Assembly (NCBI GenBank): GCA_965178125.1
Contig: OZ237746.1
Location: 620,001-684,000, forward strand
DNA: 64,000 nucleotides
Direction of reading: 5' to 3'
Source: Bilabrum cf. latius
Lineage: Eukaryota
Shown: positions 1-64,000 of the stretch, one piece after another
Layout: every line of letters starts with the position of its first letter
Position numbering within the stretch: position 1 is the first letter of the stretch
Translations under genes and position numbers: made by a program
Notes under the pieces: generated by a model
What the model saw: the letters and a program-made list of their open reading frames with translations, nothing else
Databases searched by the model: none
What the model was told of the DNA's origin: nothing

Positions 1-1742
1 TCCATCGCGTCCACGATGTAGGTGTAGTACCCCGAGTCGCCCTCTGGCCGCCCCATCACCTCTGCGCTGGCCAGGCTCAAGTCATGGGCATACCTCACCG
101 CCAGAAGGTCGGGGTTGAATCCGGTGGCTGCTGACACCGGGGCCGAGTTAGAGCCCAGCTGGCCTGCGGAACCCGTCTGAGTCAGTGACCGGGTCACGTT
201 GGTGATGCCGTTCACGGTCTGACCCAGCAGACGGACGACCGCGGTGAATCCACCGGTGGGCATCCACTGCAGTGCCATGCACCCTTCCTCCACCGCGCTC
301 CCTGCCACATCCTCCACCCCGTCCCACAGACCCGTCCCCTGCACCTCCATGCTCCCACGGGTCACCACCGACATGAAGCCGAACCCCTTGATGTCACCAG
401 AACCACTCTGTCTTGTTCTCTCGTACTAACCAGAGCCTGAGTCAAGCCCCGACCAGTCAAAGGAGGCTCCGATGGCAGCGCCGCACACCGCCACTCGCCC
501 ACCTTGCCCCATCGTCGACACGCCCACCGCAGCGTACGAGGGCATCATCGACGGAAGACCGGAACTCGGCGACAGGTGCAGCACTTGCTCGATGGTGGGT
601 GGGGACGAGGTCCCCCCAGGGACTCGGAATCGCAGGAGCGCCCCCTGCGCCGCGTCCGATGGCCTCCCGCTGGCGGCCTGCCCCAGGCTCCTCAGCAGCA
701 CGTCGTTCCCGTCGCTGTCCTGGCCCAGGGTCGCGTTGTGTTCCCCGTCCATCGAAGCTGAGTACCTGACCATCAGATACAGGTCGGTGCCGTCTTCCGC
801 CGCGGCCATGCTCATGTACTCGATGCTGAGATCTGCTGCAGTGCTGCCATAGGTGGCAGCGTCCGCTTCGTTGATGGTCACGAAGCCAAGGGGAAGCCCG
901 TTGCTCAGGTTGTATGCCACGATGGAAACGCTGGGCTGTTCTAGCTTAGGCACGGCCGCGCCCGTGACTTCCGTCGGGAGGTTGCTCCCATCTGCAGAGG
1001 TGAAATCAGAGTTGTAGATGTCTAGGGCCTCGTCAGGACCCCCGTGAGTTGTGCATGCCAGGGCCAGCACGCCTGCCCCGGGCATCGCGGCAGCACCCGG
1101 GCACCTGGCCTGTTCTACTGCGGTGTCTGTGGCGGGCCCGATGGTCGCATATGCCAAGGAGCCGTCCAGTGCGTTCACGCCAATTATCATGGTGGCGATT
1201 CCCTGCAGTGTGCTGGGGGTAAGGCTGATGGAGGACTGCCCGCCCGCCACGGTGGGAGGCGTCGTGCCGGCTTCCCAAGTGGTCGCGGTCAAATCGACGG
1301 ACGCCGCGCCGCCCACTTCCACCCTGAACTCGAGCGTCGCTACGACGAGGCCATGTGCTTTGTCTTGAACGAGCGACTTTGGGGCGATGCCGGAGATATC
1401 ACCGGAGGGCGACAGCAAGCCAGTCACACCTTTCAACGCACCAGTGTCGGGGTCCAGATACAGCAGCCGTGCAACAGTTTCGGTGTTTCCTGGCGCGATC
1501 TCTAGAAGTGTTCCATCTGAAGATTCAATTTCAATGGGTGTGGACGTGCCTTCGGTCGATGTTCCGACCAGCACAACCACATGGTCTTGCGCCCTTACGA
1601 TGCCGCCAACGCGGTCGCGCTCTGTGCCAGTACGATCGTTTGGGTACGCCACCGTCCGGTTCCAAGCAAATCCAGATGGGGACGTGCCTGTTGGCCCGGC
1701 CAATGCGCACCCTGCCAGGATTGCAGCCAGCAGGACAATCAT
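1..1742 (-). CDS. Secreted or surface protein of unknown function; 3' end runs off the window
   Basis: ATG at 1742 starts a signal-peptide-like MIVLLAAILAGCALA. The track ORF 426-1793 stops at TAG (426-428), but the frame continues without TAA/TGA to base 1 with protein-like sequence (YERTRQSGSGDIKGFGFMSVV...). Confidence 0.75.
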
Positions 1743-1999
1743 GGAAACAGCCGTTCTTGTCGAGGTAGATAGCTTCACAGGTCGCGGTATCACTCGCTCT
1801 AAATGTTGTGGCAGCGCGCCTCGAATAATACACCAAATATTATGGAGCTCTTCCTGCTATTTCTGGGGTACTGCACCTTCCGCCGTGGCACCTGCAAAGG
1901 GAAACGTCGCTGTGCGACCGCGGTGCAAGTGGTCGCAAGATACTCGGAATCCAGCCGTTCGGCTGCAGCCCGCAGCTACATAAATCGTGCTCCGTTCCC

Positions 2000-4900
2000 A
2001 TGCAATTTACAGGTCTTGACACGACGGTCTTAGATTTACTGCATGAGCCCACTCTGGCCAAGCCAGCGCTGCCTCCGTCGGACGTAGTGCGGTGCTCGAC
2101 GGTCGGAAGCCTCCGCCTACGACCCCGGCTACAAGCAAATCCCACAGGACATGAAAGCAAAATCGAGTTCTCAAAATCGTCTACAGTACACGTGGTATAG
2201 GGCTTTTTGGATTCATAGTGGGCTGATGCTCAGCGTAGCATCGCGCCGGGCGTATCCCGGGTTCTCGATGGGACGACTCGGTGGCTACCTTCCCCCGATT
2301 CGTGGCAGGCATGCGGCGGTGTCGTGCTCCGTCAAGCAATTGTGCTATCGGTGTGCCTAGATGAGCTCTCCCGCAGAGCCAGTGCGGGCCGCGCACAGGC
2401 CATGGAGGCACCTGCTCCGAAACCGCGCACGATCACGTCCACCCTGAAGCGAGCAAGCACTGGTGCTGGCAGCTCCAAACGATCGACGCACCCCGGGGAG
2501 ATTGTTGGACTGGACAGAACAGCGAGGCTGCTGGCGCGCACTGCCCGCAGCCTCTCTTCCCGCTGCAGGCTCCTGTTCTCGCAGATGAGCCTGTCTCTCG
2601 CGGCCGCCACCGTCGATCTCGCCTCGATTCGGGAATCCGCGGAGACGAGTGCGAGGCAGGCGGGAGGTCTGAAACGGCTGCTGCAGCAATCGGAGTATTC
2701 GCGGCACGCGGCCGAGCATCAGCTGTCCCAGGGAGCCAGGGACGTGGAGGAAGGCAAGGAGGACGCTGAGAAGTGGAGGCGGTTTCAGCATGTGACGAGT
2801 GCGTGGATGGAGAGGGTCCGACGGGGTGACGAGTGCCTGCAGCGGATCCAGCGGGCGTGGCGGGCGGCTGTGCTGCGGCGAAGGCTGGGCGCGCTGGCCG
2901 CGGCAGACGAGGTGATGGCCCTCCGTGTGGCGGTGGCGGCGAGGCGGGAGCGGGCTGCGTGCCGAGTCCAGCGGTTTCTCAGGCGCAGGGTCTCAGCCTG
3001 GTCTGACGCGGTACGGGGATTTCGGATCGCCGTGCGGGCACTGCAGAGGAAGAGCAGGCAGCTGGTGGCCGAGCGAGACGCGGCAGTGGCCCGGCAGCGG
3101 CTGTGGCAGGGGGCTCACCTGGAGACGCTTCGTCTGGCCAGGGCGGGGATCGACGCGTTGAGGTCACGGGCGGCGAGGCAGGACCTTGCGCTGCAGGGGG
3201 TGCAGCGGGCCATGAGGGGCGGGCTGGAGAGGCAGGCCGAGTGGGACCAGGGCTCGGTGGATGGGGAGGGGGGCGTGGACAGTCAGGGAACAAGCACGCC
3301 AAGGAGCAAGCAATCGTGGGGGACTGCCGCGTCACCGCGGTCTGGTAGCGCGGTGACACCGAGGGGAATTCCCCTGAGCCCCACAGCGGGGTCATACGCG
3401 GGGCCTGGGACACCTCGAGGCGCCAACAGCAGCCCGCGCGGTGACACAGAGGACACGGGTTCCAACTCGTTCGGTGATATTGCGGGGGATGATACATTTC
3501 CTAGCACTGGCACTGGCACTGGCACTGGCACTGGCACTGGCACTGGCACTGGCGCAGGTGAAACCAAGGGCGGCCCCAGGACTCCTTCCAGCCCCTCAAG
3601 TCAGGGAAGGAGCGCGCCGGGCAAGGGATCCAATGGACGAAGCAGGGCCAAGGGTGGCGCCAGGTCGAAGCGGAGGAGCGTGCGGGGCGGATCCACCGGC
3701 GGATTGGCGCAACAGGCCGCGGCAGTGCGTGAAGCGCAGGGCAGGGCCCAGCTGGCCGAGAAAGCCTCAGCCAGGATCCGAGCCATCAACGGGCGGCTGG
3801 CGGCCCAGGTCCGGGTGGTCAAACAGGAGCGCAGGCAGCTCTAGTCACAGGTGGATGCGGAGCTGAGAGTGTACTATGGGCGCGACGGGAGGCGCGATGG
3901 GCCCAGGGAGGCCCCTGCCCGAGCAGCGGAGGGGGGGGATCGTGGCGAGGGGGAGGGCAAGGCGGAAGGGGGCGGTGAAGCAGGAGGAGGAGGACGTGGG
4001 GCCTCGCTGGACCCCGCGGCGATCTCTGCCCGGCTGGCTGATGCGATCGCAGGGGAAGAGAAGGCGAGGCGGGCTGCATCTGCCCGCTTTGAGCAGGAGG
4101 TGCTGATGCACGATGAGGCACTCGGGGGGGCTGGGAAGGGGACCATGGGGTCGCAGAGCCTGCCGGATGGGGGTGATATGCGCGATGCCGAGCTGAAGCA
4201 GGAGCTGCATGCCGCCGTGGAGAGGGCGGCGAGGAGGGGAGACCCTCAGGATCCCACGCTGGTGCAGGCAGTGGCCCGATCGGTGGCCCGCAGAGAGGCG
4301 CTCGCTGATGACGCCCGGTCTCCTGCTGACCTGAGGACGGACGGAGGTAACAGAGGCAGGCTGATGCAGCTAAGGGCTGAGCGCAAGCTGAGAGACCTCC
4401 GGACGGGAGAGGCGGGCCAAGGCTCGGGGAGGGAACATGGACGCGGTGCCATGCCAGCGCCCCCCACGGCCGTGCCGGGGTCCGATTCATTCCTGGAAGG
4501 CGACAGCCAAAATCACCCCGAGGGGATTTCCCCTGGCTCACCCCTCGGCGGGGGCAAGCGGGGCAAGGCTAGGGCCAAGGGGGCGACCAAGTCCAAGTCA
4601 AAGACCCCACGCGGGGGATCCAAGACCCCCAGGGGCTCCAGATCACCGCGCGGCAACGCGTCGCCCAGAGGCAAGCAGCCCTTCCGGCCCAAGCCGCCCA
4701 CGAGGCCCACCGAGTTCCGGTTTAGCAGGAACAGCCCGCGGCAGCGGCGAGGCACCAAGCCAGCCGCAAGTGACAGCGAGGCTGCGGCAGCCACAAGCGG
4801 CATTTCAGAGGGTCACGGTGCAGTTCAACTAGGCGTATCAGACTCCGAGCAACTGGAGGGTTACGGTGATGACGCAGCCACTGGTGTCTCTGCGGAGGGC

Positions 4901-6451
4901 AAGGGGCGGCCCCACCGCGCAGACTCGTTCGCTGCAGCAGAGGCCCTGATGGGTCTGGACGGTGCCTCGATCGAGGGGACGGAGGCACTGGCGTTCTTGG
5001 GAGGAGTCAGGGGATCTCCCGCTCCAGGGGGACTGCCCAGGGAACAAGAAAATTCGATACCTAAGCCCAGCCTCCTGGTCAGGAAGCAGGAGACTGCCAG
5101 TAGCCCGGTCAGCGCTGATGGCGACAGGGGTGGCCCGCCTCCGCCCGTGCAAGTGCGCGGGCTCTCACCCTCCACCACACCAGCACCCACATCCACACTC
5201 ACGGCGTCACCCACGCAAGGGCGTGCAGGGCGCGGCACAGGCGCTGAGGCTGCTGGGTCCCGTCCTGGATCCAGCGCAGGGGTTGCGATTGCATCGCCGC
5301 TGGGGGGCGGTTCGGTGCGGAGACGGACGGCCAGGCTGACTCCTGGCAGTGGGGGAGGGCTGGGGGGCTGGTCGCCTGTCGCTGGCCCGCCCCGTACCCC
5401 TGTCCGGCCTGGCACCGATGGACCAGAGCAGCGCGCACTCCACGATCTTGCGGGCGTTGGTATGGGTGTGGGGGGCAGCAAGGAACACGCGAGCAGGACA
5501 CTTGGCCACAGCAATGCCGGGCTCACCAATGACGATGGCAATGCCGAGTCCCCGTCCGCTGCTCCGCCACTTGCTGCTGCACTTGGGCCTGTTGGTGCTG
5601 CGCTATAGAAACCAGCACCTGTCCGGGGCACAGACAAGGTGGCCCGAGAACAGGCCGGATCACGCGGCGGGCATGGGCCACTCGTCATGCGGCAGAGGAG
5701 CGCTTCGATGTCAGGCGCCATCAGCAGGGGCTCAGGCGGTGGGCAGATCGGAGGGATCGTGCCAGGCAAGGCCCGTGAATTCGAGTCTCTGGTGGGCCAG
5801 GGAAGGACGTACGGCCAATTAGGGGGCATGGACTAGAATCGGGGACTTGATTTGTTCCCTGGTGTGTCCTCCACCCCGTACACCGGTGGACCGCCGCTGC
5901 GAGTGACACCGCTAGGAAGCAGGACACTCCGGGGCCCATCTGAGGGACAGTCGCGTGATCAAGTACCAGTCGCCAGTCGGGATGAGGCTGCATGTGGCAG
6001 TGCTTCGTCGGCTGGGCTAGAGCCGGGCCCGGGGCCAGAGCCGACGGATGCGGATCGTGACCCGGGAGCCGCAGTCGACTCGGACAACCCGATGCTTCAG
6101 CTGGGCTACACGCATGGTCTGCACCCCGACACACTGAGGGCAAGCCAGCAGACCGGGATAGGGGAGCTGCGGCTGGGCCGGACCTCACGGGGAACCGAGC
6201 CAGTCAGGGGGCCGAACCCCGCGGTGGCGTGGGCGCATCAGCAACAGGACGGGGTTGGGAGAAGCAGCGGGCAAGGTGCGGGGCTGGGCGGGAGGCACCA
6301 CCGTGCAGTGCACCGGGTGAGGGCACGTCCAAGTTCGGCGGTCCCGCGGGGCCGAGTGGGGCTCTCCGGGGTTGTGGTGGGTGCCTCTGCCGGGCGCCAG
6401 AGGAACGCGAGGACGGGGCCGGTGGCTGATCCTGGGTTCCTCGAGGCGTGA
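2000..6451 (+). CDS. IQ-motif / coiled-coil, low-complexity protein (~1483 aa with TAG=Gln)
   Basis: Same-frame track ORFs 2000-2200, 2324-3844, 3851-5608, 5639-5836 and 5852-6451 are separated only by TAG (2198, 2216, 3842, 5606, 5834) and end at TGA. IQ-like segments: LQRIQRAWRAAVLRRRL, ACRVQRFLRRRV, VRALQRKSRQL. Confidence 0.7.
3504..3553 (+). repeat. (GGCACT)n hexamer microsatellite encoding a Thr-Gly run
   Basis: Directly visible tandem hexamer inside the CDS. Confidence 0.9.
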
Positions 6452-6526
6452 GTTGCCTACGTGTGGTGGCTCTGATCCGAATCTACCTGCGTCGTGTTGC
6501 CGGTGCACCGCCATGGGAGCACTCTA

Positions 6527-8230
6527 TTATCTCTGTTTACTCATGCCACCATGTGCCTAGCTGTAGCACGCCAAAGGGGGTGCTCCCTCCCTCACCGCCC
6601 GCTTGTATTTCTCATAGGCCTGCTTCGACAGCTCGATGATCTCCTCCCCTGACAGCTATTCAAGCCCATCCCCTATCCCATGAGGCCCCGCGACAGGCCC
6701 TTCGACCACCCCGGCCATGCGAGCTGCCTGCAGGTTCATCCTGGCCAGCAGCACCTGCCTGTCCATGGAGTTCTCCTTCTGCCAAGCACTCAGGCGGCCA
6801 GTGTTCAGCGGCTGATTCACCTGGGACAACCGCAGCGCATTAAAAGTATTGATGTTCGACGGTGTATCCAGCTGCATCCTCTCCATCTCCTCTTTCGAAA
6901 TGACCTGCTGCCGCTGTCCGAGGTTGTCGGCTTTCAGCGGCTTGGCGGTCATGTTGATCATGACGGGGTCGTACTCAAGAGGCAGCCCCCTGGCCTGCAG
7001 GGCATCCGTGAGCCCACGCATGATCTCCTCGGGTCTCGTGACCACATCCTCGTAGAATACCACATGTGCTGGCAGCAGCGAAGCAATGGACTCCTTGGTC
7101 TGCAAGAGCTGCACCCGATTGAGCAGCCGCCTGCCCTTCTCGCCCTTCCGCTTGAACTCGTTCCAGTACGACCGACCGGTCGCCGCACATTTCTCTGCTT
7201 CGGTCAGTGCGGCGGCAGGGCTCGGAAGAGGCAGCGCCTGCTGCGATCCCCCCTCTTCCTGGGCGTCCTTTCCCTTGTCCTCCTCTCCTCCTGCTTCCTT
7301 GTCATCGTCAATCACAGCGTCATCCTCATCCTCCTCGATACTCTCGTGGGGATTTTCTGCACCCTATCGAGCCATTGCCGCTGGGGAGGGTTTCGGCAGC
7401 TCCCGCATCCCATACGCCAGCAGCCTCGCCCGCAACCCCTCGTCCTTGACAGCCATGAGACCCTGCTCCCGCAGCATGTACCACGCCCAACGGTAGTGAT
7501 CGCGGAGGGCACATGGGCTGCACTTGAATGCAGCGTCCAGCTCGCTCACCTCGAACTCTCGCTTGATGACCGACCACACGGAATCGAGGGGGTCCCTCAC
7601 CTGATAGACCAGGGCGGCGACGTCCCAGCGCACCTGCGCTTCGACGTACGTCTCGTTGTCGAACGTCTTGATCGGGCTTTCGTTGGTACGCTCAAGGACA
7701 TTCAAGAAGCCCTAGAAGTCATTTCCCGTCTTCTTCGCGACAATCAGAGGGAGGGGCTTGGGCTTCTTGGGCTTCCGGCGCAGCACAATCTTCTTCAGGC
7801 TGTTGCCGACCTTCCAGGAGCATCCCTGGTCTCGGGAGGCCTTCGTCCCGGGACCTAGCCACTTACATGGAACTAGACCGTGCCTGAGAACGGGGCCGTC
7901 CAGCGTGTGCTCAACAGTCCCGGATCCGGCAGCGAGCATGTGTCGCATCAGCGTAGTGCCCGAATGGTGGAAGCCACAAACAAGTAGAATACTGCCATAC
8001 ATGTGCTTCTTGGGCGATTGTATATATGACACATCAACAGATGGACGCATTCCACCCCGAACCAGCCTGGGACCATTGTTAGTTTGCACCACAAAACCTG
8101 GCACGCGTGCTACCTTGTCCCCTTCGGCCTATGAGGGTGAAACAAATACCACTGAGTACAAAATGACCGCAAGCAGGCATACAGATACTACGACAATGAG
8201 TCTTTTAGTATCGAAACACGACCGATTCAT
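6527..8230 (-). CDS. Type II membrane (Golgi-type) sulfotransferase, ~567 aa
   Basis: N-terminal TM segment LIVVVSVCLLAVILYSVVFV, 5'-PSB-like LLVCGFHHSGTTLMRHML and 3'-PB-like YQVRDPLDSVWS. Four track ORFs plus a tail are joined by in-frame TAGs at 8129, 7712, 7364, 6656 and 6557; ends at TAA 6527-6529. Confidence 0.8.
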
Positions 8231-9013
8231 CGAAAAGTGGGAATACAGTAGTAAAAAGCGCTGCTGGTTCACCAGGGTGCAGCCCACTGTGAGTGCCCGA
8301 CACCCCGGGGCCCGGCGGGCCATGCTACTCTCCGAAGCTACCGCTGTGTTGTCGGACAGGCGGCCGACTGCTGTAGGCCTGCATGGGAGGCCACCTTCGT
8401 CAATGTCAGGAGTGCACCAAGCTCTGTCCCGGGAGGGTCAGTGAGCTCCTCACCTTTCATGCCAAACGGCTCACTGCCGCTGAGTAGACTTGTTCGTGAT
8501 GAACCGGTACGCCGCATGGTAGGCGCACCTCAGTGTGGGCTTGGCCCTGCCTTCGAAGCTGACAAACGCAATACACACAGTGCCTGTGGTCTCGGGCGAG
8601 GCACCGACCGTCGCCAAGACGAGAGTGCCTTCGCTCTTCGCATGCCACGAAAGTGACGTGGTCTGTCCCAGGGTAGGTGGGGCGCTGTGGCTCCACATGG
8701 CCGCCGGCATCGTCTGAATGACGAGCCCGTGCCAGTGCTGAAAACTTCGCTGTGTCTGCGGCTAGCACAGTCCCGGACTCCAGCAGGGTTGCTACGCCCA
8801 GTCACTGCGGTACGTTCCTTGGTACTACTGGTGTATTTCTTGTCGCAACCCTGGACGGTCCGTACGCTTGGTCGATTAGTAACGTGCACTTGCATGGGGT
8901 TTTCTAGTTCCGGATTTCTTTTTATGATTGACCGAAAGTAAGATTCGGGTGCTTCCACCCAAAAATTGCGACTGAAGCGTCGCATATTTGTTGAATTGCG
9001 GCAGACTGCTAGC

Positions 9014-10510
9014 ATGCTACTCGTGTCGCTGGCTCGATGTGCAGTTGTGTGTGTGGCATTCTAGGTTTCCTTTGCAACACCTCAATGGAGACAGGCACTT
9101 GAGTACCACCTGCCGTCCATTGGCGGAACACGCAACCATCCTAGCAACAATTTCGATTTACTCAGCAACTCAACATATCCGGTAGATACTAAGTGGGATC
9201 ATGTGGATGCTCCCCCATCCAGGTTTGGTTGCCTCGGTTTTGGTCCAAAGTCAGAGGTTCACACGGTCCGTGATGGGAAGAAAGACGATAACAGCTGGGC
9301 AGTGGCCAACGTTATATTTACCGGTGGGAAATTCTTTCTAGGAGGGGCAGACGTGACCCCGAGAGTCGCTAGGGTCTCGATTACGAACCAGCCAAGCCTG
9401 AATGTCTCCAAATGCAGCGATGATAATACGCTGCGCGAGACGTGGTACGTCACCGAGTTTTAGACCTCGCATAATATGTATCATGCTCATAACAACAACA
9501 TCTTGCCCCTCTATAGGGCCCTGGCCATGATGAACGATACGAACAACCTAGAGGCGGCTTGGATCGCAGACCTGCTGCAAGCGGCTCGTGAAGACGGGCA
9601 GCAGGGCGCGTCACCAGATGCAGGGAGCTAGTAGAGAGTAGCCCGGGAACTGCAGCCCTAGAAGAAGCCCCTCCCTGCTGGGGGGGCCTGTGGCAGGGAA
9701 CACAAGGAGGGGGACGGGGACCTGGTCACTCTCGTTGCGGGACCGTACACCTAGAAGGGCAAGGACCTCGTTGCGCCCATCGTGAAGAGCATTGTCCCAA
9801 GGATATTCACGACCTTGGCAGCGGCAAACGAGTTCGCCCATACGAAAGGCGGTGGCACGCTGTGCCTCGAGCGCGTGTTCTTCGGGCGCATGCCGCGAGT
9901 CTTCACCCCGTACTTCCCGCTCACCATGGGGTACGCCACGGAGCAGACTTTCCCTAGGTATCGGTTGAGCTAGCTGACCCGTTTGGGCATGCGAGACATC
10001 ATCCATCGCACCCCCAAGTGGCCCCCCAGGGCCGTGTTCATCCTGAGGCAGGGCACGAGGACCATGGCGAAGGAGTCCAAGGAGCTCCTGCAGCAGTACT
10101 TGGGGTACCATGGCGTGTCCCTTGAGCTCATCAACCCAGGGGCGCTGAGTCTTCCCGAGCAGATGAAAATGGCGGCCAACACTGATATTCTCATAGGCGT
10201 GCACGGGGCCGGTTTAGCGCTGGTCACCTACATGAAGCCGGGGAGCGTTGCGCTTCAAATTCGCCCCTGCAATCTCAACTACTGGGAAGACGCCCTGTTC
10301 ACCAAGTTCGCCATCCTGAACGACGTGGACATGCTGGGCTACCAGGAGCAGTGCAAGGGGAAGGAGGGCTGGAACAAGAGGGACGTGGACTTTAGGAACG
10401 CGAAGAAGCAGACAGACCATCATATCGCCACCCTCGTGTCTAAGCTGCTACTCACCTACGTCAAGAGGCACAAGGTGCGCGACGCGGCACAGTGGGAGGA
10501 ATCGCACTGA
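9014..10510 (+). CDS. Glycosyltransferase family 61 (EOGT/DUF563-like), ~498 aa
   Basis: Hydrophobic N-terminus MLLVSLARCAVVCVAF, then HNMYH...ILPLY and DILIGVHGAGL motifs typical of GT61. Seven in-frame TAGs (9062, 9461, 9629, 9632, 9659, 9752, 9971); ends at TGA. Confidence 0.8.
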
Positions 10511-10762
10511 TAAAGGGGGATTATACCATGCGACGCTCGTTCCAGCTGCCATGTTGTCGTTTTTAGGAGGCGACAGTGTTGCGAGACCCCCTCCTTGAGT
10601 GCATTGCATTGTACTGTATTGCTGGGTTCCGGGTGAAAACAAATAAGGATCCATGAATAAACTCGATTCGAACGAATTGGATGAGTCTACAATATCCAAA
10701 ACAACATTACCAGAGGTAACCACAAGGCAATTGCCGCGCGTACACCCATCACTCGCGCAAAC

Positions 10763-13700
10763 TTAGGTCCTAGCGGTCCTGTAGTCGCGGTAGAAGGCAA
10801 GCAGCCTCTCAGATATCTGAGGGGAAATATCACCCGCAGCAGCTTCCAAATCTGCCTGCGACACCATCACGTCAGACCGTTTGATCTCGCCGATGAACTC
10901 GCCACATTGGCGGTCCTCTGCACCCAACTCCCCCTGGCCACTATCCCCTGCAGTCACTCGCCTTCCCCTCCCCTCGATACCCCCCGCCGGCCCCTCCCTC
11001 CCCTCGATACCCCCCCCCTGCCCCTCCCTCCCCTTGATGGCCCTCCCCTGCCCCTCCCTCCCCTTGATGGCCCTCCCCAGCGCCCGCATCACGGCCCCTT
11101 TGCCCACCGCAGCACACTCGGCCCCACTGAACCCATCCGTGAGCGCCTGCAGCCGCACCCAGTCGGGCTTGCGAGCCCCGCCTGCAGTGAGCGCCTTGCC
11201 CAGCCCCGCCCGGATGATGGCCTGCCTCGCCTTGCCACTCGGCGGTCCCACCAGCACGTGCCTATCCAGCCGCCCTGGCCTCACGAGGGCATCGTCAAGA
11301 AGATCCGGCCTGTTCGTTGCAGCCACCACGCTCACTCCGCCCCTGCCACCCGCCCCGTCCATCTCCATCAGCAGCTGGTTGACCACCCTGTCTCGCACCG
11401 ATGCACCCCCCCCACCCCCTCCCCCTGACCCCCGCTTGGGGGCAAGAGCGTCCACTTCGTCCAGAAACACCACGCACGGGCTCGCCCTCCTCGCCGCGGC
11501 AAACAGCCTGGCCACCGCCTTCTCAGAGTCGCCCACGTACTTGCTCAGCAGCTCGCCGCCCTTGACCGACAGGAAGCTGGCTCCCACCCTGGTTGCAACC
11601 GCTCTGGCGAGCATGGTCTTGGAGCACCCGGGGGGCCCGTACAGCAGCACGCCCCCCGGAGGATCCACACCCATGGCCCGCAGCGCGCCAGCGTGCCTTG
11701 AGGGCCACTCCACCGCTTCCAACAGCGCCTCTTTGGCCACCCTTTGCCCGTGTACATCCTCCCACTTGGTGTCGGGGCGCAGGGCTGCCAGCTCTCTAAG
11801 CGCTGTGGGGCGCGTGCGAGCCAAGGCGACCTGCAGGCAGTGCTCAATGTCCGTGGGTCCCGGGGTAGGGGGGGCGGAGACCGGCGACTAAGAATCGAGG
11901 GAGCTACCACCTGCAGCAGGGATTGCCGAGCCGAAAGGGGACACATTGCCGCTTGATATGGCGCTCTACGCGTTGTCTTTAGTACCTATTCCGCTAGCTC
12001 CCTCGGATGATGCAGTGGTGCCAGCTGCATCCGGCGCTGATCTATGCATGGGCCGCTCGTCTGGTGCAGTAGCTGCTCTTGCGTTAGACCTGCCTCGTTG
12101 CATGCCCATCTCTTCCAGGACTCGCCTGCGCATCGACACCAGATCGCCCGGCATATACCCAGCGAGCTTCCGAGCCAGAGGTGCACTCGCAGATACACCA
12201 CCTTCTCCCTGGGATCCAATTGTTCCCTGGCCCACCTCCCGCATCATCGTCCGCACCGCCTCCTCCAGTACCTCGCCAGAAGGCGGGTCTGCCTCAATCA
12301 CGCAGTCCAGGCGACCCACCCCACGCAAGGAGGCAGGTATGCTGCTCTGGCTCGATGCAGTGGCGATCACGAGAGGCACCAGAGGTACCGGCTGGTTTTG
12401 TCGTTGAGTACCGTCGTGTGACGAGTGCGAAGGGGGCACCAGGCCAGCTAGTTCCTCCAAGCTTTTGTTTTGCCCCACGGATGCGCTGCCTTGTCGTGTG
12501 CCGGGACCCTCGGCTTCGAGCGCATCGCCCGACACCAGGTCCTGACTGTCTTGCTGGTGCAAATGCTGGTGCAAACGCTGGTGCTGGTGCTCCTCTCTAT
12601 TACGACCCACGGACAGTACGCCGTCTAAGGCACCAGTGACCGCACTGGTGACACGGCTGACTCGCGCAGCATCTGCACCCACCCCGTCCCCTGGCTCTCC
12701 CCCGCCACCGGCATCACCGCCGCCCACTGCTGCCCCCAGCAGCACATCAAGACGGTCCAGCAGCAGGACAACCGGCACACCCTAGTTGCCAGCCCGCTGG
12801 GCGCTGCTGCACGCCGCTGCAATCGCGGCTTCCGCCTATCCGCTGAATGGCAGGGCAGCCATGCCTCGGCAGTCCACGCGCCGCAGGGACACGGCGGGCG
12901 GAGCAACAGCAAGGGCGGCAGAGCCAGCGGGCCCGCGGGCACGGGAAGCGGCCGCAGCTGCCGCAAGCCGGCGAGCATGAGCAGCAGCGGCCAGTAGTGC
13001 ACTCGCCGCCTGTGCTCCCGCCTCGGGGGGACCCACCACCACTAGGCCCCTGGGAGGGGGCAACCGGGGGATCGAGGAGGAGCCGCGGCGCGCCGCTGCA
13101 TCCTCTGGGCCGGGTGCACGCGTCCCGGCTGCAACCTGCGACTCGGTTGCAGCCGCGCTGACCCATCGATCGAGAACGGCCCTACTTCCGTTCACGATGG
13201 CCTTGAGCAGGGGTCCCAGGGCCAGCACGCGCGCCTGTCTGGCACAAGACACCCGGAGCGCTTCGGCCTGCGCCTGCATACCCGCCGCCGCCTGGGGGAC
13301 CACATGGCCAGTAGAAGGCCCCAGTTTCAGGGTAACGCCGGGTTCCTTTGCCTATGTCTCTGTCTTGTCTGCGGTGCTCGCTCTCCCCGGCGGGGAAGGG
13401 GCCCGACCTTGCACTTGCGATGGCGCGATCAAGGCGAACCGAGTGCTCGCTGCAATCGCTACCGCCACGCCCCTCGGTGCCTCCACGGTTGTGACGTCCT
13501 CTTGTTTACTGGCAGTAAAATACTCAATGGAGTCTAATGTTTTGCCAGCGGCAGGGCCAGTGGCAGCTGCTGGAGGCGAAGATGACGATGGGACGAGCAC
13601 ACGGCGAATTCTGGCCACAACCGGTGCGGGGGATGCGCCGTGTCTGATCGCAGCGGGAGAGCGAGATGCTGGCACCACAAGAATAAACCCTCCCGATGCA

Positions 13701-14203
13701 ACGAATCTAGGGCAGAACAGTGGCGAAGCCTGCCCGCCGGTCCGCCAGGGACCAGTCGTGGCAGATGCAGATGCCGACCATGCGGGTGGCTCCAGCTCGA
13801 CCACGGCAGCAGGTGCATCCAATATATCGAGGGGCATAACCGCGCAGTCTGTCGGAGAATGAGCTATCGTGTCGTAAGGCAGACCATTTCCCTAAGATCT
13901 GGCGGATTTCGATACCAGTGGCTGTGCAGATGCTACCACAGCCGAAGCCGCTTCATTTCGAACCATACGCTCTCCTTGCGAGCGAGATGGCCACGCCGTG
14001 CAAGTGATTGCGCAAGGTATTCTAGTTTGGTTTACGATTAAGTTGATCAGCAATGCCACCGGTTGCCCAGCCCCGGCACGAAGACTTGCAAGTACCTTGG
14101 GATTGACCAACAGAAGACTGCCGTTGCTTACTGCATCTCGAGATACAGACGCACCTGGTGCTTGCAAAACCCCTTGCCACTACCGGCGTTCTCGCTATCG
14201 CAT
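10763..14203 (-). CDS. AFG2: AFG2/SPATA5(Drg1)-like double-ring AAA+ ATPase, ~1146 aa
   Basis: D2 has [13 protein letters not shown] (the CSKT Walker A typical of AFG2/SPATA5), VFLDEVD and ATNRPDLLDDALVRPGRLD. A degenerate D1 lies upstream. Five track ORFs share one frame, joined by TAGs at 14195, 14180, 13892, 13352, 12836, 12782, 11966 and 11888; ends at TAA 10763-10765. Confidence 0.8.
10966..11077 (-). repeat. Imperfect 27-bp tandem repeat (RAIKGREGQG / GGIEGREG) inside the AAA D2 lid region
   Basis: About four visible units of ccctccctcccc-containing sequence. Confidence 0.75.
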
Positions 14204-14384
14204 GGCTGCACTCGACATTGCACGCTATATCTAGTCTAGCAGTTAATATTGCCAGTTGCCGCGCCGGCGCCGAGTGGTCCGTGTGTGATGATCCCAGCCC
14301 TTCGGCCGAAAATTTGCAAGAACGTACAATAGATCAGACAGCTGTGACCTACCTTTCATCAATTATTCGCACTAGACTTCGGAA

Positions 14385-15374
14385 ATGAGTTTTGTTCCCG
14401 GATTTGGAAGTAGGAGCTCTGAACCATACAGGCCCGCACCAGGAGAAGACCCATCCGGTGGTGCGGATCCATCCGTGGATTCAGGGAGCCCGGCTCCAGC
14501 TCCAGCGCCAGCTCCAGCGCCAGCTCCAGCGCCAGCTCCAGCGCCAGCTCCAGCGCCAGCTCCAGCGCCAGCTCCAGCTCCAGCTCCAACTCCAGCTCCA
14601 GCTCCAGCGCCAGCTCCAGGTCTGGGTGGCTTCGCAGGACGTGGGGCTGGTGGAATGGGAGGAATGGGAGGAATGCCTGGAATGGGAGGAATGGGAGGAA
14701 TGCCTGGAATGGGAGGAATGCCTGGAATGGGAGGAATGCCTGGAATGGGAGGAATGCCTGGAATGGGAGGAATGATGGATGACATGAGCAGAATGATGGC
14801 GCAACAGCAAGAGGACATGGCAAAGGAGCATCGGCGAATGGCTGAGCAGATGGCTGCTCAGCGTCAGCAAATGGGAGGCATGGGCATGGGGGGTGGCGTG
14901 GGGGGCATGGGCATGGGAGGTGGCATGGCCCAACGAATGGCAATGCAGCATCAGATGCTGGCCTAGAAACAAGCCGCTATGATGGGCGGCATGATGGGCG
15001 GCATGATGGGCCGTATGGGCGGCATGGGCGGCATGGGCGGTGCGCCAGCTCCTGCCCCTACAGCCCCGGCGGATGCCCCATCGAAGGAGGATCGATCGGA
15101 GCAGCTTCGGAAGGAGGAGTGGCGGCTATAGAAGACCTCTGAGAAGGACAAGATCGCCGTGCTGAAAGACATCGTGCTGAAGCTAGGCCAGAGGGTCACG
15201 GCAAAGGAGGCGAAGGGGCTGCTGGGGAGCGTGGCGCTGGGCCGCAAGCACATGGTGCTGGGGGCTGAGATCCTGTACCAGGTCTGCACAGACCCGGAGA
15301 ATTTCAAAGAAGAGGCCCTGTTTGGGATGTGGTCCAAGGAGAAGGAGGAGGTGGTGAGGAGGCTGGGGCTGTGA
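14385..15374 (+). CDS. Pro/Ala- and Gly/Met-rich protein with a C-terminal DUF4476-like helical domain, ~329 aa
   Basis: Track ORFs 14385-14966 and 15159-15374 are in frame, joined through TAGs at 14964 and 15129 (context QHQMLA-x-KQAAMM). The C-terminus DKIAVLK...T..E...LL...ILY...DPENF resembles DUF4476 from memory. Confidence 0.65.
14493..14773 (+). repeat. (Ala-Pro)n hexamer array followed by GGM/GGMPGM 9-18 bp repeats
   Basis: Visible gctcca/gcgcca and ggaatgggagga(atgcct) tandem units. Confidence 0.9.
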
Positions 15375-15542
15375 ATGGATGGGTGGTGAGGGTTATGGTG
15401 GTCCTCACGAGGGAGTGATAGGGGAGAGATGTCCCCTAGCATTGCACTGTGTTCGTGCATCTGCACTGGCCTTGCACTGTGTTCGTACATATGTGCCTCG
15501 GTGATTTCATCATGAAATTGCTCTATCAACCATCTACACCTC

Positions 15543-16580
15543 TCACGGAATGGCCTCCCCTCCAGCACCCGCACCGTTGTCCCCTCCAGCACCCGCACCC
15601 TTCTCCCCTCCAGCACCCGCACCCTTGTCCCCTCCAGCACCCGCCCCCTTGTCCCCTCCATCACCCGCCCCCTTGTCCCCTCCATCACCCGCACCCTTGT
15701 CCCCTCCATCACCCGCCCCCTTGTCCCCTCCATTCCTGCCAATTGCTTGATCCGCCCAGGCAGCCCGTGCTGTCCTCTTTGCCTTCGTCAGCTGGTCCTT
15801 AACATCCTTGCGCCCCATCGCTATCGCTGCAATGCACTGCACGTCGCCTTCGCTCTTCGGATATGTCGCGGTGTCGAAGAGCCCCTCCGGCACTGGCACC
15901 CCTGCCATCACCCGGAGGCAGAGGTCTACAGCCCCGCGGAGGGCGCGGGAGTCTGGCTCTAATCGTACTGCAAGTCGGAGAGCCGACATGCACCGTGGGT
16001 CTGGCATGGATCCCCTGTGTGCACTTCTCAGTTGCTCGCTTGCGTGCTCGTCCCGACCGGCGCTTGAGCTCGACTTGGTCTCGCTCAATTGAGCCCGGCT
16101 CAGGCTCGGCGCAAGCTAGCCCCTTGCGAGTGCTGCCTATAGGCATAATCCCAACCTGTACCACCCAAGAGCAAGGCTTGGAACTTCGACCAGGACAGCA
16201 ACAAGACAATCAAGTGCCTCTCCAAATTGATGGCGAGACGCGCATTTCTCGGCTTCTTCAAGATTGCATACATACTTGTCTAACTTTGGATTGATGTCGG
16301 AAGCACCTGCGAATGTCTTAGTCGCAGTTGAACTAAGTTGGGGACACATCAGCAGGCATTTCACAAGCTCGAACCTGTCTAGTCCACCGAGCCAAGTCTG
16401 GGACGAATGGGCGCTTTTCGAAAGCATAGAAGGAGGCACTGGTTTCGGTACACCGTCTGCCTGGGTCTTGTCATATAATTCCCGCAACAAACCCAATGGA
16501 TTCGAAGATCTTTCGACCGTTGCACTCGCTTCCGCAGGTGCGGCAGCCGGCATAGCCCCGCTTGTCCCTGTAGTGGACAT
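15543..16580 (-). CDS. TPR-like protein with a C-terminal GGDKGAG(A/D) repeat, ~345 aa
   Basis: Track ORFs 16137-16703 and 15543-16088 are joined by TAGs at 16137 and 16116. TPR-like segments FGEALDCL...ALGWYRLGLCL and ALRLAVRLEPDS; ends at TGA. Confidence 0.6.
15556..15732 (-). repeat. 24-bp minisatellite, about 7 units (GGDKGAGA/D)
   Basis: Units of cccttgtcccctcca(g/t)cacccgc(a/c) are directly visible. Confidence 0.9.
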
Positions 16581-16777
16581 TGCCGCTTCTGAAGAGCCTT
16601 GATATGCTCTCATTTCAAAGTTATCGTTGCATAGTACAGCGCGGACCCTGCGAGTGTTGAGTACGCTCAGTTTAGCATGCACGAACCGGAGCCAGAACGC
16701 CAATCGTGCCAGTATAATCGTGTTGTATCAAGTTGCTGCCTAAATTGAATCAAACCCAACCAAGTTTGTTGAGCCAA

Positions 16778-18088
16778 TCATCCTCGTCTCGAGTTTGGCT
16801 TCCTGCGTCGACCTGACCGCCGCCCGTTGCTCGCCTCGGCGGCCTCACCTGCCACTTGCGACCCACCGCCCTCCGAGGACGCCATCCCACTCGCATCGGA
16901 ATCGGTGCGGCGCCGCTTAGAGGCTGGCTCCTGTTCAGCGCTACCCCTGTCTCCATCCCCGCGCTGCTCTCCATCACCCCCACCCCCCTGGTCACCGCCC
17001 TCCCCCTCCCCCTCCCCCTCCTCCTCCAGCACGTCCCCGCCCCGCCGCGAGAAAGACGCCAGGGCGGCCGCTGCATCCAACGCGGTGCCTGGAGGCGACT
17101 TCTCTTCAGCAGTCGGCCTGCTGCGCTTCCTCCCACGACCCCCCCCGCCGCCGCCACCTCCGCCCCTGCCCCGGCCGCCGGGCCCTCCGCTGCTGCTGCT
17201 GCTGCTGCGCCCGCGGCCCCTGGCCCCTTCCTTCTGGTTCTCCTTCTCTCGCCCCCTGCCCCCTCGACCCCTGCTCTCCCCGCTGCCACCGGACCCCTCC
17301 AGGTCACCCGGTTGCAACCTCGGGAGCATGCTGCCGTACCTGTCCCGCGCCAGCACCGCCGCCTGCACGTACAGCCGGAACACGCCCGGCTGCAGGCCAG
17401 TCATGTGCTGCAGCGTCATTTCGCCGCTCTCCACGGCCGCCGGATCCCCGGAAGAAAGATTCTCCGCGATTCTGGCGGCGAGCACCATGGCCATGGGCAC
17501 TGATGCCGCCTCGGGCGGGTGCTCCGGTGGCTTGTAGGGCGGCCTCCTCGACCTCATCCTGAGCACCGCTTCCTCGTCTTTGGCCAGGGTGTCCGCCCCG
17601 CTGTTGCGCTGGGGTGTGGACAAACCCACGGCCTGGGGCCCCCCGGCGTGCATGATGGCCACGGCGCGGTGCAGGAAGGGACCCACGGCCTGCAGCGCGG
17701 CCGGGTCACCATCGGGCACGGCCACCACCTGCAGCACGCTCATCAGCGCGGGGTTCCCCAGGATGGGCTCGCCGTTCGCGGGCACGTTGCGCATGCGGCC
17801 CTGCCGGCGGAGGGCGTCGGCTGCGCGCGCGGCGCCCGGTTCCGCACCTGGGGCGGGGGATGACTGGCTGGCAGCAGATCTGGCGGCTCTGCGCCTGCCC
17901 TGCGGAGTGCCGAGGTCGTTGTCGTTGCTGGAGCTGGAGCTGCTGCTCTTCCGGTTCGACGGAGAGGCTCCACCACCACTGCCGGTTTGACCACTGTTTG
18001 CCTGGACACCTGTTTGGCCACCCACGTGCAGCGGAGGGGGGCGCCCTCCAGCGTGCCGCGGGGGCGTCTGCGCTGCGGCAGGATGCTG

Positions 18089-18125
<37 letters not shown>

Positions 18126-21100
18126 GAATGCCGCCCATGCGCCGGCCCAGACCCAGACGCAGCACCAGCACCCGAAGAGGATGAGAGGGCGGAGGAAAGG
18201 CCAGGCGTTGCGACGGCGGCAGCTGCGGCTGCTGCAGCAGCAGCCGCAGCATTGCCGTCCGGGTTCCCGGTGGCTGCAACGGAAAGCCCCCCCACACCGC
18301 CGCTGCTCCCGCCACTAGTTTCGAATCCTCCCATCCCGCCCGCGCTACCCCTTGGCTCCTGCCGCGCCCGTGCCGCAGCTGCCGCAGCCACACCGGCTCT
18401 GAGCGCAGACGTGAGCGCTGTCCTGTGCAGACCCCCGGCCAGTGTTCCCTGCGGCAGGTCCGCTGGCTGCAGCAGGGACAGGGCCTGATCTGCCAGCCAG
18501 GCGGCTCGTGCCTGCGGGCCGGTTCCAACGGGCGCATGACCAGAGCTGCTGCTGCCTGAGCCCGATCCTGTGCCTGCAGCTCCGACTTCGCCGTCTCCAG
18601 CAGCTGCCTTGCTGCCGGGCCCAGGCAGCTCGCCCTCTGCAGCGGCGCTGGTGTCCGAGCCTGTGGAGCTCCTCGAGTTCTCGTCCGACTGCTGCTCTTG
18701 CTCTTGCTGCTGCTGCTGCTGTGCATGCACGGACGCACCCGGTGCTCCCCCCATGGACGAAGCGGCTGCCGGAGCGGTCTTGTTCCCCCGGACACCCGAG
18801 GACTCGGGCCCGGGCAGCTGCGCCACCAGCCTGTTGGCCAGCGAGGCCAGGGCAACGACGACTCCGGCGCCGCTGGACTCCAGCCCCTGGGGCCCCAGCC
18901 TGCTGGCCACGGCAGCCTCAGCCGCCTTGAGAGGAGACATCCCGGGGGCGCCCCTGGCACCGGCACCGCTGGCGGCGCGAGCCGCGGCCCGAGCAGCGAT
19001 GGCCCGCGCCTCTGCCAGTGCCACTGCCGACAGCTGTGCGTCGTCTCCGTGGGCCAGGCCGCCGTCCGTGCCAGCACCAGCACCACCACCACCGTTGCTA
19101 GAGGTGCCAGCGCCAGAGCTACTGCTGCCACCCATCCCGCCGTCAGCTCCGTCCAGTGCCGCATCCACCGCCGCCACCACGGCAGCGCGGTCAAACAGCG
19201 CCCCCACGGACCGCTCCCCTGTGGCCGCGCCGGGACCGATCCGGCCGCCTGCCGCGGGAGACACAAGCGCAGAGGGGGGCGGGCCGCTGCGGGATTGCGA
19301 CGCGACCGCCATCGAGGATGAGGACGAGGACGAGGACGGCGGCGGCAGGCCGGCAGCTGAAGGGTGCTGGGCGAAGGATGAGGCAGACCTGCGCGAGCCG
19401 CCTGGGCCGGCCCTCGGCACCTGTCCGTCTCTGGAGGAGGACGCCTCTTCCGGCTCCGAATCCAGGGGAACGGAAGGCCCCGGTGTCAGCGTGACTCCGG
19501 CTCCGAGTCCGGCGCCCGGCCTCGCGCCTCGCCTGGTGCGGCCCAGCCCAACGCTGCCCCTCCCATCGTCGTCCTCGTCCTCCTCCTCGTCCTCGTTCTC
19601 GTCCTCGCTCCGGTGCCCTCGGGATCCGCTGTTGCTCGTCCTGGCTGCGCCCACGCCGGCCTCACCCAGCGCCAATGACGCTTCGATCGAGCCGGCCGCC
19701 GCGGTGGCCTCGCCGCTGTCGCCTCCCGGGGGCTCTGCAGCCAATGTGGCGGGTCTGGAGCGGGGCTTGGCGGGGGGTGATCTCAGCAAATCGTCCATCC
19801 CCGGGGGAATTCCCCCCCCGTTGTTCCCTCCAGACCCAGACCCAGACCCAGACCCAGACCCCGGCGCATCCTCCTCCTCCTCTTCATCCTCGTCCCGATC
19901 CGCCTCGGATTCAGGCGCGCCAAGGGCCCGTCCACGACCGTGCACTGCACCCTGCCCCGCTGCAGTATTACCTCCTCCTCCTCCTCCTCCTCCTCCAATT
20001 CTGCCCGTGCTCGACCCCCCGGGGCCTCCGCCCGTTGCCCCACCGCCGGTCCCGCCCCTGGGGCCGGTGCCCGCCCCTGCCACGGCGGACCGCTGCAGCA
20101 TGTTGGCCACTGCCTGCGGGCTGGTCTGCGTGACGCTCGCCGGGCTGGCCAGCGATCCACCGGTGGACGTCCCGGTGCCACCAGTCCCAGTACCGGGCGT
20201 GTCTCCCCCACCCCCGCCGTACGAGCCCACTCGAAGGGGCAACGGCGCGCTCCCGTCCTCGCCCCCCGGACCACCGCCGCCGCTGTTCCCTCGGTGTCTC
20301 CTCGCCCTGCCAGCGCCTGGGGCCTCCCCAGAACCGCCCCCGGCCACCGAAGCGCTTCCGACCGAGCCCACGGAATCCACCCGCCGCAGGCCGCCCCTGC
20401 CCCCCGGCTGGCTGGTCGTGGCCTCGGCTCGCCTACCCGTGGCTCTCCGCCGCCCCCGCACCGCAATGCCTGCACCCCCAGCGGCTCCGCCCCGTGCCCC
20501 CGCAGCAGGAGCGCCGGGCTTGGCTCTCTCTTTGTCGGTGGCAGCTGCCTACCCAGTCTGCGGGGTATCCGCAGGGGAGGACGAGGAGGACGCTCCGTTT
20601 GTCCCAGACCCACTATCCCCGCCGGCCTCGTCCCCGCCTTCCATGGGCTACTGCCCCGAACCAGCACCCGCGCCAGCCCCGGCCCCGGCCCCGGCCGACT
20701 CGCCTGCCGCTGCCGTTCCCCCGCTGAAGCTCAGCTGCCTGACCACCGCGCCGCCCCTACCGCCGGCAAGGGGCGGCAGCACCCCGCCGGTGGATGCCTC
20801 CCCCCCGCCCTTGCCAGCTGCCCCGGACACCACGGGCGAGCTGTCCCTGCCTGCACCGCTGCCCAGCCCCCCGGGAGAGCCCGGGCTGAAGATTCGGCTC
20901 CGGATCTTCCCGGCGCCCGCGCCCGTCTCCCTCCCAGCCCCCTTCTTGCCAGCATTGCGCCCGACGTCTCGAGCACCCGCCGCCGCGGCTCCGGCGCCCT
21001 TGTTCCCCACCGCCCCGCCGACAGCGCCTGCTCCGACCTTGCCCGCTGCGCCGGCCCGCGCCCTGGATCCGGCCGCGCCCACTGCCCCCGTGCCCGCCCC

Positions 21101-24100
21101 GGCGTCCTTCGCACTCATCACACTCCCAGAGGGAGACACCTGCACGGACGCTACTCCGGTGCTGCCCGGGACACGCCGCCCCGCGCCCACGCCCATGCCC
21201 ATGCCCATGCCCATGCCGCCGAGGTCTGGGCTCCCCACCAGCCCCGACGCAGCCAGGCTGCGCGCTGGAGACCCCTTCTGCTGCTTCGTCGGCTTCCTGC
21301 CCGCAGCGGCGCCCGCTCGTCCAGGCCCCCCCTGTTCCCCCACCCGCTTTCCCATGTCCCTGGACCCCTGGCCCAGCCCCTCCCCTGATCCAGAGGGCGT
21401 TGGGAAGTCGGGCGGGGCAGACGAAGACTCGGAGCGGTCTCTAGCGCGAGCCGCGGCTGCTGCTGCTGCTGCTGCAGCCGCGGAGGCCCTCGACCTCCGA
21501 CCACCCTGCCTGCGGCTGCGGCTAGGGGGTCGGCTGGGGCGGCCCCCGCCCGCTGCCGAGGCAGAGGCCGCATCATCGTCCTCCATGGCACCATCCTCGC
21601 TCCCTGCGTTCAGACCGCCGGTCTCATTGTTCCCTGACGATCGCTGCTGTGCCGCCACGGTGCCCATGGGCTGCAAGGGGGGCAGCCCAGCGGCTCCCTC
21701 CACCGCCGCAGCGCTGGCCGCGGGCCCAAGGACGTCCCCGTGGTCCCCACCGCCCCCGCTGCCACCCGCACCCCCCTCCCTCAGCCGCTGCGCCCTCCCG
21801 GCAGTCAGCACCACCACCGTCCCGCTGGCTTCGTCCTGCAGCACCCCGCCGGCGAGCCCCCTCCCCGCGCTGCTGCCCAGGTCCGCCTGTTCCCCATCGG
21901 CTCCTGACTGCGAGGCAGCCACGCTCGCGGGCGAGGAGGCGAGCTGGGGAGGTCGAGCCCTGGGCCGGCGCGCGGTGCCGCCGCCCAGGATCGCTTCCAG
22001 AGTTCCCGCCCCGGGGCCGGGTCCAAACTCGACCCCGCCGCCGCCGGTCGACGCGGCGCCGGACAGCACGGCTTCTAGAGTGCCGGCCGCACTGCGGGGC
22101 CGCCGCAGGCCGCTCGTGTCGGGCGCCCCCAGCGCTCTCGCCGCCCGCCCGATGCTCCCCGCCCGCCCCCGGCTTGTTCCCTGGTCCCCTAACCCGATCG
22201 CGGAGGCGAGTACGTCCAGCCCCGAGCGATGGCTCTGCGCCGAGTCGGGCGCCACGAGGCCGCGGGCCACGGCGGAGGGGGTCTGCTGCAGGTGGGCGAA
22301 ATTGGCCCCGATGCCCAGGCTGGCGCTGGGGTCGCGCACCGCCGACCGGGCCGCAGGCTGGGCCCCACCCCTCGTGCCGTGTGACGAGTGCCCCTCCTGC
22401 TGCTGCTGCTCCATCCTGTTTCTCCTGCTCTGAAACCTCTCCGCCCTGGTCCTAAGCATGGCGCGCTGCCTGCGGGTGCCCCCCGCCTCGGGGTCAAGCA
22501 CCATGGCCATCCCCACCCTTGATTCCGATTCCGAGTCGTCCCCGCCCCCTCCGCCGCCGCCGAGCCCCAGCGCCATGGCCAGCCCCATCCCGCCCCCCGC
22601 CGCGCTCTCCTCCCCCGGGCTCCTCTCCGACCCCCTCGTGGTGCGGCCCCCCCGCCCCCCCCCGCTCACGATGGACGCCGCGCTCTGCAAGAACCGAAAC
22701 GCGTTTGAGGCCGACCTCTGCCTCCCCCTGGAGGAGGGCGAGGACGAGGGCATCGAGGTGAGCGCCGAGGCAGCCACCGCGTGGGCGTCACCGCCGTCCT
22801 CCTCCTCCCCCTCGTCCCCCCCGCCGGCCCCGTACCCGTACCCGTCGCCACCCGCCTCCGCCGCAGCGACCACATCGCCGAGTCGCCCCAGGCCCACCTG
22901 CCCCGCATCCACACCTGCCAACGAGGTGGACGAGGCCCGGGCCCGGCCACTGCTGCGCCTCCTGCCATGCCCCGCGCCCACCGCACCCCCCTCTTCGTCC
23001 TCGTCCTCCTCTTCCCCAAACCCCCCACCGCGTCGCGCCGCCCTCCCTCTGCCCCCTCTCCTGCCCCTCGAGCGCCCCCTCATCCTCCCGATGATCGCGG
23101 CCTCGGCGTCATAGTCACCGTCCTCGTCCTCGTCCTCGTCGTCCACCATAGCGGCGCCGCGCCCCCCGCGACCACCCGAGCCTGCGGAACCGGCGCCGCG
23201 CCGACCCCTGGGGCTGCTGGCGCCGCTCCCACCCCCACCCCGCCGTCGCCTACTCCCCCGGGCAGTCCCCGAGGACGAGGAAGCAGAGGCCCGACCACCC
23301 CTTCCCCTCCGCGCGGCGCCGCCCGCTCCTGCGGAACCAGACGCCGGCACGACGAGACCCTGCACCCCCGCCGCCGAGGAAGAGGAGGACGACGTAGAGG
23401 AAGACCCGCCCCGCCCCCTGCCCCCGCCTGCGGAGGGTCTCTTGGCCGTCCCGTCGCCCACCAGGCCCTCCCTGACCATGTAGTCCAAAGCGGCGGTTTC
23501 CCTAGACTGCGCGGTATCAGTTGCCAGGATCTCTCCCCTCTTCTCCAGCGAGTCCACGGTCTGCCTCATGACCCGCTTGAGCGTGGAGTTGTACCTGTTC
23601 TTGAGCATGTTATCCGTCCTCCCCTCGATCCGCTGGGCGATGGCCGCCCATTTCGTCCCCAGCTCGATCTTGAGCCGCAGCAAGGTCTCGTCCTCCTCTG
23701 CCGAGAAGGGCGTCTTCTTGATGGAAGGGTCAAGGTGGTTGTACCACCGCTCCCTGCACTGCTTGCCCAGCCTGCCCCTGAGGTTCTATGCGATCAGGGA
23801 CCAGTTCTTGGTCCCTAGTCGCTCCACAAGGCTGATCACCAGCTCGTCCTCCTCTGCGGTCCAGGGCCCCTTCACCAGTCCTGGCTTGAGGACCTTCTGC
23901 CAGCGGTGGAGACACTGCACGTCCGTCCGACCGGGGAGGTGCTCGGCGATCGCCTTCCAGTTGCGGGCCTTGTGCTGCTCCACGGCCCGCCGGAGCTGGT
24001 CGTCCTGCGTGTGACGAGTGTGCGGGAGGGGTTCCGGAGGGCAAAGGGGATGCATCCGGTTTGTGGTGTGAGACGGCTGATGCAGTGGCCGTCGTGACAC

Positions 24101-24633
24101 ACAGCAACAAATCGAGAAGGAGGCATACAAATGTTAGCATGCAAGGAGGTTGCGTGGGGCTACGGTGCGATCACGGCACAGCAACAATGAAACGAAAAAT
24201 GCCTCACCTCGTCCTGGCTCCATTTGCTCCGATTCATAGGGGCGCTTCTGGGCTGTCTTGCCCGCTTTGGCGCCGGTGCGGGAGCCGGTGCCGGCGGCAT
24301 GGACACGATAGGGTTTGTACTTGACATATTCACTCCAGCTGGGCCGGTGCTGGTCCCGTTGGCTGCTTCCGCTGCGCTACCTCCGGTCGATTGCGCCGCC
24401 GCTTGTTTTCGCACGGCGTCAGCCGCGGCATCTTTTGCCATTTTTCTCGAAAACCCTTTCTAGACGAGAATTTCTTCGATCTACTACGCAGATACAGCCG
24501 GGCCAGTCGAGTCAGCGGCAGCTGCACTGGCAGAACCTGCGGATTGCCCCGAGGTCCCATCGCCCCCTGATCCAGCCGTCTAGTCGTTTCCTCCTGTTGC
24601 TGACGGGCCAGCGCCGTTTCCAGGAGCCGCCAT
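16778..24633 (-). CDS. Three-repeat (R1R2R3) MYB transcription factor, ~2550 aa; exons 24633-24208 and 24004-16778
   Basis: R1 KWSQDE|DDQLRRAV...RTDVQCLHRWQKVL, R2 KGPWTAEED...WSLIA-x-NLRGRLGKQCRERWYNHL, R3 KTPFSAEED...WAAIAQRIEGRTDNMLKNRYNS. A GT-AG intron at 24207-24005 splits R1 in phase 0. In-frame TAGs at 24580, 24484, 24481, 24460, 23786, 20648 and 20549; ends at TGA. The start could instead be ATG 24441. Confidence 0.85.
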
Positions 24634-25333
24634 GTATTGATCACGCCGGAATCACGAATTCTAGCTCGGTATCCACTTGGTGGTCTGCCTAACCTAGTTC
24701 CAGAGGTAGAATCTGCTTCCAACCGCAGCCTGGTGACGTTCCAGTCCGACTGCTCGAATCCAAGCAGCAGACCTGCCAAACTGGCCGCAAATGCTTAAAT
24801 ATACCAGAGACCTTCAGATTTGACGAAAAGACTCAGGATCTAGTCGATCTGGTGTCGAGGCGCAAAGCCTGATTGTCGGACGGCGGCCAACTGCTCTCAA
24901 GCGCCCTCCGGTCCGGTAAAAAATGCAGTGTTGGTTCCGTAGCACTCGAATGCGCGGCGCCGATAGTGTGCCGCTTGGCCGCTAACGATGAGCCAAGGGT
25001 GCCGAGACTCTTGCCCAAGAGTCCGTTATAACTCACCAAACTATGCTGAACATCCATAATTTATAACCTCGAGGCTTCTAGTTGCTACTCAGCAACGGTC
25101 TGGCAGATCCGATTGCGGCTTAGCGAAGATTTTCTGTGTGGTGTCGCCCCTACCAGCAATCACCCATTTCGCCCAAATCTCAATCAGTCAAGCTGCACGC
25201 AACACCTCGCTGATTCGGCCTCGTTACTCGCTCCTCCCTTCCTCGCGGGCGCACTAGATGAAACGTTCCTTAAGGTTCGTGCAGAACCCGTCGCCGTGGC
25301 GAGAATCAGCGAATCCACATACAGGGCTTAACC

Positions 25334-26548
25334 ATGGACGATTCCAGCTCGGCTTCCTCTGATTCTGGGGTAGGTATACAGCGCAACTTGCAAGGTAGAG
25401 AAAAGTTCAAGCGGAAAGGCGGTGATCAGCTCCCATAGAAGCGGTTCTTCAGGCAGAGGGCTCACGTAAATCCTCTGCATCAGAACGAACGGTACCCCCA
25501 CCCCCCTCGCCCAGATGAATTCAACTGGGGTTTGATGTACCCAGAAGCCATGAAGCAGCCTATGGCTCCCGCGGGAGCTTCATCCGAGCCTTCGGCTTCG
25601 GCTTCGAGCGCGGCCACGCCTGCAAGCGCTGGTGCCGATGGGAAAGCGATCTCGGATGGCCCTGAGAGCACCCCGATGGTTCGTGTCCTAGATGTTGGGT
25701 GCGGGTTCGGCGGACTGCTCTTTGGTTTGCTGCCGCACTCTGCACCCAGCGAGCTGTTGTGCGGGCTCGAGATCCGGCTCAAGGTCAGCGATTACGTCAG
25801 GCTTCGGATTCTTGCGGAGCGACGGCAGGGCAACAAGGGTGCTGAGCGGCTCGGTATCATCCGCACGAACGCGATGAAGTTCCTGCCAGCCTTTTTCCAG
25901 CCCAAGCAGCTGCGCAAGCTGTTCATCTGCTTCCCGGACCCCTACTTCAAGCGAAAGACGCATCCCCGGCGGATCGTGTCGCCCTCTCTCCTCTCGGACT
26001 ACGCGCACCTGCTGCAGCCGGGTGGCAGACTCTACACGGTGACGGACGTTGGCCCGCTCCACGGGTGGATGGCCCAGCATTTGGACGCTCATCCATCCTT
26101 CCGCAGATTGCCGGACGAGGAGGCTGAGAAAGACCCCTGCGTGGGGGTGATGCGGGAGTCCACGGAAGAGAGCAAGAAGGCCAGGAGGGAGGGGAGGGGG
26201 GCATGGGTGACGGTGCACGTGCGGCTAGACGACGCGGAGGCCAGGGCGGTTGCAACCTCACGGGCGATGGAGGGCGGGGGGGCGGCGTTCTGGGACGAGG
26301 ATGCGCTGGGCTCCTACGGCGGAGTGGCTGGGGGGGTGCAGAGCAAGGCGGAGGGGGACGGGGTGATGTCGGCTAAGGGCTGCAGCCGGCTGTCGCACAT
26401 CCACAGCCAGAAAAAGAAGAAGACAAAGCAGCCCGATAGCGAGCAGAAGAAGCAAGCTGCAGCGGGAAAACCGGCAGCCGATGGGGATGGATAGGCTGCC
26501 ATGGATGGTGGGGAAGAGGGGGATGCTGCGACGGGTGGAGGCACGTGA
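25334..26548 (+). CDS. TRM8: tRNA (guanine-N7)-methyltransferase, Trm8/METTL1, ~404 aa
   Basis: LP-x-KRFFRQRAHVNP, LDVGCGFGGLL, GLEIR, NAMKFLP, CFPDPYFK and TEESKK motifs. TAG at 25436 lies inside the N-terminal motif and another is at 26492; ends at TGA 26546-26548. Confidence 0.92.
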
Positions 26549-26949
26549 GCGGGCCATTCTCGCATCGTCGCGTTTTTGAGGTTCGATACAGGTTCGTTAG
26601 GAACGTCAGGGAATTCCAAATTGCTCACCGGCGTATTTTGATTCGTTACCAGCACCCTATTTTGCATGAACTATATGAGTGGGTATATTTAGGATTGAGG
26701 TATCTCGTAGGCCGGTAAGGTATTGGTAGTGTGCCCAATATAGGATGTAATTCCCGGGCTAGATTGCACAGTTGCACCTTCCAGTTATTTGTCCATCACT
26801 TGCATGTGCAAGCCGTCTGGCTGTATGCGTTACAATCAAACGGAATATACTTGTATGTAGGGGGATTTTCGATTTGGAAGTATCATGATTTTCTCTTCAG
26901 AGTTGCAATCCATACGCAGGCTGCCAAGCGTTTGCGGGGTTCTTTCACC

Positions 26950-29900
26950 ATGGCTGCAGCGATGGTGCTGGAACCTGATCCCGCTGATTCTGCCGAAAAC
27001 ACGTCCACTGTACGATTGCTAAAGCCATCTGGCACTGGACTGCCTGCTTGGAGAAGTGCGATTCTGCGAGGTCGCAAGGCGGGAAAGGTAGCGCAAACGC
27101 AGGTGAAGGGCCGGGCCGCTCCTTCCAGGAAATCTGCTGGCTCAAAGCAGAAGCGAACCCTTGAGGGCGCATCCAAACGCCGCCCCATCCTGCACGCGGG
27201 ACCCATTAGTAGTTCCGGTGCGGCTGGCTAGAGCCGCAGCACCGCACGGGCCTCGCACGGTGGTGCGGCGCAGGCTACCTCTGATTCGAACCCACAGGCG
27301 GTTGAGCCGGGCACAGGTACCGATGTCTCAAGCAATCCCATCGCTCTTGATTCGTCGCATGCAGCTGCCGCAGCGGTCGCATCACCATCAGGCAGTCGCT
27401 CAGACTCAGCCATGGCCAGCCCAGGTGGTGCTGAGTCTAGCCCGAGCCCATCCAAGAGCAAGTCGGTGTGGGTGCGGGCAGCGGTGCGGGCCGCACAGTC
27501 GCCCATGCTCGTCCGACCAAAGACCGTGTAGCGGGCTGCTATTGCTGCTGCAGGGAAAGGGTATGCCGAAAAGCCCGGCGAAAGCAATCAAGGAGCAGAG
27601 GTGTCTCCTCCCCGGGTGTCCAGCTCCCAGAATGGGAGGAATGGCACTGCCAGTGGCACCGGGCAAGAGAATGTCGATGCCCGCAATTCTGACGCAGGCT
27701 CCTCGCTTGTTGCTCGAGGACTGGAGCCATCGTGGACGCCTGGCGTGCTGCGTGATGGTCACGAGCCTGCACCGAGCCTGCCTGCGTCCACACAGCCACA
27801 GCAGCAGCCAGTCGTCGGCAGCGCGGCCTCTACCAGTGGCAAGCGCGAAGCTGACGCTGACCTAGCGTATGGCGCTGCAGGTTCGATGATTCCGAGCATG
27901 CAGGAGCTGGCAGCTGCCCTTCAGCTGGGAATGGAAGGCGACGGTGAAGCTGCCATGATCGGTTTGACGGGGATGGTGCTGGAGGCGGACGGGGAGGCTG
28001 CGCGGGCGCAGGCGCGGCTCAAGCGACTCAGGAAGCAGGAGAGGAGGGAGAGGAGAAGGGAGCTCTTGGAGAAACACGGCCTGGGGCCGGGTGTCGGTGC
28101 ATCGCTGGCGGCGGCAGAGGCCAAGTCCTCCCGCGGGTCGCGGCGACACATGCAGTCGGGGCAGGGGGGGGGCAAGGCGGGCCGGTCGCCCTCCATTGCC
28201 TCTGTCGGGTCGGAGAGGGGCCTCCTGAGGAATGGTAAGATCGGACTCGGAGTCGGAATCGGGGATGGTGGTGCCGGTGTGACGAGTGAGGCGGGGTATG
28301 CCTCGGACGCTGTGCTGTTCCAGAGGCACGAGCGACGCGCCCGCGCAGCCCGGCGGCAGGAGCAATTGAGGAGCAGGAGGCTTGCCTCTGGCGCCGGTGT
28401 GACGAGTGAGGGTGCCGGTGGGTGGGCGGTGTGCGGGTATCAGGAGGTGGATGGCGGGAGCGTGTCGGGGCGCTCTGTGGGAGGGCGCAGGCGACGCAGG
28501 AGCGGGCTCGGACTCGGGCTGGGGAGCGGGAGCGGGGTGGGACCAATGGGGCTGCTTCGGCGTGGCCGATCGGCGGAGGAGACCATGATGGGCGGTGCTG
28601 CCAGCGGGGGACATGGGTCCGACTTTGACCGGGGCAGCGTGGGGGTGGGCGGGCGCGGCAGGGGTGGCTGGTCCTCATCGGAGGGAGGGAACAGTGCACT
28701 GCATGGCGGTGCCAGCCAGTCCTCGTCGGATGACACGGCTGGGTACCAGAGGGACGGGGAGGAGGAAGAGGAGGGCGGTGAGGAGAAAGGCGCGTCTGCA
28801 AATCGGGTGCCCGGGCCAGGTGCCGGTCGGTCTGACCTCGGTGTCGACGCAGCGAATGCTGGGAGTGATGGTGTGACGAGCGAATCATCGTCGGGATGGT
28901 CGGACGAGGAAGAAGGGTAGGGGGCGCTGGGGGCGGGCCACGGACCGCAAAGAAGCTCAATTACATCCCCGAGCGTGAGTTCCCTCCGCAGCCCGGGCGG
29001 GGGGCCCATGCCATCGCTGGGTGTGGGCATCCCCTTGGCTGTGGGGCTCGGGGCATCGCCGGCACGTAGCCGCAGGCAGTCCAGCATCGACAAGCAAAAT
29101 GTGTCGCCCGGTCGTGTTGCTCTGGATTTCGCTGAGAAGAGGACATCAACCGCAGATGCTGGCCCTGTCACACCGGAGCAAAGGGGGAACGCACGTACTG
29201 ACCCCCACGAAAATCGGGGCAGTCGTGACCCCGCCGAGGGGTCCAGGCACCACCACATCCAGTTCCTGTCTAGACTACCCCAAGGGTAGCGCAGGTCCGC
29301 GCCTGACCTCGGGGCACTAGCCAGTGCCGGATCGCTCTAGGGCAGTGCAGCCCGAGGCGGACCCAAGCACGGCCGCTCTCCTAGCAAGCTGGTGGGTAGT
29401 GGCAGCCGAACGAACATGCCAGGCGATAATGGGGATGCGGGCAAGCCAGCGTCTGCTGCTAATGGTGCACTTAGAGGAAACGATCTAGCACTAGGCAGCC
29501 GACAGCCACTCTCACTCGCCATGTCGCTGTCTCCGGAGAGGAAACCCCTCAGTAGGCATGCCAGCCATCGATAGTTGGATACGGGCGGCAGCCCTGGCAG
29601 CCCCACCGCACGCCGCATGTCTCTTGGATCTCTCCTGCACGGGGGGGGCGGGAGTGCCGGGCTGCATGACGACGACGCTCACGGCGAGGGCGGGCTGCTG
29701 CTGGCTCCAGCCAGGAGCAAGAAAGCGAACCAGCAGGCCAGGCAGTCCCGCAAGCAGCAGCGACAGAAGGAGAAGCAAGATGAGCGCTCGCTGGACAGCA
29801 GCGCTATAGCCTTTCTGGTGGAGCCCAGCAACTAGACGGGGGCGGTCACTGTGCTAGTGGACGATGATCAGGACGTCGAAAGGCAGCAGCACGGCGGCAT

Positions 29901-32900
29901 CGCGAGTCAAGGGGAGGCAGGGAGCCCGGGTGACCCGAGCCACCATGGCCAGTCGCCGGCCGGGGAACGGGAACACGCGGCGCAAGGCCTGGCCCGGCCT
30001 CGTGATGGCGCGCCGCCAGCAGTGGTATCGCCTCCCACAGCAGCACCAGTGCTGAACGCATCGGGCGGCACTGTCGTCTCCCAGGTCGGTGCGGCAGCAC
30101 GCGCGAGCGAGGGCAAAGACTCCACGGGTGGATCGACAGAGGGCGGGGCGGGCGATGACTCGGGCAGCTCCTCTGGCCTCCGGTGGCTCTTCACGGGCCT
30201 GGAGGAGGAAGAGAAGCAGCTGGCCGCGGGGGAGGAAGAGAAGCTCGGGCATGGCGGTGGGGGCATCGGGTCGCTTCGCAGCCCGCTGGGCTCCGCTGGC
30301 GGGAGCGGAGGCAGGCTGCGATCGAGGGAGAGGGCGGGCGTCGTCAGGAGCCGACGGACCATGCGAGGCAGAGGCAGAGAGGGGCTGAGGCGGGGCCGGA
30401 GCAGCACAGGGTACCAGGCAAAGAGTCGCGGCGGCGGCGTCGGAGGCAGGAAAGGCGGGGCGGCGCGGCGGCCAGCTCGCGGGTCGAGAGGTCTGCGGGG
30501 GCTGCTGGACGAGGACGGGTCCGCTGCCTTCAGGGTCAGACAGGGCGGGATGAGGACATCGGACGTGCTGGGGCGGCTGGAAGCCCGCATGGGGGAGTCG
30601 CCTCCCGTGCAGGGGTCTAGCGGGGTGTCCCCGAAACTGTAGGGGTCCGCCGGTGGTGCTATCCCCGGGATGGGCCTGTATCGCGCGTCCAGTGCCCCAG
30701 TGGATTCCCCCGTCTCGACCATGGTGCCTCTCTCCCTGGCGGCTGGAGCTGATTTCGGGCTGAGCGCGGCACGGTCTGCAGCGGATCATTTCCCGCAGCT
30801 GGTTGAGCTGGCGGGCAAGGCAGCCAGGCAGCGGGCCCAGCGGCTGCGGTCGTCTAGGAATCGCGGCGGGATGGGGTCGGTGCTCGCTGCCGTGCGGGCC
30901 TCGATGGGGGGAGACGGGGAGGTGAACAGTCCCCGCGCTGGGGTCAAGGGCAGGGGTGGGCGCGGGGTGAGGGCCCGCAGATCTCGCTTGCCCGGCGCTG
31001 GTTTCCTGCGGCGGTCCCTGTCAGATGGCGCAGCGGTGACGGACGAGTCCGGGTCATCGTCGGAGGAGGGTGAGGGTCCGGACGGCTGGGGTTCGGACGA
31101 GAAGCGGGTGCTGCCCGGGTCTGCTTTCCGATCCGAGGCTTGGGCGGGGGCTCCGTTCCTGTCCCCTTCGTCTGCAAGGCACCCCGGGTCGCCGGGCGCC
31201 CCACCCGTCCGGCGCACGGGCGTCTCCAGCCCGGCTGCACCCTCCCCGCTCTCAGGGGATCCCCCGGGGGAGGGGCGCGCTGCCCGTCGTGGGGACGATT
31301 CCTGGGTGGGTCCTCGGTCCCTCGTGCTCCCGCCGGGTGTAGGCGCCGCGGGTACAGAGGAGGGTGAGGCGTCTCCTGGTTCCGCTGGTGCCCGGGGGCT
31401 GGGTCCGGCAGCAGCTCCCGGTGGCTGGGACGACAGCGAAACATCCGAGGAGGAGGGCGGCCACACGAGGCGCAGAGCACCGGATGGCCGCAGGCTGCCG
31501 CGGGTGGCTCGTGGGCCAGGGGATGATGTGATGAGTGACTCGACAGCCGCCATCGTCGGTCGGCCGTCTGGGATCAGGCGAGCCAGGAGCGACGGGCTGG
31601 GACTGGGCGTGCGCGCCGCGTCTGCGCTGCGGATGGGTGACAGCAGTGCAGTGCACCTGCGCGCTGCGGCTACAAGCAGCGAAGAAGAGGCCGGTAGCGG
31701 CGACGGGGGCAGCGGGAGCGGGAGCGGGAGCGATGCGATGGGTCGGGGTAGAGCAGGGGGGAGCCAGCGCAGGCAGAGGCAGAGGCAGAGACGCAGCCGG
31801 CTGGGCTCCGCTGCTGTGCTGATGGCACCACCCGGGCTGATGGCCATCCGACCGCCGTCATCCTCCTCCCCCTCCCAGCCCCTCTCTGCTGCAATGGCCG
31901 GGTCTGATGGGGAGCAGCCCGGCGTATCGTGGGTATCTAGGGCGGGCAACAGGCAGGAGCGGGACATGGGCCAGATGCACGGGCGAGGCAGGGGCAGGGA
32001 CGGGCCTGCGCGCATCAACGAGCCGGTCTTCGGCAGCGCGACGCAAGGCAGCCTTCACTTGATTCGATCTATCAGCGACGGCGGTGCTGGGCTCCAGGGA
32101 CCGGGCGCTGCCTCCCCGCTGGATGCAGCCCGTGTGACGAGTCGGTGGATCGAGGCACCAGTGCCGCTGAGCCCCGATTCTCCCCACTCCACCGGTGGAT
32201 CCAGCCCGGGCACGCCGGGCGGCAGCAGCACACCGGGCGGTGGTCGCGCGAGGTCCCGCGCCCCGATGGACGGGAGCGGCCCCGTGAGCCTGCCTTCTCC
32301 GTATTCACCGCCATTGCGACCCGTCCGACGGCTGGGTCTCGTAGGCAGGCACGGAGATGGAAGCGGCCGAAGGGCACAGCAGGGCCCTTCCAGCAAGCTG
32401 GGTAGGGAGTCTACCGTTGGCCGTAGGACGAGCCGAGGGAGCCGTGGGTCGTCTGAAGGGAACTCATCGCCTGCCGCTTCAGGCGGCAGCGGCTCCCCGG
32501 GGCGAGAGAGGAACCGTGCATCGAGCTATGCGTCGGGTCAGCACAGCGACACCTCTCCGCAGGAGCGGGTGAACCGGGATCAAAACGGGGAGGGAATCCC
32601 CCTGGGGCAAGTTGGGGTCAGTGAGGACGCACTGTCGCCCGTCCCCAAGATGCCGCCTCTGACCCTGGACGATGCAGGGGACACTGCCATGGAGGGGAAC
32701 ACAGCCGAATTGCTAGAGGATCTACCCCCATCGGAAGAGCAGGCCCCTGTAGATCCACGCTAGCCTGAGTCGCCCCGTTCACCCCCTGACCGTCGCCGAA
32801 GGGTCAGCCCGCCGGATGGTGACATGGACGTCCTGCCCCCTGCGCTGGACCTGGGAGCCCCTGCGACCCCGGAGAGGGTCCCCATTGCGGGGTCATCCGA

Positions 32901-34712
32901 GGGAGACTTGCAGGCCACCACCGGGCACGATGATGCCATTGCTGGCTCGAATGGCAGCGATGCGGCGGCTAGCCCCTCTAGCCGAGGTGATCGCACGAAG
33001 CAGCCGCAGCAGGATTCGCAGCAACACAGCCTCGGCACACCAGAGCGAGGCGGTCTTTTCAACGAGCAGCAGCAGCATCCGGGGCGATCACAGAGCGCTG
33101 AACATTCCAACGAGGAAGAAGGAGACGTCGCCCCTCCCAAGGGCTCCCTCCTCGCTGAGCTTCTCGCCGCTGGTGATATCGCGCCCTACGATGCCACAGT
33201 CGCAGCTTCAGATGCCGCAGAAGCCGTGGTGTCTGACAAGGAAATTGAGCCCTTGCCTGCCTCTGAATTTGCGGGGGGGATAGACCTCGACGGCGAAAGG
33301 ATCGCTTCGGGCGAGGCACCGGTGACTGTGACTGCCTCACCTGTCAGCTTCGAGGAGCGGGCCGCGTCCACAAGCGCGGCGGGCGGCGAGGCCGAGTCTG
33401 GCGAGGCGGCCATGGGGGAGCGGATCCAGGTGACTGCCACCCTGGTGCAGCACCTGTACGCTGCGATCTTCCCCAATGGGGAGATGGCGGACGGCCTAGG
33501 GTGGTCGACAGAGGGCGGTGTGCCGCTGGCCGGGCAGCAGGGCGGTTGGCAGGAGCAGGGGCAGGAGCAGGTGTACGATTACGAGGGCTAGCAGTCGTCA
33601 GACTGGGGGGGCTTTTAGGACTGCTCTGCAGGGGATGAAGAGGATACGGAGTGGGGCGGGGCTGTAGGTGCTGATGGCCATCGTGGTGCATCAGCCGGGG
33701 GAATGGGAGGGCTGTTAGGGGCGGCAGATGTGGCGCAGCAGCACGGGTGGAGCTAGGGTGACGATGGTATAGGAAACGACGGTGCTCCTGCTAGCAGCAA
33801 CGATGTACCGCCAGCAATGCCATCAAGCGCTGACGAAGAACAGCAGCACGAGCGCCAGCACGACCGTGTCGACGAGGTGGAAAGCGACCTCACAGGCAGC
33901 AGGACCAACCCTCAGGACCAGCCGGATGCAGATCACTCGTCACACATTCACGAGGGATCTGCGAATTCATCACACCACCAAGAATCGGTTGTGGACTCTG
34001 GAACTGACTCTGGATCTGTCGGCACGTCGCCTAGGTCACCTGACGGCGGTGGCAGGCGGCGAGCGAGGACAGAGAGCATCGGCAACGAGGCAGAGCTGAT
34101 GATGCTCACCCAGGATCCGGGGTGTCTAGAAGCAGTTCCCGAAGGAGATACTCAGCAGGGCGTTTAGGCACCATGCGCTGCAGAAGGTGCATCGAACACG
34201 GTCGGAAATGCCAGCCTCGACGGCGATCTACCGCGAGTGGGTACTGAGCATGTATACCAAGCCACCAGAGTCACGACAGATGGTGACAACGGCGAGATGC
34301 ATGTCGCAGGCGGCAGCAGTGACACCACAGGACGTGGGCCATCCGGGCTGCGAGTGGTAGCGCCAGCAGCGGGTTCCCAATCCCCCAAGGGAGAAGAAGG
34401 GGAAGAGGGGTTGTATGGGGAGGCTCGGCTGCCCAGTCCGAACACGTTTGGTGCCGCTCTTCTCGGTGGGGCCATGGCGGTCGGAGGTGATGCGTTCGGT
34501 GGCGAGAGCGATTGTGTAGTTGATGGTGAGACGGATGGCCAGTGCAGCCCAGGGGCGCAGGCGGGTGGGATCGGCGGGTTTTTCCAGCCAGACGAGGCGG
34601 GTGAGGAATCGGGGCGAGCCCATGGTGGAAACCAGCAAGGGGACTGGGGCAGTGGCGCGGACAACGAGCAGGACCAGCAGGATAAATACGATGATGAAGC
34701 AGAAGAGGAAGA

Positions 34713-34745
<33 letters not shown>

Positions 34746-36153
34746 GGAGGAGGAGGAGGAGGAGGACGATGAATACCAGCACGATAGCACCTCCCCTGGC
34801 CCCATCTTCGACTTTCTCGCCGGGGAAATGGCAGGTGTAGCAGCAGAGGATGGCGCCGATTCGTTCGTGCACGTCGTGGAAGCATCCCCTTCTCTTGTGC
34901 CCCAGACCTCGCCCGTGCTCAGCGGGATGGGCCCTCCCGGCTCCGGGTCCATGGGGGGTTCCAGCTCCGGATCCGCGAGCGTGCTTGTTCCCTCGCAGGG
35001 GTTCTGGGAGCACTTGTGCCGGCGTGTGGTGCCCCGGTGGGTGTGGGAGTGCCTGGCGGACGAGGAGACAGGCATGACCTGCCGGCTGCGGGCACTCGTC
35101 GCATCCATCCGTGGGTTGCCCGTGGCCCGGTATTTCCTCGCCAAGGCCCTGGTGGAGGCCTCGTACGACCACCTGGAGGCCTTCCTCGAGAGCTTGAGGA
35201 GGTCTGGGAGGGGCCACCGGAACAAGCGGACCGGCGATAAGGGGCGCGGGCCACCGTCGGCCTCCAATTACGATTCCGATGGGGCGGGTGGCAGTGCAGG
35301 GGCCAGTGCAGGGGGCGCGAAGAAGAGGCACAGAGGCAGGTATGACATCGGGTTCGGGCCGCTTCCGGGGCTGGGACTCGGGCCCGGTGTTGGATTCGGA
35401 GCCGGAATGGGACCCGGTGCGGGTGCGGGCGCGGGCGCGGAAAATCCTTCCGCTCCGGGGGGCGATGTGAGTGCGTCGCCTCGGCTGCAGCCGGGTGTGG
35501 CGGGGGCGCTGGGTGCCCGAGGCACGCGGTTTCTGGTGGGCACGCTGCAGGACAACGGCGAGGCCCTGGTGGATCTGGCCGTGCCCTTTGCGGGTGCACT
35601 GCACGACGATTGCGCGGGTCTCACCCCTGAATCTCCCCCCGGCACGGCTGCGTGGCTGACCGGCCTGGTAAACCTGGTGGCGCGTGCACTCGTGTACCTG
35701 GCCCGCGTGCGTCCGCTTCTCGACGACAGGCAGGACGATCTGGGGGCCTCGTTGGCCAAGCTGGTGGAGGCCCGGCCTGAGGAGGGTCCCGCTGTGCTCC
35801 GGATGCTGCTGCAGGCTTGGCCCAAGAGGGACGGGACGAGGGAAGTGGCGTGGCTTCGGCTGACGCGGCAGGTGCTGCTGACTTGCCAGGCACCCATCGT
35901 GTGCGGGCATGCCGTAAGGGTTCGGATGATGTTGCAGCTTGTGCGTTGCTGTTGGAGCGAGCACGCGGCCGTGGCGCTTGGGGCGTGCGAGGTGCTGAGC
36001 AGCGTTTACTGCTTGATGTACTATGTTGTGCCCTTTGACGACACGCGCAAGCCGTTGCTGGATGCGCTGGGAAAGAACAAGACCCACTGGTGCGAGCCGG
36101 TGCGGCGGGAGAGCGAGAAACTCTTCGAGCTTTTGCTGGACAACATGGGGTGA
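26950..36153 (+). CDS. Giant (~3067 aa) mostly low-complexity protein with a divergent C-terminal PP2A B56/B'-like domain
   Basis: Ten track ORFs share one frame and are separated only by TAG (27229, 27529, 28918, 29287, 29338, 29572, 29833, 30640, 32761, 33589, 33616, 33754, 34165). The C-terminus LLQAWPKRDGTREVAWL, QLVRCCWSEHAAVA, KTHWCEPVR resembles B56 LLKYWPK...KEVMFL, QLAKCVSSPHFQVA, KTHWNKTI from memory. Confidence 0.75.
34720..34764 (+). repeat. (GAG)15 trinucleotide run encoding poly-Glu
   Basis: Directly visible. Confidence 0.9.
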
Positions 36154-36289
36154 CTATGATACTATCCTATGCAGGTGCTGTGCGTCATGCGGTGTACCCT
36201 GCTTACAAGCGCTTGCAATTGAAAATATCTAAATAGAAAAAGTTCAGGGATCGCTGTCTGCCATACTTAAAATGTCACCAGCAACCGAT

Positions 36290-37816
36290 TCACAGCCGCT
36301 AGAGCCAGAATCGCAAGCAGTTCCGAATGACCTCCTTTCTCGTCTGCGGGTGCTCCCTCGCCCACTTGGAGGCAGCCAGAGTGGACGGACTCGGAGCCAA
36401 CCGTACGCTACGATCCTTCTGCGGGTCACGATCGCTAGCCGAATCTCCCTCGGATACCCCACCTCCCGCTGGTTCTCCCTTCCCACCCCCTCTCTTCTGC
36501 TTCTTTGCCCGCTGTCCGCGACGGGAGCCAGACCCATGAGACGACCTATCGTCGCTCCCACCTTCCTTTGGGATGTCTTTGCCCTGCTGCCGCTGTGAAT
36601 CGTCCCCACCTTGGGTTCCGAAGCCCGACCCGCCCCCAACCCTCCCCTTCAGCGTCTCTCGCACCGTCTGGTCCGAGGCGATGTTGGCGCCCTGCTCCAG
36701 AAGCAGCAGCGTGACGAATGCGCCGAACGCCAGCACCACCACCGCCACGTACACGGCTGCCAGCCATCGAAGCCAAGCGAACGTTCCGTGCGACACGTAC
36801 GCCGCCAGCACCCAGTCCTCCGGCAATCGGTTGCAACCACCAGAGTCGCACATGCTCCTATGCTCACCTGCCACACCCCCAACCGTGCTATTGCCGCCCA
36901 CCCCCCTGTCTTCTTCATCGCTTCCATCCCGCGCCCACATTAGACCACTGATGGTCCGTCCAAGCCAGAGTAGGGGCAGTGCCCCCGCCTGCCCCACGAG
37001 GGTCATCAGCCCCGGCCACTGCATGGCCTCCCACAGCGCACCCCCTCCTGCCCACAGCTGCACCACCATCGATGCGACGAACACGACGAACGTTCGGTGG
37101 TTTCCGGCCGCGACGGGCTGCCCCACCCACCAGCATGCGTGGTCGAAACGCGCGTAGCACCTTCCCGTCGCGCGGCAATGCCCTGCACGCAGGGGCCGCT
37201 GCAGCTGGCAGGTCTTGCAGTCCGCCTCTGGCAGCCCGTCCTCGCCCAGCTGGTCCCGAGGCATGAGCCCGAACTCCCGCGAGTGCTGCTTCAGCAGGGC
37301 CAGCTGTCGCTTGGCGGCCGGGTTCACCGAGGCCAGTTCCTTTGCGAAGGTAGCCCCTCCGATGGGGAGCGTGCCTGGGTCCACGCAGCCCGAGACGAGC
37401 ACGAGGTAGGTCAGCCATGACACCGCCGCTGCGATCCACGTGGTCCACATGTACACCGGGGCTGCTCTGAGAGCGTCGTCCACCAGGAAAATACCGGCGA
37501 TCCCGTGACTTAACAGCATTGCGGTAGGGAAGAAGAGCCACAGGCTGGACTGCCGCTTCGGGTCGCCGCCCTGGCCCCGCAGAAAGGTGAGGATCTCAAG
37601 GCCGCGCGTTGCATCGTCCCGGCGCTCCTATCGTGATACCGCTATGATATCTGTTTGATATGGTGTTCGATGCGAGCTTCTCTCTTGACGTGAGTTGTCC
37701 TCGGAGACTACGCCAGCCTCCCAAACTCCTCCTCCGTTGCGGCGTCGCAGTACGTTCCCAGTCAATCCCTGATCCCCGGCGCCAATCCAGTCAGACTCAT
37801 CATCATTCAAAGACAT
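36290..37816 (-). CDS. DHHC-family palmitoyltransferase with a DHAC variant motif, ~508 aa
   Basis: DPG motif, CKTCQLQRPLRAGHCRATGRCYARFDHACWWVGQPVAAGNHRTF, four hydrophobic segments and NIASDQTVRE (TTxE-like). TAGs at 37628 and 36299; ends at TGA 36290-36292. Confidence 0.85.
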
Positions 37817-37974
37817 AACTATTGTCACTGTGCCATTACGAGCTTGCAAACAGTGTCGCACTCAAGCTGCTCATGAATTGCTTTTGAAAACGCTCCGGGT
37901 CCAAACACTTTGTGCGTACAGGCAATGCGGTTAGCATCTTGAGAGCTGCAGGGATTCATTCCACATATGTAACA

Positions 37975-39612
37975 ATGCGCCGAATTGTGTCGGGATGCGC
38001 GCGACGTGTCTGTACCGTAGCGAAATAGATCCCGAAGGAGTATGTGGCTGAACTACGCTCGTCCTTGAAACAGTATGGCTTCACGGAATCGGCACAGGAA
38101 GTCATCGCCGCGATGGAAACATCGAAAACGCATCACACGACCTTAGTTTCTCCCTGGACCGGCCACGGTTATCATTTGTGTCCTGCCTCGATGGTACCAG
38201 TGCTCGCCGCTGCCAGAGAGGTGCACCGCAGAGATTCGCGAACATTTCGCATCATTGACATGTGTTCTGCACCTGGTGGGAAGCTACTGGGATTGGCCAC
38301 TGCGTTCGGCCGGGGCGGGCCGAGTCCTGCACTTTGGGCAAACGAGCCGAGCCCGTCCCGGCGCAAGCGGCTGCAGCAGGTGCTCCGCGCTTGGCTGCCC
38401 CAGGGAACACACATTCAAAAGGGCCCCCGCGGGGTAGTATCGTTCCTGCAGGCATCATAGAATGCGATCAGACCAGTCGGCTCGCACGGCTCAAGCCACG
38501 GTGGCTCGCGCATGCCAATTGGTGCTCCAGCGGCGAGTGCACGCACTGGCACTGCTGGTACTGGCACTGCTGGTACTGGTACTGGCAGCGGAGCTATTGC
38601 AAGCACACCTCCCCCAGCCCCCCTTGTGGTTGCAACCGGTTCCCACGGGGCGGACCTCCCCCGCGAATTTGCCTCCGTCGCCGGCCACGTGTCTCACACT
38701 GGCGGTGCCGACTGGGGCCTTCCCAGCGGTCATGGCAATCCCGAGCATGTCCATTTGCACTCCGAGTCCCTTCCAGCTGATGGCCACCACTGGCAGACCT
38801 AGCAGCGGCACATAGCAGCAGCAGACGCCAACCCAACCGTTGTATCAGGCCCCCGGGGGAAGGAGCTGGACGGTGCAGCCGACCTGGTGCTCGTGGACGC
38901 CCCCTGCAGTACGGACCGGGAGAAAATCCACCGCTGGATCGGGGCACCAGATAGTTCCTCAGAGATCGGTTCCAGCAGGAACACCAACTCCACCAGTGCA
39001 AGCGTCAGTGTATCCGTTGAGTGGAAGCGCAAAGAGGCCCGCGCATTGGAAAGGAGGCAAGCGGCTCTCGTGGCGAGCGCGCTGCGGCTGGTAAGGCCTG
39101 ACGGGGGCGTCGTCGTGTATAGTACTTGCACCCCCCTGTGGGGGCAGAACGAGGGGGTGATCAAAGCGGCGCTTGCGAAGTGTCGCCGTGCAGGGATCCG
39201 AGCAGAGGTGGACACAGAGTGGTGCCGTGGGCCAGGTGAGACCACGAAGGTGGAGGTGTGCTGGCTTGGGGCAGATAAAGGTGCTTGCTCGAGTGTGACG
39301 AGTGCTGGAGACATCGTGTCTGAGTGGCGGCACCGTCATGGTGCTGGAGCCCCCCTGCGCTTTGGCGCGGGGGCGTGGACGGGGCAGGGATGGCTGGTAC
39401 TGCCGTCACACCGGGCTAGGGGACGAGCCCACCCTGGGTCTGGGCCTGGGCCTGGGACTGAGTCTGGGACTGGGACTGGGTCTGGAATCCGGTAGGGAGA
39501 CAGTGCGGGTAGGGTCGATGTTGTTGCTGGAAGCGTTGGTGGGACTGTCGGGGCTGTTGGTGCTGTGGGTGTGGGGCCGTTGTACACTGCTGTGCTGAGG
39601 CGGCTAGGGTGA
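37975..39612 (+). CDS. NOL1/NOP2/Sun-family RNA m5C methyltransferase (NSUN3/4-like, possibly mitochondrial), ~545 aa
   Basis: IIDMCSAPGGK, ANE, DLVLVDAPCS, VVYSTCT and C-terminal GPLYTAVLRR are spread over three track ORFs plus flanks, joined by TAGs at 38026, 38458, 38800 and 39493. Arg-rich N-terminus MRRIVSGCARRVC; ends at TGA. Confidence 0.85.
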
Positions 39613-39705
39613 TTTTGGCCTGCCGGTGAGTGCACTGCACTGCACTATACCCAGTAGACATCAATACATAGCATATTAAAGGATTTCACAACAAGGCCGA
39701 ATCGT

Positions 39706-40570
39706 TTACCCGTTCGGCCCTTTTCGCCGGGTCGGCCTTGCCTGTTCATCCTCGTCCTCGTCCTCGCTGCTGGAGTCCTCCCCACCGGCCCCGCCCCCTG
39801 ACGGTGTCATGCTGCCTCGCATCGCACCGCCTTCAGCCACTACCTGCCCTCCAGTGGTTGCAGAGCTGCTCGCCCCTGCGCCTGCACTGGCCTGTGCCCC
39901 ACCGGTGGAGGGAGACGCCAGCTCAGGTTGCTCCGAGTCGGCGCCGGATGCGGAACCGGCACCGGACGGGAGGCCTAGAGGTGTCCCGCCGCCCGCCATG
40001 ATGCTCTCTAGCTCGCCTCGTTCTGACTAGGGCACGAAGCTGCCGGAGCCCGCAGGGTCCCCTGCTTCCATGTTGCCTGTCTGTTCCATCAGGCCGCGGT
40101 CCATGAGGGTGCCTGGCAGGAACTGCGGACCGCTTCCCCTGACGACACTGCTCGTCTTGCTAGAGTGCCCGCTTTCCGATTTGAGTTTCAGTTTCGCTTC
40201 AAATGCAGCCATTTCCGCTGCATGATTTAAATGGAGAGTGGCATCGTGTTGCATCAAATTCGATAGGATACAAGGGAAAGCGTGATAGAACGGAGCTTCG
40301 CAATGCTGGTACCGGTTGAAATATGCACCGCGTCTCACCGTCTACCGGCTTCGTCCCTAGCTGTGGAACCGATTCATCGTCGCCGCCGCCGGCGGTGAAC
40401 TGGCCTAGATCAGTCCATTCACCCTGAGTATCGGCACCTTGTTTGCTTCCAGCTTCCTTGCTTTCATGCGGCTGCTGCGATGGTTTCGACTAGCCTCCTA
40501 CGGCATAACGGTTCTGTGCTGGTACATTCTATTTATTCGATTCCTACGGTACGCTTGCTCCGCACCCCAT
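39706..40570 (-). CDS. Small putatively myristoylated/palmitoylated protein (MGCGAS N-terminus), ~247 aa; exons 40570-40339 and 40217-39706
   Basis: ATG GGG TGC GGA GCA AGC at 40570. The phase-1 GTGAG...GCAG intron 40338-40218 gives KPVD|AEMAAFEAKL. TAGs at 40544, 40529, 40490 and 40027; ends at TAA 39706-39708. Exon 1 is absent from the ORF track. Confidence 0.7.
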
Positions 40571-40730
40571 CCCTGGTTTGGGCGCTATTTTGTCCCAATT
40601 GCACTTTCACGAGCCGTTCCAAACCGTCATTATCTTCATCTTGACCATTTTGCGCGGCGCCGAAAAGGTTCCGCGACAAAACGAGCAGGGACGTCGCTCG
40701 GCCGAACAGCATATAGTTGCATCGACAGAG

Positions 40731-42226
40731 ATGCCGGCCGGCGACGAATCAAAGGAAAGTGCTGCAAAGCAAGCTTCTGGCAAGGGTGATAAGAAGAAGC
40801 AGGGTGGAAAGGGCAAGAAGGATGCGATTCCCGGCGCTTTGGACGAGAAGGATATTGCTTTGATCAAGGCATACGTAAGTTATAGCGAGATGTAGCTTAC
40901 ATCATGGCAATTTTGCAATAGAGTTACAACGTATCAATCCGCTTTGCTACGGTACGCTGCCCAATGAGTGAAGTCCATGGCTCGCACACGTTCGATTGGT
41001 TCAAGACGCTAGATTCCGATCACTCCCTTGTATCGCAGGGATAGGGGCCGTATTCCACGGAGATCAAGGAGTTAGAAGATGATATCGTGAAGGGGCTAGC
41101 GAAAGTAAAGGAATTGGCTGGTGTACGGGAGTCTGACATGGGACTGGCACCGCCGTCCATGTGGGATTTGGTTGCGGACAAAATGATGATGGCGCAGGAG
41201 CAGCCGCTCCACGTTGCTATGTGCACGAAGATTTTGAATCCAGGGACGGAAGATGCCAAGTACGTCATCGACCTGAAGCAGATCGCAAAGTTCGTCGTCG
41301 GGCTGGGCGAGAAGGTCTCTCCCACCGACATTGAGGAATCGATGCGCGTGGGCGTGGACCGCACGAAATACCAGATTCAGATCCCCCTGCCGCCCAAGAT
41401 CGACCCATCCGTCACGATGATGACAGTGGAGGAGCGCCCCGACGTCACGTACGACGACGTGGGCGGCGCCACGGATGCACTGGAGAAGCTCAAGGAGGTG
41501 GTGGAGCTGCCCTTGCTGTACCCCGAGCGATTCGAGTCGCTGGGCATCGACCCGCCCAAGGGCGTGCTGCTGTACGGGCCCCCGGGGACAGGCAAGACGC
41601 TGTCTGCCAGGGCCGTTGCCAACCGGACGGACGCATGCTTCATCCGGGTAATCGGCTCCGAGTTGGTCCAGAGGTACGTGGGCGAGGGCGCCCGGATGGT
41701 GCGGGAGCTGTTCCAGATGGCCCGCTCCAAGAAAGCCGCCATTATTTTCTTCGACGAGGTGGACGCCATCGGCGGGACGAGGTTCGGGGGCGGCTCCGAC
41801 AGCGAGGTGCAGCGCACGATGCTTGAGATCGTGAACCAGCTGGACGGCTTCGATTCGCGGGGCAACATCAAGGTGCTCATGGCGACCAACCGGCCCGATA
41901 CCCTGGACCCCGCTCTCATGCGGCCCGGTCGGCTGGACCGCAAGATCGAGTTCGGGCTGCCCGACCTCGCCGGGCGAACGCACATCATGCGGATTCACGC
42001 AAAGACGATGGCAGTGGACAAGGACATTCGATACGAGCTTCTAGCACGGCTTTGCCCGAACACCACGGGTGCCGAGCTTCGCAGCGTGTGCACCGAGGCG
42101 GGCATGTTTGCGATTCGTGCTAGGAGGAAGAGCATCAGCGAGCGAGATTTCCTGGACGCCATCAACAAGGTGATCAAGAGCTACAAGAAGTTCTCTTCGA
42201 CACCCAAGTACATGGTGTACAACTGA
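40731..42226 (+). CDS. PSMC2: 26S proteasome regulatory ATPase subunit 7 (Rpt1/PSMC2); exons 40731-40874 and 41039-42226
   Basis: [13 protein letters not shown]-x-[52 protein letters not shown] and C-terminal STPKYMVYN. Intron GTAAGT(40875)...GCAG(41038); TAG at 41042; ends at TGA. Confidence 0.95.
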
Positions 42227-42460
42227 GCCAGGAGGAGATGGCTCGCTGGTACATTTCTTTGAGTGGATTCGACGGAGAGTGCGCACACATGAATACTTCT
42301 CGGATTGTACACACGATCCGATTCACGTGTGAACATCATGCGCATGCAAGAATATGCATCACGTTCGCTAGACACTCGGCTCCACCAATCGAATTCGTTC
42401 ACAGATCGTCAGTCATCACACACTCGAACCCGCACACACTTGCTGGCGCACCGGTCAGCT

Positions 42461-45400
42461 TCACCACCCGAGCCCGCTCGCACCCATGCCCCCACGAGCA
42501 GCAGCCGAAGCCGAGGACGAGGACGCCGCCCCGAGCCCAGAGGCACCCATCCCGATCCCGCCGGCTCCCTGCCCCGCCCACTGGCTGGCCCCGTGCTGCG
42601 CCACGAAGCCCATCACGTCCTCCCTCGCCCGTCTCTCCAGGTCCTGCGCGTCCTCCTTCTCGCCCTCCGCCAGCTCCTCCTCGGGGAGAGCGGCCAGCAC
42701 GGCGGCCTTGTCCGTCAGCTCCATCAGCGCCTGGTTGGCCCCCCGCAGCAGATCCCCGACGTCCTCCTCGCCGGCACCAGGCCGCCTCGCGAACCTCACC
42801 CACCGGCACACACCCTCGCAGTACGCCCGCACCACGTGCAGCCGCATCCCCGCGTCACCCCCATCCTCCTGAAGCATCCTCGAGTAGAGCCCCAGCCGCC
42901 GCCTCCATCGGATCCCAGAGCCCGTGCCCGCCACCCCATCAGGCCCGAACGCCTCACCTGCACCTGCACCGGCCCCCGCTCCCGCGCCACCGAGCAGCAT
43001 CCCAGCTCCCTCACCGGACTCGTCCACGTCCCGGATCCGCCCTAGCACGCCGTCAATGATCCACCCGGGATTGAACCCCGGGTCCTGGCCCCAGTCCACG
43101 GCCTCGTTCTCGCACGCAAGGCACACACCTTGCAGGATGCTGTCGTGCAGTGCAACCACGCTGCCCAGCTGCACCAGCAGCGCGGCGATTTCGTCCTGCG
43201 CGACTTCGCGCCTTTGTCCACGCACCGCCGTGATCTGAAGATCCACGGCTTTGGCCACCAGCTGGAACACCTGCTGCGGTCGCGCGAGCCCTGCCACTCG
43301 AAGCAGCCTGAGCGCGTGCACGTGCAGCCGATTCTCGTCCCGCTGCGCCTCTGGGAGCAACCAGTCCAGCGAGGGCGGCCGGGCGGCCAGGTCTTCGAGC
43401 AGCTGCTTCGTGGCCCCGTCCCGCCCACCCCTTGCCTCGATCGCCCGCAGCATGTCGCACTGCACCCGGGCCAGCTCCGCGTCTCGGCGGATGGCGTTCA
43501 GCTCCGCCGCGCCGGCCGCGTCTGTGGCCCGCACCGACGGCTCCGAGGCCAGCCTTGATGCCTCACGCAGCATGGCCGTCCTCCTGACGATCGGAGCCGC
43601 CTCGGCCCCGTCGCCCAGGAAGTGTTCCTGCCGCGCCCCGGCACCAGCACCCCCACCCACCCCCCCCTCGAGGGACTCCGTCTCCTCGGGGGGGGGCAGC
43701 ACCGCCCGCATGGCCAACGAGGCCAGCAGCCTGGCAGTCTCGGCATACCTGCGCTGTTCCCTGTACACCCCTAGCACCGCCGCAGGGCTCTGCATGACGT
43801 CCCTGAGGAAGGGCAGCAGGCCCCGAGGGCTGGTCACCTCCAGCGCCCTTCGCATGGAGGAGTGCCTGAACACGAGAGGGTCGGTCCAATCCACCATGGC
43901 CTCCACCGTCACGCGGGTGATCCCGTGCGGAACCGGCGCCGCGCCAATCTCCCCCACCACGGGGGGGTCTTTCGCCCCCGCCCCGGTCGCGGGGCCCTTG
44001 CCCACCAGCCCGCAGTCCTGGACCGCCGATTCAACTGCCTTCTCGGCGTACATGAGCTGGGCATCGGCCAGAAAGCCAAATGCCCACCGGAATGCCTCCT
44101 CCTTCCACACTGGTGAAGGGGACGCCTCCAGATACGCCTGCAAGAGGACGGCCTGGGCGGCACGGTGGGACTCCAGGGCGGCCGCCTGCCTCTCTCCGTC
44201 GATCGCATGGCCGGCCCGCTCCGCCGCCTGAGCGAACGTGATGCGCTGCCTCGCAGCCAGCTCGTGCGCGAACAACACCACCTCCTGCGCCGACTCGGGC
44301 CGCTGTGCCCTGGCCAGTGCCCTCCTCGCGATCCTCGCGCACTCGATGTGCAGCCACAGGGCCTCTTCCCCCGCGTCCCTCGCACGGCCGCTGCCCCCAC
44401 CCTCGGTGCCCGAGAGCACAGGCACCCAGGCCGGGAACCTAGAGCGCGCCTCGTCCTCATCCGGCAGCCCGTCGGGGGATGGCCTCCCCGGCGCCTCGTC
44501 CCCTTTAAACCCAGTGGCTGACTCTGCCGCCCGCCGGTGCATCTGACGTGCCCTCTGCAGAGCAGCCGCGGCGGTTAGCCCCCGGGGCGCCTGCTTGGCG
44601 GCGGCATGCGCGCACACGGCAAACACGAAGCCGTAGTCGGATATCTCCTCCGCAACGAGGCAGAGCTCCGCCACCCTCTGCAGCAGCTCCCGCGAGATCC
44701 TGCTGCCGTCGATGGCACTCCTCGCGGCGCGCAGTGCCAGTTCCCTGGCCCTGTCTTTCTGGGCCCTGTCCGCCGCCTCGCCGGCCTCCTGCAGCAGCAG
44801 CTGCGCCGAGGTCAGCTCTGCGTCCGAGGCCCGCATGAAGAAGGGCGCCTTGCTCCTGATCTCCTGCACCAGGGAGCGCTCGGCGGATCCCCCGCCCATG
44901 CCTCCTAAAGCACCGGCATGGCCCATCCCGGCGGCCATGCCCCTGAGTGCGAGCGAGCTTAGGATCCGCCGGAGCACCATCTGGGACCGGGGCTTCTGCG
45001 TGATGTACTGCAGCCGCAGAGTCTGCACGCAGCCCGCGTCGGTGCTCGGCTCCCTGAAGCACTCCGCTGGCAGGTTGGCCAGCAGAGACCCCAGCTTCGT
45101 GGTGGGCCGAGCCAGCCGCGCGACGGCACAGATGCCCTGCAGCACAAGGTCGACGTGGGCGAACAGGCCAGAAAGGAGGTACTGCTCATGCCTCTGGGGG
45201 TCCTTGAGCTGAGAGAGCGCCCTCTCCCTGTCGGTGCCTCCGCGCCTGACCATGCCCTGCACCCGCATGAGCTCGGTGTCCACGCGCGGGAACTTCTCGC
45301 GCAGGAACACCTTGAGTCTGTGGAGCTGGGAGGCGATTTCCTCCAGCTCAGCCTCGCTGTACCGCACAAAGACCGGCAGTGGGCGCGCGGACGGCTGCCC

Positions 45401-48400
45401 CACGTTGTACGTCTCCACAATATCCTGGTCCTCGGGCCAGTCGCCCCCCTCCCACACCAGCAGCGACCGCTTGTAGATCGAGTCGATCGTCCTCTGGTAG
45501 TACAGGAACACCCCCTGCAGCGCGGTGGAGGGCGAGAGCGTCTCGCACAGTCCCCTCATGAAGTCGTGCGTGTCGGTTGTGTTGAACAGATCCGCCAGGT
45601 CCTGCTCAGAGTAGCCCTCTAGATTCCGGGACGGCTTCTCGCCAACTCGATCGAAGGCATCCGAAGCCGCGTGGGCCAGCGTCTCATCGGGCGTATCGAG
45701 AGCACCCATCCCTCCCATGCCCAGCAGGAGCCTCGCGGCCGCGCCCGTGTTGCGGCCCGCCGCGCCCCCGCCGCTCATGCGCCCGTCCCCGCGCATTCCC
45801 GTGGCAGCGGCCTGGGATACGGCGGACCCGCCGGCAAAGACCTGGAGGCACATGCTGGCCAGCTCCGCCGGCGAGAAAGCCCGCTGCATGAGGGCAACGT
45901 GCCTGGCCGGCCGGGGCAGGACGTTCTCGGCCAGCAGATCGACGGGCCTCCACTGCTCCAGCAGCGCCACGCCGTCCGGACCCACGCACACGAACCGCTG
46001 GCGGGGTACCGGCTGCGCCTGCACCCACATGGGCCGGGGGCACTTGTGTTCCCCGAGGTGGGCGTCCTCTGGGTACGCCTTCAGTTCCCTGGCCCTGCGC
46101 TTGAGCACCATCAGGTACTCGTCTAGCAGTCTCCCGGGCCTCAGCTGCGGAAAGGACTCGAGGAGAGCCTGGTCCTGCATGGACAGCATGGACTCATATG
46201 CGGCCGCGGAGGTATTGGCGGGACCCCCGCCCCTGCCGCGCCCGCGCTTCCGCCCGATCCTAGGACCCGGCAGCTGGCCCCTCCCGTCCGCAGCCACGAG
46301 CCCGGCGGCGTCCCACCCGTCGCCACCCCTTCGCCTCCCGTCCGCTTCCACGAATGCGCCGTCATCCGGCAGCCCGTCGTCCTCCTCTTCTACAGCCGCA
46401 CGGTCCCTGGCCGCGGCCTCGAGCACAACGGGGATCGCCGCGTCGGGGGCGATGGGCGCAGGCTCTGGCCCCGGGCCCACAAGCAGCGCACCAGTCGCGG
46501 AGTAGTGCATGTCGTGGTACAGCAGCGAGGGCTGCGGCTCGGCATCCATAGCGCGGATGTCCATGCCCAGCCCTGCAGCCTCCGCATCGTCGTCGTGATC
46601 CGCCCACCCGGCCCCCGCCAGTGGCAGCAGCCTCCTAGTGACCGCCTCTCTCATCGAGTTCTCGTGCCCCCGCATGAAGGCGCCGTCCTCCGTCTTTGCC
46701 TGCTTCTGGAACTGCTCGAGGGCGCGCCGCCCGCGGAGCATGGGTTCGTAGGTGATGCCCACCGTCTCGCACCTTCCTTCCTTCCTCCTCGCGAGCAGCA
46801 CCGTGCTGCCCGGTACCATGCAGCAGGCCACGACAGACTGCATCGAGTGCGCGTCTCCCTGCCTGGGCTGTGGCCCGTCCGCGTACAGAGCAGTCAGGTC
46901 AGCTTCGTCCTGCCTGCGCCCAACCATCTGCGCCTGGGCCGACGATGCCGACGAGGACGAGGACGATGCCGCAGCAGCGGCAGAAGAAGACCCGGAACCC
47001 CGGCCGTCGGTCACAGAGAGGTTGCTGGGCGGGGGCAGCCTCACGTACACAAGCTCAATGTTCTTGCCCGAACTCTGCCCGCTCTGCTCCACGTAATCAG
47101 CCGTGCGAGTGTCATCAAAAATGCTGCCGTACCCGCGCTTGGGCCGGTCGTACATGCTAAAGTACAGCCGGGCCCCGCCCTCGTCCATGGCCACCAGGTG
47201 CACCCTCTTGCTGACGTCAGGGTGCACCGGCTGCAACCTCACAAGCGGGAAGCCCAGCCCCGTGGCGCCGCCCGCACCGGCACCCAGCGAGTTGGACAAC
47301 AAGTCCATGGCAACCGCAGCAGCGCCCCTGCCCCCCATGTCCCGGCTGTGCACCTTGGCTTGTTCCCTGAGACCGGACTGGGTCAGCCTGCAGCCCACCA
47401 CGGGCAGGTCGCTGGGTCCCCCGAGCAAGTACGTGGTGATGGTGCCCGACACGCCCAGCGTATACAGGTGCGACCGGTTGTGGTCCACCACCATGTCAAC
47501 CAGCGGATCAGGGTCGAACACCCGGGCGATGTTGCGGATCACGGTGTAAGGGTTCCAGGAGAGGAGGTTCGTGTGGTTGATGGTCCTGCACCTCTTCCTC
47601 TGTCTGCCGCATGCCTCGGCTGCCAGCTCGATGGCCGCCGTGGTGGCCCTCCGGAGCTGCTGCAGGTACTGCTCGATGCCCTTGTCGCTTGATGCCGCCT
47701 CGGCGGGCACGTCGCCGTACATGAGCTCGGTGAGGCCGCCCGTGCCCGTGCCAAGGAACACTCTCCCATGCAGGTCGCCCGCGATCCGGTCCACCAGTGC
47801 CCCTTTGAGCGAGCACTTGTAGTCGCTGCCTCGGGGGATGTCCAGCACGCCGCGGGCACCATCGGGCATGCGGATGGCGCGAATGGATACGCTCGTGGTG
47901 GTGGCGATGGCCAGGACGTACTGTGACGAGTGGTGAGGGGTCAAAATGTGGGGGGTGGGGGGGAATCAATAGTGTGTGGGGGGAGGCGCGCAAGGGGTGC
48001 AGGTGCGGCAATAGGTGCACAGGTGCTTAGTGCACGGGGGGTGCAACGGGAATCGTGCGGGGAGACACGGTATCATCCCTACCACTAGTTAAGCACCCTC
48101 CCATACCAGTGATCGTCGTCATCGACTCACCCGCACGTGCCCATCTCGAAAAGCCAGGGGCTGCGGCACGCACAGCGCAACCGCTGTGATGCTGGACGCG
48201 CAATCCGGCAGACGGATGTCTACAGTGCCAGTCGTGTAGTTCCACAAGCAGAATTTATTGTCGCAGCAGACCCAAGCTCTCTGAATCTCGGGAAATGTCC
48301 CGTACCGGTCTCTGGAGCCTGTCGCTGCAACCTCGGCGGCGGCCGCGGGAATCTCGGAACGCGCAGTTACGCGAAGCTGCGAGACAAGGTAAAGTTATGT

Positions 48401-48764
48401 ATCTTCTAATCATTAGTAAGAACCAACTTAATGATGCAAACAGGGCAAGTCATTACCAGTGCTTGCGTTTCTGGGATGTGCTCCCGGGCTGTCCACCACT
48501 ACGCAGCCTCACCAGAGAGCAGTTGAGCGGATTTCCAGCAGGCCCATCGTTCCGCGGAAAGTAAACATGTGGGTATACTTTTGACTCCAGCCTGTACGAA
48601 AGGTCGTGGTTGTCGCGATCCAAGGCCGCCTTATCGCTCAGCTCAAAGTGATGCAGAGCCAAATCCTCGGTGCAGGATTCAAAAACCCTCTAAGCTGCAG
48701 AGCACCTCGTCTCATCTTCATCTTTGCTAGACGAATGAGAGGACGAGCTGCCCTGGGCAGCCAT
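42461..48764 (-). CDS. NUP155: Nuclear pore protein Nup155/Nup170-like, ~1985 aa; exons 48764-48513, 48376-48131 and 47920-42461
   Basis: GTFPEIQRAWVCCDNKFCLWNY, GRVFLG, KRCRTINHT, MVVDHNRSHLYTL, HLVAMDEGGARLYF and VYVRLPP match Nup155 N-terminal propeller motifs. Two phase-0 GTGAG...CAG introns; one TAG at 48690; ends at TGA. Confidence 0.85.
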
Positions 48765-48890
48765 GCTGGTCGATAAACTAGGGCAAAACCTCTTTTTGTG
48801 CTCAAACCAAAATACACTCGTCACACCTACCTGAGCTTGCGCCCGAAAGACCCGCCGAGCCCTTCAGGCTGCACTGCAAGACTACCAGGC

Positions 48891-50201
48891 ATGGCCGGAC
48901 TGTCTGCTCCGGATGAGTTGTTTGAAGTAAAGGAATAGTTCTTTCTAGGGAACCACTCAGCAGCAATTAGCGCAGCAGCGTCTGTGTCTGGCCTGGACGA
49001 GGAGCAGACTGCCAAGCGCGACGCGTTCGTGTACCGGTGAGCCAGGTTCAATTGTTCGGCGCAAGCACGGCACAATATGTGTGCTATAAGTATGTCGTTT
49101 TTGGCAGTACGTTCCCGCATCGCAGGGCTTATATTGCACAGGGCAATCCGCAGGTAGTCCTCGCTGAGGTGCCGGCGAGCGAGACCAGACCTCCGTTGCG
49201 AGCGGTGCGGGCCCTCGCTGAATATACTTCAAATGAAAGCGATAGGCCTAGGATAGCAGAGGACGTAAATGGTTGGCGATCGGCGGGGTCTGGCATGGAC
49301 TCAGACGCAGTTGCAGCGATCGTGGCAGCGACCATCCTCACTTCTGAGGGCCGCACGTCCGATGCGTTCAAGGCGATTGCCAAGGAAGATACGATGGAAA
49401 AGTGAGGCTGGGCGCCGCCTCCGAGTCCAGCTTGTTCGTTTCCTGGGAAAGCTGCGATTGTGCTGTTGCGCGGCAACGTGGATCGTCCTGCTCGCCTCTC
49501 CTGACTCTCCCGAGTGCCACGATATTGCGTGCAGCTATAAGGCCAGTGCATATGCAGGACCTGAATTGTATGCACTGGTCCCATCGGTTGCGCTTGACGT
49601 CTGAAACAGCTCCTCGTGTGCCCGAGCACATACCCGTCAACCCCACTGCTGCCCATGACCAAGCTAGCCTTTCCTGACCGCCTCCCACTCGTCACATCCG
49701 TTTTGCTCGTCGTCCCGCAGGCGCGCCATGGCTGTGCAGCTGCTCCTGCGCATGGACAGGGCGGATCTCGCCCGGGCCCGGGCCGATAAGATGCTGCGAG
49801 ACGACGTGGAGGCCACTCTGGCGGTGCTCTCGGGCGCCTGGGTGTCGCTCTACGAGGGGGGGCCTAAATGTGCCGAGGCCGCCGCGGCGCTGGGGGAGCT
49901 GAAGGACCGCAGGGGAGTCAGTCCCGTGCTTAGCTCTGCGATCGGCGCTGCGATGCTCGCCGCTGGTCGGGTGGGCGATGCTGAGGCTGCTTTCCACGAG
50001 GCCGGCGGGAGGGGCCCCGCCGCGGGGGATGCTCTCGTGAACCTGGTTGCAACCTCGCACCTGCAGGGCAAGGACGAGACCCACATCGGGAGACTGGAGG
50101 CCCAGCTCAAGGCCGAGGCGGGTGAGCACCCGGCGGTCAAGCAGCTCTAGGTGGCCGAGTCCGCCATGGAGAGGGCAGCGGCGGCGGCAGAGGAGGCGTG
50201 A
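48891..50201 (+). CDS. COPE: Coatomer subunit epsilon; exons 48891-49036, 49126-49401 and 49721-50201
   Basis: DELFEVKE-x-FFLG, AFVYR|AYIAQG, AMAVQLLLRMDRADLA, DALVNL and HPAVKQL-x-VAESAMER. GT-AG introns at 49037-49125 and 49402-49720; TAGs at 48936 and 50148; ends at TGA. Confidence 0.9.
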
Positions 50202-50370
50202 GAGGTGTGGGACACTAGACGGTATGAATTAGAGTCTTTGTCTGAGTAAATATAGCTTCAAATGTGCCAGAATAATTCAGATGTGAAGTTGCGTTATGAT
50301 TGCCAGTGGAGAAAAGTCTGAATTCGATAACTTGATGACGGAGACGAAGGCATCTCGCATCGCAAGAGAT

Positions 50371-50721
50371 ATGCAGCGCATCATTCAGCAGCTACTTAAT
50401 GACGTCGTTGTAAAGGCTATTGCGGACAATCCGATCGTGCAGCGCGTCGCCTACAACTCGGTTGAGGGTCTCAAGAATATCGGAAAGAAAGCGGGCGAAG
50501 CTGCAATCAGCAAGACAGGTGTTGCCCCCAAGGCCACGCAGTCTGCCACTAGCAGTCGATCTGCTTCGACCATGGCGTAGAAACAGATACCAAAGTCAGC
50601 ATCACAGCCCTCTGGCAGGCCTGCGAAGAAGGGATTTTTCGAGTCGCTTGCCGAGGAAATGCAGAGAGATATGAATCAAATGGCTGGAAAAGCCAAGGGT
50701 AGAGATGGCGGCAGACTGTAA
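50371..50721 (+). CDS. Small protein (~116 aa), weakly NCBP2-AS2-like
   Basis: MQRIIQQLLNDVVVKAIADNPIVQRVA...; TAG at 50578 is followed by protein-like KKGFFESLAEEMQRDM; ends at TAA 50719-50721, then AT-rich sequence. The family guess is weak. Confidence 0.55.
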
Positions 50722-51103
50722 TTTATATGTTCTTTATTGAACACGTGATATGAACAGATTCGTTTGGGACATTCGAGAATAGCGTGGACATGCCTGGTGC
50801 ACTGCAACTAGGACGCTGCGCTGGTAGCGAAAATGGCGCGCCTCGTCCAGTTGCAATCATAAATTCCACCATACAAGGTCTGGCATTGGCCTTCGCCGCC
50901 GCCCTCAATGTGAAGCCTGGAATGGGAAGCCTGACAAATCCGCCTGCCACTCGATTCCGGCAGGTGCCCTCGAGCTGCCAATCGCAAAGTCAAAGGAAAG
51001 TTTGGGATACGTCCATCGTGGTGCAGGAGTGCTGATGCTAGACGATTAGATATCATCCGTGTACCACCAGTGTACTGGCCTCATTGCTTCTGCCTCCTTC
51101 TCC

Positions 51104-51407
51104 TCAGCAACCCGAAACTGGCTTGTAGACGTGGACTGTGTCCCCATCCTCGATCCCTAAGTTCTTAATCCGTTCGTACAAATCGGCCCTATCCCCATCT
51201 ACAAGTATCCCGAAATCATGTAGCTCATGTTGAGGTACACCAAATCTCTGAGCGTAGGCATCCAAGATCTGCGTAAGCCGCACTCTACCATTCAACAGAA
51301 CCGTAAGGGAATTTCCATCAATATCAACGCATTTCACACTTATCTTGCTACTCTTAGGCTGTGTATAGCTTGCAGCGGACGTGCTAGCCACTATGCGCTT
51401 TGATTTG

Positions 51408-51499
<92 letters not shown>

Positions 51500-52303
51500 C
51501 ATTGAAGACTAGCCACCCGTTCCCATGGGGTTCTATCCGCTTGGAGACTAGCCACCCGTTCCCATGGGGTCTACTTTTGCATCGATTCGAATACTTCCAG
51601 CAAGCCCCATGCTTGTCAGTGCAACCGGCGAAGTCCTGGGTACATGACTGGAGGCGGGTGCTTGGGCAGGCGCAGGAGCAGGGGCAGAGGACGGGGCAGG
51701 GGCAGAGGACGGGGCAGGGGCAGAGGACGGGGCAGGGGCAGAGGATGACGGTATGCCACCTGGGCGCACATCCCCACAGGATGCTGCTCCTGGCCGCAGC
51801 TCTGGCATCAACTCCTGCCTATCAATACCCCATGCATCCATGGGTGCTTCCTCTCCAAATATCAAACGATACATTGCAATACCACGCGCCCGCCTTGACT
51901 CGATCGCTGCTGCCGAGTGAAGACCAGTGTCGGGGTCGTGAGCCACCGACATGGGGATGCCGCGAGATCGCCCGATCTCAGACAGGCAAGCACTTGCTTG
52001 AGACCAATGCCGAGTGCGCAAGATCAGCCCATGCCACTGCTCTGTGATCTTCGGGCTGGCAGAGATCCACGGCCGCAGGGAGATTTGGGACGGACCATCG
52101 GTCGGGCCTCCGTCAGCGTTCGGGTTCGGCGTGTGCTGCTCCGTGCATGCTGCTTTGAGGGCGAGAAACCTAGCAAGCTCTCGCTTGCTGGAATCCGCGA
52201 AGTACTCTAGCTTCAGGATCGCAGCTTCGGCTTCCCTTGCAAGAGATCGTCTGCAAATCGTGATGCTCCCGGAAGACGAAGACGCTGATGTTGCGCCGTT
52301 CAT
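51104..52303 (-). CDS. GRDP/DUF1399-like N-terminal domain fused to a C-terminal SUMO-like (Rad60-SLD-type) domain, ~399 aa
   Basis: ELARFLALK...SPKITEQWHGLILRT...HDP...YRLIFGEEAP..W, then KISVKCVDIDGN...ILDAYAQRFGV...VDGDR...LGIEDGDTVHV. Joined by TAGs at 51548, 51533 and 51509; ends at TGA. Confidence 0.65.
51408..51499 (-). repeat. (GCAGGA)n hexamer microsatellite encoding an Ala-Gly linker, about 15 units
   Basis: Perfect cctgct tandem on the + strand. Confidence 0.92.
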
Positions 52304-52643
52304 GGCCGATGCAGCAAACGTAGTACACGTTGAATTTTAAGTCTCTTCTTGAATAATATAGGCCCGTAAGCGTTGACAGGAAGCTACCTCAAAGCGATGA
52401 CAATTTGTTGTATTTTTTCAGAATGCAACCAACGGTATTGCTGCTATTATTGCGCCCAAAGGCATCGACGTGTAGCAATACTGTACTCAAATACCGCCGA
52501 TTTTTTTTTGCCCGAAGGCAAGGAAAATGATCACAATCACACGTCATGAACCATGATCCAATTTTCGATCGGAGCAACTGCCTTTCCAAAATACTGACAA
52601 CTTGTAGAACGAAGCAAGCAACAATCAGACCCATGAGAACCCA

Positions 52644-55600
52644 ATGATCATGAATTATGCCGCTCCCAACTTGCCTGGCCGCGCTGTATATGCCGTGCAA
52701 GCTGCTTGTGTACTCATGATAGCTGCACGGTCGGCCGAAGTTGCAATGGAGCATGAGCCTATACAGGATGCAACAGCCCCAGCCTTGGCAGATATATATA
52801 GTCAATATACTTTTAATGTGGAGTTCAATCGCAAAGAAAGAGATAAGGCTGGACTCGGACGTGTCAAACAATTGGATACATTGGGTAGCTCATTTTGCAA
52901 CATGGTGGAGCTGTCGAACCCCCCACATCATCATATTACATACATAGTATCCATGAGTCCCTTAGATTCGCTGACTTTGCATTTCCGGACGGCTGCCAGC
53001 AGCCAGCCTCTTGATGAACCGGGAGCAGTAGGGTGGAAGCAGGAGTGCTGCTTGCGTGCAGCCCGCAAGGTATCGGTAGCAGTAAATTGGGCACGGCAGC
53101 CGCCACAGAATGCAGCGGCACCCAAGCAGGTCCCACTGCATATCGCACGTGCGGCAAAGTGCTATGCCGCACTAGCAAAATGCATTAAACCGAGCACCCA
53201 GGATGCCGAGGCAGGCCTCGATTCCATCGGGAAGGCGTGGCTCTTGGGCAAACTCGACGAGCCACTGCACAGCAATAATTGCATTGCAATGCACCCACAC
53301 GCAGGCTGGGACCAGCCGCGAATGCTAGAGGCGAAGGCAGAGGTCGTGATCGGCACGATGCGGACACGGCGACACCTCCCCATTGACCCCTCCGTGGGGT
53401 CGCACTCCATCGGGGGCATCCAGGCGGCCACGGGGGAAGTGGGCCTGCAGCTGTCGTGCGGGCCCATGGTAGGTCCACTCCCAGGGAACAAGGTCGCCTG
53501 CTGTTCCTCCACGAGGACCGTCAGCGTGCTCCCCGCGATCGCCCCAGACATCGGCATGTTCAGCCTCCTGCACGAGGACCGACTGTTCCCTGGTGTAGCC
53601 CGGTCAGGCCTCCGTGTGTTCCCTAGTCAAGACCGGCCAGGTTTTCGTCTCGATACAATGGATGTGAAAGAGCCCGGGCAAGGGTCAATGGATGTGAAAG
53701 AGCCCGGGCAAGGGTCAATGGATGTGAAAGAGCCCGGGCAAGGGTCAATGGATGTGAAAGAGCCCGGGCAAGGGTCAATGGATGTGAAAGAGCCCGGGCA
53801 AGGGTCAATGGATGTGAAAGAGCCCGGGCAAGGGTCAATGGATGTGAAAGAGCCCGGGCAAGGGTCAATGGATGTGAAAGAGCCTGGGAAAGGGTCAATG
53901 GATGTGAAAGAGCCTGGGAAAGGGTCGAAACTGGGGCTCGGGCCCTCGCTTGCAAGCAGGTCTCTAGGCGGGGCCCTGGCTCGATCAGCCGCTAGGGAAT
54001 CCCTGGCCTACGATGCCAGTGGTGGAGGTGGAGGTGGCGGTGCAGGTGGTAACAAGGTCAAGGGTAGGGCAGATGGTGCGCAAGACGAGCACCGTAGGAC
54101 AAACTAGGGTGCATCGATCCCTGCTACATCCGATACCGCAGGCCGCAAGCTGGTGTGCTTCCTCGGCACGGCGGACTCCTTCGATGGCATCAAGGCGGGC
54201 TGGCTGCTCCAGGCAGGAAGGATACGGGAGCTGGCCGGGGCCAGGGCCAGACTGGTGCATCGCACTGCAGCGACGGAACACAGAAGCGCGCAGGCAGTAG
54301 GGCATAGTGCCCATAGTGGCAATCCACCCGTGGACCACCGGCAGCACAGCGGCATGGGCATGGGCATAGGCTGGAAGGGTGTGCATCCCGTCCTGGCCAA
54401 GCAGCTGCAGGACGCTGGATGGGAGGCGATCGGGAGCCCTGCTGGGCCGGCCCTGCACCGCGAGGGCCTGCCCTAGGAGAGCGGGCTGTGGCCCTTGGAC
54501 GGGGGAACCCTGGCTCTGCTCGCAAGGGACGTGGTGCGGCGTATGAAAATGCAGGGGCACTGCGATGGGCAGGAGGCCTTGGGGGCGGAGGCTGCCCTGG
54601 CGGCTTGGACGGCTGTATGCGAGAGTAGGCGGGGGGAGGCGCCATGGGGGGATGCGTTGTAGCGTGCACTTTCTGGTGGTACTGACCAGGCCGTGGCAGC
54701 CGGAGCGCCGAGCACAGCCGCGGTCAGGTCGCAGATCGAGACTGCAGCTCCCCAGACGATCAGCTGGTCGGAGCAAGAACTGGACGCGCTGTATGTAGCG
54801 TGCAATTCTGGCATAGAACGATCTGCTGTGACCCACGACAAACAGCGAGCGGGTATCAAAGACAGCATGCAAACGAAACTACAGGTGCTGCTGCGGTCGC
54901 TTGGTCCAGGCGGGGAGGCGCCTGCCCGATTGCTCGAGTGGGGGGCGGAGCAGGGGCATCGCGCGTTGGATGGGCTCTGCGGGTGTGATGTGGTGCAGTT
55001 TGCCATCACAAGCAGCCCTGCCGACGTTGTGGTACCAGAGGCTGCGCGCGCTGCGGGTGCTCGCGCGCTCATCGCCGTGAACACAGGGATCAACAGGCAG
55101 CATGTGGGTGCCAGGCTGGCGGGCGTGACGGTGCTGGCGGGACTCAGCGACCATGCCAGAGATGTGCTGGCGATGGATGCGCTAATCCACGGGTGGAGCG
55201 TCTGTAGGGGGTCAATCCATGGGAAGGGTGTGGTCGCACCGCACCTTGGGCTTGTACCCCTGGAGGGAACCCTGCATGCCCCCATGGTGGGGTAGTCATC
55301 CGAGGCCATGCAGGCCGTGCCCGAGACAATCGTCAAAGAGGCTGGCCCATGCATTGTACCCGGTGATGATGCACAGCGCATACCTGCTGGCGAGCAAGAT
55401 GCTTATAGTGGATCCGAAGGTGGAACCCAAATGCCGCTGCAGATTCCCGTGGTGACCACCCGTCTCGCTGGTGACTAGGATCTATTCCGCCCCGGGGATC
55501 CAAGGAAACTCGACGAAGGCTCTATCACTGTCGGGTACGTGGGTCGGTTGTCGCCGGAAAAGGGTATTCTCTTGCTACTCGAGGCGGTTGGCATCATGCG

Positions 55601-56960
55601 CGGTAGTGCAGTGCATGTTCGCGACTGGGAGCCCGCCGGCCTGGCACTGGGAGTCGCGCTTGCGTCCTGCGTAAATCCCGACAGTGGGCGCCTGGCACAG
55701 CTAGATATTCACCAGTGGCGAGACACACAGCCTGTACATGCTGCTCAGCGGGTGAGGGTACGAATTGACCGTCCTAATGCCTCGCTCGAGCCAAACGGGG
55801 GCGCGAATCGTGACAGCTCCGGCCGGCTGCAGACCATTGCAGCTGTGATTGGAACGGCTGCATGCTGGGATATCGTATCTGCATGGCGGGATGCTGTGCC
55901 AGTGTTTGACGACGCGGGGCGCAGTGAGGGTGTGACGAGTGATAGGGGGCGGCAGGCGCTCCTTGCCGAAGGAGTCGCCGACGCGCTCCGGGGCTTCCTT
56001 CTATTGGCGAATAGCAAGGGCAAGGATATGGAGGATGGCTGGGACGAGGGTAAGGAAGAAGCAAAGGCCCGAGATGCAATGGATGCAGGCCTAACCATGG
56101 GCCCCCCTGCCTTGCCCCTTGATGGAAGGCAGCGTCGCATGCTGTGTAGCGCGGTGCGGTGGCTCCTTCCGGCCCTTGGCTGCAACGATAGCGACGTCAG
56201 CACCAGCAAGTCTACGTATGTCGAGCGGGAGACGGGCACGAGCGCCCACGAATATGCGTTGTTCCCGCGAACCATTCGACTGGCACTGCCACCTACCACC
56301 CAACGAATTCGACTCCGGATCATTGGATCCGGGGAACAAGAGGGCCTGATCAGGCGGGCCACCGCAGAGATGGGTCTCGGTGACGTGGTGGATTTAGCGG
56401 GCGCAAAGTATGGTGCTGACCTGGCCAAAGAGGTTGCCCAGCTCGATTTGCTGGTGCTGCCATCCGTGCGGGAAGAATCGGAAACGTTCGGGATGGTGCT
56501 TGCGGAGGCAGCGCTGGCTGGGGTGCCCCGAGTGGCGATGGGTTTGGGCGGGCCTCTGGATGCCGTGGACCATGGGACGGGAGGGGGGTTGCTCGTACCT
56601 TTCGTGTCGCCGCTGCTGCTGGCACTGCAGGTGCAGGCGGCAGCGGGTCATGGTACGCTTGACTCTGGAGCGATTCGGTCCCATGCTCTTGCAAGGGGGC
56701 TTGGCAGTCGGGACATGGGTGCTCGGTTTGCGGCATTTGTCCTTTGTCTTGCGCGATGTCCGCCCATGGGCTCCGAGGGTCGAGATGGGGTGTATGGGCT
56801 GCTTCAATTGAGGGTCGGTACTGAGGCATGGGATAGCAAGTTGAAACCCAGCGAAGCTCGGTTTTTGAGTGGCCTTGCAACGAGAGGGTGCACTTCGGCT
56901 CGTGCGATTGCCTGCGCGGGGCGTTGCGCGTGGTCGGATGTTGGTACTGAGAGCTACTGA
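52644..56960 (+). CDS. Large GT4 (GT-B fold) glycosyltransferase with a hydrophobic N-terminus, ~1438 aa
   Basis: ITVGYVGRLSPEKGILLLLEA, LRIIGSG and LDLLVLPSVREESETFGMVLAEA (EX7E). Four track ORFs share one frame, joined by TAGs at 54105, 54474, 54660, 55293 and 55476; ends at TGA. Confidence 0.75.
53658..53927 (+). repeat. 30-bp coding minisatellite, 9 units (MDVKEPGQGS x7, MDVKEPGKGS x2)
   Basis: atggatgtgaaagagcccgggcaagggtca repeated head-to-tail with no spacers. Confidence 0.95.
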
Positions 56961-57018
56961 TCAGCCGACCTAGCCTGAATCTCACAGTTTCCAATATAGG
57001 CCTTTCAGTGTCAATGAA

Positions 57019-57444
57019 TCAGTCCTGGCTGATTCCGAATCGTGTTGCTAAGTGGTCCTTTGGGCCTGGCTGCACTGCCGTGCCAGCCTGCACTACGGTC
57101 TGCAGCAAGGCGCCTGCATACAGCGTGAACTGCGCCATCTGTTTGCCAGCCATTCCCAGCGGGATCTCTCTTAGGTGAGCCACGGTCCCCACCGCAAACA
57201 TCAGCAGCAGGCACCCCCTCCCGCTGCTGCGCGTGGACTGTAGGGGCTTATCCCGGCCAATAGCACTGCATATACCGTCACGCCTGTAGTAATGTGTGCC
57301 GCAGTAACCCTGTATCGCAGTATGCAATTTTTTTAATGCTTTGTCACCTTCTGGTGTGTGTGGTGCATCGCCGGGCTCGGCTGATAGCGGAACCTTCAAG
57401 AAGTTCAAGTTGTGCGTGCTGAAGCAACGGCTCTACGGCAACAT
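57019..57444 (-). CDS. Possible small hypothetical protein (~141 aa)
   Basis: ATG at 57444, one TAG at 57433, then track ORF 57019-57408. It fills an otherwise empty gap but has no recognisable motif. Confidence 0.3.
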
Positions 57445-57556
57445 CCTTCATATTTTACACGCATTGACCTGAACTTATGTATGATTAGCGTTAAGAAAGA
57501 CTAAAGCTAGCCTCAGGTAGTGCTGAAATCAGTGCAGCCACATCGCAATAGCGGCA

Positions 57557-60500
57557 ATGCTGCTCTTGGTGATGATGGCCCCCCTATTGTTTGCCGTTGG
57601 GTTGTCCGACGGCAGTGGCGTCCATGTAAACTACACGCGTTTGTATGCGTTGGACGGTCGAGAGCTGCTAGCTGAAGATGACAGCCGGTTCAAGAACTGG
57701 CCTGGGACGTTTGCAGTAATCCGGCCTCCTTGGGCTGGAATCGGGGGCAACGGCATGGCCCCATTCGGCAAAATATTTCGAGATGAATTTTCGCTCATTG
57801 TTGAAGACCCAGAGCGGCTGGATGGTGTCTCTACCCACTAGAACAGCGCATGCGTGGCGATGGCACGTGCGGGCGCACCACACCGCTTGGATGAGCATCT
57901 GAGGGGCAACCGCCGTGGACCACGCGAATATTTAAGTTCAGACCGTCTCGTTCGGCCATGGATGCGGGCAGAGTGGTACATTGGCGATTGCAAGACGTCC
58001 CCGACCGGTGCGAGCAATGAAACCGCGTTCTCCTACGACGGACAACCGCACGCGCTCGCAGACCTCCTGCGAAATCCGTACAATAGCATGTTTTTGTCCC
58101 ATCTTGGATTTGGCGGAGGAGATATCCGGGGCTTCACGCCCGCTCCGATCACCACAATCGCGACCCCTTGTGACGTTGGCTCGGCGGGGGGCAGCTCCAC
58201 GCCGGGCTCCGTGGACGACCTGCTCCTCTTCACGGGGGAACAAGGGCAAGGGGTCATGCTCGAGCTGGGGCGGGGAGCACTCGTGGGCGAAGCATCAGTA
58301 GGTACGGATCAGACCAGGGACCTTGGCCCTGCCATTGGGGTGCACAAGCTGTCGAGGGGGGCGCCCAGCAGCGGGGTAATAGAGGGGCTCGCATTCGCCG
58401 CGGCGAGCGCCGGCGATGTTTCGATGGATGGTCTACCCGACATGGTAGTGGCTTCGTATCGCGGAGAATATGGTGCGGTCGATCCTGTTGTCGTGCTGAG
58501 CCGTGTCTGGAGACCGGTGAATAGGGAGGCAAAAACTCAGGTGCTCTGGCACGTTGAGTCTGATGATGACGCAGTGCAGCATGCTAGAGGGGGGCTGGCA
58601 TGGCTCTGTGACGGTACAGTCAGCACGATCGTGCCAACACAAGTGGCTGCAGGAGCACCCATCGGCGGTGTTCCCCAGGAGTCGCTGCTCGACGCATCCG
58701 TGATGGTGCTGGGCTCCCCATCGGCCCAGAGCGGCAGGGGCGGGTTCTCCCTGTTCTGGATATCCAAAGAACTAGAGCCTAAGATACGAGCATTTGTGCC
58801 CGTGCAGCCCAGTGCAGGCACGCTGGCAGGTGTGACGATCCCATTGAATGCCAAGCTGGGCCAGCACGTTGCATCTGGTGACGTGGACGGTGACGGGGTG
58901 AGGGACCTGATCAGCTCGAGCGATGGGCACGGGCTGCTGGTGCTGCTCATGGGGGCTGGGGGGTGGGCGCCAGGGGGCGGGCGTGTTCCTGGTGCTTTCA
59001 TTCGGGAGGCCGTGTGGGTGGGCGGGATAGAGCCAGCGGCTGGGTGCAGCTTGGGGGCGGGGATCCACCCGCTACCTGCCCTGCCCAACTACGCATCCGG
59101 GGTGCGACTGGCTATCGGCAGGCCGTGCCAGAGCTCGAGCGATCACTGGGGCTCGATCGAGGTGGCTGTGCTGGAGGTAAATCACGGGATGGGCGAGCCA
59201 GAGGAGGGGTTCAGCTGGAGCCAGATGCAGCTGTCTGGGCTGGTGCCCGGTGAGTGGGAGCTGCCCGACTCGGCAGCCGATCTGAATGATGCGGATGCGG
59301 ACGAGTTCAGGTACGTATACTTCCGGTCTGGCCTGCCCGTGCACGCGGGACAAGACGTATCAAAGCCGCAGTACGGCAGCCGGGATGCTTCCGTTCCCGG
59401 GCATGAAGCCGTCACAGTGCAAGGCCCGTCCCTGCCCCGTCCTCTGCTTCTTGGGACCCTGGAGCCCGTGGCCGTGCTAAGGAGGGAGCCGGACTGGGCG
59501 CTCCCCGCATCAAATGCGCAGTGGAAGTCATTTGGCGGACAGCGGCAGGCGGACCCCGTGGGCACTTCGTGGAGCTCAGTGAGGCCAGACCGACCGCCCG
59601 TGTGCTGCGTATCGCCGCAGACACCCAAGGCCGTCATCCAGAACACGCACGAGCAGCTTGCGTTGTAGCTCCGGGTCCCACACCCGAGTGACCGACCCCG
59701 GCTGTCAGTGCCCCCTGTGGTGGAGCTGTGCGTGGTGCCGACTGCGCTGATCGCCGCGCACTCAGGACAGAGGATTGTGGACAGCAACAGCGGGGAGAGA
59801 ATCGATGCAGGGGATACGAGAGCGTTGGCCGGGGCGTGCTTTGCACCGCAATGGAATGCATCGAGCGGTGTGTCTGGGAGCATGCTGGAAGGCGTGGCCT
59901 TGCAGCCGTGGGTGTCCGCGGAGAGTGCTGGCTGGGCGGTAGCTCTGTACAACGACACGGTGAACTAGCCAATGCCCGTTTCTAAAATTGCGTCTGTGAA
60001 CGTTCCGAACACGGCGCAGGCTGAGTACATGGCCCGCGTTGTGAGCGCTAGATGGCCCGCCTTCGTGTCAGCGGATCGGCTGGCGGCCGCTGAGGACACC
60101 CTGCAGCGGTGTAGCACCGACCCCGAGGCGCCTTGTTCCCCCGGCGTGCTGCCCCCCTCCGAGCTACCCCTGTCGGTGGCGACTCCTGCCCTGCCCACCG
60201 GATTGCTGTCCGTGCGCGTGTCCTACCCTACAACCAACGGGAGTGCTCCTGGGCGTGGGGGTGACTGGGTGACGGCAGAGTGCAGGGGCTGTGCCTGGGT
60301 GGGCGGCTCTCAGTCCTTCCCCGCTCGGCTGATCGGGGGACTGGGGCGTGGTGCGGAGGACGAGGGGGGAAGCAGGGGGAAGGACGGGGCCTGGATCTCA
60401 ACGGGTGAATTCGGGCGAGCGAAGAGCTCAGATGCCCACACCGGATTTGGTGCTTCCACAGCTTGGTTCGACGTGGATGGAGATGGGCAGCTGGATGCCA

Positions 60501-63500
60501 TCGTGGGCCAGAGGATGGAGCAAAGGTAGCTTAACACGCGTCACACGGATACAGACGGTGTGGTGTACGTCTTCTTCCTGGATTGGCGCAATCGGATGGA
60601 AGGAAGGCAAGGCTTCGAATGGAGAGACTCGGGTGTGAGGGTAAGGCAGGACATTTACGGGTACGGAGGAGGGCTGGGGTACGCTGCATATAGGATCCGT
60701 CGGATGCTGGCTGCGAATGAAGACGACCAGCAGGAAGGGCAGGGGTGGAACGATGGATGGTCCCTCGAATTTGGATCGTCTGTGTCTGTGGCCATGGGCT
60801 GTGACGCGAATTCAGTCAGCCACGCAAGCTTTGGCGTGGGCAAGGTAGTGTTCTCTGTGGGCGTGCTAGGTCACAGCGATAGTCGAGGCGGGGTGTTTCG
60901 ATTTGCTGTGGACCGGAGCCCCACCTCTCCACAGGGCTCGCAGTTTCCTACCGTGGGCCACCCCTACTTCGGAACGATGCGCGTCTACTACTTTGGATCC
61001 ACCACCACCGGCATTCCGAGCGGGATGTTGAGGCGATTCCAAAACCCCGCACTGACGCTCATCAGCAATAACGATATCTTCGGGCATGGTGTTGCCAACG
61101 TGGATTTCGACGGGGACGGATGCCAGGAGGGCACCTTGTTGGGGTCGTTCCGGCACGACAGCGACGCTGGAGCTATTCTAGCCTTTGCTACTCGTGCAAA
61201 CGGCGACATAGCTCCGGGGTACAAGCTGGCTACTGGGGATGAGCTAGAGTCGTGGATATCGCAGGTCGAAGGCATTGCTGCTTCTTCTAACGCCCGCAGT
61301 GTCATTGCAGACGTGCAGCATTTCGGGATGTCCATGGCCGCGCTGGGAGACGTGGACGGTGACGGCCTCACTGACGTGCTGACCCCTTCGTATTCAGTCA
61401 AGGACAACATCGTTCCCTGGGTGGCTTCTTCCCAATCGCACTACGCTGGGCAAGGGGGGCTGTTGCTTCTGTCGTACGACAGCGGCCTGTTAATCCAACA
61501 GGCTCAGTACATCGGACCCAAAGTAGGTGGAGACTTGATGAACGGCATGTGGCCGTCGTCTTTCATCCCATACATGCGGTACGATTCATTCACGTCAATT
61601 TCGGCGGTCGATCTGGATGGCGATGGGCTGATGGAAGTGGCAGTCGGTATGGAGCGATACAACGTGCCATTTGACAACAAGAGGTCGCCGGACGAGTACG
61701 AAACAGATGTCAGTGACCGCAACTACCAAGGTGCGGTCATGATCTTTACGATGGGGAGCAGAGACAAGTGGCCAGCAGCTCGCCAGGCTGTGCAGAACAG
61801 GCTTAACTCTACTTCTGCAGACTCGATGGACTGGCCCTTGGTAGTGCCCGGTACCCTCAGGCTGATTCCTACCCCCGTCCACCTCAGGGGGCAGGGGCAT
61901 TTTGGCAAGGCTGTGGCGCTCGCAACAAGCCCGTTCGTGGATCCCAGCCTTTCGCCCACTCCCATGCTGCTGGTGGGGGGCCCCAGCCTGACGAATCATG
62001 ATCCGCAGTACGGTCAGACCGCCACCAGCGAGATCTTTGGGGCCGCGTTCGTGCTCGCACTCCCTGCCGTGTCACGTTGGCCGGATGGACTGTACAACGC
62101 GTCCGACGGACTGTACAGTTCGGCAATTTCCAATCAGGTCGGGCTGACCCTGCCAGCAGGGAGGCAGGCTGTGGATCGGCTGCAATCGCTGTCGGGAACA
62201 TCTGGGATCGTAAGGGACCCTGCAGTCATGCAGCCACTTGCCCTGCTTCAGTCGAATCACCGTGCGGATCTGACTAGCATGGTCACTGCCTCGTAGTCAC
62301 CCGGGTCGTCACACCCACAGTATTCTCTCAGGACTGCCAGGTCGGTGTTTGCTCGACCGCGCAGCAGCGGTGTTGCAGATCCGGTGGCACAGCGCTTAGC
62401 ATCTAGCAGCGAGTGCGACGGGGGCTCGTGGCAGACCTTGGCAGAACGCGACCCTACTGGCTACAACTTCTACACTGGCCTGGCCTCCGCAACCGCTCTG
62501 GCCAATGGAACTGTACTGCTGACAGGGGGTGACAAGCGTCTGGGTGGAACCAGTTATTATGGCAACCTACTTCGGAGTGACGACTACGGTAGCTCTTTCT
62601 ATGTGATGGGCGTCAACAACATTGGCGTAGATGCTGTTGACACCCACAGAAGCATCATTGCAGTGCCAGCGGAAAAAACCGAGCGCCATAATAGCTAGAA
62701 TGTAACTATGCGCAACCGTGACACAATGGCCTCGGATCAGACCGTCTTGATCCTTGGGGAGGGTACAATCCAGTCGATTGCTAAGTTCTATTCCTACATG
62801 GGGGGATTACAAGGACAATTCACGCAGACGGCAATGAATAACGTATACAAGCTTAATCATTTTGCGGTTGCCACGACGTGGCACGGTCCGGCGACGGCAC
62901 CGTCGTTATATATGATGGGTGGATAGCAGCAAGGCGCGCCTGGCGACAGAGTGTACAAGAGTACGAACGGGGGTTTCTCCTGGAGCTAGCAGCAGGCTCG
63001 GCTACCCGGCAGGTGCAGGAAGAACGGAGGAGTAGGCACCTACGGGGGGATCCCAGTAGTGACGGGGTGCCTCAACGAGTTTTCCAGCGAATACGGCGAC
63101 TCTGACTCCTCCGCCACTGCTGCCTCCTTTGATAACGGCGTGTCGTGGACGGTCACCAGCCGGACGGTACACGCGCACACGAGGAGCTACTGGCCTCCGA
63201 GGAGGGTGACACGTTTAGTGGCGTTGCCAGACGACAGCATACTCCTGTGCGGAGGGAAAGACGAAGATTCAGGAAACAGTATCGGCGGTGGCAATGGAAT
63301 CTCTGGAGAGGATCTATTCGGCGACTGCTGGCGCTCTTGGGACCACGGCTTGCACTGGGAGAGGCAGCTGGCTCCCAACGGTGGATTCGACGTGTTTCCC
63401 GGCGGCAAGCCGCTGGCTGAGCACTCCATGGTCCATTTAGGGGGCGGAAGGGTGATTGCCATCGGCGGACGCACGTCATTCACGTCCAGTATCTACATTG

Positions 63501-64000
63501 GCGTGATCGGCGCGACGTTCTGCCTTCAGAGGCCGGCTCAGTCGCACGCTCTTCCTGAAGGCAAACACGGACCCTCATCAGATTTCGATCCCTGGCCCAT
63601 GCTGTGCCCCAGGGGCGCCAAGCGAGGCACCGCGGGATGCATGCTGCCCCTGCGAGTATCTAGTCAAAGCTAGGACGATCCTGTGAAGCTGCTCATTGAG
63701 TATTCCTCCTCACAGGCCTCTTTGCTGTCACACTGGGCCATCAACGAGGGCGGCTATGTGAGAGCACTCGTCACGCATCCGGACTCGATGTCCAATGACA
63801 CTGTCGTGCAGGTATCCGTTGAGCCTGCGGATCCGCATGATGGAGGCTTCACCAGCATGAGGAATCTGCACGGGGGCCACCCCTTGCACTTGTTCAAGGA
63901 TGTGCCCGAGACGCCGTCTGTCGATGCCCTGAATGCTGGCATGCAGGTGGACGGTCTTCCGGCTGCCAGCGGCAACGTGTACGGCCCCTCGATTGCGCAG
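57557..64000 (+). CDS. Very large secreted/surface protein with FG-GAP (integrin-alpha/VCBS-like) repeats followed by BNR/Asp-box and kelch-like repeats; 3' end runs off the window
   Basis: Signal peptide MLLLVMMAPLLFAVGLS; repeated GDVDGDG..D, DFDGDG and DLDGDG motifs; RSDDYGSSF, KSTNGGFSW, SFDNGVSW and RSWDHGLHW Asp-boxes. Eight same-frame track ORFs are joined by TAGs at 57839, 59666, 59966, 60527, 62294, 62696, 62924, 62987 and 63671. Confidence 0.8.

Follow-up and report, generated by a model that had tools for sequence, protein, structure and literature searches.

Does UAG still end translation in the nuclear genes of this locus, or is it read as an amino acid? The window (the whole 64-kb stretch of DNA that was analyzed) has a G+C content of 63.5%, ranging from 0.57 to 0.74 per 4 kb. 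Under the standard code, its large genes are broken into pieces. When TAG was read through, the pieces fused into single frames at 26719–36153 (3144 aa, 13 TAG), 16778–24133 (2451 aa), 57527–64000 (2158 aa, with no stop before the window ends), 1829–6451 (1540 aa), 52557–56960 (1467 aa), and 10763–14242 (1159 aa). Control translations with TAA as Q or TGA as W left the pieces unjoined (for example, 2219–3844 / 3845–5608, 27532–28920, 30643–32763, and 57842–59668 / 60530–62296); TAG alone joined them. The genes within these frames are:

1829..6451, + strand, coiled-coil, low-complexity protein (3–5 TAG, TGA stop)
10763..14242, − strand, two-ring AAA ATPase, CDC48/AFG2-like D2 (6 TAG after the chosen ATG, TAA stop)
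16778..24055, − strand, 3R-Myb protein (TAG 23788–23786 within Myb repeat 2; others at 20650 and 20551)
26950..36153, + strand, low-complexity gene of 9.2 kb with a B56-like C-terminus (13 TAG)
52557..56960, + strand, GT1-domain protein with a 30-nt × 9 coding repeat (5–6 TAG, TGA stop)
57527..64000, + strand, FG-GAP repeat protein (9 TAG; continues beyond the window)

Across 18 frames running from stop to stop, which together hold 19,045 codons (approximately 57 of the 64 kb), we counted 85 in-frame TAGs and neither TGA nor TAA. The +1 and +2 frames over the identical stretches contain 135 and 119 TAGs, 306 and 307 TGAs, and 36 and 59 TAAs, respectively. An earlier sequence-only reading had claimed that read-through of TAG merges fragmented frames free of TAA and TGA, and both the frame counts and the failed controls agree with this. 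Its tally of about 84 in-frame TAGs is matched by the 85 of the stop-to-stop frames, but some of these are intronic or lie in leaders, and approximately 75 remain. Trimming left 68 TAGs in 17 models (17,877 codons). Seven more come from the MGCG gene (four), epsilon-COP (two), and the gene at 50287–50721 (one), giving the approximate total of 75 in 20 models; around 15 further TAGs sit 5′ of the first ATG. TAG makes up 0.38% of codons and, if it encodes Gln, approximately 9% of Gln codons (68/756), thus being a rare codon. The models outside the long frames and the homology-anchored genes described below are:

3..2006, − strand, secreted-type protein (1–2 TAG; continues beyond the window)
6527..8437, − strand, sulfotransferase-like membrane protein (5 TAG, TAA stop)
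14292–15374, + strand, small low-complexity gene (2 TAG after ATG, TGA stop)
15543–16727, − strand, small low-complexity gene (2 TAG after ATG, TGA stop)
36290..37861, − strand, DHHC palmitoyltransferase (2 TAG, 37630 and 36301; TGA stop)
37888..39612, + strand, NSUN-type RNA m5C methyltransferase (TAG 38026, 38458, 38800, and 39493; TGA stop)
39706..40570, − strand, M-G-C-G-A-S (MGCG) gene (247 codons once intron 40218–40338 is spliced out; TAA stop)
42461..47965, − strand, main exon of a Nup155-type nucleoporin (1,803 codons, no TAG, TGA stop)
50287–50721, + strand, small gene (1 TAG, TAA stop)
51104–52336, − strand, SUMO-like-domain gene (3 TAG, TGA stop)

TAG is scarcer in conserved genes, with one in Rpt1 and none in the main Nup155 exon. 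The claim that every model holds at least one TAG therefore does not stand for this exon. The gene is identified by Pfam (Nucleoporin_N, 4.9e-11) and by atlas look-alikes, which are nucleoporins. Upstream exons probably lie near 48119–48394 and 48456–48764, and the latter would hold one TAG; a PDB search with the 48456–48764 piece gave no match.

We compared contigs from four runs belonging to four studies (X1, X5, X6, and X8) over 25200–45199, a region with 26 in-frame TAG sites. All are Logan contigs, that is, assembled sequences from which rare variants have been dropped. Three GT..AG introns are absent in the X5 and X6 contigs and retained in X1 and X8; thus, the X5 and X6 contigs derive from spliced RNA. 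The run records are silent on whether X5 and X6 are RNA, and the automatic guess for X5 is "probably DNA". The stretch is found in runs carrying five organism labels.

The listed pieces of X5 and X6 cover at least 17 of the 26 sites with no letter difference at any of them, and the in-frame TAG is thus kept in spliced transcript contigs, including codon 50 of Rpt1. These pieces list a single difference, T>G at 28474. X1 and X8 serve as independent DNA; in X1, every one of the 26 sites is present with identical letters. Nine sites are covered by the listed X8 pieces, again identically: the four of the NSUN gene, four of the MGCG gene, and Rpt1 41042. The 9.2-kb gene has a 5′ leader intron at approximately 26714–26918 (joint 26713>26919 in X5), and the listed X5 contigs cover at least 11 of its 13 TAGs, none differing. 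The MGCG gene had been modeled as 39706–40626, which is in the wrong frame upstream of the intron. The spliced coding sequence (40570→39708; joint 40217>40339 in X5 and X6) retains four TAGs (40546, 40531, 40492, and 40029), and one spliced X5 contig of 613 nt holds all four with no differences. An X6 contig over Trm8 (25336–26183) likewise shows no differences.

The genes with homology on both sides of a TAG are:

9014..10510, + strand, GT61 glycosyltransferase (7 TAG at 9062, 9461, 9629, 9632, 9659, 9752, and 9971; TGA stop)
25334..26548, + strand, Trm8/METTL1-type tRNA m7G methyltransferase (TAG 25436–25438 and 26492–26494; TGA stop)
40731..40874, + strand, Rpt1 (26S proteasome subunit 7) exon 1, 48 codons from ATG; the X5 and X6 contigs end the exon at 40874 and join 41039
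40875..41038, + strand, Rpt1 intron, 164 nt, GT..AG, containing TAGs 40883 and 40919
41039..42226, + strand, Rpt1 exon 2, with TAG 41042–41044 as its second codon and the TGA stop at 42224–42226
48891..50201, + strand, epsilon-COP, at least three exons at predicted intron positions (TAG 48936–48938 in exon 1 and 50148–50150 in the last exon; TGA stop 50199–50201)

The 3R-Myb protein listed above also belongs here. In Rpt1, X5 and X6 each have one contig with the joint 40874>41039, and X1 and X8 are unspliced there. Three TAGs had been placed in the Rpt1 frame; only 41042 is coding, the contigs of the two runs placing 40883 and 40919 in the intron. Splicing sets this TAG in frame as codon 50, flanked by the conserved K-A-Y-G and G-P-Y-S. 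The PDB alignment (E 3e-215) starts at residue 21 and extends to the final residue; the TAG faces L in 8amz and Q in 12bm and others. Pfam identifies PRS7_OB (2.4e-35) and AAA (4.3e-41). The first TAG of Trm8 falls within the conserved N-terminal motif P-x-K-R-F-F-R-Q-R-A-H, and the PDB alignments span it (Pfam Methyltransf_4, 1.3e-41). In the Myb protein (Pfam 1.7e-44), the PDB alignment is unbroken across the TAG of repeat 2, opposite which c-Myb, v-Myb, and B-Myb all have K. The exon 1 TAG of epsilon-COP lies opposite A in three mammalian PDB chains, and the last-exon TAG opposite Q, Q, and R. The GT61 protein is recognized by Pfam at 2.6e-12. In the AAA ATPase, all six TAGs lie outside the region that aligns to solved structures.

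ORF fragments of relatives also break at TAGs of the window. The ORF fragment of P0003 (93% identical) ends exactly at window TAG 26492 in Trm8, that of P0123 (71% identical) exactly at TAG 9461 in GT61, and that of P0004 (65–70% identical) just before a window CAG; these are ends of fragments whose stop codons were not seen as DNA. The breaks fit a clade with a common code. Trm8 groups with sequences from the environment and a single one labelled Symbiodinium, a grouping that gives no hint of a link to fornicates.

Taken together, the frame statistics, the spliced contigs, and the homology on both sides of TAG, which lies among conserved residues in essential proteins, bear out the proposal that UAG is a sense codon. 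We consider it likely that nuclear UAG is a normal sense codon, most probably for Gln, and that UAA and UGA are the only terminators. The standard code could still hold if the TAGs came from consensus errors (CAG called as TAG), missed introns, pseudogenes, or RNA editing. The read evidence does consist of assembled contigs rather than raw reads, and part of the TAGs first counted are intronic or in leaders. However, four runs from four studies give the same letters at every TAG covered by the listed contigs, TAG persists in the spliced contigs, and the coding TAGs lie outside all three observed introns. Homology continues across TAG with the frame unchanged, and the ORFs of the 93% and 71% identical relatives are interrupted at identical positions. 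Error or decay would also yield in-frame TAA and TGA, and their complete absence from 19,045 codons disfavors such an origin. We therefore give an unchanged code almost no credence.

For the identity of the amino acid, log-odds were summed over eight homologue columns at TAG, giving Q 6.22, K 2.06, R −0.39, and L −3.26. None of the columns is hyperconserved. Q came first each time a single column was left out. The Trm8 column (120 homologues, 10 of them gapped) has Q 74, K 25, R 8, and one each of D, H, and I (n=110). At GT61 site 9461, Q is present in both nearest spanning homologues, P0137 and P0124 (49% and 34% identity), and at site 9062 the close relative P0123 has G. Two columns lean hydrophobic: Rpt1 (L 31, K 15, V 9, and Q 5 in 76 homologues) and GT61 site 9971 (V 16, L 8, I 6, and Q 1; n=44). 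A neighbor-context classifier trained on the proteins of the window placed S, P, and T on top for the TAG set and Q 13th of 20. With gene-matched sets of true Gln codons, Q was among its three best choices in 28 of 30 draws. It is weak for rare codons, as Q fell to 13th place or lower in 4 of 30 CAA-only sets.

UAG could be a sense codon for another amino acid, with Lys the strongest candidate and Leu, Ser, or others less likely. Lys is second in the summed log-odds, lies opposite the Myb TAG, and occurs in 25 of 110 Trm8 and 15 of 76 Rpt1 homologues; L or V lead in the two hydrophobic columns, and S, P, and T in the context test. Against this, Q stands above K by approximately 4 log units and above L by approximately 9.5, and it leads every leave-one-out run. 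None of the 110 residues in the Trm8 column is L, V, S, P, or T, and Leu is scarce in the Gly/Ser/Pro-rich disordered stretches where many of the TAGs sit. In its own control with CAA, a rare codon for Gln, the context test fails. Nuclear codes that reassign UAG do so most often, and by a wide margin, to Gln. We regard a different amino acid as unlikely; Gln, which the sequence-only reading had favored, is not proven but is the most likely assignment, as the best reading of the eight columns.

A recount of the 18 gene ends gave the 14 TGA and four TAA (6527, 10763, 39706, and 50719) originally reported. The matching C-termini of the Rpt1 and epsilon-COP homologues support UGA as a stop, and the Rpt1 TGA coincides with the last residue of solved homologues. 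If TAA also encoded Gln, approximately 15 in-frame TAAs would be expected from the CAA:CAG ratio (68 × 123/565), and none is observed. Extensions by read-through past the terminal stops do not have a coding-like composition. From these observations, we infer that UAA stays a terminator.

Context-dependent termination is known in Condylostoma and, for UAA, in Blastocrithidia, and UAG could similarly specify an amino acid within genes and a stop near some transcript ends. Three of the 17 trimmed models (DHHC, sulfotransferase-like, and Trm8) have their final TAG 3, 10, or 18 codons ahead of the assigned TGA or TAA end, and the P0003 ORF ends at the near-terminal Trm8 TAG. Given these three TAGs, occasional termination at TAG is possible. 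However, approximately 1.3 of 18 genes are expected by chance to have a TAG in the last 20 codons, and three is no clear excess. The P0003 end is also expected from a standard-code gene caller, no homology-defined C-terminus falls at a TAG, and Rpt1 and epsilon-COP end at TGA. A dual meaning thus appears very improbable.

With UAG as a normal Gln codon, the decoder would be a tRNA carrying a CUA anticodon, in the simplest case derived from tRNA-Gln(CUG), and eRF1 would no longer terminate at UAG. A tRNA gene search of the 64-kb window found none.

Reassignment of UAG alone is a rare kind of genetic-code change. The locus looks like a further UAG-only Gln code, in a GC-rich, non-ciliate genome. 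No matching report was found in the literature searched, and it is on this that its status as undescribed depends. The impression that the genome is not ciliate-like agrees with the G+C content of 63.5%, with several genes sharing one contig, and with the ordinary GT..AG introns; phyllopharyngean macronuclear DNA is not known to be GC-rich or to form long multi-gene contigs. In NCBI table 6 (ciliates, hexamitin diplomonads, and dasycladalean algae), both UAA and UAG encode Gln. The likeness is a stop codon turned to Gln, probably via a tRNA-Gln derivative; the difference is that TAA is not sense here (0 in 17,877 codons against the approximately 15 expected). The codon table is the same as code 15 of crAss-like and other phages, in which TAG is Gln. 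Those are viral genomes under bacterial translation, whereas the window holds eukaryotic nuclear genes (nucleoporin, coatomer, and proteasome) with spliceosomal introns.

Iotanema spirale (Fornicata) has UAG as Gln with UAA and UGA as stops (Panek et al. 2017, PMC5304391), and that paper argues that, with UAA still a stop, nothing but a tRNA(CUA) could do the decoding. Like the present organism, it is a non-ciliate protist with UAG alone reassigned and Gln inferred. Iotanema is known there from a transcriptome only, whereas the window is a genomic locus with 63.5% G+C and GT..AG introns. Our Gln call uses eight variable columns rather than hyperconserved positions or a phylogeny-based likelihood. 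UAG as Leu is described for the rhizarian exLh (PMC5304391) and an uncultivated phyllopharyngean clade (PMC11687900), both also UAG-only with UAA and UGA stops. exLh was found within the data sets of other organisms, as the window stretch occurs under five labels; it differs in that Leu is unsupported here by either the Trm8 column or the summed log-odds. The phyllopharyngean ciliates Hartmannula sinica and Trochilia petrani share the reassignment of UAG alone to Gln (McGowan et al. 2024, PMC11687900). They prefer UAA as the stop, whereas the genes of the window prefer TGA (14 of 18).

The window has a G+C content of 63.5 % overall (0.57–0.74 per 4 kb). Pfam domains identify eukaryotic nuclear genes that are densely packed on both strands across the 64 kb. 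The following genes are used below.

6527..8437, minus strand: sulfotransferase-like gene
9014..10510, plus strand: GT61 glycosyltransferase (Pfam)
16778..24055, minus strand: three-repeat Myb protein (Pfam, 1.7e-44)
25334..26548, plus strand: Trm8-type tRNA methyltransferase (Pfam, 1.3e-41)
26950..36153, plus strand: giant gene
36290..37861, minus strand: DHHC palmitoyltransferase (Pfam)
37888..39612, plus strand: NSUN methyltransferase (Pfam)
39706..40570, minus strand: gene for a protein starting with M-G-C-G (MGCG gene)
40731..42226, plus strand: Rpt1/PSMC2 (Pfam, PRS7_OB 2.4e-35, AAA 4.3e-41)
42461..47965, minus strand: main exon of a Nup155-type nucleoporin (Pfam)
48891..50201, plus strand: epsilon-COP (from the frames and a solved-structure alignment)

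Pfam also identified a GT1 glycosyltransferase, an FG-GAP protein and a two-ring AAA ATPase, and several low-complexity proteins are encoded. The nucleoporin family was confirmed by an atlas look-up, the taxonomy of which was not usable. The FG-GAP protein had no matches among shorter database proteins, and a word-index search with GT61 returned only two. The Myb and giant genes contain very long Gly/Ser/Ala-rich tracts. An in-frame tandem coding repeat of 30 nt × 9 (a decapeptide, 99% matches) lies at 53656–53926. Others lie at 14493–14774, 15556–15732, 51408–51499 and 10966–11068, and the types seen are Pro-Ala runs, Gly-Met runs and a 24 nt × 7.4 repeat.

The standard code leaves the large genes fragmented, and reading through TAG merges the pieces into single frames. 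The largest of these are 26719–36153 (3144 aa with 13 TAG codons), 16778–24133 (2451 aa) and 57527–64000 (2158 aa, open); merged frames are also found at 1829–6451, 52557–56960 and 10763–14242. The 9.2-kb frame described in the sequence-only reading was thus reproduced by TAG read-through. As controls, reading TAA as Gln joined no gene pieces, and reading TGA as Trp lengthened mainly off-frame or antisense ORFs and left the coding pieces separate. In 18 stop-to-stop frames (19,045 codons, approximately 57 of the 64 kb) we counted 85 in-frame TAG codons, in agreement with an earlier hand count of about 84. No TGA is present in these frames, and no TAA, which had been sought as evidence against the reading. 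In the same stretches, the counts for the +1 and +2 frames are 135 and 119 TAG, 306 and 307 TGA, and 36 and 59 TAA, respectively. An origin of the TAG codons by error or decay would also yield TAA and TGA in frame, and neither is seen.

Around 15 of the TAG codons in the untrimmed frames lie upstream of the first ATG. Trimming to the first ATG leaves 68 TAG in 17 models (17,877 codons). With four more in the MGCG gene, two in epsilon-COP and one in the gene at 50287–50721, the total is 75 in 20 models. The sequence-only reading had placed a TAG in every model, Nup155 included; the main Nup155 exon has none in its 1,803 codons.

In 30 of the 68 trimmed cases, C precedes the in-frame TAG. The base after it is G in 25, A in 18, C in 16 and T in 9, and the shares of these bases at first codon positions are 0.44, 0.20, 0.24 and 0.13. 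Gly is unusually frequent at position −1 of the TAG sites. Many TAG codons lie within Gly/Ser/Pro-rich disordered stretches, as would suit a rare codon under weak selection but not Leu.

We compared window positions 25200–45199 with Logan contigs from coded sequencing runs; the comparison used contigs and not raw reads, so rare variants would escape it. Introns retained in contigs of X1 and X8 are missing from those of runs X5 and X6, and for this reason we take the latter to derive from spliced RNA; the records of X5 and X6 do not say RNA, the automatic guess for X5 is 'probably DNA', and no run is recorded as RNA. Three joints with GT..AG ends were found at which the intron is absent from X5 or X6 contigs, and the X1 and X8 contigs are unspliced at all three.

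40874>41039, plus strand (Rpt1): X5 and X6; intron 40875–41038, 164 nt
40217>40339, minus strand (MGCG gene): X5 and X6; intron 40218–40338, 121 nt
26713>26919: X5; intron about 26714–26918, about 205 nt

These joints revise two gene models. Exon 1 of Rpt1 comprises 40731–40874 (48 codons), and exon 2 begins at 41039. Of the three TAG codons originally assigned to Rpt1, the one at 41042 is in frame as the second codon of exon 2, but the other two are intronic. For the MGCG gene, the sequence-only model at 39706–40626 had the wrong frame upstream of the 121-nt intron, across which the frame shifts. The real coding sequence runs from 40570 to 39708, with 247 codons, four of them in-frame TAG, and a start of M-G-C-G-A-S. 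Such a start is typical of N-myristoylation/palmitoylation, and three of the TAG codons fall among the first 27 codons. Each of the short introns is at the 5′ end of its gene, and one is within a 5′ leader. The long genes mostly read as single exons. Epsilon-COP (48.9–50.2 kb) and the Nup155 5′ end (48.1–48.8 kb) are apparently split into a number of small exons, in DNA of lower G+C content.

Of the 26 in-frame TAG sites in the compared region, 17 are covered by the X5 and X6 contig pieces listed, and the letters agree at all 17: in the giant gene 11 of 13, all four in the MGCG gene, 41042 in Rpt1 and 25436 in Trm8. Removal of the TAG codons by splicing or editing had been named as a way in which the reading could fail. 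The identity at these 17 sites shows that they are neither spliced out nor edited in those molecules. Contigs of X1 cover every TAG site compared, and those of X8, from a separate study, cover the four NSUN TAG codons, those of the MGCG gene and that of Rpt1, all with identical letters. This identity in X1 and X8 argues against a consensus error confined to one assembly. The only difference listed in the whole comparison is T>G at 28474.

In five protein families, homology runs unbroken past a TAG. The alignment of Rpt1 with solved 26S subunits extends from residue 21 to the last residue (E 3e-215), and the Rpt1 TAG is flanked by the conserved K-A-Y-G and G-P-Y-S. The first TAG of Trm8 lies inside the N-terminal P-x-K-R-F-F-R-Q-R-A-H motif, and both flanks align to the yeast and human enzymes. 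The Myb TAG falls within repeat 2, that at 9461 in GT61 within a conserved block, and the two of epsilon-COP in exon 1 and the last exon (50148–50150), with homology running across. In solved-structure searches with the AAA ATPase and NSUN, the aligned parts miss the TAG sites, and the putative first exon of Nup155 gave no matches. Mature mRNA contains UAG in frame, within conserved coding sequence. Thirteen stops in the giant gene, or one at codon 50 of the essential subunit Rpt1, cannot be ordinary terminators. The observation made on UAG in this window is confirmed, and we consider it almost certain that UAG is a sense codon.

The complete genes end in TGA (14) or TAA (four, at 6527, 10763, 39706 and 50719), as the sequence-only reading had it, and in Rpt1 and epsilon-COP the TGA falls where solved homologues have their C-terminus. 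If TAA were also Gln, approximately 15 in-frame TAA would be expected from the CAA:CAG ratio in the 17,877 trimmed codons, and none is found. Together with the failure of TAA read as Gln to join any pieces, this speaks against a code with UAR as Gln (table 6). The absence of both TGA and TAA in frame likewise speaks against codes without a dedicated stop, as in Condylostoma, Blastocrithidia and Amoebophrya. Most gene frames have a third-position G+C of 0.65–0.78, a few lower. When the four TAA termini or the ten TAA codons bounding frames upstream are read through, the extensions mostly have values of 0.25–0.55; the exceptions are those past 6527 (0.73) and upstream of 16778–24133 (0.65). The extensions past 6527 and 10763 run toward or into convergent neighbour genes. 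UAA and UGA still terminate; for UAA we infer this from its absence in frame and the noncoding composition beyond it. TAG may occasionally be a terminator as well, because three genes (DHHC, sulfotransferase-like and Trm8) carry a TAG 3, 10 or 18 codons before the assumed stop. None of the C-termini defined by homology falls on a TAG. TAA is the upstream bounding stop in 10 of the 18 frames, although off-frame TGA is approximately six times commoner than TAA; this excess probably reflects AT-richer leaders and promoters.

Few TAG columns of the window can be aligned with homologues, and none is hyperconserved.

Residues of homologues at TAG sites
Trm8 25436: Q 74, K 25, R 8, D 1, H 1, I 1 (120 homologues, 10 gapped)
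Rpt1 41042: L 31, K 15, V 9, Q 5, A 5, I 3, T 3, R 2, F 2, S 1 (76 rows)
GT61 9461: H 4, W 4, Q 2, S 2, E 2, single others (n=21)
GT61 9971: V 16, L 8, I 6, M 3, R 3, Q 1, others (n=44)
GT61 9752: A, P, Q, W
GT61 9062: G in the relative of 71% identity
Epsilon-COP, last exon: Q, Q, R
Epsilon-COP, exon 1: A in three mammalian chains
Myb: K

The Rpt1 column derives from a metagenome scan that returned 80 loci, the best at 80% identity and none a close relative, and that served this one column only. Three loci were left out (match start not at the first query residue), and one of the remaining 77 rows was skipped (upstream part unaligned). Five of the loci (L060, L073, L074, L077 and L078) have in-frame standard stops in the conserved N-terminal block and are presumably ciliates with known variant codes.

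A dominant amino acid in the TAG columns had been sought. Trm8 provides one (Q in 74 of 110), but two of the columns are hydrophobic. At GT61 9461, Q is present in both of the nearest homologues that span the site (49% and 34% identity). Summed log-odds over eight columns (pseudocount 5; the epsilon-COP exon 1 column not among them) are 6.22 for Q, 2.06 for K, −0.39 for R, −1.22 for W and −3.26 for L, all from variable columns, two of them hydrophobic. Q ranks first whichever single column is dropped. Leu, a known alternative meaning of UAG, leads only in Rpt1 (31 of 76) and is second to V at GT61 9971 (8 against 16 of 44). It is absent from the 110 residues at Trm8 and accounts for one of 21 at GT61 9461, and we rejected it on these columns and its negative sum.

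Two results count against Gln, namely the two hydrophobic columns and the ranking by a neighbour-context classifier. The classifier, trained on the window's own proteins, placed S, P and T at the top for the TAG set and Q 13th. With gene-matched sets of true Gln codons it ranked Q among the top three in 28 of 30 draws; with CAA-only sets Q was 13th or worse in 4 of 30, and the classifier is therefore unreliable for rare codons. Internal repeats of the window that pair TAG with another codon gave one chance match only. If TAG is Gln, it makes up 68 of 756 Gln codons (9%), beside 565 CAG and 123 CAA. Given that UAG is sense, we regard Gln as its likely meaning.

Close relatives in public data are represented by ORF fragments only. 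Two Logan fragments finish precisely at window TAG codons: P0003 (Trm8, 93% identical), which begins with an internal Met, at 26492, and P0123 (GT61, 71%) at 9461. P0004 (JGI/ENA, 65–70% in Trm8) starts at the same internal Met as P0003 and ends just before the window CAG 26339. P0131 and P0137 (JGI/ENA, GT61) are fragments of 63–69 aa; like P0004, they are very short ORFs on contigs of up to 2–6.5 kb. Such ends are what would be expected from a standard-code gene caller on a clade that reads TAG as sense, as far as protein fragments can indicate. P0131, P0137 and P0004 suggest an uncultured clade with genes mis-called under the standard code. In a cluster look-up, the fragments of five relatives were all singletons. 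Scans of genome contigs and viral contigs with Trm8 returned distant bacterial TrmB only, or nothing.

A quick Trm8 tree united the window, P0003 and P0004 in one clade (SH-aLRT 99), nested in a nine-row set (95) with one row labelled Symbiodinium sp. and one EukProt row; long branches were flagged, and we treat this grouping as a lead and not a placement. Near-identical sequence occurs in runs of five studies, which carry five different coded organism labels. These labels may be synonyms; alternatively, the organism could be a culture companion, a symbiont or a contaminant.

In mature mRNAs, with X5 and X6 taken as spliced RNA, UAG frequently occurs in frame, and UGA and UAA bound the frames. 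The decoder would be a tRNA with anticodon CUA, since by the argument of Panek et al. 2017 (PMC5304391) the anticodon must be CUA because UAA stays a stop. The simplest origin of such a tRNA would be a one-base change from tRNA-Gln(CUG), and eRF1 would have lost efficient recognition of UAG. Within the 64-kb window no tRNA genes or Rfam families were found, and eRF1 is not encoded there.

Nuclear code changes are rare, and those that split UAG from UAA are rarer still. In the portions of PMC5304391 and PMC11687900 drawn on here, the only such changes named are those of Iotanema, the rhizarian exLh, one oligohymenophorean and three phyllopharyngean events. UAG alone is Gln in Iotanema spirale (PMC5304391) and in both Hartmannula sinica and Trochilia petrani (PMC11687900), and it is Leu in exLh and a TARA phyllopharyngean clade (PMC5304391, PMC11687900). 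Full-text searches of the literature found no report of a lineage like the present one, and these searches are the sole basis for calling it undescribed. On balance we lean slightly towards an independent reassignment of UAG to Gln in a GC-rich, intron-poor, non-ciliate lineage, and its uncultured relatives, present in metagenomes and other read sets, would have the same code; this would make it the first documented case of a UAG-only nuclear code on a GC-rich genome with TGA, and not TAA, as the main stop. If true, the case sits poorly with accounts of stop-codon loss by 'codon capture' under AT pressure, and it would test how stop codons are lost, where mutational pressure is set against codon capture and routes through an ambiguous intermediate. 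Genome and RNA data exist for the organism and would allow tRNA(CUA) and eRF1 to be studied; these data and its unusual genomic setting give the case its value. If this genome and its relatives are annotated with the standard code, genes are cut at TAG, and P0003, P0123, P0131 and P0137 already look so. If UAG is Gln, the codon table is the same as that of Iotanema, Hartmannula and Trochilia (UAG-only Gln, table 15 type). In contrast to that group, the window is GC-rich, prefers TGA as stop (14 of 18) and is part of a long multi-gene contig with ordinary introns.

Follow-up and report, generated by a model that had tools for sequence, protein, structure and literature searches.

An exact 12-base DNA word repeated through genes, introns and upstream DNA of the protist Bilabrum cf. 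latius: a putative recognition site for a DNA-binding factor

Why should one 11-base word, TGTGACGAGTG, recur through the unrelated genes of a eukaryote? The question comes from 64 kb of Bilabrum cf. latius DNA (called the window here, meaning the whole stretch that was analysed), where the word stands in 12 exact copies, nine on the + strand and three on the - strand, at a density of about one per 5 kb. The host is a GC-rich protist, and its GT-AG introns, spliced in transcript contigs, make it a eukaryote. The genes in the window include Nup133, 3R-Myb, epsilon-COP and the proteasome subunit Rpt1. TAG is a sense codon in this organism.

An earlier note had reported 12 exact 11-mers, nine of them extending to a 12-mer, and about eight variants with one mismatch. 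All 12 coordinates and strands are reproduced, nine copies do extend by a G at position -1 to GTGTGACGAGTG, and eight variants are found. This gives 20 sites at one mismatch or fewer, where dinucleotide shuffles expect 1.05 and never exceed 4. The simple expectation of about 0.03 copies also agrees with ours, since 100 dinucleotide shuffles give 0.03 copies of the 11-mer and none of them reaches 12; under Markov models of order 1 to 5 the expectation is 0.02 to 0.15. The note had called for a codon-preserving or high-order Markov check, and run on the window the enrichment stands against both. When codons are permuted synonymously within 16 reading-frame models, keeping the protein sequence and the codon usage of each gene, the mean is 0.094 copies and the largest value is 2 (n=1000) versus the nine copies actually present in these models. 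If whole codons are permuted instead, 0.007 copies are expected. It is important to realize that the word was picked after the fact, which is a point in favor of chance. We corrected for this by scoring the best dispersed, non-periodic 11-mer in each synonymous shuffle, and in 60 shuffles it reached 4 to 6 separate locations versus 11 for the word. Two of the exact copies, at 28278 and 28398, may not be independent, as they have a stretch of 19 identical bases and the peptide GAGVTSE in common; counting them once leaves 11 independent exact copies. The enrichment in the window is extreme and robust, and it is beyond chance.

The other trivial explanation is an adapter, primer or assembly artefact, and an adapter or primer match was among the outcomes that the earlier note had said would overturn its reading. 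One fact could be held in its favor: among the printed matches listed, the exact string and its reverse complement, in 18 and 15 papers, appear only within primer-type listings. However, all six copies in the compared stretch lie inside long contigs of a DNA-type run, not at contig ends and with no differing letters. Contigs from two further studies carry five of those six, again with no differing letters, and the sixth (24010) is in an intron that is spliced out. With copies in the contigs of three studies we reject the artefact, and together with chance it is effectively refuted.

The word is sharply bounded. Over the 20 sites the information content is at background outside 12 positions, and position -1 has G 15 times, A four times and C once. 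The flanks of the 12 exact and eight variant copies show no similarity beyond the 12 bases, and no site falls in the 20 largest of at least 60 families of direct repeats (18 nt or more), so a dispersed repeat family is rejected as well. Exact copies outnumber the one-mismatch copies 12 to 8 although each exact word has 33 one-mismatch words. The spacing analysis that the earlier note had proposed finds the exact copies no more regularly placed than random (coefficient of variation 0.75, 11 intervals), which gives no hint that selection keeps the density even. The reading-frame models cover 82% of the window and hold nine of the 12 exact copies, so the spread over coding and non-coding DNA is about even.

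Eight of the exact copies lie in reading frames, all but the first of them with G at -1. Five are read in sense as V-T-S. The copy at 2791..2801 (+; 12-mer ATGTGACGAGTG) encodes H-V-T-S in frame 1829-6451 (+). Those at 28278..28288 (+) and 28398..28408 (+) both give G-V-T-S-E in frame 26719-36153 (+). The copy at 39294..39304 (+) is in a variable segment of a NOP2/Sun-type methyltransferase frame (37888-39612, +), and the one at 55931..55941 (+) gives G-V-T-S-D in a GT4 glycosyltransferase frame (52557-56960, +), about 120 residues ahead of its Pfam domain. The remaining three are antisense and give H-S-S-H: 12417..12427 (+) in the frame of an AAA-ATPase gene (10763-14242, -), where the segment falls outside the AAA domain; 22380..22390 (+) in a low-complexity part of the Myb gene frame (16778-24133, -); and 33934..33944 (-) in frame 26719-36153 (+). 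The V-T-S and H-S-S-H peptides that the earlier note had listed for these eight copies are present, provided that the frame models read through TAG. Its split into "exons, introns and a promoter" has to be revised, under the present gene models, to eight copies in frames, two in introns and two upstream of starts. Many of its exon limits had been set at TAG codons that are read as sense.

Both intron copies lie less than 25 nt from a 3' splice site and in the same orientation. The Myb gene has a confirmed GT-AG intron on the minus strand (about 24005-24207), which holds the copy at 24010..24020 (+, G at -1). Read along the gene, this copy is CACTCGTCACAC; GCAG comes next and the exon begins after it, leaving the word 4 nt from the intron 3' end. 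The other copy, at 49686..49696 (-, A at -1), lies in an intron inferred to be the second of epsilon-COP (about 49402-49720), where the gene strand has CACTCGTCACA, 24 nt ahead of the CAG that ends the intron. Finding two or more copies in 732 intron bases has a probability of 0.009, which is a post-hoc figure, and the word is absent from two other introns, the confirmed one at 40218-40338 and intron 1 of epsilon-COP. The two upstream copies are at 47922..47932 (+, C at -1), about 52 nt before the first in-frame ATG of a Nup133-like gene (-), and at 48815..48825 (-, G at -1), about 65 nt before the epsilon-COP start codon (48891, +). On their gene strands the former reads CACTCGTCACAG, preceded by a pyrimidine-rich run, and the latter CACTCGTCACAC. 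They are 893 nt apart and bracket the DNA between a divergent gene pair. Several other gene starts in the window have no copy, and with eight of 12 copies in reading frames and only two as close as about 65 nt or less to a start codon, the word is not concentrated in promoters.

The eight variants are similarly scattered. One (GGTGACGAGTG, 2825..2835, +) is 34 nt from the copy at 2791 and is read in the other stop-free frame as G-D-E-C. Two carry the same CpG to TpG change (TGTGATGAGTG) and give V-M-S in sense, at 21112..21122 (-) in the Myb gene and at 31527..31537 (+). Two more are in sense, TGTGACGAGCG at 28872..28882 (+) giving G-V-T-S-E and TGTGACGAGTC at 32133..32143 (+) giving V-T-S. 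The others are antisense: TGCGACGAGTG at 35093..35103 (-) in frame 26719-36153, and TGTGACGCGTG at 60535..60545 (-) and CGTGACGAGTG at 63765..63775 (-) in the frame of an FG-GAP gene.

Is the word simply the trace of a peptide that these proteins share? The earlier note had argued for a signal at the level of DNA instead, citing both orientations within unrelated genes, and we agree on both counts. Relative to their genes the exact copies are five sense and seven antisense, or ten and ten once the variants are added. We reject a protein-level motif because the synonymous-codon null fails to produce the word and because it occurs in two orientations, in several phases, in introns and in upstream DNA. 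The V-T-S phase is used by nine of the ten sense copies, the Cys-containing phase by one and the TGA-containing phase by none (one-sided p 0.011). These phases reflect tolerance and not coding. From codon usage, GTG ACG AGT should encode about 1.6% of the V-T-S tripeptides, yet it encodes six of the ten. The peptide H-S-S-H is present three times versus 0.07 expected. The word bends the proteins, not the proteins the word.

Outside the window the evidence is a single copy of the 10-base core in one short syntenic contig (4.3 kb) from a close relative (L003), where 0.01 copies are expected and 2 of 200 shuffles do as well. The site at 39294 is not conserved there, as unrelated sequence stands at the orthologous position. 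Across the remaining 79 eukaryotic loci (586,510 nt) the core does not occur. Further words are enriched in the window too, namely AGGGAACA and the palindromes GGTTGCAACC (6 sites) and TCCACSSGTGGA (8 sites). A palindromic site is the hallmark of a protein that reads the duplex as a dimer. AGGGAACA is sense-biased, with 15 of 19 occurrences on the sense strand and all three phases in use. One GGTTGCAACC lies in NOP2, and compared with the ortholog in the relative it shows substitutions with unchanged length, so point change or conversion, not insertion, makes these words grow.

Our tentative reading of these patterns in the sequence is that RTGTGACGAGTG is a putative recognition site for a sequence-specific factor that binds double-stranded DNA. 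A protein of this lineage would read it on the duplex. Inside and between its genes the genome would carry a small group of such exact words, 10 to 12 bases long and some of them palindromic, and this one would be the most frequent. Copies would arise anywhere the DNA tolerates them. Inside reading frames this would mean almost only the phases that give harmless peptides (V-T-S, H-S-S-H), in poorly conserved segments; inside introns it would mean the pyrimidine-rich 3' part, with the word turned so that it too is rich in pyrimidines; the remaining copies would sit just upstream of start codons. Related species would gain and lose single sites and yet retain the word. The density of about one per 5 kb would be kept by selection for some chromosome-wide task, not for the regulation of single genes, and candidate tasks are chromatin organisation, replication, recombination or the marking of DNA as "self". 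The earlier note's inference of a genome-wide protein-binding or modification site is thus supported in part, for its DNA-level character, and the roles it named (insulator, replication, chromatin or recombination mark) are candidates. Neither protein sequence nor codon usage accounts for the enrichment, and it depends on neither transcript strand nor longer repeats. The idea that copies go anywhere they are tolerated accounts only loosely for both intron copies being near a 3' splice site. Typical eukaryotic factor sites are degenerate, so the excess of exact copies over variants is better explained by an enzyme-like reader, or by a copying or drive process, than by an ordinary transcription factor.

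The main rival is molecular drive without a cellular function, in which biased repair, gene conversion or a nuclease-linked process favors the exact word and lets it pile up wherever the harm is small. Such processes exist in bacteria, where uptake bias spreads DUS and USS words and very-short-patch repair shifts word counts. Much of what we see would follow: exact copies dominate, sites are not conserved between relatives yet the core word is in both, coding and non-coding DNA are about evenly filled, and the GGTTGCAACC in NOP2 changed by substitution without a change of length. The restriction to tolerated phases and poorly conserved protein segments, with distorted peptide content, is the pattern described for USS and DUS in bacterial proteomes. 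However, no eukaryotic process known to us has the 12-base specificity needed to drive such a word, several independent drives would be needed for several enriched words of which one is sense-biased, and persistence of the word across species rests on one copy. We find this account rather unlikely. A relic of mobile elements, whether a solo terminal inverted repeat, the end of a miniature element or an excision footprint, is improbable. The reverse complement of the word starts with CAC, as do the ends of CACTA/CMC-type elements, its length is a multiple of three so that an insertion would keep the frame, and the copies at 47922 (+) and 48815 (-) form one opposite-strand pair. But this sole close pair brackets the intergenic DNA of divergent genes and not an element-like body, none of the 20 copies shares anything past 12 bases or belongs to the 20 largest families of direct repeats, Pfam scans of the window's long frames find no transposase domain, and footprints would carry variable target duplications.

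The remaining two rivals move the signal from DNA to RNA or to splicing. An element read in transcripts, by an RNA-binding protein or as a small RNA site, could appeal to the fact that nearly all copies are in transcribed DNA; spliced-transcript contigs from three runs cover five of the six copies mentioned above, the sixth being in the spliced-out intron. The four non-coding copies all share one orientation relative to their genes, such that RNA would read CACUCGUCACA, and the sense bias of AGGGAACA suggests RNA-level words do exist here. Chance alone would make all four agree in 1 of 8 cases though, and an RNA signal should keep one orientation. The mixed orientation relative to genes argues against it, and we think this quite improbable. 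More improbable again is a branch-site or pyrimidine-tract signal at the 3' ends of a subset of introns, with the in-frame copies being unrelated or lying in unrecognised introns. Its case rests on the two intron copies, 4 and 24 nt before the splice site and both reading CACTCGTCACA, on their post-hoc clustering, and on an AG within 1 nt (47922) and 10 nt (48815) of the copies upstream of starts, which could end 5'-UTR introns. Against it are the two introns that lack the word, five copies oppositely oriented inside open frames, transcript contigs that run unspliced across 28278, 28398, 33934 and 39294, and the frame at 39294, which continues to a C-terminal tail conserved in the relative.

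If the word is a recognition site, what is it most like? The earlier note's comparison with DUS- and HIP1-type words is apt for how the word behaves inside genes. The DUS of Neisseria and the USS of Pasteurellaceae are also exact, non-palindromic words of 10 to 12 bases found in both orientations, mostly inside genes, in tolerated phases and protein segments where they distort peptide content, and they are common to relatives while individual sites turn over. Unlike them, our word is in a eukaryote with spliceosomal introns and no known DNA uptake system, its density is about one per 5 kb instead of about one per kb, and it does not pair into terminator-like inverted repeats. It behaves like an uptake word but is not one, as the host is not a competent bacterium. 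Cyanobacterial HIP1 (GCGATCGC) is likewise a short exact word iterated through coding DNA far above compositional expectation, and the palindromes GGTTGCAACC and TCCACSSGTGGA match it more closely than the main word does; GTGTGACGAGTG is not its own reverse complement, is longer, is about five times rarer and has a eukaryotic host. Among eukaryotes, the sites of CTCF, REST (NRSE) and yeast general regulatory factors such as Reb1 and Abf1 resemble the word in having about 12 bases, either orientation and many copies per genome, and it contains TGACG, the bZIP half-site of CRE and of the S. pombe M26 hotspot. Those sites, however, are degenerate and cluster in non-coding DNA that is free of nucleosomes, whereas here exact copies outnumber variants and most are in reading frames. 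Miniature transposon termini and introner elements also disperse short identical sequences through protist genes and introns, but here nothing is shared past 12 bases and the one close opposite-strand pair brackets no element-like body.

A wider reading, which we consider doubtful, is that a vocabulary of exact words, 10 to 12 bases long (one dominant and non-palindromic, at least two palindromic, one sense-biased), is maintained in this lineage by a DNA-level process, either self-marking or molecular drive, in a genome that also reads TAG as an amino acid. If true, this would be the first eukaryotic counterpart of the DUS-, HIP1- and Chi-type words of bacteria. Bacterial Chi and KOPS are non-palindromic words read on DNA, and we know of no eukaryotic counterpart of such strand-polar words. 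Over all 20 sites the strands show no bias (13 + versus 7 -, p 0.26). There is a weak hint of orientation domains, since the best split, at 32.5 kb, leaves 10 + and 1 - on the left and 3 + and 6 - on the right, a division equalled in 14 of 300 permutations.

The 12-base word RTGTGACGAGTG is over-represented under every null model we applied. Its 11-mer, TGTGACGAGTG, occurs 12 times in the 64-kb window, nine times on the plus strand and three on the minus, exactly where the earlier note had placed it (2791, 12417, 22380, 24010, 28278, 28398, 33934, 39294, 47922, 48815, 49686 and 55931), and nine of the 12 copies extend to GTGTGACGAGTG. The expectation is 0.03 copies under dinucleotide shuffling, where a count of 12 is never reached in 100 shuffles, and no more than 0.15 under Markov models of order 5 or lower. 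If one mismatch is tolerated, the count rises to 20 sites, where 1.05 would be expected. Among the top-ranked k-mers of the window this word is the only one that is not low-complexity. The earlier note had conceded that the word was picked after the fact and had named a codon-preserving null as one check. The enrichment survives it: permuting synonymous codons within genes predicts 0.094 copies against nine observed in the gene models, one of which, 47922, actually lies upstream of the first ATG. When the choice of word is itself allowed for, the best dispersed 11-mer in each of 60 synonymous shuffles has 4 to 6 locations, whereas this word has 11.

The flanking sequences of the copies are unrelated to one another, and across the 20 sites the information content is at background outside the 12 positions, with position -1 alone constrained (G in 15, A in 4, C in 1). 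No copy falls within the 20 largest direct-repeat families of the window. Together these boundaries, the unrelated flanks and the absence from those families mean that RTGTGACGAGTG stands alone. The copies are spaced no more regularly than chance would have it (coefficient of variation 0.75), and their orientation shifts weakly near 32.5 kb, from ten plus and one minus to three plus and six minus, a split that 14 of 300 permutations equal.

TAG is a sense codon in this window of Bilabrum cf. latius, and the gene models used to place the copies read through it. Adjoining frames in the same phase are separated by TAG stops exclusively. Reading through TAG opens frames of 3144, 2451, 2158, 1540, 1467 and 1159 residues; reading through TGA gives 1906 residues at the longest, though TGA is 1.8 times commoner than TAG in the window. 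The 14 frame models hold 66 TAGs in phase and no TGA or TAA, while off phase there are 105-118 TAG and 269-278 TGA; the zero counts follow from the way the frames were constructed, but the frame lengths do not. Genes terminate in TGA or TAA. A simple codon-score gene finder, with six frames as its training set, picked out only those genes whose third positions are GC-rich; the TAG-read-through frames took its place.

What settles the sense reading is the conserved context of TAG in three genes. The Myb gene has a TAG at 23786-23788 on the minus strand, inside repeat R2 and opposite K in a gap-free alignment to human c-Myb, and this TAG is retained in the spliced transcript contig. The epsilon-COP gene has one at 48936-48938 on the plus strand, inside a conserved N-terminal block and within the stretch matched by Pfam; it lies opposite A in three solved coatomer chains, so the residue opposite TAG differs by gene. 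The NOP2/Sun frame carries TAGs between its catalytic motifs, at 38026, 38458, 38800 and 39493 on the plus strand, and runs past the late TAG to the tail GVGPL(Y/F)TAV(L/I)RR. That tail is kept in L003, a metagenome contig of a close relative, where five TAGs stand in the same frame (L003:1-1041) but at different positions; the terminator is TGA in both. The locus L001, at 75% GC, has all frames too open for the reading of TAG to be judged. The literature records we retrieved hold no report of a TAG-sense code in such organisms, although supplements and wider papers may hold one, and those retrieved on UAG reassignment in stramenopiles or on nuclear codes with in-frame UAG hold nothing that fits. 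Bilabrum cf. latius must be annotated with a changed genetic code, and most gene models of the window change with it.

The window is eukaryotic, with a GC content of about 63%. Its Pfam-recognised genes include Nup133, a three-repeat Myb, proteasome Rpt1, epsilon-COP, Trm8, a NOP2/Sun methyltransferase, a DHHC palmitoyltransferase, GT4 and GT61 glycosyltransferases and FG-GAP proteins. Neither the Nup133-like frame nor the GT61 frame returned a match in protein searches, and no Rfam families or tRNA genes were found in the window. The best named match of Rpt1, a protein too conserved to name the organism by, is a labyrinthulomycete at 82% identity, which is weak evidence for placement; the best unnamed matches reach 87-88%. 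Trm8 matches in a protein atlas carry no useful taxonomy, and viral contigs searched with Rpt1 gave one distant AAA match only. Two minus-strand GT-AG introns, at about 24005-24207 and 40218-40338, are spliced in contigs of three public runs and unspliced in a fourth, DNA-type run. None of the listed runs is recorded as RNA, yet three contain spliced contigs. The earlier note had also allowed for an adapter or assembly artefact. That explanation is removed, since the same contigs from public runs cover copies of the word with zero differing letters. Contig ends near some copies (28506, 33732 and 39512) had raised the idea of a gene-boundary signal; it was dropped when the frame 26719-36153 proved continuous, and the breaks look like assembly breaks at repeats.

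Eight exact copies lie within reading frames, five sense and three antisense. All five sense copies take the phase T/GTG/ACG/AGT/G, which gives V-T-S, and all three antisense copies give H-S-S-H, as the earlier note had described. With the one-mismatch variants included, nine of ten sense copies take the V-T-S phase, one the Cys-containing phase and none the TGA-containing phase (one-sided p 0.011). All copies fall outside recognised domains, in low-complexity or lineage-specific segments. V-T-S is found 10 times (4.66 expected), six of them spelled GTG ACG AGT, a share that codon usage would put at about 1.6%; H-S-S-H is found three times (0.07 expected). The influence runs from DNA to protein. 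These peptide excesses and the synonymous-codon null bear out the view, already put forward in the earlier note, that this is a DNA-level signal and not a protein motif.

Four exact copies are non-coding. Copy 24010 precedes the 3' end of the confirmed Myb intron by 4 nt, and copy 49686 precedes that of the second epsilon-COP intron by 24 nt; the latter intron is predicted, as three exon pieces together cover the Pfam coatomer profile (2-43, 44-132 and 134-273). Both intronic copies hug the 3' splice site. Two further copies bracket the spacer of about 1 kb between the divergent Nup133-like and epsilon-COP genes, lying about 52 nt and about 65 nt upstream of the respective ATGs. Read on the gene strand, all four non-coding copies give CACTCGTCACA.

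The word has company, with CAGGGAACA, GGTTGCAACC and TCCACSSGTGGA among the other enriched words. The window holds 27 11-mers that are dispersed over at least four locations; in 60 shuffles the number ranges from 1 to 15. The word AGGGAACA has 19 copies against 2.06 expected (3285, 4430, 5039, 5853, 9695, 12221, 18443, 19822, 20284, 21628, 22175, 28686, 34986, 38402, 43755, 47361, 53483, 53584 and 53617); it is often lengthened to CCAGGGAACAAG, and the longer form CAGGGAACAA has 8 copies against 0.15 expected. It looks like a transcript-level signal, since 15 of the 19 copies are on the sense strand and the sense copies are spread equally over all three phases, five in each. The palindrome GGTTGCAACC occurs at 11591, 17310, 26248, 36829, 38628 and 50045, all six inside genes; five copies extend to CGGTTGCAACC or GGTTGCAACCG, and four sites encode V-A-T with the rare codon GTT. 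Its NOP2 copy is not conserved in L003, from which it differs by substitutions with the length unchanged. The near-palindrome TCCACSSGTGGA has 8 sites. Palindromic words sit within genes, conserved segments included. The near-palindrome TCCACCCGTGGA lies at 26058, 30121, 54323 and 55186, and the related TCCACCGGTGG(A) at 249, 20156, 32188 and 39899. GGCCAGTGCAG, CCTGCCGCGCCC and CCGGTTCCGCA are likewise dispersed and enriched, at 4 to 5 sites each.

Scanning metagenome contigs with a relative of Rpt1 recovered 80 loci (590,804 nt), which contain no copy of TGTGACGAGTG. L003 (4,294 nt; L003:1-4294) is the syntenic orthologue of window 38332-42916 and keeps its gene order: NOP2, a minus-strand gene, Rpt1 and the end of Nup133. 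The two Rpt1 genes share 95.7% protein identity and 79% DNA identity. The place in L003 that matches copy 39294 has unrelated sequence. L003 does have one copy of the 10-base core GTGACGAGTG, against 0.01 expected (a copy arises in 2 of 200 shuffles), at a position where the window lacks it; the core is absent from the other 79 loci (586,510 nt). This single copy is a hint, and it suggests that the word may be common to the lineage while its sites turn over. With up to three mismatches L003 has 4 matches against 4.22 expected, so degenerate copies are not in excess there. Of the 30 loci of at least 8 kb, which served as a control, none has a complex dispersed 11-mer of this kind; they show nothing beyond CG-rich low-complexity words and local tandem repeats. 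L003 offers a ready comparison species for both the words and the genetic code.

Chance and artefact are excluded as general explanations, and so are a repeat family, a peptide motif, a splice signal and any signal with one RNA orientation only. That leaves a word read on duplex DNA. We tentatively favour a sequence-specific binding protein as the reader, because the word has sharp boundaries, shows no preference for orientation and keeps company with palindromic words. A drive process, which we consider rather unlikely, fits several of the features almost as well: exact copies exceed degenerate ones, the spread is even over coding and non-coding DNA, and the sites turn over. We also see a low but real chance that the word gives a first indication of such a system of words in eukaryotes, one without a described counterpart. 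If the enrichment proves genome-wide, it would point to a sequence-specific reader or to a repair bias with 12-base specificity, and a single word would then be a simple pull-down handle for its reader.

In bacteria, exact words repeated throughout coding DNA are a hallmark of genome biology, with roles in uptake, recombination and chromosome segregation. To our knowledge such words have not been described for a eukaryotic nuclear genome. The likeness to bacterial DUS/HIP1-type words drawn in the earlier note holds for behaviour; it does not extend to membership, and the word belongs to no such family. The literature records retrieved for the string and its reverse complement are only primer listings and papers on unrelated subjects, and those retrieved for over-represented 12-mers or the concept are promoter-motif papers only, with nothing that fits.

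Three of the TAG-read-through frames are giant: 26719-36153 on the plus strand (3144 residues), 16778-24133 on the minus strand (2451) and 57527-64000 on the plus strand (more than 2158). Low-complexity segments abound in them. The first closes with a B56-like region (PP2A regulatory subunit), and the Myb domain stands at the start of the second. A tandem repeat at 53596-53985, ten copies of a 30-nt unit, encodes MDVKEPGQGS repeats in the GT4 gene frame, and arrays of 9-, 12- and 24-nt units lie at 14481-14800 and 15532-15756 in the unannotated stretch 14.4-15.8 kb. Over the whole window the observed/expected ratio is 0.84 for CpG and 1.21 for TpG+CpA, and among the eight one-mismatch copies of the word, two have the CpG changed to TpG; the CpG ratio and these variants may hint at cytosine methylation.
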